Notes under the pieces: generated by a model
Databases searched by the model: none
Seen by the model: the letters and a program-made list of their open reading frames with translations, nothing else
What the model was told of the DNA's origin: nothing
In this document: positions 1 to 64,000 of the stretch, one piece after another
Numbering within the stretch: position 1 is the stretch's first letter
Layout of the letters: the number at the start of each line of letters is the position of its first letter
Source: Promethearchaeia archaeon
Lineage (GTDB): Archaea > Asgardarchaeota > Lokiarchaeia > Sigyniarchaeales > SOKP01
DNA length: 64,000 bases
Assembly: GCA_029856045.1 (NCBI GenBank)
Contig: JAHQWG010000047.1
Span: 128,001-192,000, forward strand
Direction: 5' to 3'
Position numbers and translations under genes: made by a program

Positions 1-1604
1 AGAATATAGATAATATCATTTCAGAGCTTGCTAATGTTAAAGCGGTTGTATCCCTTATTGCTGGGTTAATATTCGGGAGCGCTTCACTCTTCGCTTACTT
101 TGGACTCAAAAATATTAATCCGAAGATTCGCATTGAACGTCCGAAGTTTGAGATTTTCGCAGTATTTAGTACTATTTTCTTGATTTTTTCAGTAGGTTCA
201 GGTATATTTGTTTTTACACATTTTGTTACTTTCCCTGGAGCTAGCATTCTGGGTGGTACAGGATATACAGAGGGTCCCTGGCTCACATGGCATGATAATC
301 CAACTACAAGCATATGCATTAGCTGGTTAACTGCGGATGTAAATAATACGGTGGTTTATTATGGAACTTCTCAAGATAATCTTGATCAGCAACAAGTGGG
401 AACTGGAAATTATCTTCATAAGGTTTTTTTAACTGCATTACTCCCTAATACTATATATTTCTATTCCATTCCAGAAAATTTTGTCACCAACCATCAATCG
501 ACAATCTTTAATTTCACAACAGCACCATCTGTTGATCGGGCTTATAAATTTGCGGTATTTGGGGATATGCAACCGAAGAATACAATAACCAAGGAATCGA
601 ACCGAATTTTAGTTAATGGATTATTAAGTCAGGCAGATATTGATTTTCTGATTCAAATCGGTGACATAACCGAATCGGGAGAGGATTTCGAGGATTGGCA
701 TGATGTATTTGATAATCTTGCGCGAGTATCAGCATATTATCCTACAATGACTACAATCGGTAATCATGAATGGGGTTATATGGGGTATGCTGGTATATCC
801 TTGGATACAGGGTCTAATTATGCTGCTCTATTTACATATCCATATGTAAATCCCAATAATGGAAGATATTATTCATATGATTATCTGAATTCTCATTTCA
901 TTGTGCTTGATAATTTTGAGCATTTCTACTTTATGACAAATGAACAGATAAGTTGGCTTGACGAAGACCTTCAAACAGCGAGTTCAAGTGATAATACGGA
1001 TTGGATATTCGTCTCGATGCATCTTTCGATCATTTCAAGTGGATCATCTGCCGTATATTTCGAATTGCAGGAGAATTTGTTGCCGTTATTTGATAAATAT
1101 AATGTAACTGCAGTTTTCTACGGGCATGATCATATGTATGAAGCATTTAATTATACATATGGTGGAAATGGTTTAATATACAATCCTGCACATGATTGGG
1201 AACATAATGATGTACTTTACATAATGACTGGTGGTGGTGGGGCTCAACTAGAAAAAGAGTATGCAATCATGACAAGGGGGACCTCTTCATATCAACGAAC
1301 ATGGTACAATACATCTAGCGGTGTATATCAAAACAATATTTATACTCGAGGACCCTGGAATCCTTCACTCTTTTTTACAGGTGATTATTCCCCATCAGAT
1401 GGAAATCATTACTATCAGCTATCGGGTGAGGGTTGTCAAACGGATCTTGTAGATTTCGGTCATATATATTCTGAACAGACATTAGAATTTATTACCGTAA
1501 AAATTAATGGGAATCAGTGCAATATTAGTGCGCATTATCCAAACGGAGATCTTTTGATGGGACCAAATAATGATCTTCCGCAAGAATGGTTTTTAACAAA
1601 ATAA
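1..1604 (+). CDS. Membrane-anchored purple acid phosphatase-like metallophosphoesterase (5' partial)
   Basis: FN3-like N domain (ISWLT...VVYYGT...HKVFLTAL) and calcineurin-like motifs FGDMQ, IGDI, GNHE, MH, GHDH. The frame is open from position 3 (NIDNIISELANVKAVVSLIAGLIFG...), so the true start lies upstream of the window. Confidence 0.85.
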   Translation, partial: NIDNIISELANVKAVVSLIAGLIFGSASLFAYFGLKNINPKIRIERPKFEIFAVFSTIFLIFSVGSGIFVFTHFVTFPGASILGGTGYTEGPWLTWHDNPTTSICISWLTADVNNTVVYYGTSQDNLDQQQVGTGNYLHKVFLTALLPNTIYFYSIPENFVTNHQSTIFNFTTAPSVDRAYKFAVFGDMQPKNTITKESNRILVNGLLSQADIDFLIQIGDITESGEDFEDWHDVFDNLARVSAYYPTMTTIGNHEWGYMGYAGISLDTGSNYAALFTYPYVNPNNGRYYSYDYLNSHFIVLDNFEHFYFMTNEQISWLDEDLQTASSSDNTDWIFVSMHLSIISSGSSAVYFELQENLLPLFDKYNVTAVFYGHDHMYEAFNYTYGGNGLIYNPAHDWEHNDVLYIMTGGGGAQLEKEYAIMTRGTSSYQRTWYNTSSGVYQNNIYTRGPWNPSLFFTGDYSPSDGNHYYQLSGEGCQTDLVDFGHIYSEQTLEFITVKINGNQCNISAHYPNGDLLMGPNNDLPQEWFLTK

Positions 1605-1619
1605 AATTAAATTCCAACC

Positions 1620-1635
1620 TTTTTTCTTTTTTTTT
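1620..1635 (+). terminator. Oligo-T tract, putative archaeal intrinsic terminator
   Basis: TTTTTTCTTTTTTTTT 16 nt after the stop at 1604, between convergent genes. Confidence 0.4.
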
Positions 1636-1678
1636 GGAATTCTAATTATTATAATATAATATCAGAATGAAGATCTTT

Positions 1679-2089
1679 TTATTTTTCCAAGACTTTTAAT
1701 TCTGAAATATACATTAAAGGATATTCCAATTCATTAATCCATTTGATTTTGGCTTTAACTTCAATATTTTTAAATTGAACTACGAGATCAGCTTCGATTG
1801 TTTTACCAGAAATTTCATCGTAATCATATTCATTTTCTTTTATGCCTTTCAAATTTTCTCTTCTGAGGTTAATTTTAACGGATTTTACATAAGGTTGGCA
1901 TGATATTGCTTGTTCTATACCATTTTCAATTGATTTAATGACATTTTCATTTGTATTAATAGGAATTCCACATAAGATATGATAAAGAGCTCCTAATTTA
2001 ATACCTGTTTCAAAAGTTGCCCTCTCTTTATCCTTGAGATCTTTTGTAAAATGAATTTCTAACTTTTCTTCAGTATTATTCTTTTTCAA
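1679..2089 (-). CDS. mptD: Archaeal dihydroneopterin aldolase (MptD family)
   Basis: ERATFETGIKLGALYH...GIP and ELEYPLMYI are typical of MJ0408-type DHNA; overlaps the 3' end of RFAP synthase. Confidence 0.85.
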   Translation of the reverse strand: MKKNNTEEKLEIHFTKDLKDKERATFETGIKLGALYHILCGIPINTNENVIKSIENGIEQAISCQPYVKSVKINLRRENLKGIKENEYDYDEISGKTIEADLVVQFKNIEVKAKIKWINELEYPLMYISELKVLEK

Positions 2090-3086
2090 TTTTTATTTCT
2101 GCTCCAGTATTATTAGGTTTTGCAATTAAAACAGTACCTCCGACATCTTTAATGAATTCTTTACATTTAGGTTCTAAAATTTTTGCAGACTCATCATTTT
2201 CAGTAATTGCGACTACGCATGGTCCAAAAGAGGACATTCCATAAGCTTTTACTCCTTCTGCTTCTAAAAATTTCATTAATTTTTTAACAAATGGGTGTTG
2301 TAATTCTATTTCGATTTTCTTGAATCCAATTTTTTGGATTCGTTTTATTCCTTGTCCAAAACAATCTAAATCATTTTTAATTATTCCTGGTAAAACTTTC
2401 ATAATAATTTGATGTGAAACTTCATTGACTTCTTCTCGGTTAATTGGCGTATATTCTTGAAAGATATTTACTTCCTCCTGGTCATGAGCCCCTTGTTTTA
2501 CGTTAGGAATAATTATTATAAATCTCCAATTTTCGGGAATGGGGTATCTAATAAGAGTTAATGCAGGATCTGTTGATAAAGAAGCTGAAGAAGGCAGGTA
2601 AGTTGCTTTCTCTTTTTCATTACCAAAATCGTGCCCAGCATCCAAAATGAAGCCTCCTTGTTCAAAACCCCTCCATCCAATTCCAGACGTACCTCCTCTC
2701 CCAACTATTTTAGTAATCTTTTCTACGGGTAAATCTACCCCCTCTAATTTAGCTATTGCTAAACCGATTGCTAAGCTTAATTGGGTTTTTGATCCAATTC
2801 CTAAATGTTCCGGATAATATTCCTTAATTATGAAATGGTACTTTATATTTTTAACATTAAGAGCATTTGTTATAGCCTCAGTTTTTTCTTTAATGGTTGT
2901 TAAAAATCCATCATGAGGTTGATCAAATTCAATTTTTAACTCATCAGAATTATTGGAAGCCTCTATCACTATATTAGGGGATTCTAACATAAGACCAATC
3001 CCCCCATCAATTCTGCCAGTATACCCATTCTCATCAATTAAGGAGAAGTGCACTCTACACGGGGTTTTTATAGTGATTTTGATTAT
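2076..3086 (-). CDS. mptG: Beta-ribofuranosylaminobenzene 5'-phosphate (RFAP) synthase, GHMP family
   Basis: RIDGGIG, PEHLGIGSKTQL, GRGGTSGIG, GGFILDAGH, GMSSFGP. Start extended from the track's GTG (3053) to ATA 3086 (or ATC 3083) to include the conserved IKTPCRVH; GGTGA at 3095-3091. Confidence 0.88.
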   Translation of the reverse strand: MIKITIKTPCRVHFSLIDENGYTGRIDGGIGLMLESPNIVIEASNNSDELKIEFDQPHDGFLTTIKEKTEAITNALNVKNIKYHFIIKEYYPEHLGIGSKTQLSLAIGLAIAKLEGVDLPVEKITKIVGRGGTSGIGWRGFEQGGFILDAGHDFGNEKEKATYLPSSASLSTDPALTLIRYPIPENWRFIIIIPNVKQGAHDQEEVNIFQEYTPINREEVNEVSHQIIMKVLPGIIKNDLDCFGQGIKRIQKIGFKKIEIELQHPFVKKLMKFLEAEGVKAYGMSSFGPCVVAITENDESAKILEPKCKEFIKDVGGTVLIAKPNNTGAEIKIEKE

Positions 3087-3180
3087 AACTTCACCAAGGC
3101 AATTGACAAAAATAAATAACTTCTATCAAATATTCTAGCATATCATTAATTTTTAAGTTTATTAAAATTGTGAAACAAAA

Positions 3181-4569
3181 ATGAGTGATTTAGAAGGTCT
3201 TACAAGAAACCTGCTTAGAAAACAAAATTCTAAAACTGAAATCATTGAAAGATTAAAGCAAGAATATCTTGATTACAAAAATATATCTCCTCAAGAGGCA
3301 GAATTATTATCAAATGCAATCTATGAGGAATGTGTAAAGAGTGATACAAATTCGATAAGAAATAAATTTATTAAAAATCTACTCGAAATTCCTACAGCTA
3401 ATGTTTCAATTGGAAAACAAGGAGTTGGATGTAGAGGTCTAGGAGATTTTTTTGTGCATAAATTAATTGCTGAGCTTTCTATTACGAAAAGTGAGGCGTT
3501 CTTGGGACCCACTTCTCTTGATGATGCTGGAGCAATTCAATTGGGGAATTATACTGATTTCAAAGGAAGAGAATTTGTCAATTCCGATGTATTTATTGTT
3601 TCAAAAATGGAAGGTATTCACTCTCGATTAAGTGATTTCCCATTTATTTGTGGATTTCATGTAACAAGGGCTGCACTTCGAGATTTATATGTTAAGGGAG
3701 CAAAACCGATTTCGATTATGGTAGATGTTCATTTAGGTGACGATGCTGATGTTGGAAAACTTTTTGATTTTATGGTTGGGATCTCAACAATTTCCGAATT
3801 AACTAATGTTCCTATAACTGCAGGATCTACTTTAAGAATTGGGGGTGATATGGTAATTGGAGATCGGCTTGTGGGGGGAATAGCTGCAGTAGGTGTTTGT
3901 AAAAGAATTTTAGCTAGACGAAATATAATTCCCGGCAATAAAATATTAATGACTGAAGGAGCCGGAGGGGGCACGATCACAACTACTGCGATTTATTCAG
4001 GTAATCATGAGGTTGTTAAAGAAACCCTTAATATTAAATTTCTAAAAGCATGTGAGAAACTGTTGTCTTCTGATTACACAGATAAGATCCATTGCATGTG
4101 TGATGTGACTAATGGAGGTTTAAGAGGAGATTTATATGAGATTAATTATGAAGCAAAATGCGGAGTATTAATTCAAGAAAAAAAAGTAAAGGAATTGGTG
4201 AATCCCAGAGTCTTAGATCTTCTAAATAAAACGGGAGTAGATTATTTAGGTGTATCGTTAGATTCACTCTTAATATATTGTGATGAAAAGATAAGCGAAA
4301 ATATAATCAATGACTTAAAGGATATTGATATTAAATGTTCTGAAATTGGTCTTGTTGATGATTCAAATGAAGTGAGATTTGCCTCTGCAGATAAAAATTT
4401 TGCAACAATTCTCCCGAGATTTAGAGAATCTGCTTATACTAAAATAAAAAAGCAGATCGGAGAAAAAACTCCTGAGGATTACAAACAAATGGAAATAATG
4501 GTCAATTCTGCTGCAAAAAAAGCTCTAAATAAAAGAAAAGAAATTCTAAATTATATTAATTCGAATTAA
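3181..4569 (+). CDS. AIR synthase/HypE/ThiL-like (PurM superfamily) protein, conserved archaeal family
   Basis: GVGCRGLGDFFVH, LDDAG, EGIHSRLSDFPF, GSTLRIGGDMV, MCDVTNGGLRGD. Confidence 0.8.
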   Translation: MSDLEGLTRNLLRKQNSKTEIIERLKQEYLDYKNISPQEAELLSNAIYEECVKSDTNSIRNKFIKNLLEIPTANVSIGKQGVGCRGLGDFFVHKLIAELSITKSEAFLGPTSLDDAGAIQLGNYTDFKGREFVNSDVFIVSKMEGIHSRLSDFPFICGFHVTRAALRDLYVKGAKPISIMVDVHLGDDADVGKLFDFMVGISTISELTNVPITAGSTLRIGGDMVIGDRLVGGIAAVGVCKRILARRNIIPGNKILMTEGAGGGTITTTAIYSGNHEVVKETLNIKFLKACEKLLSSDYTDKIHCMCDVTNGGLRGDLYEINYEAKCGVLIQEKKVKELVNPRVLDLLNKTGVDYLGVSLDSLLIYCDEKISENIINDLKDIDIKCSEIGLVDDSNEVRFASADKNFATILPRFRESAYTKIKKQIGEKTPEDYKQMEIMVNSAAKKALNKRKEILNYINSN

Positions 4570-4586
4570 AACAAATAATTAAAATT

Positions 4587-5651
4587 TTGAACTATTTTAC
4601 TAAAAGTGACCTAATTAATAGTTTAAAAGGGTTAATAGCATACATAGAATTAAATTATAACGAAGGCACGGTTGTTGTTTCTGAATATGGTGCGCGAGTA
4701 TTAGGTATGTTTCCAAAAAAGGAATGCATTAATCTTCTATGGGTTAATCCTTTAATAAAAGATCTTATTACTAAAAACGAGTGGAATATTGGCGGTGATC
4801 GGTACTGGATTAGTCCTGAGAGGTTATTTTTCTATAAAAATCCTGAATCGTGGGAAAGTTGGTTTTGTCCTGAAGGGCTCGATCCTGCAGATTTTAAAAT
4901 AACCTCTTCTTCCAATACAAGTTGTCTTATTACTTCAGATATTTCTTTAACTAATCAATTAAATAAAAAAACTTATAATGGTAAAATAAAGCGATACATT
5001 TCATTGGTTAAGGAACCAATTAAAACTGGAGTTGCATATTGTGGGATTCAATATTTAGATGATTGTACGCTTTTCGTACCCGATCTACAAATTAATGGTT
5101 GGACTTTAACTCAGATAATATCGGGTGGTACTGAGAATCCAGGTACTGTGTTGATTCCAACTAAGAAAAATCCTAAACCTCAATCCTATTTTAGAACTAT
5201 TCCAAACGACCGTATAAAAATAATGGATACATATGTTGCGTTCAAAATTGATGTTGACGATATCTATAAACTTGCAATTCGACCAGAAGATATTGATTTA
5301 AAGCGAGCAGGAAAAATTGGTTATATATTAAAAATTCCAAATTCAGAGGATTATTGTTTTATGATTAAGATTTCTTTTGATATTCCTGATTCTCAAGAAC
5401 AATGCTTTGATATATCCAGAGATCACCCTGATGCTGAAATTGGAGTAATTCAATCCTATAACGCTGAATCTCCAGACAAAAGTAATCTAATGTTTGGTGA
5501 AATAGAACTACAATTAAACCCATTCAGAACCGTTTACCAAAAATCTCAAGGATTTGCTAAACATCAATTATTCGGATATCTTGGTACAAAAGAAGAAATT
5601 CTAAATGTTGTTGAAAAATATCTTGGAATTTTAAACCCGAAACTATTTTAA
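4587..5651 (+). CDS. Conserved hypothetical protein (DUF6786-like beta-rich fold)
   Basis: 354 aa; YGARVLG...NLLWVN...WNIGGDRYWISPE; family assignment from recall only. Confidence 0.55.
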   Translation: MNYFTKSDLINSLKGLIAYIELNYNEGTVVVSEYGARVLGMFPKKECINLLWVNPLIKDLITKNEWNIGGDRYWISPERLFFYKNPESWESWFCPEGLDPADFKITSSSNTSCLITSDISLTNQLNKKTYNGKIKRYISLVKEPIKTGVAYCGIQYLDDCTLFVPDLQINGWTLTQIISGGTENPGTVLIPTKKNPKPQSYFRTIPNDRIKIMDTYVAFKIDVDDIYKLAIRPEDIDLKRAGKIGYILKIPNSEDYCFMIKISFDIPDSQEQCFDISRDHPDAEIGVIQSYNAESPDKSNLMFGEIELQLNPFRTVYQKSQGFAKHQLFGYLGTKEEILNVVEKYLGILNPKLF

Positions 5652-5751
5652 AATTATCACTAAGAAAATTCTGAAATCTAAAATTAATTATCAATAAGGT
5701 TTTATTGAAAATATGAAAGGAATAAAATAAATAAAATCGATTTTTTATTTT

Positions 5752-7095
5752 TTATTTTAGGAAATTATAAGCCCATAGAGTGTAAACTTTTATTGCGTTA
5801 ATAAAATCTTCAATTTCCACATTTTCATTAATGGCATGTGCTGTAGCAGCATTTCCAGGGCCAAAAAGAATTGTTTTTTCGCAATATTTACTATTACGAT
5901 AATATTGAGCATCACTTGTTGCTGGGAATAAGAAATTTATCGGCTTTTTCTTATAGATTTTTTCAACTATATTATTAAAATCTTTTAACTTTTGAGATTC
6001 ATCCCAATTTCTCCAATAAGAAGGTTCTGATTGAAGAAAAACATCCAAATAAACAAAAACCTGGTTGGGTTTTCCTTTAGGGCTATCACTAAGTTCATAG
6101 CCTAAATCAATAATTAATTTTTTTAAAGCGTTGATCACCATTTCTGAATTTTGACCAGGTAATAACCTAAAATCAATGATTGCTTCACAATGATCAGGAA
6201 CGATATTCTCTTTAACTCCTCCGTTTATCATATTCATACTATTAGTTGATTGTAATAGGGATTTCAAAATACTTTGCAATTGTGGTTGCTCGTTGTAAAT
6301 TCTCTTGAAAGTTTCTTCATTTGGGAAAGCGGAACTTAGAAGTTTTAAAAGCGCTTTTTCAGGCATTGGAGGATCTACATCAGGAATCTCTAACTTATCT
6401 AAATTTTCAATAATTTCGGACATCATATAAATAGCGTTTTTACCTTGAAATGCAATAGAACTATGACATGCAATGCCATTTGTGATAATTTTTACTTGAA
6501 CAATACCTTTTTCGCCAAGAATGATGGCTTTAGGTAATGGATTATACCCTGTAGCTTCTCCTACAATAACAAAATCACATTTAATTGATTTCATTTTGTT
6601 TTCAATAAACCATTTTGTCCCCATTTTTCCGCCAGTCTCTTCGTCTGGAACCGCATTTAATATCAAATTACCAGCAAGTTTAATATTTAATTTTTTCAAT
6701 ATTTTTAAAGTAATAATCATTGCCGCTAATCCTGACTTCATATCTGTAGTTCCGCGCCCATACATAATCTTATTTCGCTTAATAAAACCTGAAAGAGGAT
6801 CATATTTCCAATCATCCAAAGAAGAAGGAGGGACTGTATCCATATGCCCATTATAAAGGAGGTTAGGACCATCAAAATTATCATTTAAAGTGGCGATTAA
6901 ATTAGCCCGATTATCTCCAAAAGGAAAAATCTCACTTTCAATACCGGCTTCTTTCAAATATTTTTCAATCTCAACAGCCAAGTCCATTTCATTTCCAGGA
7001 GGATTATAGGTGTTAATTTGTATCAATCGTTGTAAAAAATTAATATATTCCTCTCTGTTGGACTCAATTTCATTAAGAATGGATTCTTCAGTCAT
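5752..7095 (-). CDS. M20 family metallopeptidase/deacylase (ArgE/DapE-like)
   Basis: NGHMDTVP, GRGTTDMKSG, DEETGG, GEAT, GPG...AHAINE. Confidence 0.9.
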   Translation of the reverse strand: MTEESILNEIESNREEYINFLQRLIQINTYNPPGNEMDLAVEIEKYLKEAGIESEIFPFGDNRANLIATLNDNFDGPNLLYNGHMDTVPPSSLDDWKYDPLSGFIKRNKIMYGRGTTDMKSGLAAMIITLKILKKLNIKLAGNLILNAVPDEETGGKMGTKWFIENKMKSIKCDFVIVGEATGYNPLPKAIILGEKGIVQVKIITNGIACHSSIAFQGKNAIYMMSEIIENLDKLEIPDVDPPMPEKALLKLLSSAFPNEETFKRIYNEQPQLQSILKSLLQSTNSMNMINGGVKENIVPDHCEAIIDFRLLPGQNSEMVINALKKLIIDLGYELSDSPKGKPNQVFVYLDVFLQSEPSYWRNWDESQKLKDFNNIVEKIYKKKPINFLFPATSDAQYYRNSKYCEKTILFGPGNAATAHAINENVEIEDFINAIKVYTLWAYNFLK

Positions 7096-7116
7096 AATAA
7101 AATCTATGTGATTTAT

Positions 7117-7899
7117 TTATTTTAAAATTTGAGATATAATACTACAAAATTCTTTATAGGTTTTATTATTTCTTGGTAATTCCAAGATCGATGTTCCTAT
7201 AAAATTAAATTCACTAATTTCTTCATCTTCGGGAATAAAACCTAATAGTTTAACATTTTTTTTGAGAATTTTTTTGACCTCTCCCTCTAACTGCGATTTT
7301 AATCCATCTGAAAATCTATTTCCAATAACCCAGATATTCTTAAACTCTAACGTTAATTCATCAGTGATTTCGATAATTCTATTCATTGTATGAAAGCCCA
7401 TCTTACTGGGATCAGTCACAATTACCAAATCATCCACATCTTTATCCGTTTTTCTTGCAAAATGCTCAAGTCCAGCTGGCATATCCAAAATTGTGATCGA
7501 ATAGTTTTTCGAAATATCTTCAAGAATAGTCTTTAAAATTGAGTTAATATAACAATAACATCCCTCCCCCTCGCTCCTTCCCATTACCATTAAATCAAAT
7601 TTATCCTCTTCTATTAGTGAATCATAAACTTCCGCTTCTATCATTTGATTTTTAGATATACCTGGAGGTAAAGACCTATTAGCAATTTGATGTTTTAACT
7701 CAGTAGTAATTCCACCCACCGTATCCTTAAAAGGAACCTCCTTTCCTAAAAGATCAGCAATGTTTGAATCGGGATCGGCATCAATAACCAATATCTCAAG
7801 ATCGGGATAATTATTAATGAGATATTTTAAAAAAAGAGTTGCAAGAGTGGATTTTCCAACTCCACCTTTTCCTGAAAAGCTGATTTTCTTTTTTTTCAA
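7117..7899 (-). CDS. cooC: CO dehydrogenase/ACS nickel-insertion ATPase (CooC/AcsF)
   Basis: SGKGGVGKST, IDADPDSN, GEGCYC, DMPAGLEH. Confidence 0.9.
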   Translation of the reverse strand: MKKKKISFSGKGGVGKSTLATLFLKYLINNYPDLEILVIDADPDSNIADLLGKEVPFKDTVGGITTELKHQIANRSLPPGISKNQMIEAEVYDSLIEEDKFDLMVMGRSEGEGCYCYINSILKTILEDISKNYSITILDMPAGLEHFARKTDKDVDDLVIVTDPSKMGFHTMNRIIEITDELTLEFKNIWVIGNRFSDGLKSQLEGEVKKILKKNVKLLGFIPEDEEISEFNFIGTSILELPRNNKTYKEFCSIISQILK

Positions 7900-7935
7900 T
7901 TTAATTTACAAATAATAGTATTTATCAAAATTATT

Positions 7936-8754
7936 TTATTCACGCATTATAGGAACAATTTTTGACTCAAAATCCTCTCTATTATATGGAAATTCCTCAT
8001 CAGAACTTATTTGACCGATTAATCTGAGTACTTCTCGAGCCAATAAAAAGAATACTAAGCCAAGAGCCTTTTTACCTCTGTTATTGGCAGGAATTGCCAG
8101 GTCTACGTTTGCTAGATCATCATCAGTATCAATGAGCGATAAGACTGGAATTCGTGCTATTTTTGCTTCTTTCAGAGCTTGTTTATCTGCATGTGGATCA
8201 ACAATTATTACTAATGAAACGTTTCTAATGTAAGCCTCCATGTTTGGGTTAGTTAACGAGCCGGGAACAAATCTAATATCCCTCGCAATCACATTCTTAC
8301 CTAATACTTCCGAAAATTTTCTTATAGGCTCTTTTCCATACCTCCTCACAGAAGATATAACAATCTTAGATGATTCGTCATGAGTTTTCCCTTCTTCTAT
8401 AAATTTGGCAATCCATTTGGCAGCAATGTGAAGTCTTTCTTCAGTTCGGCGTATATTGAGAACGTAGAGTCCGTAATTGGTTTGCCTGTAAATAAAGTCA
8501 TTACTGGCGCTAAAATGGTTGAGGTGAATATTTCTAAGTTTTCCACTTAAAATCTTCGTTCCAATATGAATTCCACTACTTAAAAACATCTGCTTAATCT
8601 CCTCATCCATCTCCTCAACTTCTTCTTCCTCAGGCTTTTCTTCTACAGGAATAATAAATTCTTCTTCAACTTCTTCTTCCTCAATTTCTTCAAAATCTTC
8701 CTTAAAATCCTCCTCGAAATCTTCCTTTAATCCATCGTCTTTTTTCTCTGACAT
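7936..8754 (-). CDS. rps2: 30S ribosomal protein S2 (uS2) with acidic N-terminal extension
   Basis: SGIHIGTK, GLYVLNI, RFVPGSLTNP, DPHADKQALKEA, DLAIPANNRGKKAL. Confidence 0.93.
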   Translation of the reverse strand: MSEKKDDGLKEDFEEDFKEDFEEIEEEEVEEEFIIPVEEKPEEEEVEEMDEEIKQMFLSSGIHIGTKILSGKLRNIHLNHFSASNDFIYRQTNYGLYVLNIRRTEERLHIAAKWIAKFIEEGKTHDESSKIVISSVRRYGKEPIRKFSEVLGKNVIARDIRFVPGSLTNPNMEAYIRNVSLVIIVDPHADKQALKEAKIARIPVLSLIDTDDDLANVDLAIPANNRGKKALGLVFFLLAREVLRLIGQISSDEEFPYNREDFESKIVPIMRE

Positions 8755-8932
8755 AATATCTCTGACACAGTATCTTTTATAAGCTTAATATTAAACTCTA
8801 ATAAAATATAACTTTAATAATTTTTGATTTCTAAAAAAAAAGATTAAAATTTAAGTTCTTACGTTATATTCTAAATAAATAACAGTCCGAAAAAAAGTTA
8901 AAATTTTAAATTGCATATAAGAGAGAAAAAAA

Positions 8933-9445
8933 ATGAGAAAAATTGGAAGATTACCAATTGGAATTATCGTAGGAATATTTGCTAGTTTTTTTTTGGCTTG
9001 GGGATTTTCCGCATGGGCAGATTTCAGCGATATGATTACAACTTTGCAAACTTCCCCGAGCACAGGACTGTATAGATGGATTGGAAAGGCATTTTCATTA
9101 GATTTAAATTTAATTGGTTTCTTTTCCCACTTGCCTTCTAATTTTGTGGGAGTAATAACGGGATTATTTAGCGGTAATATGCTTGCATGGATTTTTACGG
9201 GAGGAATTGCAGCCTGTATCACTAAGGGAACTAAAAGAGGGATCGTTGCTGCATTATTAGTTTTTGTAATCGATTTTCTTATATGGATTCTTTTTGCTAT
9301 TTTATCTGGAGTGGATTTGTTAAGCATGTTTTCTGGTGAAGATTTAATAATTACATTGGGAATTATTCTAGGCGGAACTCTAGGTTCATTAATAGGAGGT
9401 TTCACATTCGGTTTTGCCTCCGGTCCATATGAAGATATAATCTAA
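8933..9445 (+). CDS. Hypothetical multi-pass membrane protein
   Basis: 170 aa with about 4 Gly-rich hydrophobic segments. Confidence 0.7.
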   Translation: MRKIGRLPIGIIVGIFASFFLAWGFSAWADFSDMITTLQTSPSTGLYRWIGKAFSLDLNLIGFFSHLPSNFVGVITGLFSGNMLAWIFTGGIAACITKGTKRGIVAALLVFVIDFLIWILFAILSGVDLLSMFSGEDLIITLGIILGGTLGSLIGGFTFGFASGPYEDII

Positions 9446-9553
9446 TTATGAGATATGCAATATATCAATAATTTAAAAAAAAAAAATGAAATTTTAATTT
9501 TCTAAAATTTCTAATATATTTTAAAAAAAAAAGTCTATTTAATCGTTAGACGT

Positions 9554-10492
9554 TTAATTATTGTATTTTAAAACGTTATCTCCTTTATCGACATTTCCGA
9601 TTAAGCGAGCGCATACATCACATTTAACTCGGAGGATTAAAAAAACATTTTTTAATTTAATTTTATCAAATAATGACATGAATGTTTCTAGATTTGCCTG
9701 TCCTTTAGCAATAATTAACGGTTCGTTTATAAGCCATTGTAAAAATTTGGGCTCTACTAATTCTGGGTCAATTCCATAAGAATTTGATCCTGTAGTGATA
9801 ACATTTTCTGTAAATTCTTCTAGTTTAACCATGTTGGCGTCATCTAATGTGGCATCATTTGTGATTGATCCTCCTTTTACAATTGCAGTGGATTTAATAC
9901 CATTTTCTTTTAATAATCTCATTAAAATTTTATCAAACACTATTTCGCCGGCATTATCGAGGATATAGCATACTTTTTTATATTTATTGAGTTTTTCGAT
10001 TAATTGATCTATTTGATTTATTTTTAATCCTTGAGTTTTAATTTGGTAAAACTCTTGTTTAATATTTTCTGGATCAAGATTAATTTCATGGCCAGCAGTG
10101 CCAAAATCGATTATATTTCCAGTTATCGAGCCAAGAATTGCGAAATATAATTTTTCTTTAAAAGTTTTACCTTTATTTATTTCCTTCCAAAAGAAGTCTT
10201 CAAGGTTTAGAATCGTTTTATTACTAAGTTCTTTTAGGTTTTTATAAGGGTCTTTTATACCGGTAATATTTTTTATGGATTCATACACTTTTGCAGAAAA
10301 TCTAAAGGGATAGCTATATTCAGAAAATTCTTCTCCTAAAGTTTTGAGAATTTGTTTTATTCCTCTAAATTTAATTTCTTCCTTTTTTTCTTTATTAAGA
10401 TTTACTTGTTCCAGAGAAAGATTAAGGGTTTTACATGCTATTTCAAATATGCATGAGGCGCAAATTGGTTCGACGTAGGTTTTTTTTCGCAT
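9554..10492 (-). CDS. ARMT1-like (DUF89) damage-control phosphatase
   Basis: CASC, DPYKNLK, GNIIDFG, LDNAGEIVFD, ITNDAT, AKGQANLE, KCDVCA. Confidence 0.9.
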   Translation of the reverse strand: MRKKTYVEPICASCIFEIACKTLNLSLEQVNLNKEKKEEIKFRGIKQILKTLGEEFSEYSYPFRFSAKVYESIKNITGIKDPYKNLKELSNKTILNLEDFFWKEINKGKTFKEKLYFAILGSITGNIIDFGTAGHEINLDPENIKQEFYQIKTQGLKINQIDQLIEKLNKYKKVCYILDNAGEIVFDKILMRLLKENGIKSTAIVKGGSITNDATLDDANMVKLEEFTENVITTGSNSYGIDPELVEPKFLQWLINEPLIIAKGQANLETFMSLFDKIKLKNVFLILRVKCDVCARLIGNVDKGDNVLKYNN

Positions 10493-10622
10493 AGGAGCAT
10501 TACTTCAAGGAATTGATAACATTATTATGGATAAAATAATATTATTACTATAATTACTATTAAAAAAATTTTCTGGAAATTTATCAATTTTACGCTCAAA
10601 ATCAAAGGCTTAAGCTAAGGAA

Positions 10623-11159
10623 ATGAAGCAAGAAGAATATATAATTCCTTCAAGAGAGCATACCCTAGAATTACTGAGAGAGGTTAGAGTTCCAGCTCAT
10701 GTTAGAAAACATTCAATTGCAGTTGCAAAAAAGGCTTTAGAAATTGCAAATAAGATAAAAAGAGCAGAAGTCAATAAAAATTTAGTTGAAATTGGCGCGT
10801 TACTGCATGATATTGGGCGTTCAAAGACCCACGGATTTAAGCATTCTCTTATTGGTGGTAAAATTTTAAGGAATTTGGGGTATCCAAAAGAGTTAGCGCT
10901 AATTTGTGAGAGACACATTCTTGGTGGGCTTGATGCAGAAGATGCGGAAAGTGTGGGGTTACCAAGAAAAGACTATTTACCTCAAACATTAGAAGAAAAA
11001 ATTGTATGTTTAGCCGATAAGCACTTCACGGGGCATAAAGAAGTTACTATTCAACAAAGATTCAATAAATGGTTCAAAAAGTATGGTAGAAGTAAAATTT
11101 TATTAAAATCTAAAAGAAGAATTGAAGATATTCAGAAAGAATTAAATGCATTGATGTAA
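10623..11159 (+). CDS. HDIG/HD-domain phosphohydrolase (TIGR00295-like)
   Basis: RKHS, GALLHDIGRSKTHG, ERHILGG, LEEKIVCLADK. Confidence 0.9.
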   Translation: MKQEEYIIPSREHTLELLREVRVPAHVRKHSIAVAKKALEIANKIKRAEVNKNLVEIGALLHDIGRSKTHGFKHSLIGGKILRNLGYPKELALICERHILGGLDAEDAESVGLPRKDYLPQTLEEKIVCLADKHFTGHKEVTIQQRFNKWFKKYGRSKILLKSKRRIEDIQKELNALM

Positions 11160-11265
11160 TTTCAAATTATTCTTATTTAGTTTTATTTTATTTTTCTAAT
11201 GAGTTATTTAAACTCTAAGCAGTAAATAGATAATTTATTAATTTGAATTTTCTTAACTCTCATTT

Positions 11266-12405
11266 ATGAGAATTAAGGATTTCAAGTTAGAACAATTTTT
11301 TACTAAATATGAATTTATTGCTCCTTATTTATTATGTTGCTCGGATTGTGAATCATTTAGCGTGGGGGAATTATTAGAATTAGATGAGAATTCAGAAGAA
11401 GACTTAAAAGGATTGTCATTAGGTTATACAGAAACACAAGGTAACCCCTCCCTTAGAAAAGAGATATCCAACTTATATGAAAACATAGATCTAGATGATG
11501 TAGTTGTTCTTTTAGGAGCAGAAGAGGGTATTTTTATTTTTATGAATGTTTTTCTTGATAAAGGAGATCACATTATAGTTCAGTATCCCGCTTATCAGTC
11601 GCTTTTTGAAGTTGCAATCTCAATAGGTTGTGAAGTTACTAAATGGGAAATGAATGAGCAAAATAATTGGGAACTTGAGATTGATTTCTTAAAAAATAGT
11701 ATTAAAAATAATACTAAAGCGATTGTAATAAATTGTCCAAATAATCCCACCGGCTATTTAATGTCTAAGGAAAAATTACAGATGATCATTGATATTGCAA
11801 AAAAAAATGATATTTATATTTTCTCTGATGAAGTATATAGATTTTTGGAATATGATGAAAAAGATAGGCTTCCAGCGATGTGTGATATATATAATAAAGG
11901 AATTTCTCTTGGAGATATGTCTAAAACATTTGCACTTCCGGGATTAAGAATAGGCTGGATTGCAACTAAGGATAAATCCTTAATACAAAAAATTATTTCT
12001 TTTAAGCATTATACATCAATATGCAATAGTGCGCTAAGTGAATTTTTTTCGATATTAGTTTTAAAGAATAAAGAATATGTTATAAAAAGAAATTTAAACC
12101 TCATAGAAAATAATCTTAAGTTATTAGATAAATTCTTTAACGATTATAATCATCTCTTTGAATGGGTAAAACCACAAGCAGGCGTAATTGGTTTCCCTCG
12201 GATAAAATTTAATGAAGATATTGAAAAATTTTATAGTGATTTATTAAAAAAAAAAGGGGTTTTATTGATGTCTAGCACAAATTTTGATTTTGGAGGTAAG
12301 CATTTCAGAATTGGGTTTGGTAGAAAAAACATGCCTGAAGCATTAGAAAAATTAGAGAAATATATACAAGAGTACTATTTATCAAGAAAAAAAATAAAAA
12401 AATAA
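11266..12405 (+). CDS. PLP-dependent aminotransferase class I/II
   Basis: NCPNNPTG, FSDEVYR, MSKTFALPGLRIGW. Confidence 0.92.
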   Translation: MRIKDFKLEQFFTKYEFIAPYLLCCSDCESFSVGELLELDENSEEDLKGLSLGYTETQGNPSLRKEISNLYENIDLDDVVVLLGAEEGIFIFMNVFLDKGDHIIVQYPAYQSLFEVAISIGCEVTKWEMNEQNNWELEIDFLKNSIKNNTKAIVINCPNNPTGYLMSKEKLQMIIDIAKKNDIYIFSDEVYRFLEYDEKDRLPAMCDIYNKGISLGDMSKTFALPGLRIGWIATKDKSLIQKIISFKHYTSICNSALSEFFSILVLKNKEYVIKRNLNLIENNLKLLDKFFNDYNHLFEWVKPQAGVIGFPRIKFNEDIEKFYSDLLKKKGVLLMSSTNFDFGGKHFRIGFGRKNMPEALEKLEKYIQEYYLSRKKIKK

Positions 12406-12575
12406 GAACTTGAGAAAAATTCTCATTTGTGCTTTCATTTTTACTATTTTGTTTTTTTTTTTCCACTTTTTCTATATAGAGAATTTCAATAAAAAAAAAT
12501 GTAAAGAAAAAGTTTATTATCCTTTAAAAAGTATTTTTTACTGATAACTGAGATTCAGTTATATGAGGTTTATCT

Positions 12576-14084
12576 ATGTTCAAAGAAGATGGAATTTTAT
12601 GTATTGATGTATCTTCTCAAAAAATAAAAGTAGCAATTGTAAGTGAAAATTGTGATATTTTAGCAAATACTGAAAGAAACTTCTTTTTTAAAAATGATGA
12701 TATTGAAGGTTTCGCAAAAAGTTACAATACAGATGAGATCTGGAACATCTTGATGAGTTGTATTAAAGATGTGATTAGAAAATCTAAAATTAATCCAATG
12801 AATATTTTAGGAATTACTTCATGCACTCAAAGACAAGCGTGTGTTTTTGTTTCTGATGAAGGTGAAGTAATATATGCTGGTCCAAATTGTGATGTACGTG
12901 GAATTGATTCACAATATTTAATAGATGATGAGTTTGAAGAAGAAGAACTATTTAATATCACTGGACATAATCCTCCATTAATATTTCCACTTGCTAGACT
13001 CCTATGGTTCCAAGAAGAAAGAGAAGATTTATTTGAAAAAATTGGCAAAGTTTTATTATTTGATGATTGGATTGTCTATAAGTTGACTGATATCTTTTGT
13101 ACTGATCCAACTTCTGCAGCTGAATCTCTCATATTTGATATATCTAAAAGTAAATGGTCTGATAAAATTATTGATACATTTGATTTTAATAGAGATCTTT
13201 TCCCAGAAATTATTCAAGTTTCAGATATTGTTGGAGATTTAAAGACAGATATAGCCAAGAAATTTAATTTACCCAAATCCATTCCTGTTATTAAAACTGG
13301 AGCTGATACTCAAGCGAGTTTAATAGGAACTGCATGTATTGAAGATAATCAAATTGGAATTACTATAGGCACAACAGCTCCTTTATATCTTGTGGTTAAT
13401 TCACCCCGCATAGACCCAAATTTAAATATGTGGACTACACTACATGCCATTAAAGATAAATGGTTAATTGAAAGTAATACTGGAATGACCGGAAAAATTT
13501 ATGATTGGTATAAAGATTCATTTCTAAGTGGGTTATCCAATGATTTGAACTCTATTACTGAAGAATATTTATTAGAAACAGAACCAGGTGCAAATTCTAC
13601 ACTTGCTTTTCTTGGTCCAGAAAGAATGGATATAAATAGTCAAACTAATATTAAACCAGGAGTTTTTGTATTACCAACTCCAGGTTCAATTTCAGAAATT
13701 CTTTCAGACAGAAAAAATTTTTTAAGAGCGATATTTGAAAATATAGGTTTTGGGATTTTAGAAAATTTAATCCAAATATTAAATTTTGAAAGTAATCATA
13801 AAGAGATATTTTTCAGTGGAGGCTTGGCAAACTCAAAAAGTTTTAATCAAATTCTCTCAAATATTTTAAATAAAGAATTATACCTGCCTAATATCAAAGA
13901 ATCTGCATTTTCAGGTGAAGCAATCAATGTTTTAATTGGATTAGAATATTATCAGAATTATAGAAATGCAATAAATAAACTTGTTAAATTAACTAAGATT
14001 AGTCCTGATGAAGATATCGCATTGAAATATGAAAAGATTTATCATCGTTGGAGTCGTATCAAAAAACAACTAAATTTTGTTTAG
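12576..14084 (+). CDS. FGGY-family carbohydrate kinase
   Basis: CIDVSSQKIK, TQRQ, DVRG, RLLWFQE, TDPTSAAESLIFDI, GADTQAS, GTTAP, SGGLANS. Confidence 0.88.
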   Translation: MFKEDGILCIDVSSQKIKVAIVSENCDILANTERNFFFKNDDIEGFAKSYNTDEIWNILMSCIKDVIRKSKINPMNILGITSCTQRQACVFVSDEGEVIYAGPNCDVRGIDSQYLIDDEFEEEELFNITGHNPPLIFPLARLLWFQEEREDLFEKIGKVLLFDDWIVYKLTDIFCTDPTSAAESLIFDISKSKWSDKIIDTFDFNRDLFPEIIQVSDIVGDLKTDIAKKFNLPKSIPVIKTGADTQASLIGTACIEDNQIGITIGTTAPLYLVVNSPRIDPNLNMWTTLHAIKDKWLIESNTGMTGKIYDWYKDSFLSGLSNDLNSITEEYLLETEPGANSTLAFLGPERMDINSQTNIKPGVFVLPTPGSISEILSDRKNFLRAIFENIGFGILENLIQILNFESNHKEIFFSGGLANSKSFNQILSNILNKELYLPNIKESAFSGEAINVLIGLEYYQNYRNAINKLVKLTKISPDEDIALKYEKIYHRWSRIKKQLNFV

Positions 14085-14195
14085 ATTATTCATTAAAAAC
14101 TATAAAATCCTTTTAAAAATAAATTTTAAAAAATTTAATAATCTTAATTTAATTCTATAAGACGATTAAAAATAATTGATCAATTCAAAAATAAA

Positions 14196-14558
14196 ATGAA
14201 AAAAAAAATGACTGAAATTAGTACAATCCAAGAAGGATTTAAAATGATAATAGATCGTTATAATTCCGAAGAAAAAATCAGAAAAAAACTTGCTAATTAC
14301 GATGAGCCGATCGAACTTACATTTTTAGATAATAATCATAAAGCAATGATTATAGTTAAAAAAGATCAAGGAATTGAAATAAAAGATAATGTAGGAGATG
14401 ATAATGCTCTTGTGAAAATTCATTTTGAGTCAGAACAAGTAATGATTAATTTGTTTAATGGAGAAATTGGGGCTGTTGGTGCATATTCCTCAGGAAAAAT
14501 TAAAGTAATTGCAGGAAAAATAAGGAATTTGATAAAATTACGGAAATTATTATTTTAA
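14196..14558 (+). CDS. SCP2 sterol/lipid-binding domain protein
   Basis: 120 aa with the SCP2 C-terminal signature LFNGEIGAVGAYSSGKIKV.AG. Confidence 0.75.
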   Translation: MKKKMTEISTIQEGFKMIIDRYNSEEKIRKKLANYDEPIELTFLDNNHKAMIIVKKDQGIEIKDNVGDDNALVKIHFESEQVMINLFNGEIGAVGAYSSGKIKVIAGKIRNLIKLRKLLF

Positions 14559-14566
14559 AAAAAAGG

Positions 14567-16261
14567 GTGTATCTCTTGAAAGCATTAATTACAGCAGAAA
14601 TTACTGAACGTGAATTAAATAGATTAAAAGAAAGAATAGAAGTTATATATGAACCTTGGAAAGAATCAGGTATACTATATTTTGATGAAGATGAACTAAT
14701 TGAAAAATTAAAAGGAATAGATATTCTCATCAGCGAGGGCGATAATGTAAAGAAAAGAGTAATTGAAGAATCTTCACTTAAGATAATCGCCTCCTGTAGA
14801 AACGATCCAAATAATATAGATTTTAAAACGGCATCCGAAAAAAGGATACCTGTTATTTATACACCAAAAAGGAATTCTGACTCAGTAGCCGATCTGACTC
14901 TTTGTTTAATTTTAGCACTCGCAAGAAATCTAACTAAAGTTGATAAATATTTACATTCAGAGGATTTTGAAATAAATGATTTAGAAGATTGGGTTAGGGA
15001 TTATAAAAAATTTGAAGGAATTGAGCTTAAAGGTAAGACTATTGGAGTTGTTGGATTTGGCAATATAGGAAAATTAGTTGTACAGAGACTGATTCCTTTT
15101 GGGGTGAATTTTTTAATCGCTGATCCTTTTATTGATAAAGAGAAAGTGAAAGAATTTGGAACTCTTGTAGAATTAAAAGAATTAATGCGTAGTTCAGATT
15201 TTATAACTTTACATCTTCCCCCAATAGAAGCGACTAATAATTTAATCAATGAAAAAATGATTTCATTAATGAAGTCCAGTGCTTACTTGATTAATACAGC
15301 AAAAGGAAGCGTTTTAGATTATAGAGCTTTAAAGAAAGCTTTAATGGATAAAAAAATTGCTGGAGCTGCTCTTGATGTTTTCCCTTTAGAACCAATAGAT
15401 GAAGATAATGAATTTTTAAAATTTGAAAATGTAATAGTGCTACCTCATTATGGTGGAAATACAATTAGTGTTATAAAAAGACATTCAAAAATGATTATTG
15501 ATGATGTGCTATCAATATTAGATAATGAACCACCTAAGAATATAGCAAACCCCGAAGTTTTAGGAAAAATTGGAAAAGTTCTTAAAGAAAAAACAGAAGA
15601 CTCTAATGTTCCATATTATGAATTACGAAAAAAATTAGCAGATATTGGATTACAATTATTAAAAGAAGGTTTTGTTTCTGGCTCCTCAGGAAATTTTTCT
15701 ATTAGAATTCCTGATGAAGAAAAAATTGTTATAACTCCAAGTAATGTAAAATATGAATTTATCAAACCAAAAGATATCTTAGTTTTAGATTTTGATGGAA
15801 ATGTTCTAATTGGTGATAAAAATCCATCGGTTGAAAAAATAATGCACTTAACTATTTATAAAAACCGACCTGATGTAGGAGCAATTATCCATTCTCATGG
15901 AGTTTACTCAACGGTACTAAGTCTCTTAAATCTTAATCTACCACCCGTAATTGAAGAGTTTGTTCCATATATTGGGGGAGAAGTAAAAGTGGCAGAATAT
16001 GGTGAATCTGGTTCCGAAGAAATTGCCGAGTATGCACTTAAAGCTTTAGGCGATACAAATGCTGTTATTTTAGCTAATCATGGAAATCTCTGTTGTGGAA
16101 GCCATATAGAAGGAGCATTGGATGTTTTAAAAATGGTAGAAAGAACCGCTAAAATCTACTTATTTGCTAAATTATTAGGCGAACCAAGGGAATTACCCGA
16201 AGATACTGTGGACTATGAGCTCGATGTATTCGAGCTTTTCAAAGAGAGCAAAAAGGTATAA
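14567..16261 (+). CDS. Fusion of D-2-hydroxyacid dehydrogenase and class II aldolase (FucA-like)
   Basis: N half: GVVGFGNIG, INTAKG, ALDVFPLEP, PHYGG. C half: GSSGNFS, ITPS, PSVEKIMHL, IIHSH, LANHG. True start may be TTG 14576 after GGGTG. Confidence 0.88.
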   Translation: MYLLKALITAEITERELNRLKERIEVIYEPWKESGILYFDEDELIEKLKGIDILISEGDNVKKRVIEESSLKIIASCRNDPNNIDFKTASEKRIPVIYTPKRNSDSVADLTLCLILALARNLTKVDKYLHSEDFEINDLEDWVRDYKKFEGIELKGKTIGVVGFGNIGKLVVQRLIPFGVNFLIADPFIDKEKVKEFGTLVELKELMRSSDFITLHLPPIEATNNLINEKMISLMKSSAYLINTAKGSVLDYRALKKALMDKKIAGAALDVFPLEPIDEDNEFLKFENVIVLPHYGGNTISVIKRHSKMIIDDVLSILDNEPPKNIANPEVLGKIGKVLKEKTEDSNVPYYELRKKLADIGLQLLKEGFVSGSSGNFSIRIPDEEKIVITPSNVKYEFIKPKDILVLDFDGNVLIGDKNPSVEKIMHLTIYKNRPDVGAIIHSHGVYSTVLSLLNLNLPPVIEEFVPYIGGEVKVAEYGESGSEEIAEYALKALGDTNAVILANHGNLCCGSHIEGALDVLKMVERTAKIYLFAKLLGEPRELPEDTVDYELDVFELFKESKKV

Positions 16262-16295
16262 TCATTAAGTTTATTTCTATTATCATTTATTAATT

Positions 16296-16778
16296 TTATT
16301 TTATCTTATTTAATATTCCACCTACTTCTAATATCTCTACTAAAAATTTAGGAATTTTGCACATCTGAATTTTGATCTTTTTTGTTTCATTTACAATTAC
16401 TTCATTCTTTATAGAAATTTTTAAAATATCTCCCTCAGAGAATTTCTTTTTTACATCATTAATTTTTAGTGCAGGGATACCAAGATTAATTAGATTTCGG
16501 AAGTAGATTCGAGCAAATGATTCTGCTATTACAGCTTCAATTCCCAAAACTTTTAAAACATTAACTGCTTCTTCTCTAGAACTTCCCGACCCAAAATTTT
16601 TACCTGCAACAATAATATCGCCTTTTCTCACGTTTTGAACAAAATCTGGTCTTAGATTCTCTAAAACGTGTTTTGCAATTTCACCATTATCCCTTAAAGT
16701 TAAATATCGATGAGGTATGATATCATCAGTATTTATATTATCGCCGAATAAAAAAACTCTGCCTTTAATCTCCTTCAT
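16296..16778 (-). CDS. leuD: 3-isopropylmalate dehydratase/homoaconitase small subunit
   Basis: DNINTDDIIP, NFGSGSSREEA, ESFARIYFRN; LeuD versus HacB not resolved. Confidence 0.85.
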   Translation of the reverse strand: MKEIKGRVFLFGDNINTDDIIPHRYLTLRDNGEIAKHVLENLRPDFVQNVRKGDIIVAGKNFGSGSSREEAVNVLKVLGIEAVIAESFARIYFRNLINLGIPALKINDVKKKFSEGDILKISIKNEVIVNETKKIKIQMCKIPKFLVEILEVGGILNKIK

Positions 16779-16787
16779 AATATTGTG

Positions 16788-18065
16788 TTACACCTCTCTT
16801 GGATCAACAATTTTTCCCTTTAATGCGGAAGCAACAGTGGTTGTTGGTGAGGCTAAATATATTTGCGATGTAATATCACCCATTCTCCCAATAAAATTTC
16901 TATTCGTAGTACTTATACAAATCTCATTTGGACCCAATACACCTAAATGACCTCCAAAACAAGGTCCACAAGTTGGATTCCCAACTATTGCTCCTGAATT
17001 AAGGAAGATTTCAATTAATCCTTCCCTTATTGCTTTTAAATAAATTTCTTTTGAAGCTGGAATAACAATTAATCTAACATCTGGGTGAATTTTTTTATTT
17101 TTTAAAATTTGGGCTGCTTGACGCAGATCTTCTAGCCTTCCATTTGTGCAACTTCCTAAGAAAGCTTGATCAATTTTTATTTCCGGTAATTCTGATACAG
17201 GCACTACATTATCAGGACTTGCTGGTTTTGCTACAACAGGCACTATTTGGGATAAATCATAATTAAATTCTTCAACATAGACTGCATTATCATCAGGCAT
17301 TGTAAGTTTATAGTTAGAAATTGACCTTCCTTTTAACCATTCAACTAATTCATTATCCGGTATGAATATTCCACTCTTCGCTCCTGCTTCTACTACCATG
17401 TTGGAGACTGTCATTCGAGAATCAATAGAGAGAGATTTAATCCCATCTCCATGAAACTCCATAGATTTATATTCTGCACCACCGATTGAAAGATCTCTAA
17501 TTATTTGCAAGATTAAATCTTTAGACATTACATTTTCTCTTAATTGTCCTTTAAGGGAGAACTTTTGTGTCTCAGGTACCATAAACCACAATTTTCCTGT
17601 TGCAAACACCACCGACACGTCGGTTGCACCAATACCGGTCGAGAAACAATTGAAAGCTCCATATGTTGTTGTATGGCTATCAGAACCAACAATTAACATT
17701 CCCGGTTTTGCGAAACCTAATTCTGGTAAAACTTGATGGCATATTCCCTTATCCATACCAATATCATGTTTAAATTTATATTTTTTGGCAAATTTTCGAC
17801 AATCTTGGTGCATTTTAGCTGCTTCTATTGAAGGTGCCGGAACCCAATGGTCAAGAATAAAGAATATTTTATCTGGATCCCATACTTTATCGAGCTCGAG
17901 TTTTTCATATTCCTTATGGATGCGTCCACCAAGTTGCTCATGAACCATAACAAGATCGATATCTGCTTCAATAAATTCTCCGGGTGATATTGTTTTGTTG
18001 GAGGAATGTTCGCTTAAAATCTTCTCAGCAATGGTTTTTCCAGAATTTTCAGTCAATAATTTCAC
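16788..18065 (-). CDS. leuC: 3-isopropylmalate dehydratase/homoaconitase large subunit
   Basis: GICHQV, GSDSHTTTYGA, GSCTNGR, CGPCFG, STTNRNF; LeuC versus HacA not resolved. Confidence 0.87.
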   Translation of the reverse strand: MKLLTENSGKTIAEKILSEHSSNKTISPGEFIEADIDLVMVHEQLGGRIHKEYEKLELDKVWDPDKIFFILDHWVPAPSIEAAKMHQDCRKFAKKYKFKHDIGMDKGICHQVLPELGFAKPGMLIVGSDSHTTTYGAFNCFSTGIGATDVSVVFATGKLWFMVPETQKFSLKGQLRENVMSKDLILQIIRDLSIGGAEYKSMEFHGDGIKSLSIDSRMTVSNMVVEAGAKSGIFIPDNELVEWLKGRSISNYKLTMPDDNAVYVEEFNYDLSQIVPVVAKPASPDNVVPVSELPEIKIDQAFLGSCTNGRLEDLRQAAQILKNKKIHPDVRLIVIPASKEIYLKAIREGLIEIFLNSGAIVGNPTCGPCFGGHLGVLGPNEICISTTNRNFIGRMGDITSQIYLASPTTTVASALKGKIVDPREV

Positions 18066-18102
18066 AAAATAAATTGAAAAATAATTATATAAGATATTGA
18101 TT

Positions 18103-19107
18103 TTAGCTATAAAATCTTTTCAATACTCTTAGTGAGTTCAAAGTATTCCATTTGCTTAGTTTTCCTTTTCGTTCAATACTTGTTTGAAAACGTCCATTGA
18201 ATGTTCGTTCCATTTTCCATTTACCCACATTATCTTGCTTTTTAATCACAAGATCAATAGCATCTTGCATTCTCTCATCATTGTAACCTAAATTAAGTAA
18301 GATTTCCAACATTTCCAAGGCATCAGTCTGCCAAAGACGAGGAAATCCAAAAATTATCCAGTCTTTATGGGCAATTTGAGATAAATCATGACTTCTTTTA
18401 TAGAGATGATGTTTAAATAAGTAGTCAACTGAGTTCTCAATCGTATTCTTAATACTTTTAGAACGTTTATTTGGAGGAATTTCTGCGAGTGTTTTTAGCG
18501 TCTTTACTATACCCATTTGGCATGTGTGTGTTCCCCAACATTTTTCATATCTATAAGGCCAACCTTTTAGAGCTTCTGCTATTCCATCATCAAAACGTTG
18601 ATATTTTACAAGCCAGGCAATTGCTTTTTCAATTCTCGGGTCATCTAAATAACCAAATCTAATCATAGACCAAGCTATATTGCCGGTTAAACAAGGAATT
18701 ATGGCGTCACGATTACCTCCATTATTGAAATCGCCTCGACTTGAAAAACCTCCGCTTTCATAATCTTGGGAAATTTTAAGAAGAAATTCGCAAGTTTTTT
18801 TAATTCGCTCATCATTTCCATCGACACCAAGTTCTGCTAATATAATAAAGGACCAAACTGTTCCTTTATACTTAGATCTCTGATAAAAATCTCGAGCGAT
18901 CCCCCAATATCCTTCATTATTTTGCTTTGCAAGGATTTTAGGAACTGGTCCTATTTTCATTATTTCATTTCTTGATTTCTTTACTTGAGGATCACTAACA
19001 GATTTTCCTAAAATTTCAGTTAAAGTCAAATATCTCACAGAGGGATTATCTGGTTCTAATAACCATTCCGTTGGATCATCTTTTAAGTAAGATATCCAAT
19101 CATTCAT
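18103..19107 (-). CDS. Prenyltransferase/squalene-cyclase-like alpha/alpha-barrel protein of unknown function
   Basis: WLLEPDNPSVRY, QNNEGYW, PCLTGN, YQRFDDG, KQDNVGKW (QxxxGxW repeats). Confidence 0.7.
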   Translation of the reverse strand: MNDWISYLKDDPTEWLLEPDNPSVRYLTLTEILGKSVSDPQVKKSRNEIMKIGPVPKILAKQNNEGYWGIARDFYQRSKYKGTVWSFIILAELGVDGNDERIKKTCEFLLKISQDYESGGFSSRGDFNNGGNRDAIIPCLTGNIAWSMIRFGYLDDPRIEKAIAWLVKYQRFDDGIAEALKGWPYRYEKCWGTHTCQMGIVKTLKTLAEIPPNKRSKSIKNTIENSVDYLFKHHLYKRSHDLSQIAHKDWIIFGFPRLWQTDALEMLEILLNLGYNDERMQDAIDLVIKKQDNVGKWKMERTFNGRFQTSIERKGKLSKWNTLNSLRVLKRFYS

Positions 19108-19122
19108 TATCTATACATAAAC

Positions 19123-20367
19123 TTAGCTTAATTTTTTAAAATTTTTATCAAGTAAAAGTGCAGCTTGAACCGTTATTAAACATGCTTCCCTTGAAATACT
19201 TTTATCAACTTTATCTATAGTATCATTTTCTGTATGCGCATATCTTGCGCTCTCACGAGTCATTACATCGATTGAATCATAGTTACGCTGATGAAAAGGT
19301 ACTGTATCAGTATGAGCTCCTGTAGCCAAATGAAAACCTTCAATATATAAACCAACTTTTTTTGCAGCTTGTTTTAAATATTTTGTTAAAGTGGGAGATA
19401 TATTTTTTTTTGGAATGCCATATGTTTCCATCATCTGTACTTTATGTTTTACTCCTTTAATTCCGAGCATCTCAAAATTGAATTGAAAGATTTTCCCAAC
19501 TACAAATTGATCTTCATAAATCTTACAAAAATTGCGGCTTCCCATAGTTCCAAGTTCTTCAGCGCCAAATTGACAGCACCAGATATTAAAATTATTGAGT
19601 GGGTGTTCTCTAAAGTATCTTGCAATTTCAAAGACACATGTCATACCACAAGCATTATCTAATGCTCCAAGAGATTTGTTTCCTGTAGTTAAAAGCATTA
19701 ATACGATATTATCTATCATAATTACAAGTGTAGCAATCCTAGCTGCGATTTTTATCCATTCGATATCCGTTATGATATCTATTAAAATAAAAATTGCCGC
19801 AAAAAATCCAGCATATAACCATATTTTATAAACTAATACGCGTATTGTTGTTGAATAAGCTTGAGATTTTGAATCAATATGTGCTGAAAATATTATGTTT
19901 CCAGCTTTATTAGGATTGATTTTTTTTGCAGGAACTTTTGTAAACACATTTTTTGATTCAATTAATGTTCCAAAATATTTTGCTACAAATGCTGTTTCTT
20001 CGGGATGCTTTAACCCTTTAAGTAAAAAATATACCAAAATTCCGGATATTGAAATTAAAACTAAGTCTAAAACGGTGTTTAAAATAGTGTGAAAATATGT
20101 AAATATAAAGAATAGGAACATATTAAAAAGAGATAGCATCATTATAAATTTAATTAACGTTGTAGAATAGAAATCAGAAAAAATAAAACTTTCTGTTGTT
20201 ATCTCATCATCATTAAATCCAATTTCTTTAAAAGTTTCCGCAACTTCTTTTATAGCTTGCTTTTCACCCTCAGTTCCAGATAATCGAGGATAAGAAAAAT
20301 GTTTAATATGTTTAAAAAGAATATCTTCATCAAAATACTTGTCTGCAATAAGTTGTTTATCTCTCAT
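19123..20367 (-). CDS. Membrane-embedded M28 family peptidase
   Basis: PRLSGTEGE, SAHIDS, GALDNACG, GAEELG, HTD, HTENDT, plus two TM hairpins. Confidence 0.85.
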   Translation of the reverse strand: MRDKQLIADKYFDEDILFKHIKHFSYPRLSGTEGEKQAIKEVAETFKEIGFNDDEITTESFIFSDFYSTTLIKFIMMLSLFNMFLFFIFTYFHTILNTVLDLVLISISGILVYFLLKGLKHPEETAFVAKYFGTLIESKNVFTKVPAKKINPNKAGNIIFSAHIDSKSQAYSTTIRVLVYKIWLYAGFFAAIFILIDIITDIEWIKIAARIATLVIMIDNIVLMLLTTGNKSLGALDNACGMTCVFEIARYFREHPLNNFNIWCCQFGAEELGTMGSRNFCKIYEDQFVVGKIFQFNFEMLGIKGVKHKVQMMETYGIPKKNISPTLTKYLKQAAKKVGLYIEGFHLATGAHTDTVPFHQRNYDSIDVMTRESARYAHTENDTIDKVDKSISREACLITVQAALLLDKNFKKLS

Positions 20368-20433
20368 ATAAAAATCCGATAATTAAAAAGATATTTAATC
20401 TATATATTTTAGTTAAGTATTTTATTTAATTAT

Positions 20434-21045
20434 TCATAACTTCAATTGGCTTTTTATGTAGTTTTGAATTTCTTTTTGAACTGATTCAATAGAATTCTCA
20501 GAATTTATGATTTTATATCCTTTCTCCTTTGCCCTCTCTAAAAATCTGCTGCGTGCTTTTACTAAAAAGTCTTGATTTTCAAATTTTTCTTTATTTTTAC
20601 CTATTGATTTTAAATGAGATAATTTTCTTTTTAATGAGACTTCAGGGTGTAGATCTAAAATTATTGTTATATCTGGCATTCCAACGAATTTGTTGATATT
20701 TTCAATCCAATCAATGGAAATCTCATCAGTTTGGGAAGATTGATATACAATTGAAGATTCAAGATATCGATCTGAAATTACAATATAACCATCTTCAAGT
20801 TTTTTCACTATCTCATTTTTATAGTGGATTAATCTATCTGCAGCAAATAGCAAGGCGTCGGTTTCTGGGGGGATATTTTCATCTAATAAAATCTTTTTTA
20901 ATAAATCTCCAATTATACTTGATGATGGTTCTTGTGTTAAATACACATTTAATCCCTTTTCTACTAAAAATTTTAATAATAATTGAGAATGAGTTGTAGT
21001 TCCGCTTCCGTCAATTCCTTCCAAAACAATAAATGCTCGTACCAT
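20434..21045 (-). CDS. tmk: Thymidylate kinase
   Basis: EGIDGSGTTT, EPS, LLFAADR, SDRYLESSIVYQ, PDITIILD. Confidence 0.95.
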   Translation of the reverse strand: MVRAFIVLEGIDGSGTTTHSQLLLKFLVEKGLNVYLTQEPSSSIIGDLLKKILLDENIPPETDALLFAADRLIHYKNEIVKKLEDGYIVISDRYLESSIVYQSSQTDEISIDWIENINKFVGMPDITIILDLHPEVSLKRKLSHLKSIGKNKEKFENQDFLVKARSRFLERAKEKGYKIINSENSIESVQKEIQNYIKSQLKL

Positions 21046-21091
21046 TATTATGTAAAAAATAAATAAGATTGTAATTAAACTTAATTAATCA

Positions 21092-22036
21092 ATGAATAGA
21101 AAAAATACTATTATTATTTTGTCAGTTTTTATTTTGATTGCCATTTTTATTGGATATGGCTTTTGGAATTATTTCCAATATCCTCAAGGCAATGAATTAT
21201 ATAAGGGTATGTTTATTTTTATAGTAAGTTCAATTTTTTTAATTATTTTTTTCAATTTAAGTTATAATAGTTATAAATATCTCTTCTTTGTATCTCTTGT
21301 TATAATTATTAGTTTATGGGCCTATAATTTCGTCATTTGTCGTTATTTCCTGATTTTTACGAAACTCGCTCAATTTCAATGGGGATTCATAAAAGTATTT
21401 ACCATGTGTTGCATTGCTCCTTTTTTTTCGGTTCAATCACTATATCTAATTACAAAATATGAACAAAAATTTGAAAGTAATGTTATAAAGGGGAAATATC
21501 ATATGCATGAAGGGTTCGCTGGTATAATTTTAATATTAATAGCGATTGGATTATGCTTAATACGGCTCACTTGGGTTCCTATAGAAAATAAAATACCTGG
21601 ATTATTCATAATTGGAACCTTTATTGTAATAATATTAACTTTACTCATAAATTTCGGTGGTTTTTTATTAGGAAGAGATTGGAAGGATGTTATTAGTTTA
21701 AAATTTTTTGCATTAAATTCTACTAAAAATGCAAATGGTAATGATAATGAATCAATAAGTGATGAAAAGAATAAGTTTTATACTAAAAAACCTTTAAATA
21801 CTTACCTTATAGGTATAATATTAACATCAACAGGTTTTTATTTTATCATTTTTACTACTGATATTTTTCCATATATTATTTTTTATATTCATTTTGAGGT
21901 TATAAGAATCATAGGTTGGTTTATATTATCAATTGGAGCAATATTAATTGGATATGATTGGGTTAGATTATTACAAAAATTTTTTCCAGATGATTATGGA
22001 AAATTAAATCAAAAATTAGAAAATAAAGTTAAATAA
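21092..22036 (+). CDS. Hypothetical polytopic membrane protein
   Basis: 314 aa, about 8 TM segments; HMHEG motif; internal repeat LLGRDW / LIGYDW. Confidence 0.7.
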   Translation: MNRKNTIIILSVFILIAIFIGYGFWNYFQYPQGNELYKGMFIFIVSSIFLIIFFNLSYNSYKYLFFVSLVIIISLWAYNFVICRYFLIFTKLAQFQWGFIKVFTMCCIAPFFSVQSLYLITKYEQKFESNVIKGKYHMHEGFAGIILILIAIGLCLIRLTWVPIENKIPGLFIIGTFIVIILTLLINFGGFLLGRDWKDVISLKFFALNSTKNANGNDNESISDEKNKFYTKKPLNTYLIGIILTSTGFYFIIFTTDIFPYIIFYIHFEVIRIIGWFILSIGAILIGYDWVRLLQKFFPDDYGKLNQKLENKVK

Positions 22037-22065
22037 AATACAAACGATTATAAAATTAGAAGAAA

Positions 22066-22545
22066 ATGATATCGAAAAATCAGTTAAACTTTTGTCCGAT
22101 TTGTAAAAAATATGTAGAAATTGGGAGAAGACCTTTTAATGATAATGTACTCATAATATGGACAATAATTTTAATTATTACATTAGGTTTAGCAACACCA
22201 GTGCTAATTTATCTATATTTTAGAAGAAAAAAGAATAGATGTAAAAAATGTAATAATATTGTTATTATCATCCCTCCAGGTCAAGATTTAACTAAAATTG
22301 TTGAATTACCGAAAAAAATGTATTCCATTCCCTCTGAAGAGGTCTATAAGGATACTTCAAAGTCAGAGATAGAGACCACTGAAAAATTATTAGAACCTGA
22401 ACAAGTTCAAGAAACTCCACAGATTAAAAATACTGTTATTTTTTATAGAAAGATTGCTTTTTGCCCATTCTGTGGTTCTAAAATTTCTGATGAGGGACAA
22501 AATTTATGTTCTAAATGTGGAGCCGACTTAAATGAAGGGGATTGA
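22066..22545 (+). CDS. LITAF-like zinc/membrane-hairpin protein with C-terminal zinc ribbon (paralog 1)
   Basis: CPIC-hydrophobic hairpin-NRCKKC, then CPFCG...CSKCG. Confidence 0.7.
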   Translation: MISKNQLNFCPICKKYVEIGRRPFNDNVLIIWTIILIITLGLATPVLIYLYFRRKKNRCKKCNNIVIIIPPGQDLTKIVELPKKMYSIPSEEVYKDTSKSEIETTEKLLEPEQVQETPQIKNTVIFYRKIAFCPFCGSKISDEGQNLCSKCGADLNEGD

Positions 22546-22630
22546 AAATGGACTAAAGTACCCTTAAATAGCTAAGTTGATATTTTAAAAATAAAGAATA
22601 TTAAAAATATAATATTGGGTGTAAAAAAAC

Positions 22631-23032
22631 ATTCCATATGGATATTGTCCAAACTGTCGTCAAAACGTGCTTCTTGTTCGCGAAGATATTGATTGGATGT
22701 TAGCATTTTTTCTAATTTGTTTCACTTGTGGTTGTGGACTATTTATATATCTCATAATTTATTATAGTAAACCAGAAAATAGATGTGTGCACTGTTATTC
22801 TATAGTTCCAGGTTTACAGCAACCTACTCAACCTTATGAGGTTCATCCTCCTTCTCAGAAAGTTTCTCAGCCCTATGAAGTTCAAACACCTCAAGAAGAT
22901 ATTTATGAAATATCACAAAATCAAAATATTACACCTGAAAAAGAGATTAGAACCAACTATTGTCCCTATTGTGGAGAGAAAATTGAGGAAAATGCACGTT
23001 TTTGTGCTGGTTGCGGTGCAAAAATTATTTAA
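22631..23032 (+). CDS. LITAF-like zinc/membrane-hairpin protein with C-terminal zinc ribbon (paralog 2), ATT start
   Basis: IPYGYCPNCRQNV lies in frame upstream of the track's GTG 22667; in-frame TAA at 22622; GGGTG at 22617-22621; NRCVHC; CPYCG...CAGCG. Confidence 0.72.
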   Translation: MPYGYCPNCRQNVLLVREDIDWMLAFFLICFTCGCGLFIYLIIYYSKPENRCVHCYSIVPGLQQPTQPYEVHPPSQKVSQPYEVQTPQEDIYEISQNQNITPEKEIRTNYCPYCGEKIEENARFCAGCGAKII

Positions 23033-23120
23033 TTTTATTATAATAATATAAAAATCATTATATGAAAAAATAATCCTAAAATCAAAAAAACACAAAAATT
23101 GAAGAAAAGAGGCTTTAAAA

Positions 23121-23495
23121 ATTACTTACGGATATTGTGATCAATGTAAGCAAAACGTGCTCCTTGCAAGAGAAGAGATTGACTTGTGTCTAGCAATAAT
23201 TTTATTAATTTTTACAGCTGGAATTGGACTAATAATTTATCTTATGATTTATTACTCACGAAGCGAGAATAGGTGCATTCACTGTAATTCAATTGTATCG
23301 TCACAATCACCTGGTTACATTCCTCAACCTAAATCTAGTCAATTACAAACCACTGAAGTGGAATATAATCAAGAAGATCAAAATCAAGTTGTTGCATCTC
23401 AAGAACCTGTAAAACAGGAATACTGTCAATTCTGTGGAGAAGAACTTGAAAAAGGCGCCCAATTTTGCAGGGAATGTGGCACTAAAGTTCCTTAA
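23121..23495 (+). CDS. LITAF-like zinc/membrane-hairpin protein with C-terminal zinc ribbon (paralog 3), ATT start
   Basis: ITYGYCDQCKQNV lies in frame upstream of GTG 23157; in-frame TGA at 23100; GAGG at 23109-23112; NRCIHC; CQFCG...CRECG. Confidence 0.72.
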   Translation: MTYGYCDQCKQNVLLAREEIDLCLAIILLIFTAGIGLIIYLMIYYSRSENRCIHCNSIVSSQSPGYIPQPKSSQLQTTEVEYNQEDQNQVVASQEPVKQEYCQFCGEELEKGAQFCRECGTKVP

Positions 23496-23630
23496 TTACT
23501 TTTTTTTAAAAAACTTTTATTAGATTAAAATTTAGTTTTAAATATATAAACAAAATAAGTCATAATAATACTTATCTTCTTGTTTGAATTCATATTTTTA
23601 ATATAGAATTTTAAGATATTTTGTTTAATT

Positions 23631-25013
23631 ATGAGTAATAAATCAAATGAAGAGATTTTTCCAATTTTTGAGGAAATTTCTAACAGTTTTAAACGTGAGA
23701 ATCAATATTTTGATATTTTATTTGATTCCATATCATCAGTGAGGATTAAAAAATCACTTAAAGAAGAAACTATTTCAATCAATACAAAAAAATCAGGAAT
23801 TGTTGCTCGAACATTCATAGGATCTTGGAAGGAATTTGCTACACAAGATGTCTCAGAATTAAAAAACATTGAAAAAAAATTACCAAAAGTTATCAATAAA
23901 GGGGAAGAAATAAATGAATTTGAAGCATGGAAGATAAATAAAGAAATAAAACCCAAGATTAATCCTTCTGACATTCCCATAGACGAAAAGATTCAAAAAA
24001 TAAGAGGTATTTTCAATTATTTAAGTAAATATGATGAAAGAATTATTAATCCAACAATTTTCTACTCAGAAAGTTTAATGACACGCATTTTTTTCAATAA
24101 TGAAGGATGTCAATTGCGGCAGGTGTTGCCTAGAATTAGAATTTTTATTCAACCTGTTGTAAAAGAAGGATCAACAATAGATTTCGATTATTTTTCTACT
24201 GGAGGCGAAAAGGGTTATGAGATAATCGAAGAAATACTTGATAATAAGTTAGAACAAATTGCTAAAAATTCTTTGGAAATGTTAAAGGCTGATACTCCTC
24301 CTTCAGGAAAATTTCCCATCATTTTAGATCCCGATATGGCTGGTCTAATAGCACATGAGAGTTTTGGACATGGATTGGAAGCGGATCAGATTTTAAGGGA
24401 TAGAAGTTATTTAAAAGATAAATTAAATAAAAAGGTTGCCTCTGAAATATGTGTAATATGTGACTCCCCAAATTTAAAAAATGAATTGGGATCCTATTTT
24501 TTTGATGATGAGGGAATTCCTGCTGGGAAAAACATTTTAGTTAAGGAGGGAATTTTAAAAAATTTTTTACACAATAGACACACCGCTTCATTGTTAAATG
24601 GTATTCCTAAAGGAAATGGAAGAAGAGAATCTTTTGCTCATCCTGTTTATGTTAGAATGACTAACACCTATTTTGAGCCAGGAGACTATAACCTTGATGA
24701 GATGATATCAGAAATTAAATATGGAGTAATCCCAACTCGAGGTTATTTTGGAATGGAAGATCCATTAGGTGGTGGGATGCAATGCTCATCTAAGAAAGGA
24801 TATTTGATTGAAAATGGCGAACGAACGAAATTACTTAAATCCATTACTTTAAGCGGTCCAGTTTTGGAATTATTACAAAATATTGATGCAATTAGTAATG
24901 ATAACTTAAATTTACATGGAGGAACTTGTGGGAAAGGTGTTGAAGACTTCATTCCGGTAACAACTGGGGGTAGTTTTATTAGAGTTAAAAATGCTTTAAT
25001 TAGTCCAGGGTGA
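23631..25013 (+). CDS. tldD: TldD-family metalloprotease
   Basis: AHESFGHGLEAD, FDDEG, GNGRRES, RMTNTY, GTCGK. Confidence 0.92.
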   Translation: MSNKSNEEIFPIFEEISNSFKRENQYFDILFDSISSVRIKKSLKEETISINTKKSGIVARTFIGSWKEFATQDVSELKNIEKKLPKVINKGEEINEFEAWKINKEIKPKINPSDIPIDEKIQKIRGIFNYLSKYDERIINPTIFYSESLMTRIFFNNEGCQLRQVLPRIRIFIQPVVKEGSTIDFDYFSTGGEKGYEIIEEILDNKLEQIAKNSLEMLKADTPPSGKFPIILDPDMAGLIAHESFGHGLEADQILRDRSYLKDKLNKKVASEICVICDSPNLKNELGSYFFDDEGIPAGKNILVKEGILKNFLHNRHTASLLNGIPKGNGRRESFAHPVYVRMTNTYFEPGDYNLDEMISEIKYGVIPTRGYFGMEDPLGGGMQCSSKKGYLIENGERTKLLKSITLSGPVLELLQNIDAISNDNLNLHGGTCGKGVEDFIPVTTGGSFIRVKNALISPG

Positions 25014-25020
25014 AAAAGAA

Positions 25021-26349
25021 ATGAATAATGAAAAAGTAGAATTAATTAGAAAAGCTCTTCAATCGAAAAATGTTGAGGAATATGAAATATATCTTGTTTC
25101 TCAACAAATTTATGAAACGCAATTTTTAAAAAATCAAATTGATTCTGAAAGAGAAATAAATGATTTAGAATATATAATTAGGATATTATCTCAGAGAAAT
25201 AATGAAACCGGAATTGGGATAGTTAAGGGAAATTCGATAGATCCTAAAGAAATTGAGAAATATATAAATACATGTTTATTATTGGCAAAAAATAACTCTA
25301 CTTCTAAATATAACTTTCCTGAAAAAAAATCAATTTCGCAGATTATTACAGCCGATCAGAAATTAATAAAAGATCCAATTAGAGCCAAAAAAGAGATTTG
25401 TGAAGAATTAATAACAGAAATCAATGAATATAAAGATGTAACACCTACTTTTGGTCGTTTTAGAATACATATCCAAAAAAGATTCTTAAATAATAGCAAT
25501 GGAATAGATTTAGATGATTTAAGAACTTTTTTTTACCTTGAATTTTCCTTGAAGGCACAAGAAAACGGAAAATTATCTGAAAGTTGGGAAAGTGAATATA
25601 TTAAAGAGAGAGAGCATCTAAATTTTAATGAACGAGTTGAAAAATGGGCTAGGATTGCTAAGGATACTTTAAAAGCACAACCTCCTAAATCAAATAAACA
25701 AGCCCTTGTTATTTTTACACCAAGCCTTTTAAAATATGCAATTAATCCCGTTGTTGGTTTTCATGCATTGGGAAGAGCATTTCACGAAAAAGTTTCTAAA
25801 TTTAATTTAAATGAGAAAGTTGCATCCGATAATTTCACTATTATTGACAACGGGTTACTTGAGGGAGGATTACTGACAAATTCTTGGGATGGAGAAGGAA
25901 ATGCTCAACAGAAAAACGAAATAATTGAGAATGGAATTTTTAAAAAACGCTTATTTGATCAAAAATATGCGATTTTAGGGAACACAATTTCAACTGGAAA
26001 TGGCATAAGGACAGAAAATGGTTCAATTACTAACGGGAACACAAATCTTCAAATTTTGCCGGGTGATATTTCTTTAGAGGAAATGATTTCAAATGTGAAA
26101 GAAGGTTATTATATTGAAAAATGTTCATGGCTAAATCCAGATGAATTTTCAGGTTCTTTTGGAGCAGAAATAAGAAATGGATATTTCATTAAAAATGGTA
26201 GATTCTCGAATCCAATAAAAGGTGGAAATGTTAGCGGAAATATCTTAGAAATGATAAAAAATTGTCAGTATATCTCAAAAGAAACTGAGTTTTCTTCAGA
26301 TTCACTTTTTCCATATATTGCATTTCCTAATCTGACAATCTCATTTTGA
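25021..26349 (+). CDS. pmbA: PmbA/TldE-family protein
   Basis: WDGEG, STGNG, FSGSFG, PIKGGNVSGN; lacks HExxxH; directly follows tldD. Confidence 0.88.
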   Translation: MNNEKVELIRKALQSKNVEEYEIYLVSQQIYETQFLKNQIDSEREINDLEYIIRILSQRNNETGIGIVKGNSIDPKEIEKYINTCLLLAKNNSTSKYNFPEKKSISQIITADQKLIKDPIRAKKEICEELITEINEYKDVTPTFGRFRIHIQKRFLNNSNGIDLDDLRTFFYLEFSLKAQENGKLSESWESEYIKEREHLNFNERVEKWARIAKDTLKAQPPKSNKQALVIFTPSLLKYAINPVVGFHALGRAFHEKVSKFNLNEKVASDNFTIIDNGLLEGGLLTNSWDGEGNAQQKNEIIENGIFKKRLFDQKYAILGNTISTGNGIRTENGSITNGNTNLQILPGDISLEEMISNVKEGYYIEKCSWLNPDEFSGSFGAEIRNGYFIKNGRFSNPIKGGNVSGNILEMIKNCQYISKETEFSSDSLFPYIAFPNLTISF

Positions 26350-26518
26350 AATTAAATTCGAATTGAAATTCTCTAAAAGATGTTAAGAAAATTAATATTT
26401 AAAAAAACGTTTTTTGTATTATAAAAATAATCTCTAATAGCGAGAAATTATATAAAAATTGTATATTTTTGTATAATCTCAAAACTCGATTATTAAATTA
26501 AAATAATTTTGATGGTAA

Positions 26519-27667
26519 ATGAAAGAATTATCCAAAAAGGTAAAATTAGCGCCTAAGTCCCAGATACGGGAATTGTTTGACATCGCAGCCGGCAGAAAAG
26601 ATGTCATTAGTTTGGGAATAGGGCAACCTGATTTTAGGACACCAGAACCAATTATCAAGGCAAATATAAAAGCATTAGAGGATGGAATCACAATGTATGC
26701 TCCTACTCGAGGGCAACCTGAGTTAATCGAATTAATTGCTAAAAAACTAAAAAGGGTAAATAATCTTGATGTTGGAACTGATAATGTAATTGTGACTAAT
26801 GGTGGATCTCAAGCAATCACCTTTTCATTTGCTTCTCTATTTAATCCTGGTGATGAATTAATTTTAAGCTCACCTAATTTCATTTCTTATTTCTATTGTG
26901 GAATATTTTACGGGATAAATGTTATAGAATCAAAAAGAAACAAAGATTTTAGTCCCAATATTGATAATATAAAGGATAAGATTACAGATAAAACAAAAGC
27001 GATTCTTATTAATTCTCCTAATAATCCAACTGGATACGTTTTGAATAAAAAAGAGATTGAAGATATTGCTGACATTGTTATTGAAAATGATCTTTATTTA
27101 ATCAGCGATGAAGCATATGAAAACTATCTTTATGATGATGCCATACACATTAGTCCTGCATCATTAAATGGAATGCAAGAAAGAACAATAACACTTAATG
27201 CCATGTCAAAATTATTTTCAGCAACAGGAATCCGTCTGGGGTATGTCGCAGCACCTACACATATTATAGACCTAATGGAAAAATATCAACAATATACTGT
27301 AGCTGGTACAAACCATGCCGCCCAATTCGGTTTTATCGCGGCTTTAAAAATGGATTCTCAATTCTTTGAAAAAATCTTAAAAGATTATAATGCTCGAAGA
27401 TTGTTTTGCTATAAAAGATTAAGCGAAATGGGGTTTGATGTGGTGAAACCGAAAGGTGCCTTTTATATTATGCCAGGTATCTCAAATTTTAAAATTTCTT
27501 CAGATGATTTCTCAAAGAAAATTATTGAAGAAAAAGGGGTGGCAATAGTTCCCGGTTCTATTTTTGGAAGCTTTTCCAATGATAAATTAAGGATATCTTA
27601 TGCTACTTCCATGAAAAATCTTAAAATCGCTATGGACAGAATCGAAGATTTCACCAAATCTTTTTAA
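26519..27667 (+). CDS. Aspartate aminotransferase-like, class I/II
   Basis: SLGIGQPDF, NSPNNPTG, SDEAYE, MSKLFSATGIRLGY, LRISYA. Confidence 0.92.
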   Translation: MKELSKKVKLAPKSQIRELFDIAAGRKDVISLGIGQPDFRTPEPIIKANIKALEDGITMYAPTRGQPELIELIAKKLKRVNNLDVGTDNVIVTNGGSQAITFSFASLFNPGDELILSSPNFISYFYCGIFYGINVIESKRNKDFSPNIDNIKDKITDKTKAILINSPNNPTGYVLNKKEIEDIADIVIENDLYLISDEAYENYLYDDAIHISPASLNGMQERTITLNAMSKLFSATGIRLGYVAAPTHIIDLMEKYQQYTVAGTNHAAQFGFIAALKMDSQFFEKILKDYNARRLFCYKRLSEMGFDVVKPKGAFYIMPGISNFKISSDDFSKKIIEEKGVAIVPGSIFGSFSNDKLRISYATSMKNLKIAMDRIEDFTKSF

Positions 27668-27915
27668 AAATTTTATGAAAAACGCTCTCAACTATTCAAT
27701 TATAGAGCAGACATCTATTATTTCTAAAAAATCATTCTTATTAGAATTTAAACTAGATTAATTTATTCGGTCTCATATAATTTGGCGGTTGATATCTTTA
27801 ATTTTTACCCTTATATTGACTATTTTTTAAATTATTTATTGCAATTGTGTTGTAAAAAACAGCATAACTCCTAGTTATTATCTTTTTTTCTCAAAAAGAT
27901 ATAAAATATTAAGCT

Positions 27916-28413
27916 TTATTCTTCCCTTAGTTGAAGCATAATATCAAATAGAAACTTCTTTTCGCTTTTCTTTACCATAACTGGATACCAATTAAGAAAC
28001 TCTTCAAAACCTAATTCAAAACCATATTCTCCTTTTGTTTCACCTATGTATTCATGTTCGCTTTCATTGACCCATTTCCATAAACTCGCCCATATTTCAC
28101 CTATTTCTTCTAACCCCTCACATCGAGCTACTGCATAAAGCCCCCCAGGTATTATACGAATAGAAATTCCTTTCTCATTCGTAATATCAGGTGTAATTGT
28201 TATAAAATAACCATATCCATGCGGTTCAGGTTTCTCTGTTGGATATGTATTTCGCCCAAAAATTCGAGTTTTGGAACCCTTATTTAATAACCCCTTCTCT
28301 TTTGCCCAGGTTTCCGTCTTTTTCCATGCATCATCTTCTGGCGTCTCTGAAAATGCGTGAAAATACGCAGCACGCATAGATTTAATCCTCTCAAGTCTAA
28401 TTTTTTCACTCAT
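27916..28413 (-). CDS. Stand-alone GyrI-like small-molecule-binding protein
   Basis: PEDDAW, RIFG, IPGGLYAVARC, IGEIWASLWKWV; ATG 28413 preferred to the track's TTG 28434. Confidence 0.8.
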   Translation of the reverse strand: MSEKIRLERIKSMRAAYFHAFSETPEDDAWKKTETWAKEKGLLNKGSKTRIFGRNTYPTEKPEPHGYGYFITITPDITNEKGISIRIIPGGLYAVARCEGLEEIGEIWASLWKWVNESEHEYIGETKGEYGFELGFEEFLNWYPVMVKKSEKKFLFDIMLQLREE

Positions 28414-28563
28414 AAGAATTGTAAAAAATTCCAAAATTATAATTTTTCTCTAATTCAATTTATTATAATTGGCAAGTGTTGCTTTTGTGGTGCAAAAAAC
28501 AACATAACTCGAATATATTTACTAGGAAAAAAAAATTGTGCTCTTTATTGGGAATATATATTT

Positions 28564-29745
28564 TTAAAGAATTGCGGTTTTTCTTTGGAATAATATTATT
28601 CCCAACAAAGTTGAAATTCCACCAAAACCTATTAAAACCAAAATATCTTGACCAATAGCATTCCATGTATTTATTCCTTCTACCATAACCATACGCATTG
28701 CGTGAGCTGCATATGAAGTTGGAACGAACTTCATAATTGGACTTTCAAAATAGAAGAACAGCCCACCTAAGAATTGAAAGGGAAGAATAATAAACCATGC
28801 TAATAATCCAGCAGTCTCTTCAGATTGAACAAGTGATGCTAAAAGTGTTCCAAATCCAAGACTAGTAAAAGCAAATAGCATAGGGATTAAGATCAATAGT
28901 AATATATTAGCATTTGGATGGAAGTAAGCACCAAAAATTAATAAACATATAAGTAAAATAATAGTTTGGAAAAACGCGACTATAAGCTGAGAAAACATAC
29001 CAGAAAATAAGATATAACTTCTAGGTACTGGAGTTGTACTTAATCTTCTTAGAGTTCCATTTTTTTTTTCTTCAGCAAAATGTAATGCTAATTGACTTAT
29101 ACATACAAGAACTCCAGAAATAACAAAACCTGGTGCTATTGAATCAAAATAAGTTATTTTTACCGTTTCTAATTCCATTTCACTATTTATTTTAGAGGGG
29201 TTTACACCATTATGATAAATAATAATATTATCAACAATCTGTTTTAGAATTGAATATATTACAGTCTCTGCAATTTGATCAGGAACTGTTGTAATATTAA
29301 TTTCAGGTTCCATTCCAAAATAGATCTTCTCTGTAAAATCATGTGGAATATAAACAATTGCATCAATTTTCTCATATTCTAAAAGTTCGATTGCTTCTTC
29401 TTCTGTAAAATTATCTTGAGTTCCTATTATATCTATAGAATTACTTAAATTCGTTTCTAAAATATCTATTAGAAGTAGTGAGTAATTAGCAGGATTTCCA
29501 GAGATTCCTGAATCTTCTATATCATAATTAAATAGTACAAGATTATAATCTGTTCTTGAAGAAGAGAAACCAAAAGCTAAAGAGAATATAATTATGAGTA
29601 ATAAAGGATATCCTATTAGCCATATTAATTGACCACGATCTCTAAACATTGTTTTAATGTTTTTAATCGTTAAATGATAGAGATTATAAACATTCTTATT
29701 TTTCCGTTTTTTCTTCTTCATATTAATAGAGTCAGAGTTTGTCAT
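28564..29745 (-). CDS. ABC-2 type exporter permease
   Basis: MFRDRGQLIW, EEKKNGTLRRLSTTP, FLGGLFF; six-TM pattern; 1-nt overlap with the ATPase gene. Confidence 0.9.
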   Translation of the reverse strand: MTNSDSINMKKKKRKNKNVYNLYHLTIKNIKTMFRDRGQLIWLIGYPLLLIIIFSLAFGFSSSRTDYNLVLFNYDIEDSGISGNPANYSLLLIDILETNLSNSIDIIGTQDNFTEEEAIELLEYEKIDAIVYIPHDFTEKIYFGMEPEINITTVPDQIAETVIYSILKQIVDNIIIYHNGVNPSKINSEMELETVKITYFDSIAPGFVISGVLVCISQLALHFAEEKKNGTLRRLSTTPVPRSYILFSGMFSQLIVAFFQTIILLICLLIFGAYFHPNANILLLILIPMLFAFTSLGFGTLLASLVQSEETAGLLAWFIILPFQFLGGLFFYFESPIMKFVPTSYAAHAMRMVMVEGINTWNAIGQDILVLIGFGGISTLLGIILFQRKTAIL

Positions 29746-30695
29746 TAATCTCTCAACCTCCGACCAGTTAGATCAATAAAAACATCTTCTAATGTATTCT
29801 CTCTTATCGAGATATCTAACATCTTTACTTTTACAGCATCCATTATCTTAGAAATATGTCTTAATGCATCTAATCCATTTAAAAGTATCCTTCTTTTTCC
29901 TATGGGTTTTACCCATTTAACAAAATTTAAGTCTTTTATTCTTGGGATTATTTTTTCTCTATTTATTGCTTCATCCACTTTAAATTCCACAATATCTCCT
30001 TCTCCTAATCTTCCCTTAAGATTGCTAGGGGTTCCCTGAGTAATTATTTTACCGTTATCTATGATAATTAACTCATCAGATAAATCATCAGCTTCTTCCA
30101 TATTATGAGTAGTTAAAATGATTGTTGATTTTTTCTTTTGAAAATCTTTAATAAAATCCCACACAACTCTGCGAGATTGAGGATCAAGTCCGGCCGTAGG
30201 TTCATCAAAAAAGATTAATTCCGGTTCATGTATTACTGCCATCAATACATTAACTCTACGTTTCATTCCTCCTGAATATGTCTTTACTAAAGAATTTACT
30301 CTATCTAAAAGATTCATCCTACCAAGAAGATCATCTGTTCTTTCTTTATAATCTGCTTTTTTTAATCCATGCATCTGCGCTATTAGGTGGATATTTTCAC
30401 GTGCTGTCAATCTTTCATAAAGAACTATATCTTGTGGACAGACTCCTATACATTCTTTAATTTTGTTAGATTCTTTTTTGAGGTCATATCCTAGAATATT
30501 TGCTTTCCCACTAGTAGGAGGGAGAACAGTACTCAACATAGATATTGTCGTTGTTTTCCCCGCACCATTAGGACCTAAAAATCCAAATAACGAGCCTTTC
30601 GGTACAGCTAAATCAATTCCATCTACAGCATGAATATCTCCAAAATATCTTTTCAGATTATTAGTTTCAATAGCCAAATCCATTTTTTGTATCAC
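29745..30695 (-). CDS. ABC exporter ATP-binding protein (DrrA-like)
   Basis: GPNGAGKTT, YSGGMKRR, FFDEPTAGLDP, LTTH; probable start ATG 30683. Confidence 0.93.
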   Translation of the reverse strand: MIQKMDLAIETNNLKRYFGDIHAVDGIDLAVPKGSLFGFLGPNGAGKTTTISMLSTVLPPTSGKANILGYDLKKESNKIKECIGVCPQDIVLYERLTARENIHLIAQMHGLKKADYKERTDDLLGRMNLLDRVNSLVKTYSGGMKRRVNVLMAVIHEPELIFFDEPTAGLDPQSRRVVWDFIKDFQKKKSTIILTTHNMEEADDLSDELIIIDNGKIITQGTPSNLKGRLGEGDIVEFKVDEAINREKIIPRIKDLNFVKWVKPIGKRRILLNGLDALRHISKIMDAVKVKMLDISIRENTLEDVFIDLTGRRLRD

Positions 30696-30894
30696 TTATA
30701 ATACTGTAAGTATCATAATATTGCATTTAAAATTGTTTTTAATATATTTAAAACAATTGTAGACCAATTTTTGAATAAAAGTTCTTAATAATTAATTTAA
30801 GAAATAAAAATGAGTAGCAAATACTATGAATTTGAATAATGATTTTAGAAATATCTTGTTCTTTTGTTATTCAAATTTAATATAATTATTATTA

Positions 30895-31464
30895 TTAATC
30901 TTTTTTTAATAATTCACCAAATTTATGGGCAAAATCTTTGATCTGTTCCCAATCTCGATAATCATGCATTTTGCCTTCAGGATTCTCAATTCCTTCCTCG
31001 TTCTTCATAATACCAATTACTATTTTTCGTGTTAAACCAGTTAAAGCAGACCCTTCAGTTAAATCATAAGCTCCTCCGAATGCATCAACTAAAGCGGGTT
31101 GTATTCCTAATTTCTGTAATTTTGAAGTTATATAATCATTTATCGCTTTACTTATATCGCTTTTTTTTGAGGCTACTCCACAGCATACGTAGAATCCCAA
31201 TGTACTTTGCCTTTTCTTTAGTTCTGTCTTTCTTTTTTGTACAAATTTCTTAACTACTTTTGTCCACCTTTTTATTTTAATTCCCGTACCTATTATTACC
31301 CCATCATACTCTTCTAATGGAGGAATTTCTTTTAGATTATATTCTTTTAAATTGTAACTTTCAGTAGATATTCCCTTTTCTTGAATTACTTTTTCAATTT
31401 CGTCCGATATTCCTTTAGTAGTGCCATATCTTGTTCCATATAAGATTAAAACTTTATTCATCAC
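30895..31464 (-). CDS. Flavodoxin-domain protein (HemG-like)
   Basis: YGTRYGTT, YDGVIIG, AFGGAYD, DYRDWEQI. Confidence 0.85.
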   Translation of the reverse strand: MMNKVLILYGTRYGTTKGISDEIEKVIQEKGISTESYNLKEYNLKEIPPLEEYDGVIIGTGIKIKRWTKVVKKFVQKRKTELKKRQSTLGFYVCCGVASKKSDISKAINDYITSKLQKLGIQPALVDAFGGAYDLTEGSALTGLTRKIVIGIMKNEEGIENPEGKMHDYRDWEQIKDFAHKFGELLKKD

Positions 31465-31765
31465 TTTTCATCATTTTTCTTTTGAAATTTAAAAGTTTTA
31501 ATTTTATTTAGTAAATTTTTAATAGTATTTAAACAAATAGAAGTCCATTTTTATCGAGTTATGAATCCTAAATTTGGTTCCGTATAATTATTGAGTTTCC
31601 ATTTAAACAAGAAAAAATAAACAGAAAAAGAGTGTTTGGTATTTTTTATAATTATATTCCAGAAGTTTATTTAAGCATAAATTAATTCTAATGGTACATA
31701 CTGTTGTAAGGGAGGAATAATTTCATATCTAAAATGATCATTTCCTGCTCATTATCAAATCATTC

Positions 31766-32581
31766 TTATTTCTTATTTTTAAAATAGCTTAATAAACAAG
31801 TTAATTTATCTAAATGTGTTGGAAATCTTAAAATAATTCCATTTACTTCTTCATGGGAAAAATTATTTACTATTGGTTGATGAAATTCATTTCTAGTTTG
31901 TCGAATATAATTAAAAAATTCACTTAGCCACAATTCTAAATTTTGACCTATATTGCTTGGTAATTCCTTCTTTAATGGCTTTAAACTTTCCAGTAGATTC
32001 TTGAATGTGGTACTTATTGTATGAGACATATCAATCTTCACAAATTTTTTCAAATCGACTATAAAATGCATAAATATTGTTTCAGCACACATTCCCAATA
32101 AAACAACCGAACCGAAATAACAATTCAATTTAAATGATCGTAGAGACTCTAATAAAAATGTTTGTGCTACATCATCTACTAGATCAGAATTAAGTTCCAT
32201 AAGTTTATTAAGATAAATATCAGAACTATACGGATCATAATCCTGATTTTCAATTAGATACTTTCCCAATTCAGTTAGGTGGAGATGTGGAAAGAATTTT
32301 GAATCTCTATAATGTTTTTTACCCCCTGGAGATAAGATACCCGTTAGTACATAATTCCATATCTCATCTATACATTTCATTTCATCATCATGGGATAAAA
32401 TGTTTGTGTGCATACTATGTGGATCTTCTATATACCCTAGATTAATAGCCGTTCGTTGAAGTGTTGAGTAAAAATTATCACTATTGATATTAATACCAGA
32501 TTTATTTTGTTTGATTAATTCTTTCACAATCTTTTTTGCTTGATTATCATTTAATTTGTCTTCTTTACTATAAAGCATCAT
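31766..32581 (-). CDS. Putative HEPN-domain (DUF4145/Abi-like) protein
   Basis: LLESLRSFKLNCYFGSVVLLGMCAE helix pair and IRQTRNEFHQP (R...H motif). Start set at ATG 32581, which overlaps the TIR stop as ATGA. Confidence 0.6.
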   Translation of the reverse strand: MMLYSKEDKLNDNQAKKIVKELIKQNKSGININSDNFYSTLQRTAINLGYIEDPHSMHTNILSHDDEMKCIDEIWNYVLTGILSPGGKKHYRDSKFFPHLHLTELGKYLIENQDYDPYSSDIYLNKLMELNSDLVDDVAQTFLLESLRSFKLNCYFGSVVLLGMCAETIFMHFIVDLKKFVKIDMSHTISTTFKNLLESLKPLKKELPSNIGQNLELWLSEFFNYIRQTRNEFHQPIVNNFSHEEVNGIILRFPTHLDKLTCLLSYFKNKK

Positions 32582-33363
32582 TTTATTATCCCACTTTTCC
32601 TTAATGTTTTTAATAACATATCTTTCCAATTAGTTCCGTCAAAATCTTCCCATACATAACTACTTATATTGCTAGGTAAGACTGTTTCCTTTCTACGCAA
32701 TAGAAAAAATTCTTTTATTTTACCTTTCTTCTTTCTATCCCGTATTATACCAAATTCATCAATGACATTTTGCCTTGCTTGCTTATTTCCGTTTTCGAGT
32801 TTATCATCGGGAGAAAATAATACAATGGCAAACAAACAGCGATCTAGGTAATGAGTTATTTTATCGGGTATCGTTCCAGAATAAGGTTCTTCTGCTATAT
32901 GAATGGGATTTAATCCTAATTCATTTATATATTCTTTTACTGTGTATAGCATTTCAGTATCTTGACCGTGACTAATAAAAACATTCTTATTATCCGATAT
33001 ATCCTCCTTATACGATTCGCCAACTAAACCAAGATATTTTTCCAACTTTTCTTTTACCATTTTGCCAAAATGTTTCATTTCAAATGGTTGTTTTGCGATT
33101 ATATTTACAGAAAAATTTTGTATGCAGTTCATCTCTTCGAACCTGATCGAACTATTGCGTTGAATTGGCATTTTTCCACCTTGAAGACCGTAATATACTA
33201 GCATATTCACCTTTTCTTCCATTTCTCTAGATATAGAATGCAACCACATATTATCATTTTCCGAAATGATAAAATTATCATTCAATATATTATTAGCAAT
33301 CTTTAATAATTTCTTGACTGCTTGGATTAATGTATTTTTTTCATTTGCCATTGTCTCAATCAT
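32578..33363 (-). CDS. TIR-domain (Cap12/PycTIR-type) protein with uncharacterised N-terminal domain
   Basis: VFISHGQD, FAIVLFSPDD, QARQNVIDEFG (catalytic Glu retained), LPSNI. Confidence 0.85.
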   Translation of the reverse strand: MIETMANEKNTLIQAVKKLLKIANNILNDNFIISENDNMWLHSISREMEEKVNMLVYYGLQGGKMPIQRNSSIRFEEMNCIQNFSVNIIAKQPFEMKHFGKMVKEKLEKYLGLVGESYKEDISDNKNVFISHGQDTEMLYTVKEYINELGLNPIHIAEEPYSGTIPDKITHYLDRCLFAIVLFSPDDKLENGNKQARQNVIDEFGIIRDRKKKGKIKEFFLLRRKETVLPSNISSYVWEDFDGTNWKDMLLKTLRKSGIIK

Positions 33364-33780
33364 TTATTATCCGTACCCATTTATGTATTTGTATGATATG
33401 CATCCATTTCTCTATATTTTAATCTTTCGGGGTTTTTTTTTAATAGTTATTATTTTAATATATTAATTAAAATGTGAATTTTTAAATAAAGAAAGAGTAA
33501 TAAAATACTTATTTTTATAAATTGATGGCAAAATTTATTAAAATCTTACTTTTTATCCAATATATCCAATACTTCAGATACTTGAACATTTATGAATAAA
33601 TTATTTTTTATTAATAATTTATTAATTTTTGAAATATCTAATTATGAAGTGTTTGGGTATGAAAAATTGATTATTGTATTGAATAAAAAAAAGGTAACTA
33701 TCTACTTATTTTATAATTTATGCGACAATAAACTAAAAAAGAATTAAACTTTAATTTAATCAAAATACTGTGCTAATTCT

Positions 33781-34299
33781 ATGAAAGAAGACCTAGAAAA
33801 ATTAACTAAGGAAAAGCTAATTGAGTACATCGAAGATATATCTAAAAACTGGATTGCGCTCGATGGTACCTGGTTTCAGGCAGTGGAAAATGACCTAGGA
33901 CTTGAAAAAGCCATGGAACTTAATATTAAACAATGGACGAGATTTACAGTTATTGAAGCTAAGAGAATTATGAAAAGATTTAATATTCCTCCAAACGGAG
34001 GTATTTCTGCATTGATTAAGGCTTTAAAATTCAGGGTTTATGCGAATATTAACGTACAAGAAATCGTTGAGATTTCCGAAAATCGCTGTGTATTTCGAAT
34101 GAACAATTGCCGCGTTCAGTATGCAAGAAAGCAACGAGGGTTACCAGATTTTCCTTGTAAGGGAGTTGGTTTGGTTGAATACGGTTTATTTGCTGAAACA
34201 ATAGACCCAAGAATAGAAACTAAATGCATTTGTTGTCCTCCAGATCCTCATCCGGAAGAATATTTTTGTGCTTGGGAATTTATTCTAAAGGATAAATAA
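33781..34299 (+). CDS. DUF6125-like protein (V4R-like, Cys-containing)
   Basis: NWIALDGTWFQAVE, CRVQYARK, FPCKGVG, CCPPDPHPEEYFCAWEF. Confidence 0.75.
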   Translation: MKEDLEKLTKEKLIEYIEDISKNWIALDGTWFQAVENDLGLEKAMELNIKQWTRFTVIEAKRIMKRFNIPPNGGISALIKALKFRVYANINVQEIVEISENRCVFRMNNCRVQYARKQRGLPDFPCKGVGLVEYGLFAETIDPRIETKCICCPPDPHPEEYFCAWEFILKDK

Positions 34300-34320
34300 A
34301 TAAAATAAAAAAAAAAGATT

Positions 34321-34944
34321 TTAAACTTCTTTATCAAATTTACTCAAAAGCCATAATATTGCGATAATTGCGAGTGGAATTCCAAAAATTATCAAAAACC
34401 AAACACCAACCGTTAGATAAGCGATGATGAAATAACTATATGATAGACTACCAAATGGGGTAAGCCAATTGCCATCAATAGCCACGTAAATACAAACTCC
34501 AATAAATAGGAAAAATGATAAACCACCACCGCCACCTTCATACTTTCTATTTTTCAATCTCTTCCATTTCTCCCTTTCCATCTCTTCTTTTTTTAATCTC
34601 TTCTTAATATCTTCTTTCTCATCAGCCGGTAAAATTTTAAACCATAGTAATGCGAATAAAATGGCAAAGAATGCTACTACTGGCAGTACAACAAGCAAAA
34701 ATTCCCATAAAATCAATAGCAATACCCATAAAATGGCTGTCCCCATAGAAAATTCATCAAATGTCCATGCACCGTTGCCTCCAACTTCTGAAGCTGGAAT
34801 ATACAATAAAGTGACTAAAATTCCTACTATTAAAGCTCCAACTACCGCAGCTCCACAGATTATAGTAATTACCCAATGTTTTCTTATCAATCGTTTCCAA
34901 AACCATTCATCTAAGACTCTCTTACTCTCTTCTTCACTACTCAT
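34321..34944 (-). CDS. Hypothetical membrane protein
   Basis: Four TM segments, Lys-rich loop, GGGGG; internal repeat GNGAWTFDEFS / DGNWLTPFGSLS. Confidence 0.7.
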   Translation of the reverse strand: MSSEEESKRVLDEWFWKRLIRKHWVITIICGAAVVGALIVGILVTLLYIPASEVGGNGAWTFDEFSMGTAILWVLLLILWEFLLVVLPVVAFFAILFALLWFKILPADEKEDIKKRLKKEEMEREKWKRLKNRKYEGGGGGLSFFLFIGVCIYVAIDGNWLTPFGSLSYSYFIIAYLTVGVWFLIIFGIPLAIIAILWLLSKFDKEV

Positions 34945-35211
34945 AAATATTTCTACCTCGAAATATGTTTTGTTTTTAAATTAAATTAGAATTCTGTTTT
35001 AAATAAAAAACAGATCTAAATATAAAACTAGTCCTTATATTTTATTTATTTGATCAAAAAATTAAAGGAGTGATATATTTTAATAGCAGATTTTTATGAA
35101 ACTAAGGGTAATTATTATCTAAGAAATAATATTGTCATTTTTTGAAGATTAAAAAAGAATTGTTACTTATCTTAGATTTTTTTTTAAAATCTTTTTTCTA
35201 CTTGTAATTTC

Positions 35212-35406
35212 TTATTCTAGTCTCTTTCTAACAACACAATAAACTTCACCGTTAAACATAGTCTTATAACATGAATTACAGCTAATACAATGTGCTGGCG
35301 AGATATCACCACTTTTCTAACCGTTTGGAGGGTCTGGTTCGTGTATAAGAGGTCTACTCATCGATATAAAATCTGTATAATTTTCGCCTTCAGGAAATTT
35401 TTTCAC
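35212..35406 (-). pseudogene. C-terminal relic of an NADH:flavin oxidoreductase (old yellow enzyme family)
   Basis: Translates DFISMSRPLIHEPDPPNG*KSGDISPAHCISCNSCYK...YCVVRKRLE*; TAG at 35319-35317; no N-terminal barrel. Confidence 0.7.
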
Positions 35407-35415
35407 AGAAAAAAT

Positions 35416-36492
35416 TTAATCTTTGGTTGCTTTTTGAATCCAACCAAACTTATCCTCCATATGTCCTGATTGAATTCCAGTTATTGTATCATATAGTTTT
35501 TGAGTCAGTTTTCCAACTTTGAAGTCGTTAATCTTATAATCTTTGCCTTTATATCCTAATAATCCGACAGGTGTAATTACTGCTGCAGTTCCACTTCCAA
35601 ATGCCTCATCTAATTTGCCATTCTCAAATGCAGTAATAACCTCATCTATGGATAGATTTCTCTCTTCGACTTTTATTCCTTCGGATTTACATAACTGTAT
35701 CACAGAGTCTCTTGTTATACCAGGTAAAATTGTTCCTGTTAGAGGTGAGGTTATTACAACTCCATCTATCACGAAAAAAATATTCATTGTGCCCACTTCT
35801 TCTATATATTTTCTTTCTTGGGCGTCTAGCCATAATACTTGTGCATATCCCTCTTTTTCCGCTTCTTTTGTTGCAAATAAACTAGCTGCATAATTTCCAC
35901 AAGTTTTTGCTTGACCAACACCACCATCTGCTGCACGAATATATTTATCTTCGACCTTAATTTTTACTGGACCAAAACCTGTGGAGTAATAAGCACCAAC
36001 AGGGGATAAAATTATATAAAATATATATTGACCACTCGGATGCACACCAAGAAACGGTTCTGAAGCAATGTAAGTTGGTCTTATGTAGAGAGATGTTCCT
36101 TCTGAATGAGGAACCCAATGTTGTTCAATAGTAAGTAGTTCTTTAAGAGCATCTAGGGCAAAATTGACGTCTATTCGGGGCATCACCATTCTAACGGCGG
36201 ACATTTGAAGTCTTTCAAAGTTTTTTTCTGGTCTAAATAAATTGATTTGGTCTTCTGTTCTATAAGCTTTCAATCCTTCGAATATTGCTTGTCCGTAATG
36301 GAGGACGCATGCAGCAGGATCAAGCATGAAAGGCTCATATTTTTTTATTTCTGCATTATGCCAACCTTTCATTTCATCATAATACATAAGAAACATATGA
36401 TCCGTGAAGATTTTACCAAAACCTAAGGTGTTCTCATCTTCTGGAAGTTTTCCTCTTTCATTTTTTGGAATTGTATTAATTTTTAATTCCAT
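35416..36492 (-). CDS. ilvE: Branched-chain amino acid aminotransferase
   Basis: FTDHM, LHYGQAIFEGLKAY, LYIRP, AKTCGNYAASL, EEVGTMN, ILPGITR, GTAAVITP. Confidence 0.95.
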   Translation of the reverse strand: MELKINTIPKNERGKLPEDENTLGFGKIFTDHMFLMYYDEMKGWHNAEIKKYEPFMLDPAACVLHYGQAIFEGLKAYRTEDQINLFRPEKNFERLQMSAVRMVMPRIDVNFALDALKELLTIEQHWVPHSEGTSLYIRPTYIASEPFLGVHPSGQYIFYIILSPVGAYYSTGFGPVKIKVEDKYIRAADGGVGQAKTCGNYAASLFATKEAEKEGYAQVLWLDAQERKYIEEVGTMNIFFVIDGVVITSPLTGTILPGITRDSVIQLCKSEGIKVEERNLSIDEVITAFENGKLDEAFGSGTAAVITPVGLLGYKGKDYKINDFKVGKLTQKLYDTITGIQSGHMEDKFGWIQKATKD

Positions 36493-36694
36493 ATTCTTTT
36501 AATTCCTTTCAATTTTAATCTTTATTAAACTAATTCGTTGTATTTAAAAAATTATAGTTATAATAATATAAAGATTTTGAAAAAAGTATACGGTCTTTAT
36601 GGGTTATTTTTCCAAATTTAAGTAAAAACTAAAAGAAATAATTAAAATTTTTTTGAATCGAATATTTATTAAGTTGAAAACTGGTGATATAGAA

Positions 36695-36880
36695 TTGAAA
36701 AAAACAAAATGTAAAGGTTGCGGAAAAAAATTAGATATAAAAGATAAAGATAGTTATGGTAAATGCCAAGATTGTGGAGAAATTTTTTGTGAGAAATGTT
36801 TAAGATCATGCCCTGATTGCGGCGCTTCTCCATTTTGCGCTGATTGTATGGAGGCACATTTAGCTGATCATGATTTTTAA
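36695..36880 (+). CDS. Small Cys-rich zinc-finger protein
   Basis: Five CxxC plus HxxxH in about 61 aa; TTG 36695 follows GGTGA at 36683-36687 (track start 36653). Confidence 0.7.
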   Translation: MKKTKCKGCGKKLDIKDKDSYGKCQDCGEIFCEKCLRSCPDCGASPFCADCMEAHLADHDF

Positions 36881-36886
36881 TAAGAA

Positions 36887-37927
36887 TTAATATTGGCCAA
36901 ATTTTTCTATTAATGCTTTAGCATAACCAATATTCCTACTCGCCATTTCAAAAGGTTCCCATGGCCACTCGCATCCTGCAGCATACATGAACCTTCCACT
37001 TGGTTTTCCAGCTTCAATTGTTTTAGAAATTTCATTAATAACTTCCAAAGGTGAATATTTTGGGCTTCCAATTATCATGGTGTTGGTATTACCTCTAATG
37101 CAATTATTCTTTCCTATTTTCTCCTTTGCCATTTTTAAATCTACTTGATAATCTAAATCTAAGATTGCTGCTTTTGTGCTGGAGACCAATTTTAACATAT
37201 CTCGACCTTCTCTGTCAATTACTGAATTATCTCCGCAGATATGGTATAGAACAGGAACATCTTTTTGGATGTAGTTAAATAATTCTCTGGTGGCATCTAA
37301 GCAACATTTCTCATATCTCATCGGTCCAATTTGTGATATTGCTGAATCACCAGCGCCAATGATATCTGCTCCTGCTTCAATTTGTAATTTAGCAAATTCT
37401 TTTTGGATGGGCAAAATTCTATTAATAAACCCTTTAATTTCTTCTACCCAATTTTCTTTTTTGCATAATAATAAAATATTTATTAAATCGAATAAACAAC
37501 ATATCTCAGCAAATGGTGCTTCAATCCATCCAACAATGCATTGACTCCCTCCCACTTTCTCGTGAAGTTTTTTAACTGCAGCAACTCTGTTTTGAATTCT
37601 CTTATTTTCTAAAATAGTAGGAGTTTCAATGGAGCTAAAATCTTCAATTTTTATATTTTTTTTTGCAACAGGTGTGTGACTATCCCAATTAATTTCGACA
37701 CCCCATGCATTTGCTTCCCTATAGGCATCAGTTGAAACATTAACATGATCAATTCCAAAAAAATTAGAACATTTAATTTGTGCATTCGCTAAAATTTCGG
37801 GATTTTGGCAATATTCGTTATAACTTTTATGTAATAACATCGGGGCGAGATGCATGATGAATGGATTAAAGGGAATCTTTTCAGGAATTCCTTTAATTGC
37901 TGATAAGGTTAATTCAAGAGAATTCAT
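36887..37927 (-). CDS. Uroporphyrinogen decarboxylase-family (MtaA/CmuA-like) methyltransferase
   Basis: EAPFAE, QIEAGAD, LYHICGD, GN, AAGCE (HxC...C Zn motif). Confidence 0.85.
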   Translation of the reverse strand: MNSLELTLSAIKGIPEKIPFNPFIMHLAPMLLHKSYNEYCQNPEILANAQIKCSNFFGIDHVNVSTDAYREANAWGVEINWDSHTPVAKKNIKIEDFSSIETPTILENKRIQNRVAAVKKLHEKVGGSQCIVGWIEAPFAEICCLFDLINILLLCKKENWVEEIKGFINRILPIQKEFAKLQIEAGADIIGAGDSAISQIGPMRYEKCCLDATRELFNYIQKDVPVLYHICGDNSVIDREGRDMLKLVSSTKAAILDLDYQVDLKMAKEKIGKNNCIRGNTNTMIIGSPKYSPLEVINEISKTIEAGKPSGRFMYAAGCEWPWEPFEMASRNIGYAKALIEKFGQY

Positions 37928-38835
37928 TTAAAATCATCATTCTTTAAGATTTTTATGAATTGATAAAAATACTTATATGCATTATTATAGTGTTTATCAT
38001 TTTTTGAATATTCTATTCCGTTGGAAAGTAATTTCTTGAATCCCTCCATATCTTTTGTTTTAATTGTTTTTCTATAAGATTTTAATAAGTGTTCAAATAA
38101 TTCAAGGATTTTTTGAAATTGTAAATTATCCATCTGAATTTCTCCAAGCATTTCAACTTCCTTTTGAATAATGCTTTCAGCGAAAAGTTTTTGTAATAAA
38201 AATGTTGTCCCGGTATATTTCATTAGCTCATCAAGAGGTTGATTTGATTCCTTTATTAGATTTAAAAAAAGAATGTTAAACATGTGTGGAACCCCCAATG
38301 TTAATGCTATCATCATATCATGAAAATCTTCTGTAGTTTCAGTAATTTTAAGGCCTTCTTTTTTAAAAAGACTAAAAAGCTCATTAGTAATTGACTCATA
38401 TAGATCGGTTCCGCCAATCTTTAGATATAACATTACATAATTCTTTAAATCTTTTATTCCAGGTCCAAACATAGGATGCAATGAAAAACAATTTATTGGA
38501 TATCTTTCTTGGACTTTTTTTAATGATTTAACGACTTCAGATTTTAATGAAGTTATATCGAAAATTAAAGCATTTACTTTTAAATATTGAGCAACTTTTT
38601 CTATCATTTCAGGTGAAGATCTAATAGGGATTGCAACCATCACAATATCAGCATTTAAAACACTTTTTTGAAGATTCAACTCATACTTCACACCAACTTC
38701 TTGTGATACATTCTTTAACCTTTCTTCATTTCTTGCCATCAACGTTACATCAAATCCGTGTTTTTTAAAAAATCTAGCAAATATTTTACCTAATCCACCC
38801 GAACCCCCAATAATTGTAATTTTTTTTCCTAACAT
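37924..38835 (-). CDS. tyrA: Prephenate dehydrogenase
   Basis: IIGGSGGLG, DITSLK, LHPMFGP, HDMMIA..LGVPH. Confidence 0.9.
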   Translation of the reverse strand: MLGKKITIIGGSGGLGKIFARFFKKHGFDVTLMARNEERLKNVSQEVGVKYELNLQKSVLNADIVMVAIPIRSSPEMIEKVAQYLKVNALIFDITSLKSEVVKSLKKVQERYPINCFSLHPMFGPGIKDLKNYVMLYLKIGGTDLYESITNELFSLFKKEGLKITETTEDFHDMMIALTLGVPHMFNILFLNLIKESNQPLDELMKYTGTTFLLQKLFAESIIQKEVEMLGEIQMDNLQFQKILELFEHLLKSYRKTIKTKDMEGFKKLLSNGIEYSKNDKHYNNAYKYFYQFIKILKNDDFK

Positions 38836-38837
38836 TT

Positions 38838-39698
38838 TTATTTAATCCCCAAAAACTTTTTTACAATATTTGTCATAAGTTCTTTTTTAGGAGCTTTTTC
38901 AGTCCACCATTCAAATGCTAAAAATCCTTGATTTACAAGCATATCTAACCCACCCAATGTCCTGCAACCGATATCTTCAGCATTTTTTAGTAATTTTGTT
39001 TTCAATGGATTATAAATTATATCAAAAACAAATAAGTTTTTATTTAGAAATTCTTTAGGAACTGGAGTTTCTTCAATTTTTGGATACATTCCAATCGGGG
39101 AAGTATTAATTAAGATATCAGATGTGGCACAAAATTTTTTCAAGTTGTAATTAGAAATAGCATCGGCAAATGTTTTTACTCCAGTTCTTTCATTTAATTC
39201 TTTCGCCAATAATTTTGATCTTTCTTTTCGAATATTTAAAAATATAATCTGAGCAACATCTTCTGCTATGAAGTAACTCAATGCTCTTGCAGCTCCACCG
39301 GCTCCTATAAACAATACCTTTTTATCTGATAGTTCAAAACCATTTTCAATTAACGATTGTTTTCCTCCAGCACCATCGGTATTTCTTGCTTTTAAATAAC
39401 CATTTTCGTTTTTAATTGTATTTACAGCCCCAATATTTTTTGCAATGGGATCAATCTCATCTAAATATTCCATTATTGCCTCTTTATGAGGTGTAGTGAC
39501 ACTAATTCCCTTGATATTTAATGCTCTAAAACCATCTATTGCTTTACTTAAATTTTGAGGTTCAATATCAAAAGCTAAATACACATAATCAAGATTAAGA
39601 TCATTAATTGCAGTATTATGCATTATAGGACTCATGCTATGCTTTATAGGGTGTCCAATAACTCCAAGTATCTTTGTTTTTGCCGTAATAGTGGGCAT
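38838..39698 (-). CDS. aroE: Shikimate dehydrogenase
   Basis: HSMSPIMHN, SVTTPHK, GAVNT, NTDG, GAGGAARA, GLDMLVNQG. Confidence 0.95.
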   Translation of the reverse strand: MPTITAKTKILGVIGHPIKHSMSPIMHNTAINDLNLDYVYLAFDIEPQNLSKAIDGFRALNIKGISVTTPHKEAIMEYLDEIDPIAKNIGAVNTIKNENGYLKARNTDGAGGKQSLIENGFELSDKKVLFIGAGGAARALSYFIAEDVAQIIFLNIRKERSKLLAKELNERTGVKTFADAISNYNLKKFCATSDILINTSPIGMYPKIEETPVPKEFLNKNLFVFDIIYNPLKTKLLKNAEDIGCRTLGGLDMLVNQGFLAFEWWTEKAPKKELMTNIVKKFLGIK

Positions 39699-39789
39699 GA
39701 TTTATCAATAAATAATACTTAATACTTAAATTTTTAATATATTTTTGTTTTGATATTATTTAATTTAAATGATATGTAGGAAAAAATAA

Positions 39790-40314
39790 ATGGAAAAGCA
39801 TTCTATAGCTTTAATTGGTTTTATGGGAACTGGAAAAACAGTTGTAGGAAAAAATTTAGCAAATCAATTGGATAAAGACTATAAATTCATTGAGACTGAT
39901 GAGATTATTGAAGAGATGGCTGGAAAATCTATTCCAGAAATTTTTAAAGAAGATGGAGAAATTAGATTTAGAGAATTGGAAATTGCGGCCTGTAAGAAAG
40001 TTTCTCAATTAAAGAACGTTATTGTCTCTTGTGGGGGCGGTGTAGTTTTAAATAAAATAAATATTGATTATATTAAGCGTGATTTTCATATCGTTTTATT
40101 AACTGCAACCCCTGAGGAAATATTGAAAAGAATAATGAAAGAGGGGGAAAAAAAAAGACCGCTTCTAGATAAACCAGATCCAATGGAGGAAATTAAGATT
40201 TTATTAAAATTTAGATCATCTTTTTATGGCGCTCATGCAGTATTTACAGTCGATACAACTGGAAAGAGTATTGATGAGATTGTTTCTGAAATAATTATTA
40301 AAATTGGTATTTAA
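39790..40314 (+). CDS. aroK: Shikimate kinase (bacterial NMP-kinase type)
   Basis: GFMGTGKT, GEIRFRELE, SCGGGVV, RPLL. Confidence 0.93.
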   Translation: MEKHSIALIGFMGTGKTVVGKNLANQLDKDYKFIETDEIIEEMAGKSIPEIFKEDGEIRFRELEIAACKKVSQLKNVIVSCGGGVVLNKINIDYIKRDFHIVLLTATPEEILKRIMKEGEKKRPLLDKPDPMEEIKILLKFRSSFYGAHAVFTVDTTGKSIDEIVSEIIIKIGI

Positions 40315-40345
40315 TTAGTTCATTGAAAATTAATCTTATTTTAGA

Positions 40346-41083
40346 TTAGGAAACATATTTTAGAATTTCTCTTATTATAGTGATTGATATTTGTCCTGGA
40401 GCCGTTTGTTCTTTATAAGACCCATAAGTAAGATATGAGCCAGCTTTTAGACAAAAGATTCGGGATAGTATTCCCAACTCGCCCATACAAAAGCTAATAA
40501 TTTTTTGGTTTTCTGTTCCCAACTCTCTACAAATTCTTAAAGGAATAATGTTATCTTCAAAATTTTTCGCATAAAAAATCAATTTTATTAAATAATTTGA
40601 AGGAGATTTTTCTAAATTAACAGTAAGTTTATCAAATTTTGCTTTAAATTTTGATAATATTTCTATAACGGTCTCATAATCAGGAGTCTTATCAAAATTA
40701 TGGTAAGAAAAGATAATTTTAACATTCTTATTAGAAGCTTTTTGAATTGCATTTTGTAGGAACTCATCATCATTATCCATTTCAATATCCACATAGGTTG
40801 GGCTTAGATTTATCACTTGATTAATTATGTCATATCGTTTTTTATTTTCAATATCTAACTTACCACCTTCACTAAATTTTCTGAAAGTAAAGATCACGGG
40901 AATTTTAACTCCAATAAAAGTGAGTAGTTCTTTTAAGAAATGTGTAGTTAAGGATTCAATATCCTTAATATAATCTAATCGAAATTCAATGATATTAGGT
41001 CTTAATTTTAATAATTCTTCAATTTCTTTTTTCAATTGATGAATTTCATTTGTTTCTACTGGAACTGGAATACAAATATTCAT
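40346..41083 (-). CDS. aroD: Type I 3-dehydroquinate dehydratase
   Basis: EFRLD, FTFRKFSEGG, SYHNFDKTP, MGELGILSRI, APGQ. Confidence 0.93.
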   Translation of the reverse strand: MNICIPVPVETNEIHQLKKEIEELLKLRPNIIEFRLDYIKDIESLTTHFLKELLTFIGVKIPVIFTFRKFSEGGKLDIENKKRYDIINQVINLSPTYVDIEMDNDDEFLQNAIQKASNKNVKIIFSYHNFDKTPDYETVIEILSKFKAKFDKLTVNLEKSPSNYLIKLIFYAKNFEDNIIPLRICRELGTENQKIISFCMGELGILSRIFCLKAGSYLTYGSYKEQTAPGQISITIIREILKYVS

Positions 41084-41158
41084 TTTCTATTTTTTAACAG
41101 TTATTTTATTAAATATTTAAATTAAATTTAAGAAAAAAAGAATAAAAGAGAATAAATT

Positions 41159-41800
41159 TTAATCTCGATAACCAATTGTTTTTTTAATTTCTTCTTCAGA
41201 CATTGCTAATGTATCAGTAGAATCAATTTTTTGTAGTAAATTCTTATTCTTATAATGCCCTATTATTGGTTCAGCATTTTTTTTATATACATCCAACCTG
41301 TTATTTACTGTCTCTTCAGTATCATCTGAACGATGTTTTAATTCGGCACCACACTTATCACAAATCCCTTCCTTTTTTGGTGGTAAAGTATATATATTAT
41401 AAATCTCATTACACTTAGGGCAGGAGACCCTTCCTGTTAGCCGTTTCATGATAATATCGCGTGATACTTCTAATAATAAAAAGGCATCAATATCAGTTAT
41501 TTCATCAAGGGCTTCCGCTTGTTCTATAGTGCGTGGAAAACCATCAAGTAGAAAGCCATTCTCTTTTACATCATTTTGGCTTAACCTATCTTTTATCATG
41601 TCTATTACAACATCATCTGGAACAAGAGCACCATCATCCATGTACTTTTTTGCTTTCAACCCTAATTCGGTTTTATTCCTTAAATTCTCCCGAAAAATAT
41701 CCCCTGTGCTTATATGAGGTATTTTAAGTAAAACTTTTTTAATTTGTCCAGCAAATGTGCCCTTACCACCTCCAGGGGGGCCAAATAACACATATTTCAT
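41159..41800 (-). CDS. adk: Adenylate kinase with zinc lid
   Basis: GPPGGGKGT, HISTGDIFR, LDGFPRT, CPKC...CDKC, RSDD. Confidence 0.95.
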   Translation of the reverse strand: MKYVLFGPPGGGKGTFAGQIKKVLLKIPHISTGDIFRENLRNKTELGLKAKKYMDDGALVPDDVVIDMIKDRLSQNDVKENGFLLDGFPRTIEQAEALDEITDIDAFLLLEVSRDIIMKRLTGRVSCPKCNEIYNIYTLPPKKEGICDKCGAELKHRSDDTEETVNNRLDVYKKNAEPIIGHYKNKNLLQKIDSTDTLAMSEEEIKKTIGYRD

Positions 41801-41939
41801 ATTAAAATTTCACCAATAGCTAATATAGTTTGAATTATTAATATTTTATAATTAATATATCGTTTTTTTATAATTATTATTTACAGTTATAATAAATATT
41901 GTATTAACTTAATTTCTATAAATCAAAACTAAAGAAGAA

Positions 41940-42524
41940 GTGGTTTTTTTGAGTATTGAATTAACTGAGCCAAGAATAAAAGGGAGTAAAAGTCTGGAAG
42001 AGTGTATATTTGAGAGGGTAAGTGTTAGGAGTTTTAAGGATAAGGAAATTGAAATCGAAAAAATATCCCAAATTTTATGGGCAGGTCAAGGTAAAAAAGG
42101 GTATAAAAGGACCGTTCCATCTGCAGGTGCCACTTATCCTTTAGAGTTATATATTACAATTAAAAGTAAGGGTTTTTTTCATTACAATTCTAATAAAAAT
42201 CTATTGGAATTAAAAAAAGATAGTGATTTTGGAAAAGATTTAGCTCAAGCATCTTTAGATCAGATGTTTATCTATGAAGCACCGATAAATATCATAATTT
42301 GTGCTGATTTAAATAGAACATGCGATCATTATGGTAAAAGAGGTGTGAGATACGTTTATATGGAAATTGGCCACTGCGCACAAAATATTGAATTAGAAGC
42401 AGTTGCGTTAGGGTTAGCATCCGTTCCTATCGGTGCATTCCATGATGAAGAGGTAAAGAAAATATTAGATTTACCAAAAAATTTTGAACCATTATATATT
42501 ATTCCAATTGGATATCAAAAATAG
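41940..42524 (+). CDS. SagB/ThcOx-like nitroreductase-family protein
   Basis: RVSVRSF, RTVPSAGATYPLE, EIGHCAQN, IGAF. Confidence 0.9.
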   Translation: MVFLSIELTEPRIKGSKSLEECIFERVSVRSFKDKEIEIEKISQILWAGQGKKGYKRTVPSAGATYPLELYITIKSKGFFHYNSNKNLLELKKDSDFGKDLAQASLDQMFIYEAPINIIICADLNRTCDHYGKRGVRYVYMEIGHCAQNIELEAVALGLASVPIGAFHDEEVKKILDLPKNFEPLYIIPIGYQK

Positions 42525-42596
42525 AATTTATTCTAATAAGAGGAAAAATTTATAAATCGACTTTAGATAATTTCAATTTTAAATCTACTTGCTATT

Positions 42597-44885
42597 TTAC
42601 ACAGCTTCGGGAATTAATATTACAAAATTACTTCCTTTCGTGTAGTCTCCTTTGACTCTATCCTCGACCCAAATTTCTCCATTATAACCTGTTAATATTT
42701 TTTTCACTAGCGATAATCCCAATCCCATCCCCTTTATGGATATATCTTTTTTATATCCTCTTTGAAAAATTATCTCTTTCTTAGAATCTTGTATTCCTAT
42801 GCCGTTATCTTTGAACTCAATTTTCAGATATTTAATCCCTTCTTTCTGAATTTTCGATAATAAAATAGAAATTTCTATAATTGGATTTTCATTATATTTT
42901 ACAGCATTAAATAGAATATTTTCAAAAACATCTATCAAAAGGTCATTCGCGTAGATATGTATCTTTTTCCAAGGGATGTCAACTTTTATTTTTAGTTTCC
43001 TTTCTTGAATACCGTCTTGAATAAATTTTACCGCTTTTTGTAAAATAGTATAAACTTCCGTTGATTGGGTAATAATTTGAGTTTCTTCCAATTGTGATAA
43101 TTTTAGAACATTTGAAATTAGATTTGCGCCTCTTTTAACTTGGTCTTTAAGAATTTTCAATAAATTACTCATATCTTTTAATTTTTCCGGTTCATATAGA
43201 TATAATTCACATAAGGCTGCTGAGGATAATATATTTTGAAGTATATTATTCATGTCATGAGCAAATAAGTCTTTATAAAAATCAGCAAGATTATAAGCTT
43301 CACGATATTTTTCTTCAGATTTAATTAATTTTTGTTCTGCTTTTTTTCTTTCAGTAATATCTCGAGTAAATCCATAAAAACCATTCTTTTGTCCTTGAGT
43401 ACTATATTTTAAATATATTGAACCTTCAAAAGATCGAATCTTCCCATCATTTCTTAAAACCTTACTTTCAAAATTTGATGTTGGAATTTCATTTTTATAG
43501 ACCTTATTAAAACTTTTAAATACATCCTCTATTGTTTCTTTGTCCAAAATATCACGATAATTCATACCTATCAGATCCTTCCTTGAATATCCTACAAGTT
43601 TACACATATAATCATTGAAAAAAATTAAATTTCCCTTGAGATCTACCTCAAAATACCCTTCTATAATATTTTCAAGAATTCCTCGATATTTTTTTTCAGA
43701 TTCTTTTAGTTTTTCTTCCACTTTTTTGCGATTGGTGATATCTCTTGAAACAAAAACACCTTTTATTGCCCCTTCTTTGTCTAAAAATGTTTTTCCTCCA
43801 AGTTCGACCCAAATATAAGTTCCATCTTTTTTTTTAATTCTTAATTCGGCCATTGCTTCTCCTTTTTTAAAACTTTCCCAAAAAACTTTACTGAGATTTT
43901 TAAAATCATCATTATGTATAAATTCTACTGCATCTTTACCGATTAAATCGTCTTTTGAATATCCTAAAATTTTCTGAGTAGTTATTTCATTAATGTATTC
44001 AAATTTAAATTTTTCATTAAGAATGGCAATCATATCTTTCGCATTTTCTGATATAAGTCGATATTTCTCCTCACTTTCTTTTAATGCCTCTTCTACCTTC
44101 TTTCCTTCAGTGATGTCTCTGGCGATACCACAAAGACCAAAAATATTTCCATTGGAATCCTTAAGCGGCACCTTGATTGTGTGAAAAGTATGAGGGATTC
44201 CACGAATAGGTATCGTTGGTTCTCCTTCAATAATTTCTCCGTTAATAACACGCCTGTCTACTTTCATCAAATGTTTTCCTACATTTTCTCCAAATAAGTC
44301 GATATCTGTTTTATTTTTTAATTCTTCTGCTGGTATGCCAGACAACTTCTCCATCGCCGGGTTTACTTGAATATATTGCAATGAACTATTCTTAATGAAG
44401 ATGCAGTCTTTAGCTGTCTCGATAATTGCTCGGTACATCTCTTCACTTTCCCGTAATTTTTGTTCAGCTTTTTTGAGTTTTGAAATATCTTTATCTATAC
44501 CTCTATAACCAAGCCAATTTCCATTTTTATCGTAAAAGGAAATTCCGTTTGTTAAAAAACAAACAAGATTTCCATTTTTATGCAAGTTCCAATTCTCTAA
44601 ATTAACAATTGGTTTTTGTTTTTCAGCTATTTCATTAAATATTGCAGAGACTCGAGTAGCCTCTTCTGATGGCATAAAATCGAAAGGAGTCTTTCCTAAT
44701 ATTTCTTGGGAAGTGTATCCTAAAAAATCTTTTATACGTTCACTACAGTAAGTATAGATACCGTCTTTATTTACTTCCCAAATCCAATCTATCTGGGTTG
44801 ATAAAATATCCTTATAAAAAGACTCATCATTCCTTAATTTTTCTAATAAAAGATCTCTGTCTTTTCTTTTCTCTTGTTGTTTCAT
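42597..44885 (-). CDS. Multi-PAS sensor histidine kinase
   Basis: Four PAS/PAC repeats (RDIT), H-box FAHDMNNILQ, NAVKY, DNGIGI, GMGLGL. Confidence 0.93.
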   Translation of the reverse strand: MKQQEKRKDRDLLLEKLRNDESFYKDILSTQIDWIWEVNKDGIYTYCSERIKDFLGYTSQEILGKTPFDFMPSEEATRVSAIFNEIAEKQKPIVNLENWNLHKNGNLVCFLTNGISFYDKNGNWLGYRGIDKDISKLKKAEQKLRESEEMYRAIIETAKDCIFIKNSSLQYIQVNPAMEKLSGIPAEELKNKTDIDLFGENVGKHLMKVDRRVINGEIIEGEPTIPIRGIPHTFHTIKVPLKDSNGNIFGLCGIARDITEGKKVEEALKESEEKYRLISENAKDMIAILNEKFKFEYINEITTQKILGYSKDDLIGKDAVEFIHNDDFKNLSKVFWESFKKGEAMAELRIKKKDGTYIWVELGGKTFLDKEGAIKGVFVSRDITNRKKVEEKLKESEKKYRGILENIIEGYFEVDLKGNLIFFNDYMCKLVGYSRKDLIGMNYRDILDKETIEDVFKSFNKVYKNEIPTSNFESKVLRNDGKIRSFEGSIYLKYSTQGQKNGFYGFTRDITERKKAEQKLIKSEEKYREAYNLADFYKDLFAHDMNNILQNILSSAALCELYLYEPEKLKDMSNLLKILKDQVKRGANLISNVLKLSQLEETQIITQSTEVYTILQKAVKFIQDGIQERKLKIKVDIPWKKIHIYANDLLIDVFENILFNAVKYNENPIIEISILLSKIQKEGIKYLKIEFKDNGIGIQDSKKEIIFQRGYKKDISIKGMGLGLSLVKKILTGYNGEIWVEDRVKGDYTKGSNFVILIPEAV

Positions 44886-45046
44886 ATAAAAATACCTTTA
44901 TTTTTCTTTTAGATATCAAAAATATCTTTTAATAATAAATAAAATCGTCATTATATCATGATATGGTAATAAAGAAAATCTTAAACTTCTTAAATAATAT
45001 CAATTCATTATATACATCATCACTGTAGGGTATTAATGATAAGATC

Positions 45047-45409
45047 CTAAAAATTTAAAACCTCTTTAATTTTTTTTACTAATTCTTCAAAATCAAAAGG
45101 TTTTTCAATAAAATCAGCCGCTCCAATTGAAAGTGCTTCTTCTCGAACAGTCTTATCTGCACTTGCAAAAATAATTTTTGGGTTTTTTCCAAGACTAATA
45201 ATTTCTTTTGTGGCATCAATCCCACTTTTGATCGGCATCCGATGATCCATTATAATAATATCCGGTTTTTCTGAAAATAATTTAAATTTATCAACAGCTT
45301 CCTGCCCATTTTTTGCAACCCCAATAATTTGAAATCCCCAAAAACTCAATAATTTTTGATATAGATCTCGGATTGCTCGATCATCCTCAACGATAAAAAT
45401 ATTGGTTAT
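45047..45409 (-). CDS. Single-domain response regulator (CheY-like), ATA start
   Basis: IFIVEDD lies upstream of the track's TTG 45349; DIIIMDHRMP..SG, SA, EKPF; first possible start is ATA 45409, with an in-frame TAA upstream. Confidence 0.9.
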   Translation of the reverse strand: MTNIFIVEDDRAIRDLYQKLLSFWGFQIIGVAKNGQEAVDKFKLFSEKPDIIIMDHRMPIKSGIDATKEIISLGKNPKIIFASADKTVREEALSIGAADFIEKPFDFEELVKKIKEVLNF

Positions 45410-45413
45410 TTTC

Positions 45414-48209
45414 CTAAACCTCTGGAATTATTATAATAAAATTACTCCCTTTTGAATAATCTCCTTGAACTTTATCTTCCACCCAAATTTCTCCATTACA
45501 AAGTGATACAATTTTTTTTACTAATGATAATCCCAACCCCATACCACTTGTGCTCTTATCTGCTCTATAAGCCCTTTCAAAAATTATCTCTTTTTGATCA
45601 TCAGAAATTCCGTAGCCATTATCAATAAATTCCATTTTAAGAAATTTACTACCCTCTTTTTTAATTTTTGAAAATTTAATGAGAATTTCAACAATTGAGC
45701 GTTCATTATATTTTACAGCATTAATTAATATGTTTTCAAATACATCTATTAAGAGATCATTTGCTTTAGCAAACAATTTTTTTTTTTCAGTCTCAATCTC
45801 TATATTAATTTTTCTCTTCTGGAAATTTTTCTTCAAAATCTCAACTGATTCCTTTAAAATCTTACAAACTTCTATAGATTGTGTAAGAATTTGAGCCTTA
45901 TCCAAATCAGAAAGTTTTTGTATATTTGAGATCAAGGTTGCACCCCTTCTAACTTGCTGTTTTGTGGTATTAAACATACTTCTTACTTCAGGTAATATAA
46001 TTTCCTCACCTAAATAATGAGTAGCAATTTCTATTGAAGATAATATATTTTGAAGAATATTATTCATATCGTGAGTAAAAAGATCCTTATAAAAATTAAC
46101 GCGATTATAAGCTTCACGATAATTCTCTTCCGATTCTTTTAGTTTTTGTTCTGCTTTTTTCCTCTCTGTGATATCCTGTATTATAAATTGTATCAATGAT
46201 TGATCTTCTATCTTTATTAAAGAACCATGGAGATTTGTCCATATTATACCTCCTATTGATCTACTTAATGGAAACTCAAATGATTCTGTAACTTCACCTC
46301 TAAGCGCTTCATTGAATTGCTTTTCGAATAATGATACAAGAGGTTTATTTCTCTCATTAAATGAGAAAATTTCTCTGAAATTTCTTCCGACTAAATAATC
46401 TTTTGTATGCGTAGAAAGAAAATGATTTGTAGCAGTATTACAATCTATAAGATTTCCTTTTAAATCCAAAAGCCCTATGGAATATGGAGAACTTTCGAAT
46501 AAATGTCGATATTTTTCTTCGGATTCCCTTAATTTTTGTTCCCAATTTTTTCTTTCAGTGATATCCCGTATAAGACCATAAAACCCAATCTTTTTTCCTT
46601 CAGAATCACGTTTTAAATAAACAGAACTTTCAATAAATCGTTGTTGTCCATCCTTTCTATTCGTTTTAAATTCTATTGTTGCTCGAGGAATCTCATCTTT
46701 ATAAACCATATTGAACTTCTTAAAAATGTCTTTAATATTTTCCGTATGAATCAATGTGCCATAATTCTTTCCCAATAATTCAGCTTTCGTATATCCAAGA
46801 TATTCAGCTAATCGATCATTGAAAAATTTGAGATTTCCTTTGAGATCTACCTCATAATATCCTTCCTTAATATCTTCAAGAATTCCTCGATATTTTTCTT
46901 CGGATTCTTTAATCTTCCGTTCTGCTAACACACGCTCAGTAATATCACGGCTGATTCCGAACAAGACATCTTGATCATCCCAACGACCTTTAGTAAAAAT
47001 TGTTTCAACGGGAATTATTTTCTCTTCCTTGGTAATAAATGGAATATTACAAGAATTAATTTTACCCTCAACTAAGTCTCTGAAAATTCTAAGCGCACGA
47101 TCGTTTTGGGCAGGGGGATAAATTTTTAATATATTCATTTTTAGCATTTCCTCTTCTGAATAATTTAAGGTTTTTAAAACGGAAGGATTAATGTTGAGAA
47201 AGCGCCCATCGAAATTCAGAACAAATATTAATTCTTGCATAGAATCGAATAACGTTTGTAAATTTGCCTGACTTTCTTGAAGAGCTTCTTCGGTTTGCAT
47301 TTTTTCTATAATTGCACCGGTTTCTTGTGCTATAGTTTGAAATATATTTTTTTCTTCGTTTGAGAAGAAATGACGATTTTTAAAGGCTATATTTATTGTT
47401 CCATAGACTTTATTTTTTACAAAAAAGGGGATACTGGCAAGGGATAATATTCCCCACTTTTTTGAACGCCTAGGATTAAGTTTAGAATAATCCTCGGCAA
47501 ATAGTGGCTGCCCTTCGTTAAAAACAATATTATAAGCACCTTCATCGATTTTAACTCGCTTCACATCTTTAATAAAATCGGAAGGAAGCCCTTTAAAACA
47601 TGCTAATTCAGCAATCCTTGTGCTTTCATCCACTAAATAAATACCTCCCCCTTCAAAATTCATCAATTCAAGGGTTGAATTTAATACATTTTCTAATAAC
47701 AATGATAAGTCCTTAATTTTATTTACTGCTATTATAATTCGGTTTAAAATTTCCATTTTTCTTGCGTATTCTTTTATATTTTCTTCTGCCTTCTTGCGTT
47801 CGGTTATATCTAGAAGTGATGCTACACTTTTTTTTGTTCTAGGAATCATATCGATATTTAGCAATATATCCCGAATATCACCTCTTTTATTGATGAAATG
47901 AAACTCGTAACTTTTTGGAGCAATGTCAGAGGTTTTTCTGCGTGAGTAATGATACTTTTTCATCATCTCTAATTCTTCTTTGATAACAAATTCAGTCCAT
48001 TTTTTTTTCCATTCAATCTCTTCTTTTGAATAACCAGAGAGTTCTTCAAATTTTTCGTTTGCAAGTGAAATAGTGGTGTCCTTCTCGATTATAACAGTTG
48101 CAGTACCTGTATTTTCGAAAATAGTTCGGTATTTTTCTTCAGATTCCTTTAAATTTATTTCCTTCTCTATTCGCTTTCTTGACTCCAAGTTTTTATCTTC
48201 ATTATTCAA
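45414..48209 (-). CDS. PAS-GAF-PAS-PAS-PAS sensor histidine kinase
   Basis: GAF (GGIYL...SLASIPF...YGTINI), PAS repeats, FTHDMNNILQ, NAVKY, DNGYGI, GMGLGL. Confidence 0.93.
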   Translation of the reverse strand: MNNEDKNLESRKRIEKEINLKESEEKYRTIFENTGTATVIIEKDTTISLANEKFEELSGYSKEEIEWKKKWTEFVIKEELEMMKKYHYSRRKTSDIAPKSYEFHFINKRGDIRDILLNIDMIPRTKKSVASLLDITERKKAEENIKEYARKMEILNRIIIAVNKIKDLSLLLENVLNSTLELMNFEGGGIYLVDESTRIAELACFKGLPSDFIKDVKRVKIDEGAYNIVFNEGQPLFAEDYSKLNPRRSKKWGILSLASIPFFVKNKVYGTINIAFKNRHFFSNEEKNIFQTIAQETGAIIEKMQTEEALQESQANLQTLFDSMQELIFVLNFDGRFLNINPSVLKTLNYSEEEMLKMNILKIYPPAQNDRALRIFRDLVEGKINSCNIPFITKEEKIIPVETIFTKGRWDDQDVLFGISRDITERVLAERKIKESEEKYRGILEDIKEGYYEVDLKGNLKFFNDRLAEYLGYTKAELLGKNYGTLIHTENIKDIFKKFNMVYKDEIPRATIEFKTNRKDGQQRFIESSVYLKRDSEGKKIGFYGLIRDITERKNWEQKLRESEEKYRHLFESSPYSIGLLDLKGNLIDCNTATNHFLSTHTKDYLVGRNFREIFSFNERNKPLVSLFEKQFNEALRGEVTESFEFPLSRSIGGIIWTNLHGSLIKIEDQSLIQFIIQDITERKKAEQKLKESEENYREAYNRVNFYKDLFTHDMNNILQNILSSIEIATHYLGEEIILPEVRSMFNTTKQQVRRGATLISNIQKLSDLDKAQILTQSIEVCKILKESVEILKKNFQKRKINIEIETEKKKLFAKANDLLIDVFENILINAVKYNERSIVEILIKFSKIKKEGSKFLKMEFIDNGYGISDDQKEIIFERAYRADKSTSGMGLGLSLVKKIVSLCNGEIWVEDKVQGDYSKGSNFIIIIPEV

Positions 48210-48450
48210 TTTTAATCATCATTTTTTTATTTTAATGTTAATACTCACATATTATCTAAAATTATTAAATTAAAATTTAAGTAGGAAAATAATTGAATTA
48301 GAAAATTTTGATTCTTGATCTTTATATTTAATACAAATATTTCATATAAAGTTTAAAATTATTTTATATACGAAATTCGATTATATTTAAAAATTTCATA
48401 AAAATTAATTTAGGATATAAATTAAGAAGAAAAAATGTAGGGATTTAAAT

Positions 48451-49242
48451 TTACATAAACAATTGCGAATATCTTTCCTTTGATCCGGGTTCTTTTTGCG
48501 ATAAATGCATCTGTTGAGCTTTTTGGGCTAATTCCATCATCTTATTTTTTATTTCTTTACCACGTTCTAATAAATCTGAGACATCAACTCCTAATTGATA
48601 AATAGTATTAAGAGCCTTAATTATTTCTGCACCTCCTTCTGGTGTCGGAATCTGCTGGTAAGCATCAGTAAATAAGATATATGCATCAATAGGGTTGTTT
48701 AAGCATTCATTTAATATTGTGGCTTCAGGTCCTACGACTAAACCTTTGGGTATAATTTCAAGTCCAAGCTTTTCAAGTTTTTCCTTTATCTCTTTCTCAG
48801 CAGCAAAGAAAACTTTAAATTTTTCTACCATATTCAATGTTGGAATACCTTGCAGTATTACCATTTCCTTAGCTTTTATATCTTGGGACAAAGCCCAATT
48901 ACAAATTGTCCTGGCGAGGTCAGAATAATCTTTTGGGGTAGAAAAGGGGAGATCGCAAACACCGACAACTATATTTTTACTTTCAGAATAGTATAATCTA
49001 AAGGGGCGCTTTAAGATCCCATCTGTAAACACTGCAATAGGCGGAAATGAATCGCTTGCAACAAACCCAATTTGTTTAATATCTTCAATTTTTTCAACTA
49101 ACTCGTTAGTCACAATTGGTCCAATTAATCCGATTCCTGCAAATCCTAAAATAACCGTGGAATTTGGCTGAATTTCTTTAGGATCAACCCCTAAAACAAT
49201 CCTACTTCTTTTGCCTTTCTCACAAATATATACTTTGGTCAT
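48451..49242 (-). CDS. Proteasome assembly chaperone PAC2 family protein
   Basis: GFAGIGLIG, FPPIAVF, PFRLY, PTPEGG, VDVSDLLE. Confidence 0.85.
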   Translation of the reverse strand: MTKVYICEKGKRSRIVLGVDPKEIQPNSTVILGFAGIGLIGPIVTNELVEKIEDIKQIGFVASDSFPPIAVFTDGILKRPFRLYYSESKNIVVGVCDLPFSTPKDYSDLARTICNWALSQDIKAKEMVILQGIPTLNMVEKFKVFFAAEKEIKEKLEKLGLEIIPKGLVVGPEATILNECLNNPIDAYILFTDAYQQIPTPEGGAEIIKALNTIYQLGVDVSDLLERGKEIKNKMMELAQKAQQMHLSQKEPGSKERYSQLFM

Positions 49243-49434
49243 AATATTCTCACAAAAATTTGAGTTTCAATAAAAGTAATTGTTTTGTATATAATTAATT
49301 ATTTTGTAATATTAACTAAAAACGATATATAAGAGAAAATTTTTATTAACTTCTAAGATATTAAAGAAAAAGTAAATTTATTAAAATCATAAAAGAGTAA
49401 TTAATATCATATAAGAAATTAATGGTGTGGAGAA

Positions 49435-50028
49435 ATTTCAAAGAATATTCCAGATGTATCAAATTTAATATATTTTATTCATTTTGGAACGAAGGAACAT
49501 ATATATTTTTCTTGGAAATCAAAATATAGACCAAAGGCTTTCATTTTTGATTACGCAATTGCAAAGAATGCCCTCAAAACCGATATATATTATCAATTGA
49601 ACAAGGGGGATGTTAAAATAGTTTATATTAAAAAAAATAGTTTTATTTATATAATTGGGGGGCATATTTCAGTCCAATATCAAATCCTTGAAGCATTAAT
49701 TGAACATCTTTCTATAAAATTTATTGAAATTTATGGAGATGTTCTAAAAGAAATTTTTGATATTGGAACAGATGATTTCTTTAAAGATTTTATTTCAAAA
49801 ATTGAAAATTCAATTAAACATATTCCTAATCAAATTGGGAAAATAATTAACGTATATTGCAGAATTTGTGGCGAATATGTAAATGTTTACGTGAAAGATA
49901 GCTTAATTGAAGATGCAGAAGATTACCCAGTCGCTTTAGTATATATGCACCATGGGCACTCTCTTTTGTTATATATTGATGCAGATTTTAAAGTGAGGGG
50001 AGCCGAAATCGTTTCAATTACCGGTTAG
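49435..50028 (+). CDS. Longin-like domain plus C-terminal Cys/His zinc-binding domain, ATT start
   Basis: Frame open from ATT 49435 (TAA at 49420, GGTGTGGAG at 49424-49432). Beta-beta-alpha-beta3-alpha-alpha hydrophobic pattern (ILEALIEHLSIKFIEIYG...FKDFISKIE), then CRIC...HHGH...YIDADFKVRG. The fold call is inference. Confidence 0.6.
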   Translation: MSKNIPDVSNLIYFIHFGTKEHIYFSWKSKYRPKAFIFDYAIAKNALKTDIYYQLNKGDVKIVYIKKNSFIYIIGGHISVQYQILEALIEHLSIKFIEIYGDVLKEIFDIGTDDFFKDFISKIENSIKHIPNQIGKIINVYCRICGEYVNVYVKDSLIEDAEDYPVALVYMHHGHSLLLYIDADFKVRGAEIVSITG

Positions 50029-50643
50029 AGATAACCCCTCAACCTTTGTTTTTAAAAAGCGTTCTTGTTTGAATATTCTTCTTGTTAAAATATCAAAAGG
50101 CTCATTAATTTTGATACCAGTTTTTGAAGATACCTTTAAATAATCATCCAAATTATACCTTTCTCTCAATTCTAAAGGATAAATATCATCCACAGATATT
50201 TTTTCTCCTAAATCAAGTTTTGTTCCTAATAATAGGATCGGAAGGTTTGGATCCTCATCTCGAATCATTTTAACCCATTCTTCTATCCTATTAAGAGTAG
50301 TCATTCGAGTGAGATCAAACATCAAGAGAGCTCCGTATGCTCCGTTTAGATAATACTGCAAAATTGATCGAAATTGTATTTCTCCTCCTAAATCCCAGAG
50401 TTGCAACTTATACCCCATTCCGTCAATTATAATCTCTTTTAGAAAAAATTGAACACCTACCGTTAGCTTAGTATCAGGTATGAATTTTTCTTCTACATAT
50501 CGATGTAAGAAAGTTGTTTTACCTACACCACCTTCTCCTGCGACAATAATCTTTAAAAAATCTTTTGGTTTGGTTTCTTTCTTTTCCTTATCTTTTTTGA
50601 TGCTGACAGTAGGCTTTTTTTTTCGCTTTTTAAATAACTTCAT
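50014..50643 (-). CDS. Rab/Ras-like small GTPase
   Basis: G1 GEGGVGKT, G2 TVGVQF, G3 WDLGGE, G4 TKLD, G5 VSSK; polybasic N-terminus. Confidence 0.92.
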   Translation of the reverse strand: MKLFKKRKKKPTVSIKKDKEKKETKPKDFLKIIVAGEGGVGKTTFLHRYVEEKFIPDTKLTVGVQFFLKEIIIDGMGYKLQLWDLGGEIQFRSILQYYLNGAYGALLMFDLTRMTTLNRIEEWVKMIRDEDPNLPILLLGTKLDLGEKISVDDIYPLELRERYNLDDYLKVSSKTGIKINEPFDILTRRIFKQERFLKTKVEGLSLTGN

Positions 50644-50695
50644 AAAAATATGAATTCCATATTCTATTAGTTATTGAAAAATTTATTACTTTTTT

Positions 50696-51064
50696 CTAGA
50701 AATTCCACCATCCATAAATTATGGAAATAATACCCCCAATTAAAACAACGAGATTCAATACGAGATCGCCTTTATTTGAACTAAATCTACCTTGCTGTTT
50801 GTTATAAGTTAGATCTATTAAGCCTAAAAACACTAAAGCGCCTCCAGAAATTAAACTGAAAATTACTCCAAAACTTTCTCCTAAAAAATTTCCGATTGCA
50901 GCCAAGATCAAGATCGGAACAACCCAGCCAAGGTCAGGTACTGGAAAGCTTCTTTCATGGCTTAAATAAGCTTCTGAATTTTCCGGATTTTTATTTTGCA
51001 CCTTGAAAAAATCAATCCAAAACCAAATAATCGCTGCGCTTCCTAATATTTGCAAGATTGCCAT
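50696..51064 (-). CDS. Small hypothetical membrane protein
   Basis: Four TM segments; YLSHERSFPVPD loop. Confidence 0.7.
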   Translation of the reverse strand: MAILQILGSAAIIWFWIDFFKVQNKNPENSEAYLSHERSFPVPDLGWVVPILILAAIGNFLGESFGVIFSLISGGALVFLGLIDLTYNKQQGRFSSNKGDLVLNLVVLIGGIISIIYGWWNF

Positions 51065-51188
51065 TAAAATATTAAAAATTTTTTATCGACTCCAATTGAT
51101 TTAAAATTATTTAATATAATTATATGCATTTAATTAAATTAAGAGTTTTTCAAACTTTATATACTAAAATGTTTAAAGGTGATAAAAA

Positions 51189-51986
51189 ATTTTTGATAAA
51201 TTTTTAGAAGGAAAGGGTGCCGTTATAACTGGCGCTGCTTCTGGGTTTGGAAGAGATATTGCCTTAAAATACGCAGAATTAGGTGCAAACTTGGTTTTAA
51301 ATGATATTAATGAGGAAGGACTTGAAGAAACCACAAAAATGGTGAAATCAAAATTTGGTTCTGAAGTTCTACCTATTAAAGCTGATGTGTCAATTGGGGA
51401 TGAAGTAAATCAAATGAGGAAAAAAGCCTTTTCTACTTTTGATAATATATTTGTGCTAGTTAACAATGCAGGAGGAGGTGTCTCGTCTTTTAAAAATATT
51501 CTTGCCAGAACAGAAGAAGATTGGCATAAAATTTTAGATATTAATTTAAAAAGTCAATGGTTGATGGCTAAAGCGTTCTGTAGAAAAATGAAACCACAAA
51601 AATTTGAACCAATATCTGGGAAGGTAATTAATATGGCTTCAATAGCTGGTGTGCGGCCAGAAGCACAAACACCCGTGTATAGCATAGCTAAGGCTGGAAT
51701 TATTGCGTTAACAAAAATATTGGCAGCACAACTCGCACCAAAAATGACGGTTAATAGTATAGCTCCTGGATACCATATAACTGGACTGTATAATAATTCA
51801 GAACAAGCATTAAAAGACGCGATGGAGGTTCAGGGTATAAAAACCCCCTTAAATAGATTGGGAACAGTTGAAGATGTGTCAAAAGTTGCTGTATTTTTAG
51901 CTTCACCCCTCTCTGATTTCATTACAGCTCAAAATATCGTTGTAGATGGTGGCGTAATTACAGTAGGTGTGGCTGCACATTTATAA
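51189..51986 (+). CDS. Short-chain dehydrogenase/reductase (FabG-like), ATT start
   Basis: TGAASGFG Rossmann motif lies upstream of the track's TTG 51291; NNAG, YSIAK, VNSIAPG, VDGG; TAA at 51183; GGTGA at 51178-51182. Confidence 0.9.
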   Translation: MFDKFLEGKGAVITGAASGFGRDIALKYAELGANLVLNDINEEGLEETTKMVKSKFGSEVLPIKADVSIGDEVNQMRKKAFSTFDNIFVLVNNAGGGVSSFKNILARTEEDWHKILDINLKSQWLMAKAFCRKMKPQKFEPISGKVINMASIAGVRPEAQTPVYSIAKAGIIALTKILAAQLAPKMTVNSIAPGYHITGLYNNSEQALKDAMEVQGIKTPLNRLGTVEDVSKVAVFLASPLSDFITAQNIVVDGGVITVGVAAHL

Positions 51987-52224
51987 ACTAATTATTACCT
52001 AAAAATATTAAAATTTTATTTTTTCTTTCTATATAAAGGCGGAAATGAAAATCTTTTTTATCAAACGCTGGTTTTGGAAACAAGATTCTACTTCAAACTC
52101 ATTAAATATTAGTATATTGTTGGAAATAAACAAAATTTTAATCTGAAAAAAAATCATCTTACATTTATTAGTTCTTTCTAATAAAATATAAAAACAAATT
52201 TAAAATTAAGCCCATAACTATGAT

Positions 52225-53034
52225 TTGTTAGAAATTATGTCATCAGACGTTTTACTTTCAGTTAAGGATATTTCTATTTTCTCGGAAGATAGGCAGTGTA
52301 ATATTGTTGATACAATATCATTTGATGTGATTGAAGGAAGCATTCATTCGATAATTGGGCCGAATGGAGCAGGAAAATCAACCATAGGATATGCAATAAT
52401 GGGAATTTACCATCCATGTAGTGGTAAGATATTTTTTGAAGGGGAAAATATTTCAGACTTAACTATTACAGAGAGAGCAAAGAGAGGAATTACACTTGCT
52501 TGGCAGACTCCAGCTAGGTTTGATGGTTTATCAGTTTATGACTATATTGGTGTCGGTGTCAAAGATAAAAATCTAATTGAGCAAAGAGTGACAGAAGCGT
52601 TAGAAATAGTTAATTTAAATCCGGACATTTATCTTAAGCGAAAAGTAGATGCAAATTTGAGTGGAGGAGAGAGGAAGAGAATCGAATTAGCTTCAGTAAT
52701 CGCGATGCGTCCTAAGCTTGTTATTTTAGATGAAGCAGAGGCGGGAATGGATTTAATTGTTTTAGAGTCTTTTATGGACATTTTCAATAAAATTAAAGAG
52801 CTCAGAATGACCATCTTAATAATTACCCACCGAGAAGATATTGGAATGGTTTCGGATAATTCAACACTGATTTGGGATGGAAAAGTCTTGGCAAATGGCT
52901 CTTTTCGGGATATTATGGTCTTATATTGCCAAAAAGCGGGATTAAAAAAGATTTGCAGCAGAACATTGTTTAATCAGTTTGATGAATCTGTAGATAAAAT
53001 TATTGAAGAGGAAACACGGGAAAATAAAATATGA
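52225..53034 (+). CDS. sufC: SufC/SmsC-like ABC ATPase
   Basis: GPNGAGKST, LAWQTPARFDG, LSGGERKRIE, ILDE; probable start ATG 52237; ATGA overlap with the next gene. Confidence 0.85.
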   Translation: MLEIMSSDVLLSVKDISIFSEDRQCNIVDTISFDVIEGSIHSIIGPNGAGKSTIGYAIMGIYHPCSGKIFFEGENISDLTITERAKRGITLAWQTPARFDGLSVYDYIGVGVKDKNLIEQRVTEALEIVNLNPDIYLKRKVDANLSGGERKRIELASVIAMRPKLVILDEAEAGMDLIVLESFMDIFNKIKELRMTILIITHREDIGMVSDNSTLIWDGKVLANGSFRDIMVLYCQKAGLKKICSRTLFNQFDESVDKIIEEETRENKI

Positions 53035-53981
53035 GTGAAAGAAGTGATTCTAGTGAAATCTTAAATAGCTTAGAAAAGTATGATCTTGATATTAGTGATT
53101 ATCTTCCATCTCATAGTGGTCCAAAATTAGTTCTTAATTTTAATAAGATAACAACCGTTAGTGAAGTTGAGGGTATAATACTCAAAGGTCGAGAGATTGA
53201 GAATGGAATTATAGCTGACATTGTGATTAAAGAAGGAACTGTATTTGAAGATCCTATCCATTTATGTTTTGGAGTCAATAAAGAAACAGGGCTCCAAGAA
53301 ATTTTTCCTAGAATCATCGCAGAAGATAATAGCAGCGTGACTTTACAGGCTCATTGCTCTTTTCCAAATGCAAAAAACCTAACTCATAAAATGTTTGGAC
53401 ACATCTACGTTGGTAAAAATTGCAAATTCGTTTATAATGAAACACACTATCATGGTGAGCAGAATGGGGCTACTGTAGCGCCAGTATCTTATGTTTATGT
53501 TGGAGAAAATAGTTATTTCGAGAATAATTTCTTTTTAACACAGGGAACTATTGGTCGTATGAAGATTCAAATAGACATTTATGCTTTTAAGGATAGTAGA
53601 ATCAATTCAAATGTGAAAGCTTTTGGAAAAAATTCATTGGATTCAATTCGTGTAAGAGATGCAGTCTTTTTGGAGGGAGAAAATGCCAGAAGTATAATAA
53701 AAATGAAAGCTGCAGCCATTGGTGGAGGTGAAGTAATGATGTTCGGTATCACAGAGGGCAATGCAGCGAATACAACAGGTCATGTGGATTGCACTGAAAT
53801 CGTAAAGGACCGAGGATCTAGATGCCGAGCAATCCCCCTTATTAGGGCTACTGATGAGAGTTGTCATATAACTCATGAAGCAAGTTTAGGTAAGGTGGAT
53901 TCGGCACAGTTAAATGCATTAATGGCTCGTGGTTTGGATGAAGATGAAGCAACAGATTTAATTATAAAAAATATGCTTTAA
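53031..53981 (+). CDS. sufB: SufBD/SmsB-like Fe-S scaffold
   Basis: PIHLCFG, AHCSFP, GHVDCTEIV, ITHEASLGKVD..QL..LMARGLDEDEA. Confidence 0.88.
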   Translation: MSERSDSSEILNSLEKYDLDISDYLPSHSGPKLVLNFNKITTVSEVEGIILKGREIENGIIADIVIKEGTVFEDPIHLCFGVNKETGLQEIFPRIIAEDNSSVTLQAHCSFPNAKNLTHKMFGHIYVGKNCKFVYNETHYHGEQNGATVAPVSYVYVGENSYFENNFFLTQGTIGRMKIQIDIYAFKDSRINSNVKAFGKNSLDSIRVRDAVFLEGENARSIIKMKAAAIGGGEVMMFGITEGNAANTTGHVDCTEIVKDRGSRCRAIPLIRATDESCHITHEASLGKVDSAQLNALMARGLDEDEATDLIIKNML

Positions 53982-53996
53982 CGAGGTGTCAAAACA

Positions 53997-54644
53997 GTGA
54001 AAGAAAACACAAAATATAATATGCATAGATTTATAGGGAAGCAAATTATAGATGAGATTCAACCTTGGTTTGAATTTTCTACAAGCTTACCATGGGACGA
54101 AAGAAGTCCTCCGTGGGTATTTGATAATAAGGTAAGAAGGCAAATATTAGTTATATTATCTGAAAGTCCTTTAACTTTTGAAGAAATTATAGAACGAGTA
54201 TTGTTTAAACCAGCGCCATTGATAATAACAAAAGAAGAATATGAGCCAAAAATAATATATCAATGGGATAAAAGAACGATTGAGAATCATTTATTTAATT
54301 TAGAATGGTATGGACTTGTTAGAAAGAACGTTGATAAATATGAAATTAACTTTCCAATTATTAATAAAGAGCAACTAGACGATGTTGAGAATTACGTTAT
54401 TAAATTTGCAGAAAATTGGGTAAAAGTAATTGAGGAATCCAAGGAAGAAATTTTAAATAAATACCAAGGATTGCATAAGAACACTCCAATAATGGATATA
54501 ATTATTGAAAAAATTATTGAGAAATTATGGGAAACTCTTAAAAAGAAGGGATTAGTTCCCAATAAACCGAATCTCAAGCATCTATGGGGAGAACAGTTGA
54601 GAAAAACTAAATTCAATGAATGGGTCTTAAAAAATTTTAAATAA
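53997..54644 (+). CDS. Hypothetical winged-helix protein
   Basis: NKVRRQILVILSESPLTFEEI...IENHLFNLEWYGLV; GAGGTG precedes the GTG start. Confidence 0.6.
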   Translation: MKENTKYNMHRFIGKQIIDEIQPWFEFSTSLPWDERSPPWVFDNKVRRQILVILSESPLTFEEIIERVLFKPAPLIITKEEYEPKIIYQWDKRTIENHLFNLEWYGLVRKNVDKYEINFPIINKEQLDDVENYVIKFAENWVKVIEESKEEILNKYQGLHKNTPIMDIIIEKIIEKLWETLKKKGLVPNKPNLKHLWGEQLRKTKFNEWVLKNFK

Positions 54645-54701
54645 CTATAAATTTCTTATTTTATGCATTCATTTTTTATTATGAAGTAAGGTGAAATTAA
54701 A

Positions 54702-55085
54702 ATGAAAATATTACACAATGGTTTAACATTTCGTTCTAAAGAAGAAAGCGATAAATTTCTCATAGATTTTCTGGGTTTAGAAATAAAACGTTCTTTTACA
54801 GGCGAAAAATGGCTAATGAAGGAATGTTTTGGGATAAATAAAGACATTGAAATAATTCACTATGGAAATGAAGAAGCCCTATTAGAAGTATTTATAAATG
54901 ATAATGTTTCAGAAAAAAAAGATAAAATTGTTCATATTTGTATAGAAGTCGATGATCGGGATTCCTTAGTAGATAAAGCAGCTGCTATAGGAATCGAATC
55001 AATAGTTATTCCAAGAAAAGATAGTGAGAAAGGTTATTACTTATTCATTCGGGATTCTTCAAATAATTTATATGAGATCAAATAA
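54702..55085 (+). CDS. VOC/glyoxalase family protein
   Basis: LHNGL...FLGLE, HICIEVDD, FIRDSSNNLYEI. Confidence 0.85.
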   Translation: MKILHNGLTFRSKEESDKFLIDFLGLEIKRSFTGEKWLMKECFGINKDIEIIHYGNEEALLEVFINDNVSEKKDKIVHICIEVDDRDSLVDKAAAIGIESIVIPRKDSEKGYYLFIRDSSNNLYEIK

Positions 55086-55119
55086 GTTTTAAATTGTTAT
55101 TTGATTTTGAGAAATTATA

Positions 55120-55713
55120 ATGCAATTATATTTCATATCAGATAGAGGATTTTTAATAAAAATAAATAAATATGATTTCTTAGATGAGGACGTTTATGTA
55201 ACTGATGATGGCAGCACTGTTTATATCTGGTATGGCCTAAATGCTTCGAAGGAGAAGAAAGAAGCGGCTTTGCGAACCGCACGGCATATAGTTAGAGAAA
55301 AAGTGGGTTCTGCAAAAATTCTCTTAATGAATCAAAATGATGAATATGGTGCTTTTTTAGCCATGATAGATGATTTAAGAGGTGGTATTTTAGAAGATGG
55401 ATCTTTTAAACCAAGACCTGAATTAGATTTGGAGGAGATCATAGAAGGACCAGAGAAAGATATAGGTCTGGAATCTATGATTAGAGTTGCAGCATATTAT
55501 ATCTCTTTAGAAAATTATACTTATGACGATTTATGTTGGCTTTTAGCCGAAAAACATCTAATCATAATGAAGGGGAAAGCAAACATAACGGAAGATAATA
55601 TCAAGCAGAAAGCGGAGGAGGTATATAAATCATCCACAACATACGATGAGTTATGTTGGTTGATGGGGGAACTTGATATATTGATCGATCAGGGCTATGT
55701 TGAATTAGAATAA
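55120..55713 (+). CDS. One-domain gelsolin with C-terminal X domain (Asgard 1DGelX-like)
   Basis: Gelsolin core DVYVTDDGSTVYIWYG..AS..KK...QNDE..AFL; duplicated YDDLCWLLAE / YDELCWLMGE in the C-terminal domain. Confidence 0.82.
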   Translation: MQLYFISDRGFLIKINKYDFLDEDVYVTDDGSTVYIWYGLNASKEKKEAALRTARHIVREKVGSAKILLMNQNDEYGAFLAMIDDLRGGILEDGSFKPRPELDLEEIIEGPEKDIGLESMIRVAAYYISLENYTYDDLCWLLAEKHLIIMKGKANITEDNIKQKAEEVYKSSTTYDELCWLMGELDILIDQGYVELE

Positions 55714-55813
55714 AGAATTGAGCACCATTTTTTCTCTATTTTTTAAATCGATTAATTTTAAAAGATTTCCATATTTAAATCGAAATTCATAAATAAATAG
55801 AATTGTTGTTATT

Positions 55814-56056
55814 ATACCCAATATAACTTTCTCAATATCTAAAGATCTCTATGAGAAGATGAAACAATATCCTGAGATTAAGTGAAACACCTTATCTCTT
55901 AAGTGGATTGAACCACATCTTGATAAACTCGAAGATCCAAATATACAATCTATATCTGAACTTAGAGACCGGCTTAGGAAAAAAGGTATCTCTACGGATG
56001 ATTTAACTCATGAGAAAATAATAGAATCATATAAAAAGAGGGAATGTCCCAAATAA
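55814..56056 (+). pseudogene. Disrupted RHH-type antitoxin (VapB-like)
   Basis: IPNITFSISKDLYEKMKQYPEIK*NTL... in an 80-codon frame with TGA at 55883, where the family has W (PEIKW); no toxin gene downstream. Confidence 0.65.
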
Positions 56057-56123
56057 GGTTTATAATTGTAATAAAACAAAAGATAATAAATAATAATCAA
56101 ATTAAACATATCTAAATTTATTC

Positions 56124-56492
56124 TTATTTTTGTTTTGTTCTATAATTTTCTATTGCCTTACGTAATCCATCAGATGCTAAGTTAGAGCAGTGCATTTTAA
56201 TGGGTGGAAGACCATCTAAGGAACCTGCAATATCATCTCTTGTTATTTTCATAGCATCATCCAAAGTCTTTCCCTTGGCTAACTCCGTAATCATTGAAGA
56301 AGTAGCAATTGCTGCACCACACCCAAAAGTCTGGAAAGAAATATCGTCAATATGATTATTCTTTACTTTAATATAAATATACATTAAATCTCCACAGATT
56401 GGGTTTCCGATCTCTCCCACAGCATCTGCATCCTTCATTTCTCCCATATTTCGGGGGTTTCTAAAATGATCCATTACTTTTTCTGAATACAT
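56124..56492 (-). CDS. iscU: Fe-S cluster scaffold IscU/NifU-N
   Basis: YSEKVMDHFRNPRN, GNPICGD, FGCGAAIA, LPPIKMHCS. Confidence 0.95.
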   Translation of the reverse strand: MYSEKVMDHFRNPRNMGEMKDADAVGEIGNPICGDLMYIYIKVKNNHIDDISFQTFGCGAAIATSSMITELAKGKTLDDAMKITRDDIAGSLDGLPPIKMHCSNLASDGLRKAIENYRTKQK

Positions 56493-56537
56493 TTCATTTA
56501 TACCTTATTTTTAATCTTTAATTAATATTTTTATATT

Positions 56538-57776
56538 TTAATGGTGGTGGTTAGTTTCGTATGTTGGGTCAAACGTATATTTTTTCCCCTTTTTTAAGGG
56601 AGATATCTTTCTCAATTTTTCGATAATAGGAGGGAGTTTTTCTAAAAAATAGTCAATATCTGCTTCAGTTGTATATCTTCCCGTAGTAATTCTTAATGAA
56701 CCATGTACATCTTCAGGTTTTTGACCGATGGCTAATAATACATGAGAAGGTTCTAAAGATTTTGAAGAGCACGCTGAACCTGTAGAGGTGGCTATACCTT
56801 CCATATCCAAACTTAAAATTATGGATTCTCCTTCAATATATCTAAACCCTAAATTAACATTGTTTGGTAGACGCTTAGTATGGTGTCCATTAAGATAAAC
56901 ATCTTCAATATTTTCAGTAATTACCTTGATAATTTTATCTCTAAATTTTATTAGTTTTTCAGATTCTTCCTTCATATTCCGTTTGCATAATTCAACTGCT
57001 TTTGCAAACCCGGCAATACCCGGAACATTTTCTGTGCTTGACCTCAACCCCCTTTCATGCCCTCCACCATGAAATAGCGGTTCAATATACTTACCCCACC
57101 CTTTTCTTACACCGTGTCCCCTGATATATAATAATCCAACTCCTTTTGGTCCATATAGCTTGTGCGCCGAAGCTGAAAGTAGATCTATATTCATCTCTTC
57201 AACATCGATTGGAACTTTTCCAAGAGTTTGAACAGCATCAGTATGAAATATAACATCGTGTTTTTTTGCGATTTCACCAATTTCTTTTATTGGTTCGATT
57301 GTTCCTATTTCATTATTTGCAAACATTATGGATATCAAAATTGTTTTATTGGTGATGGTCTCTTCCAATTCTTTTAAATCAATCAATCCATATTCATCTA
57401 CAGGTAAGTAGGTTACTTTAAATCCTTGTGTTTCTAGATATTGACAAGTGTGTTGGACAGCATGATGTTCAATGCTTGAAGTAATTATATGATTACCACG
57501 TCCTTTATTTTTAAAAGCTACCCCTTTTATTGCTAAATTATCAGATTCGGTGCCTGATGATGTGAAAAATATTTCATCCGTTTTAGCGTTAATCAATGAA
57601 GCCACAATTTCTCTGGATTTTTGTAATATTTGGGCTGCATTTTGACCTATTTTATGAAAACTTGATGGATTTCCATAAGTTACTCTATAATGTTTCTCAA
57701 TTTCTTTAATAACCTCTGGATCCATGGGAGTTGTAGCAGCGTAGTCTAAATATACATTTTTCATTTCTACTTTCAC
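56538..57776 (-). CDS. iscS: Cysteine desulfurase
   Basis: YLDYAATTP, SGTESDN, IEHHAV, HTDAVQ, SAHKLYGPKG, STGSACSS; probable start ATG 57764. Confidence 0.95.
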   Translation of the reverse strand: MKVEMKNVYLDYAATTPMDPEVIKEIEKHYRVTYGNPSSFHKIGQNAAQILQKSREIVASLINAKTDEIFFTSSGTESDNLAIKGVAFKNKGRGNHIITSSIEHHAVQHTCQYLETQGFKVTYLPVDEYGLIDLKELEETITNKTILISIMFANNEIGTIEPIKEIGEIAKKHDVIFHTDAVQTLGKVPIDVEEMNIDLLSASAHKLYGPKGVGLLYIRGHGVRKGWGKYIEPLFHGGGHERGLRSSTENVPGIAGFAKAVELCKRNMKEESEKLIKFRDKIIKVITENIEDVYLNGHHTKRLPNNVNLGFRYIEGESIILSLDMEGIATSTGSACSSKSLEPSHVLLAIGQKPEDVHGSLRITTGRYTTEADIDYFLEKLPPIIEKLRKISPLKKGKKYTFDPTYETNHHH

Positions 57777-57912
57777 TTATAATTTAATTCCTTCTCAATA
57801 ATTTAATTATTTTTCTTATATTTTAAAAATGCTTTACTATTTGTTAGAACGCGAAAAAGCAAATTACGCATTACTTTTTAGAATTTATTAATTATCTTAA
57901 GATATATATCAA

Positions 57913-58500
57913 TTATGTCGTCTTAAAAGAATTTTCAACTTCTTTCAAGATATTTTCTATAGATTGTTTTTCTTTTAAATTGAATTCAGGAGCAAAATCA
58001 CATTTAATAGAATTACCATAATAAGAATTACCGAAAAATGTTTCACAATTCTTTATCGCTTTTAATAAGAATTTTTGATCCCCAAAATGTAAATATATTG
58101 ATATATCGTTGATAATTAGAATTGAAGTCGGTTTTTTCGCAAATTTTTTAAGCAATTTTAAAGTTAATTTATAATTATGATTTGCATTTCTATACAATTC
58201 CTCTCGATTTTTCGCATTCAAGCGTGGGGGAATAATTTCTCCTTGTAAATTAAGGTAATTACAGCTTTTACTTTTCTTATAAAAATCTTTTATTTTACCT
58301 GCAATTTTTTTTCCTTTAATCATCATTAACTTTGGTGCAAAGTCCAAAATGCTAATTTTCTTGGGATCTATTTGTTTATCTTCTAAAAGAAATCGTATAA
58401 GATTTGCTGTGTAAAATGTCTTTTTAGTATCGACTTCACCGTAGATAATAGTCGTATGTCCGATTAGACTCTCGAAATCTATATTATTATAGAAACTCAT
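57913..58500 (-). CDS. Hypothetical P-loop-like protein
   Basis: TTIIYGEVDTKKT (degenerate Walker A), ILIINDISIYLH (Walker B-like), DFAP, PPRL. Confidence 0.6.
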   Translation of the reverse strand: MSFYNNIDFESLIGHTTIIYGEVDTKKTFYTANLIRFLLEDKQIDPKKISILDFAPKLMMIKGKKIAGKIKDFYKKSKSCNYLNLQGEIIPPRLNAKNREELYRNANHNYKLTLKLLKKFAKKPTSILIINDISIYLHFGDQKFLLKAIKNCETFFGNSYYGNSIKCDFAPEFNLKEKQSIENILKEVENSFKTT

Positions 58501-58535
58501 TTTTCGATTAAAAATAATTTAAATTTATCTTTAAA

Positions 58536-59117
58536 TTAAAAGAAATCCTTCCAAGTTATTCCAGCTTTCTTTAAGACTTTCAGCATTAAAAATCCCAAAA
58601 TAGCTCCGGGGATACAACTTAACGAAAATAGACCCCACCAAAATAATATTCCTTGAAAAGTTGGGACACCATATATTGGTAGAAGAAAATCTGAAATGGT
58701 GCCGCCTATAAATACTGTGCCGATTGGATCCATTAAACTGGCGTAATCAACATATTTTGGTTTTTTTTTACGTAATACATAAGCAACTGTTCCAGTAATA
58801 ACTGCTCCAGAGACACCCCCAGGAAATGCTAATATGGAACCAATACCTAAACTAAAACGTAAGACTGCAATAGCTAATGCAGTTGTACATGCTAAACTTA
58901 ACCCCACCAACACACCCATCATACCATTTATCATATGGGCATATGGGTTAATTTTTGATCCAAAAATTTCAAAGTAAGCAAAAACATTTAAGTAGCTAAG
59001 AATTAATCCAACTCCAACAAATACAGCAGAAGTTGCAATTCTCTTATTTTTATTGGTTTTGAATAATTTTGTATCTTTTGACTCATCAGATGATTGATTA
59101 GAATTAATTTTTTCCAT
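58536..59117 (-). CDS. thiW: ECF transporter S component, ThiW family
   Basis: PYAHMINGMMGVLVG, LRFSLGIGSILAFPGG, DPIGTVFIG. Confidence 0.8.
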   Translation of the reverse strand: MEKINSNQSSDESKDTKLFKTNKNKRIATSAVFVGVGLILSYLNVFAYFEIFGSKINPYAHMINGMMGVLVGLSLACTTALAIAVLRFSLGIGSILAFPGGVSGAVITGTVAYVLRKKKPKYVDYASLMDPIGTVFIGGTISDFLLPIYGVPTFQGILFWWGLFSLSCIPGAILGFLMLKVLKKAGITWKDFF

Positions 59118-59170
59118 ATCTCCAACTATTAATTCTATGTCTATTTACAGTAAAAAAAACATATTTGCAT

Positions 59171-60622
59171 TTATAATAGATAACCTTCTTTTAAATCTTC
59201 AATGTTAATCCCTAACTCTTTCAATTTTTCTCTTATATCATCAGAAATATCAAATATTTTCTTTTCCCTTAATTTGACGCGAGTCTCTGCAATAATATTC
59301 AATAAGGCTTTTATTAATTTATCTTTCTCATCCATTGAGTTAATCCCATATTCTGATATTCTTTGCTCTAAATTAGGGAATATTCCAAATATTTTATCAA
59401 TTTTGGTCATAAATTCAAAAAATTTATCTTTAAATTCTTGTGTAATTTTTAAATTCTTTTCCAAAATTTCTCTATTAAGCTCCCTTATTAACGATAACAA
59501 TTCTGCAATTGCGACAGGAGTGTTAAAATCATCATCCATCACTTCGATAATATTTGATTCAGTATCATTTATTTTTAAAAGTAAATTATCAACTTCAGAA
59601 GATCTCTCTTTTATTGGAGGAATTTGGAAAATTTTCTTTATTGTATTAAGTAATTTTTCATAATTTTTTTCAATCTGTTTCATATTCTCTAAAGAGTAAT
59701 TTATGGACTTCCGGTAATGCGAAGAAATTAAAAAGAATCTAACCACCATAGGGTCAAATTCCTTTACAACTTCAGTAACTGAAAAAATATTCCCCAAGCT
59801 TTTTGACATTTTCTCATCATCGAGATTTACAAAACCATTATGTAGAAAATAATTCGCAAATGTCTTACCTGTGAATGATTCAGATTGTGCAATTTCATTC
59901 CTATGATGAGGAAATTTCAAATCTTGACCACCTCCATGAATATCAATTGTTTCCCCTAAATAATAGATTGCCATTGCTGAACATTCGATGTGCCAACCGG
60001 GCCTCCCTTTACTCCACGGGCTTTTCCAATATGGTTCTCCTTCCTTCATTTTTTTCCATAAGGCAAAATCTCTTGGATCTAATTTGTCTTCGCCAAATGC
60101 AACATCTTGATCTTCTTCGATTTCTTGTTCAATTTCCTCTTCAATATCTAAGTTTTGAAAAATTGTCTTGTATTTCGGAAATGAATTTACAGAAAAATAT
60201 ACAGAGCCATTTTTCTCATAAGCAACACCTTTTTCTATCAGACCTTGAATAAATTTTACCATAAAGTCGATAGTCTCCGTGGCTTTGGGATTCAAATAAT
60301 CCTTTTCTATGTTTAAAACATCCATAATTTCAAAATATTCTTTTGTATACTGTTCGCTGAGAGTTTTTGTATCAATACCTTTCTCATTAGCCCTGTTAAT
60401 TATCTTATCATCAATGTCAGTGATGTTTTTTACGAGTTTAACATTAAAACCCTTGAATTCAAGATACTTGCGAATGATATCAAATACTACTGCTGACTTT
60501 GCATGCCCTAGATGAGGTGAACCATAAACTGTTGGACCACAGACATACATCAAAACTTCATTAGGACTTATCGGTTTAAATTCTTCTTTTTGAAATGTTA
60601 AACTATTATATACTTTCAGCAT
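59171..60622 (-). CDS. cysS: Cysteine--tRNA ligase
   Basis: YVCGPTVY..HLGH, NITDIDDKII, DFALWK, GRPGWHIECS, HGGGQDLKFPHH, KMSKSLGN. Confidence 0.97.
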   Translation of the reverse strand: MLKVYNSLTFQKEEFKPISPNEVLMYVCGPTVYGSPHLGHAKSAVVFDIIRKYLEFKGFNVKLVKNITDIDDKIINRANEKGIDTKTLSEQYTKEYFEIMDVLNIEKDYLNPKATETIDFMVKFIQGLIEKGVAYEKNGSVYFSVNSFPKYKTIFQNLDIEEEIEQEIEEDQDVAFGEDKLDPRDFALWKKMKEGEPYWKSPWSKGRPGWHIECSAMAIYYLGETIDIHGGGQDLKFPHHRNEIAQSESFTGKTFANYFLHNGFVNLDDEKMSKSLGNIFSVTEVVKEFDPMVVRFFLISSHYRKSINYSLENMKQIEKNYEKLLNTIKKIFQIPPIKERSSEVDNLLLKINDTESNIIEVMDDDFNTPVAIAELLSLIRELNREILEKNLKITQEFKDKFFEFMTKIDKIFGIFPNLEQRISEYGINSMDEKDKLIKALLNIIAETRVKLREKKIFDISDDIREKLKELGINIEDLKEGYLL

Positions 60623-60668
60623 CCTTTGAGTAAGTTAATTAAATTTTTAAATGTTTTTAAACAAAATA

Positions 60669-60741
60669 AGCCAGTGGTGGGACTTGAACCCACGAATAAC
60701 CGCTCTGCAGGCGGTCTCCTTAGCCACTCGGATACACTGGC
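60669..60741 (-). tRNA. tRNA-Cys (GCA), no intron, CCA not encoded
   Basis: Minus strand reads GCCAGTGTATCCGAGTGGCTAAGGAGACCGCCTGCAGAGCGGTTATTCGTGGGTTCAAGTCCCACCACTGGCT: acceptor GCCAGTG/CACTGGC, anticodon arm ACCGC-CTGCAGA-GCGGT, T loop TTCAAGT, U73 discriminator. Confidence 0.95.
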
Positions 60742-61089
60742 TTTTATTGCTGTCGAGTTATTAAAAATATGTATATTATATCAAATAAATTTTATTCTAA
60801 TATTCTTTTAAAATTATTCATTGAATTGTTCTCGCCATTCCTTGATGGATAACATATTAATATCCTCCTGAAAAATTTTCAATATAGCATCTATTTAAGC
60901 AATTTAAACATAATTCTGTGATGAATTACAATCATTAAATACTCAATTTTGCCAAAGCAAATGAATTTAAACCTTTTGGAACTATTAATGGAAAATAAGT
61001 ATGATGAAATATTGAGGGGCTTGATAGGGTCTTCGTGAAAATATTAAGGAATTTGATAATATTATAATAAAATTTTGAGAATGTAATTT

Positions 61090-62148
61090 CTAAGAGTCCC
61101 AAAAACCCCTTTTCTTTAAATATCTTCCCAAATAAACCAAGATTAGCATGATAGGAACTTCCCAGAATAACCCCATGGTTGTACCAAGTGCCGCCACTGA
61201 ACCAACTCCGTACATTGTAATAGCTGTGGCAATAGCTATTTCAAAGTGGCTTGAAGAACCAATAATAACTGTTATGATTGCTTCTCTATATTTCATTTTG
61301 AAGAGTTTTGTAATTAGTATGTTGTAGCCAACTACAATCATAAATCCAACCAATAATGGGATTGTAACTACTATTAACAAATCTGGATTATTAATCAACA
61401 CATTTCCATTCAATGAGAAAAGAATGACTAAAGTTGTCAATAATGCAATAATTGAAATTTTTCCAACAAATGGTCGATAATTATCATTAAACCATTCTAC
61501 TCCCTTGGAATTAATTATCAATTTTTTACTGACTATACCTAAGAATAATGGAATTCCGATAAAAAATAATAATGAAATTAATAAAAGTACCCAATCAATG
61601 GGAATATTTTGAATCCCTGTGAGTAATGTAACAATAGGAACATAAAGAAAAATTATAGTGATTGTATTTAAACTGGTATTAACCACATTTTGTTCTTGAT
61701 TACCCTTTGCCATATAACCCCATACTAGGACCATTGCTGTACAGGGTGATGAGCTAAGAAGAATAACCGCTACAATTAACTGTTCATTACCGTTTAAAAA
61801 TAGATTTACCATTACCAAGCCAACTATAGGCGCGATAACCCAATTGGATAAAATCGTCAATATTATTGGCTTAGGACTTTTTCTTAATTTTTTTAATTCT
61901 GATGCTTGTAGATTTAACATTGCGGGATACATCATTAAGAATAGGCAGATGCCAATTGGGATTGAAATACCCTGAATTTGCCAAGAATTAATCGATTCAC
62001 TTACTGCAGGTATAACTTGAGAAAAAATAATCCCAATGACCATACATAAGGCAACCCAAATTGGAAGATATTTTTCGAAAAAACCGATTCCTCTAGATCT
62101 TTCTTCTATTTTTTCCAGATCTGAGCTGTGTTCAGTTCCTATCACCAT
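61090..62148 (-). CDS. acr3: ACR3-family arsenite efflux transporter
   Basis: FFEKYLPIWV, LMMYP, NWVIAP, PCTAMVLVW, SSHFEIAIA, EVPIML. Confidence 0.93.
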   Translation of the reverse strand: MVIGTEHSSDLEKIEERSRGIGFFEKYLPIWVALCMVIGIIFSQVIPAVSESINSWQIQGISIPIGICLFLMMYPAMLNLQASELKKLRKSPKPIILTILSNWVIAPIVGLVMVNLFLNGNEQLIVAVILLSSSPCTAMVLVWGYMAKGNQEQNVVNTSLNTITIIFLYVPIVTLLTGIQNIPIDWVLLLISLLFFIGIPLFLGIVSKKLIINSKGVEWFNDNYRPFVGKISIIALLTTLVILFSLNGNVLINNPDLLIVVTIPLLVGFMIVVGYNILITKLFKMKYREAIITVIIGSSSHFEIAIATAITMYGVGSVAALGTTMGLFWEVPIMLILVYLGRYLKKRGFWDS

Positions 62149-62274
62149 GATTCTTCAAATAGATTTATTTATTTTTTTTTGATAAGATCCTTATATCTAA
62201 AAATATGGATTCAGATTTAAGTTTATCTATTTGAATTCAAAAAAATTATTAGTCATGATTTTAATACTATAATT

Positions 62275-62625
62275 ATGGGATTAAAAAATGAAGAAGAACT
62301 TAGACGTTTAATCGAATGTGTTGGAATTGATAAAAACATTGTTGAATATATTGAGGAATTAAAGAAAAAAAGAGATGAAATTTTATCTAGAAAAGATTTT
62401 GAAAGCAATTTATCACGCTATAACGCACTCGGACATAAAATTAGATATTTAATTTATAATTTAATAAAAAAAAAAGAAATATGCATATGCGAGTTAAATG
62501 CGATTTTAGATTTAACTCAACCAACAATTTCCCATCATGTAAAAATTTTAGAACAAGCAGGTTTGATTATTGGGATTAAAAGCGGGAGATTTACCCATTA
62601 TCAAATTAAAAAAGAAATTAATTAG
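62275..62625 (+). CDS. arsR: ArsR/SmtB-family transcriptional regulator
   Basis: ALGHKIRY, EICICEL, TQPTISHHVKILEQAGLI; divergent from acr3. Confidence 0.88.
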   Translation: MGLKNEEELRRLIECVGIDKNIVEYIEELKKKRDEILSRKDFESNLSRYNALGHKIRYLIYNLIKKKEICICELNAILDLTQPTISHHVKILEQAGLIIGIKSGRFTHYQIKKEIN

Positions 62626-62739
62626 ATTTTTTGAATGATTTAAAAATCAAAATTTTAATTAATTAAAAAAAATTGAGGTAAAGAGATTTCACTCACAATT
62701 TTAATGAAGCTTAAAATAAAATAAAAAAAAGAAATTGAA

Positions 62740-64000
62740 TTATTCTATAACTTCCATCTTAACTCCATGGTGTTCTGGGATAGGTTGTGCACCACAAGAG
62801 GCTCCCATCCAACACACCAATTGATCTCCCTCTTTATGCATGGGTTTCCCACAGTGCATTGGGAGTTCCATTATTTCTCCACATTCGGAACACTTCAATT
62901 TTCCCATAGTTATTTCACTATCTTTTTGTTTAATTTTTTCTTTTATAATTTTACCTTCTTCCTTTATTATATATTTTTCTGGATTATTCTTAAATTCAAT
63001 TTCACACGATTCATTGCAGAAATAATATTTTTTCCCTTTATATTCATATTCGATTGACTCGATTAACTTTATTTTCATACCACAGACGGGATCAGTAACT
63101 AATTCTTCAGATTCAGGTTTTTTATACATTAATTTTGGATCCATATGCTTATAATCCGCATATTTTTCCGGATTAGTTTTAAACTCTGTCTCACAGGATG
63201 AGCTGCAGAAGAAAAATTTCTCACCCTTATATTCATACTCAATTGATTGACTTGGAATTATTTCCATTCCGCAAATTGGATCGATTGCTTTCTTTTCGAT
63301 TAATAATTTTTCTTCTTGAATTTGTTGTTCAGTTCGTGGATCGAATCGTTTTAGGAATAATGCATTAGTGACCACGGAAACCGAGCTCGACGCCATAAAT
63401 AAAGCTGCCATATATGGTGGTAAGAAAAATCCCGTCAATGCATAAAGTAAGCCCGCAGCCATAGGGATTCCAATGATATTATAAATAAATGCCCAAAATA
63501 AATTGGTTATCATTTTTCTGTATGTTTTTTTAGATAATCTAATTGCCGAGACAACGTTTCTTAAATCTCCTCTCATTAAAACGATATCTGCAGTTTCAAT
63601 AGCTACATCAGTTCCGCTTCCTATTGCAATTCCAACATCAGCTTGTGCTAAGGCAGGAGCATCATTTATACCATCTCCAACCATTGCGACGATGTTACTT
63701 TCATTCAATTCTTGTGTAGATTTTACGGTTTTTGCTTTATCATTAGGCAAAACCTCTGCATATATATGGTTTTCTTCAAAATCTAATTCCTTTCCTATAC
63801 TTAAAGCTGTTTGCCTATTATCACCGGTAAGCATATATAGCTGAATCCCCATTTCTCTTAATTGATTAAGGGCATATGATGCTTGATCTTTGATTTTATC
63901 AGAGATTCCAATGATACCTCTAATTTTACTATCGACACTTAACAATATGGTAGTTATTCCACTATTTTGTAACTCCTTAAATTTGTTTTCAAATAGACCT
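62740..64000 (-). CDS. copA: P1B-type Cu+ ATPase (N-terminus outside the window) with two YHS domains and a C-terminal Cys/His domain
   Basis: MLTGDN, MVGDGINDAPALA, WAFIYN, MASSSVSV; DPICGM...FCSSSC and DPVCGM...FCNESC; frame open to the window end. Confidence 0.9.
   Translation of the reverse strand, partial: GLFENKFKELQNSGITTILLSVDSKIRGIIGISDKIKDQASYALNQLREMGIQLYMLTGDNRQTALSIGKELDFEENHIYAEVLPNDKAKTVKSTQELNESNIVAMVGDGINDAPALAQADVGIAIGSGTDVAIETADIVLMRGDLRNVVSAIRLSKKTYRKMITNLFWAFIYNIIGIPMAAGLLYALTGFFLPPYMAALFMASSSVSVVTNALFLKRFDPRTEQQIQEEKLLIEKKAIDPICGMEIIPSQSIEYEYKGEKFFFCSSSCETEFKTNPEKYADYKHMDPKLMYKKPESEELVTDPVCGMKIKLIESIEYEYKGKKYYFCNESCEIEFKNNPEKYIIKEEGKIIKEKIKQKDSEITMGKLKCSECGEIMELPMHCGKPMHKEGDQLVCWMGASCGAQPIPEHHGVKMEVIE

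Follow-up and report, generated by a model that had tools for sequence, protein, structure and literature searches.

Six intact genes of a Loki-type Asgard archaeon most likely start translation at ATT, ATA or ATC behind a ribosome-binding site

In the uncultured Loki-type archaeon (Promethearchaeota; Lokiarchaeia; Sigyniarchaeales) represented by assembly GCA_029856045.1, six intact genes in the window and at least 40-60 genes across the genome most likely start translation at ATT, ATA or ATC (ATH), 7-8 bases behind a ribosome-binding site, so that these proteins are cut short by standard gene finders. The window is the whole 64,000-nucleotide stretch that was analysed (contig JAHQWG010000047.1, positions 128,001 to 192,000). 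A probability of about 0.87 was assigned to this reading, which rests on sequence evidence only, as no RNA or protein data exist for the organism, and its mechanism is inferred.

Start sites in the window

All six sites were read directly and are as given in the preliminary description, whose observation is confirmed. In each of them, no ATG, GTG or TTG lies between an in-frame upstream stop and conserved N-terminal sequence, and an ATH codon sits 7-9 nt behind a GGTG or GAGG motif that matches the anti-SD of the 16S rRNA (Table 1). The 3' end of the 16S rRNA is complementary to GGAGGTGATCC, and canonical starts peak at 7-8 nt behind the last G of GGTG, the spacing for the ATC of mptG being eight nt counted in this way. 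The first canonical start of mptG lies inside the conserved TPCRVH motif, that of Zn-knuckle gene 2 after the CPNC knuckle, and that of the short-chain dehydrogenase (SDR) gene after the N-terminal glycine-rich dinucleotide-binding motif, 25 codons downstream of it. Two labels of the preliminary description needed correction. The genes termed LITAF-like do not hit a LITAF Pfam model, only their C-terminal zinc ribbons being hit, and although a CxxC, hydrophobic stretch and HxCxxC layout is visible by eye, the resemblance remains only a lead; and for mptG, where ATA 3086 or ATC 3083 had been proposed, ATC 3083 is the codon homologous to the ATG of the orthologues. A second ATH lies within a few codons in mptG, the response regulator and the longin gene.

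Table 1. Coordinates of the ATH-initiated genes and their Shine-Dalgarno (SD) motifs in the window
Position	Strand	Feature	Start codon or spacing	In-frame upstream stop	First canonical start
2076..3083	-	mptG (beta-ribofuranosylaminobenzene 5'-phosphate synthase), 335 codons	ATC 3083-3081	TAG 3125-3123	GTG 3053
3091..3095	-	SD GGTGA of mptG	8 nt before ATC
22631..23032	+	Zn-knuckle membrane protein 2 ('LITAF-like 2')	ATT 22631	TAA 22622	GTG 22667
22617..22621	+	SD GGGTG	9 nt before ATT 22631
23121..23495	+	Zn-knuckle membrane protein 3	ATT 23121	TGA 23100	GTG 23157
23109..23112	+	SD GAGG	8 nt before ATT 23121
45047..45409	-	CheY-type response regulator, 4 nt after the stop of the histidine kinase gene	ATA 45409-45407	TAA 45430-45428	TTG 45349
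45418..45422	-	SD GAGGT	8-9 nt before ATA 45409
49435..50028	+	Predicted longin-domain protein, 197 codons	ATT 49435	TAA 49420	TTG 49597
49424..49427	+	SD GGTG	7 nt before ATT 49435
51189..51986	+	Short-chain dehydrogenase, 265 codons	ATT 51189	TAA 51183	TTG 51291
51177..51183	+	SD AGGTGAT, overlapping in-frame TGA and TAA stops	7 nt before ATT 51189

Genome-wide spacing signal

Genome-wide, in-frame ATA, ATT and ATC codons upstream of the first canonical start peak sharply at the spacing of ATG genes, and the pattern exceeds chance. At spacing 7-8 with an SD of 5 nt or more, 52 of 2304 in-frame ATH codons were counted (ATA 21, ATT 22 and ATC 9), against 20 of 5712 AT-rich control codons (AAA, AAT, TTT, TAT and TTA; Fisher p 2e-14) and 10 of 3406 out-of-frame ATH codons (p 2e-12), where AAA, AAT, TTT and TAT gave 4-6 each from similar or larger totals and out-of-frame ATH gave 0-4 each. 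The SD-anchored count has a noise floor of about 8 of 46 hits at an SD of 5 nt or more and about 50 of 114 at 4 nt or more, so that the individual genome-wide candidates are not all real. The SD-anchored excess is about 38-64 genes, perhaps 100-120 after correction, which is roughly 2-4% of all genes or about 14-20% of SD-led starts, whereas the figure of about 10% of genes in the preliminary description holds for this window only (6 of about 62 ORFs). HypA begins ATA-His-Glu behind GGGGAGAG.

Other estimators were less useful. A gap-length tail model implied that 8-10% of genes lack a canonical start, but it was rejected because the control genome G044, which has no ATH peak, shows the same heavy tail. 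The codon-usage log-odds of the 12 codons upstream of the first canonical start separated coding from non-coding sequence too weakly, and its result depended on the choice of the negative set. Raw counts of SD-N-ATH patterns without ORF context were swamped by in-frame GGT-GAx codons, and pattern scans of other genomes were not used.

Conservation among orthologues and independent assemblies

The comparison of orthologues, which the preliminary description had named as a test, came out in its favour, as homologous codons are ATG or GTG in orthologues for five of the six genes (SDR, mptG, the response regulator and both Zn-knuckle genes). For mptG, ATC 3083 aligns with the ATG of orthologues in 8 other genera, while GTG 3053 is GTA in the genus relatives G001 and G004 and ATA 3086 is ACA in G001. 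For Zn-knuckle gene 2, ATT and ATG interchange at one codon among four same-genus genomes, with ATG in G004 and ATT in G000, G001 and G002, behind the same (A/G)GGTG and an in-frame stop. For gene 3, ATT is kept in G002 and G004 behind GAGG, and other genera have ATG 2-4 codons before the GYC motif. The ATA of the response regulator is kept in G001, G002 and G004, is ATG in the further genome G009 and in a paralogue of G007, and is ATA or ATT behind GGAGG in G006, G007, G003 and a paralogue in its own genome. For the SDR, other genera have ATG or GTG at the same codon and genus relatives have ATA, although in these genus relatives a GTG inside the SD is in frame, so a canonical start cannot be excluded there. 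The longin gene differs, as its genus relatives start with ATG two codons downstream of the ATT, where this genome has AAG; residues invariant across 6 genera lie upstream of TTG 49597. Of 9 SD-ATH candidates with a G004 orthologue, 7 keep the same codon, one is ATT>ATA and one is ATA>ATG, all in frame with the SD kept.

Reads with ATG at these sites, or ATG in all relatives together with pseudogene-like dN/dS, had been named in advance as observations that would count against the reading. The same codons occur in three other assemblies of the genus and in contigs of metagenomes from other studies and years, and independent assemblies and metagenome contigs carry ATH, not ATG; the metagenome contigs carry the same ATA 45409 and ATT 49435, and at the SDR a strain polymorphism (1-nt indel at 51184 plus T>A at 51191) lies between the SD and ATH, the start varying only by an indel upstream of ATH and an ATT/ATA change. 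The frames are intact, and orthologue identity within the genus is 82-97% with no stops. In one relative, a 176-codon rubrerythrin gene has no in-frame ATG, GTG or TTG at all and has ATT behind GGTGA, the ATT/ATA being kept in about 17 species, and ATT starts are kept in 17-25+ species at two neighbouring genes.

Domain boundaries and public gene calls

Pfam envelopes start upstream of the first canonical start in the response regulator, where positions 1-111 of Response_reg (PF00072) map to residues 4-115 of the ATA-start protein, giving a full receiver domain with strand 1 and the acidic pair, and in the SDR, where position 2 of adh_short (PF00106/PF13561) falls at residue 10 while the first canonical start is at residue 35. 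The same was observed in 7 of 10 further candidates, namely the Ras-type GTPase P-loop, AOR, POR, PFL, TFB zinc ribbon, ETF and DUF7065. The longin gene has no Pfam hit, but its predicted structure agrees with the beta-beta-alpha-beta-beta-beta-alpha longin fold and places strands 1-2 and helix 1 before residue 55; this model has pLDDT 78.8 and pTM 0.79 from only 10 sequences, and the other four models are poor. The best fold matches in Foldseek are the longin domains of VAMP7, Sec22b and SYBL1 (E 4e-5 to 3e-3, TM by target 0.56-0.66). Public MptG gene calls of this clade are 302-325 aa, against 334-337 aa for ATG-start orthologues, and are 10-31 residues short, in agreement with the expectation of the preliminary description that gene callers would truncate such proteins.

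Distribution and initiation machinery

The habit is shared by other genera of the family and by a second family, for which the sample was 400 kb, and it is not detectable in two other Asgard families, one of them equally AT-rich, where the same statistic is flat in two genomes that have 60-65 strong SD-led canonical starts each. Inspection of aIF1 and the single initiator tRNA, also proposed beforehand, showed no obvious lesion that would explain relaxed fidelity, and both look ordinary. aIF1 is present, has the Zn knuckle and aligns over its full length with the M. jannaschii factor, and lower SUI1 scores in this family are only a hint. ARAGORN with and without introns and the Rfam tRNA model found only 17-25 tRNAs; many tRNAs carry introns and were not found. 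The initiator was found by a motif search, and no second initiator-like gene turned up. Only one tRNA-Ile (GAU) and one CAU initiator were identified, and no sign of a changed code was seen, although alignment of internal AUA with conserved Met positions was not examined. The aIF1 gene has GTG as its first possible start in G000 and G008 and TTG or ATA in G026, but ATG in G041, G044 and G061; with three genomes against three and no functional test, an infC-type autoregulation is neither favoured nor disfavoured by this pattern.

Interpretation and alternative explanations

The interpretation in the preliminary description is supported, apart from the 10% figure, and every test it proposed that was run came out in favour. 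The analysis itself demonstrates the codons, their SD spacing and statistical excess, their homology to ATG in relatives, their conservation across independent genomes and the need for the upstream residues to complete the domains. In the proposed mechanism, the 3' end of the 16S rRNA would pair with a GGAGGTGA-type SD in a leadered mRNA and place the P site 7-8 nt downstream, where the single initiator tRNA (anticodon CAU) would be accepted on AUH with a mismatch at the third codon position only, so that the protein begins at that codon, presumably with Met. It is by inference only that the initiator tRNA reads AUH and inserts Met, that proofreading by aIF1 is more permissive in this lineage (the preliminary description spoke of relaxed start-codon selection), and that AT mutation pressure supplies ATG-to-ATH changes which are tolerated mainly on SD-led genes. 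The N-terminal residue and the exact first codon are unproven, since no proteome was at hand and all sequence runs examined were DNA contigs, which say nothing about expression or 5' ends. For the response regulator, re-initiation after termination may help.

The best surviving alternative, which is nevertheless unlikely, is that full-length proteins are made by termination-reinitiation from the upstream gene, by a frameshift from a nearby out-of-frame ATG (51169, 49422, 22638) or from another near-cognate codon nearby. The closeness of the response regulator's ATA to the kinase stop, the TAA abutting the ATT in the 524-codon pterin-binding gene of relatives, and the out-of-frame ATGs close to three of the sites are consistent with it. 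However, mptG, the SDR and the longin gene face a divergently transcribed neighbour and the two Zn-knuckle genes have 85-88 nt spacers, so that a start within a few nt of an upstream same-strand stop was found only for the response regulator. Moreover, the out-of-frame ATGs have no SD and open frames of only about 12-35 codons, ATG 51169 is absent in relatives, and the sharp peak at one spacing and only for ATH fits a P-site codon.

Less likely still is initiation at the first downstream GTG or TTG, with the upstream frame as untranslated leader, although such a codon exists in each of the six genes and public gene calls use them. These codons lack an SD (score of 1-2 nt at the right spacing) and fall inside conserved motifs or domains, GTG 3053 is not kept in relatives, one orthologous gene in a relative has no canonical codon at all, and the upstream residues are conserved across genera as protein. 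Sequencing or assembly errors, or start-codon loss in decaying pseudogenes, for which only the 55-contig, AT-rich assembly and the A6T5 run at the SDR start could be cited, are very improbable given the independent assemblies, the wide conservation and the intact frames.

Relation to other non-canonical initiation

AUU-initiated bacterial genes (E. coli infC, pcnB), the ATT-initiated ebpA of Enterococcus faecalis (PMC4447247) and the degenerate initiation triplets studied in vitro (PMC5499595) likewise involve a near-cognate AUH codon behind an SD, differing from AUG only at the third position, but those are isolated genes, a fraction of a percent of a genome and often regulatory, whereas here the archaeon has eukaryote-type factors (aIF1, aIF1A, aIF2) rather than IF3 and ATH makes up a substantial share of SD-led starts. 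In mitochondria and Mollicutes, ATT, ATC and ATA are listed as initiators (NCBI tables 2, 4, 5 and also 11) and the genomes are AT-rich ones in which ATH starts are common, yet they are reduced, partly with a changed meaning of AUA and a modified tRNA-Met, while the present genome is a free-living 3.3 Mb one. Proteomics-proven non-canonical starts in Deinococcus deserti (PMC2830850) concern a handful of genes, and the near-cognate putative initiation sites in Haloferax volcanii ribosome profiling (PMC7261190) are mostly alternative sites, set aside by the authors as possible false positives, whereas here the codons are the only possible starts of conserved full-length genes. Near-cognate initiation in eukaryotes, policed by eIF1/eIF5 (reviewed in PMC6412873 and PMC6237735), uses homologous machinery and tolerates third-position mismatches at low efficiency, but eukaryotes scan and rely on Kozak context, while here the codon is set by SD pairing. 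No paper on ATH starts in Asgard archaea was found in the literature searched, which does not prove that none exists.

Implications

Gene finders limited to ATG, GTG and TTG systematically shorten or miss a few percent of proteins in these Asgard genomes, including eukaryote-signature ones (a Ras-type GTPase loses its P-loop and a longin protein loses half its domain) and core genes (TFB, HypA, MptG), which distorts the domain inventories, structure predictions and phylogenies used in work on eukaryote origins. An archaeon with eukaryote-type initiation factors that uses AUH for about one in six SD-led genes is far outside what is described for prokaryotes, and the contrast with two other Asgard families gives a comparative handle on what sets start-codon fidelity. 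A more speculative and rather unlikely possibility is that a clade of Lokiarchaeia (at least two families) has a heritable loosening of start-codon proofreading, by which AUU, AUA and AUC have become regular start codons on SD-led mRNAs, and that the non-AUG start of the aIF1 gene in exactly these genomes could form an infC-like feedback loop that sets how permissive initiation is. If so, the stringency of start-codon choice was an evolvable trait in the closest archaeal relatives of eukaryotes.

Other candidate starts in the window

ACG 14540 was also considered as a start and was rejected, since TTG 14576 behind GGGTG fits the start of the Pfam domain, and GTG 18065 of the aconitase-family gene is likewise adequate.

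Six genes with probable ATH starts and the sequence that precedes them

The six sites are located in contig C51 (window at 128001-192000) of a 55-contig genome of 3.34 Mb with 29.4% GC (here G000), the closest public relatives of which are MAGs labelled Promethearchaeota/Promethearchaeia, that is Loki-type Asgard archaea. All six sites read as they had been set out in the preliminary description, and that observation is confirmed. In each case an in-frame stop lies 1-13 codons upstream of an ATT, ATA or ATC codon (ATH), no ATG/GTG/TTG is found between that stop and the conserved N-terminal sequence, and a GGTG/GAGG motif ends 7-9 nt before the ATH codon. The 16S rRNA ends in the complement of GGAGGTGATCC, and sub-motifs of that string upstream of first canonical starts peak so that 7-8 nt separate the last G of GGTG from the start codon, a spacing that the six sites share. 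The coordinates of the codons and of further features are listed in the table.

Table. Coordinates of start codons and other features discussed in the text; positions in the window unless a contig (C) of G000 or a locus (L) is named
Feature	Location	Strand
mptG, ATC start codon	3083	
mptG, ATA preceding the ATC	3086	
mptG, internal GTG	3053	
ATT directly preceding an ATG	16778-16783 (ATT 16781, ATG 16778)	minus
Response regulator, ATA start codon	45409	
Longin gene, ATT start codon	49435	
Short-chain dehydrogenase (SDR), ATT start codon	51189	
Population polymorphism at the SDR start	51184 and 51191	
ORF hitting the Pfam Gelsolin repeat	55120-55713	
HypA-like gene, ATA start	C51:117140, 10.86 kb before the window	minus
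aIF1 gene	L130:1408-1758 (C27:190751-191101), and L281-L285	
Single initiator tRNA gene	C27:220560-220656	minus
Ras-family small GTPase, ATT start	C35:99358-99888	minus
TFB, ATC start	C53:11207-12163	
Rubrerythrin with N-terminal rubredoxin-like domain	L205:7752-8279	minus
Pterin-binding protein next to mptG	L156:13400-14974 and the homologous place in 25 or more loci of L135-L209	

Genome-wide enrichment of ATH codons behind SD motifs

To assess whether the pattern exceeds chance, 2834 non-overlapping stop-to-stop ORFs of 100 codons or more were called, of which 2791 have a closed 5' end, and every in-frame codon lying at least four codons upstream of the first ATG/GTG/TTG was examined. With an SD match of 5 nt or more at spacing 6-9, the hits were ATA 25/921, ATT 24/1139 and ATC 9/244, whereas AAA gave 6/1782, AAT 4/1127 and TTT 6/1114. 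The spacing profile is decisive: in-frame ATA and ATT each have 17 hits at exactly 7 nt, and ATC has 3 and 6 hits at 7 and 8 nt, while the same triplets one or two bases out of frame have 0-4 hits there and AT-rich control codons have 0-4. Summed at 7-8 nt, the counts are 52/2304 for ATH, 20/5712 for the controls (p 2e-14) and 10/3406 for out-of-frame ATH (p 2e-12). GGTGA holds an in-frame TGA or GTG and so constrains which frames are possible, but this constraint applies to all codon types alike and cannot explain an ATH-specific peak. SD motifs are not rare in this genome, as 458 of 2790 first canonical starts have 4 nt or more of GGAGGTGA at 6-9 nt, against about 61 expected by chance, although published reviews of archaeal initiation state that SD motifs are rare in Lokiarchaea (PMC7531240, PMC12993045).

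Conservation of the probable start codons among orthologues

Alignment of orthologues to find the homologous first codon had been put forward in advance as a check on the reading, and it came out in favour. For the SDR, five other-genus genomes of the family have ATG or GTG exactly at the codon homologous to the ATT, several of them behind an SD, and three genus relatives have ATA there. For mptG, the ATC aligns with the ATG or TTG start of orthologues in other genera of the family; in the genus relatives G001 and G004 the internal GTG is GTA, and in G001 the preceding ATA is ACA, and ATC is therefore the start. The ATA of the response regulator is kept in three genus relatives and equals ATG in the genome G009 and in a paralogue of the genome G007, whereas ATA or ATT behind GGAGG/GAGG occupies the same place in G003, G006 and G007 (other genomes compared) and in an own-genome paralogue. 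For the longin gene, genus relatives start with ATG two codons downstream, where the present genome has AAG and instead has GGTG plus the ATT. The clearest case is Zn-knuckle gene 2, in which G004 has ATG where G000, G001 and G002 have ATT, behind the same SD and in-frame stop; Zn-knuckle gene 3 keeps ATT in G002 and G004, while other genera have ATG. In a wider sample of 400 kb of G004 (296 orthologue pairs, median 91% identity), 9 SD-ATH candidates map to 7 identical ATH codons, one ATT>ATA and one ATA>ATG, all in frame with the SD kept.

Assembly errors and decaying pseudogenes, both of which had been named beforehand as findings that would overturn the reading, are not supported. Contigs of independent metagenomes (salt marsh 2019, marine sediment 2021) cover the stretch at near identity and show no difference at the ATA of the response regulator or the ATT of the longin gene. 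At the SDR start a population polymorphism was observed, as two salt-marsh strains carry a 1-nt deletion at 51184 plus T>A at 51191, the form seen in G001/G004 (A5 plus ATA), and a 2021 marine run carries the form of the window (A6 plus ATT). The indel lies between the GTG inside the SD and the ATH and switches that GTG in and out of frame while the gene stays intact, which is what one expects if translation begins at ATH and the bases upstream are leader.

Requirement of the upstream residues for complete domains

Pfam places Response_reg positions 1-111 on residues 4-115 of the ATA-start protein and adh_short position 2 on residue 10 of the ATT-start SDR, whereas the canonical starts would be at residues 21 and 35. 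For the longin gene, residues invariant across six genera lie before residue 55; an AlphaFold model (pLDDT 78.8, from a shallow alignment) puts strands 1-2 and helix 1 there, and its best PDB matches are the VAMP7, Sec22b and SYBL1 longin domains. Of 41 genome-wide candidates, ten were searched against Pfam, and in seven the domain envelope begins upstream of the first canonical start: a Ras-family GTPase, which starts at ATT and has its P-loop upstream of any canonical start; aldehyde:ferredoxin oxidoreductase; POR (OFOR/POR), which starts at ATT; a PFL-like glycyl-radical enzyme; TFB, which starts at ATC and has its first canonical start in the middle of the zinc ribbon; ETF; and DUF7065. 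The HypA-like gene begins ATA-CAC-GAG (I/M-H-E) 6 nt behind GGGGAGAG, with the first canonical start 35 codons downstream; in HypA the Met1-His2-Glu3 N-terminus binds nickel, so the first codon is fixed. The practical consequence is visible in public gene calls, in which MptG is 325 aa at 100% identity and 302-304 aa at 72-88% identity, but 334-337 aa in the ATG-start orthologues.

Distribution and frequency of probable ATH starts

In G004, of the same genus, 10 ATH hits were observed at 7-8 nt, against 25 ATG starts with a strong SD. Three other genera of the family, pooled, gave 5/201 against 9/1409 (p 0.02), and G026, a closed genome of another family in the same order, gave 5/209 against 6/1442 (p 0.008), including a MazF-like gene whose conserved N-terminus precedes any canonical start. 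Around mptG in 77 further MAGs, two neighbouring genes keep an ATH start in many species. One is a rubrerythrin of 176 codons, with ATT or ATA behind GGTGA in about 17 MAGs, which in locus L205 has ATT behind GGTGA and not a single in-frame ATG/GTG/TTG; the other is a pterin-binding protein of 524 codons with ATT directly after a TAA in 25 or more MAGs and behind GTGAT in many species, which possibly combines coupling with an AUU start. Two closed Asgard genomes of other families show no enrichment, although each has 60-65 strong SD-led canonical starts: G061 (40% GC) gives 3/235 against 25/2372, and G044 (31% GC) gives 3/313 against 26/2774. The statistic is therefore not an artefact of method or of AT-richness, and the habit is lineage-specific.

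With the core motif GGAGGTGA, the excess of ATH over the rate of other non-start codons is about 64 genes at SD of 4 nt or more and about 38 at 5 nt or more, whereas the first canonical starts give 458 and 156. After chance hits are subtracted, ATH makes up about 14-20% of SD-led starts. Allowing for ORFs under 100 codons, for ATH codons hidden behind a chance upstream canonical codon, and for ATH within three codons of a canonical one, roughly 100-120 genes, or 3-4%, are estimated, which is an extrapolation. The window holds 6 such genes among about 62 real ORFs, so that the figure of 10% given in the preliminary description is local; a tail model that gave 8-10% was rejected, because G044 shows the same tail.

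Initiation machinery and comparison with known non-canonical starts

The interpretation that these ATH codons serve as start codons is supported, but direct protein-level proof is still missing. The analysis itself establishes the SD, the spacing, the homology to ATG and the codon set, which comprises third-position variants of AUG only, as CTG, AAG and AGG show no peak and ACG has 2-3 hits; that Met-tRNAi reads AUH on SD-positioned ribosomes is inferred, and the analysis does not explain why this clade tolerates it. The initiator tRNA and aIF1 had been singled out earlier as places where fidelity-relaxing changes might be sought. The genome has one initiator tRNA gene, with anticodon CAU, an A1:U72 pair, three G:C pairs in the anticodon stem and a 21-nt intron just 3' of the anticodon loop; only about 25 tRNA genes are found by standard tools, so many tRNAs here are probably intron-bearing or split. 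One aIF1 was found, with a Zn knuckle and an ordinary basic loop. The aIF1 gene itself has no ATG, its first possible start being GTG in G000 and in the genome G008 and TTG or ATA in G026, whereas aIF1 starts with ATG in G044, G061 and a further genome, G041. This recalls infC autoregulation, but with three genomes against three the comparison does not settle the matter either way. SUI1 Pfam scores are also lower in this family (50-70 bits, against 71-86 in most other Asgard families).

Single AUU/AUA/AUC starts behind an SD are established in bacteria. Examples are infC and pcnB. Such a start is also described for ebpA (PMC4447247), and in vitro work has been carried out (PMC5499595). A few were proven by proteomics in Deinococcus deserti (PMC2830850), and near-cognate putative sites were seen in Haloferax ribosome profiling and set aside by the authors (PMC7261190). 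The reviews of archaeal initiation cited for SD use do not mention AUH starts (PMC7531240, PMC12993045), and no paper describing this habit was found. What is new relative to these cases is that the use of ATH starts is lineage-wide, and its main immediate consequence is systematic truncation of Asgard proteins in public annotation.

Within the window, one further gene has an ATT directly preceding an ATG, with a 6-nt SD lying 9 nt before the ATT and 12 nt before the ATG, so that which codon starts the gene is ambiguous. No adenylate kinase was confirmed among the genes scanned in 53-56 kb, leaving the 'adk' label of the preliminary description without confirmation, whereas one ORF of this region hits the Pfam Gelsolin repeat, a eukaryote-signature protein.
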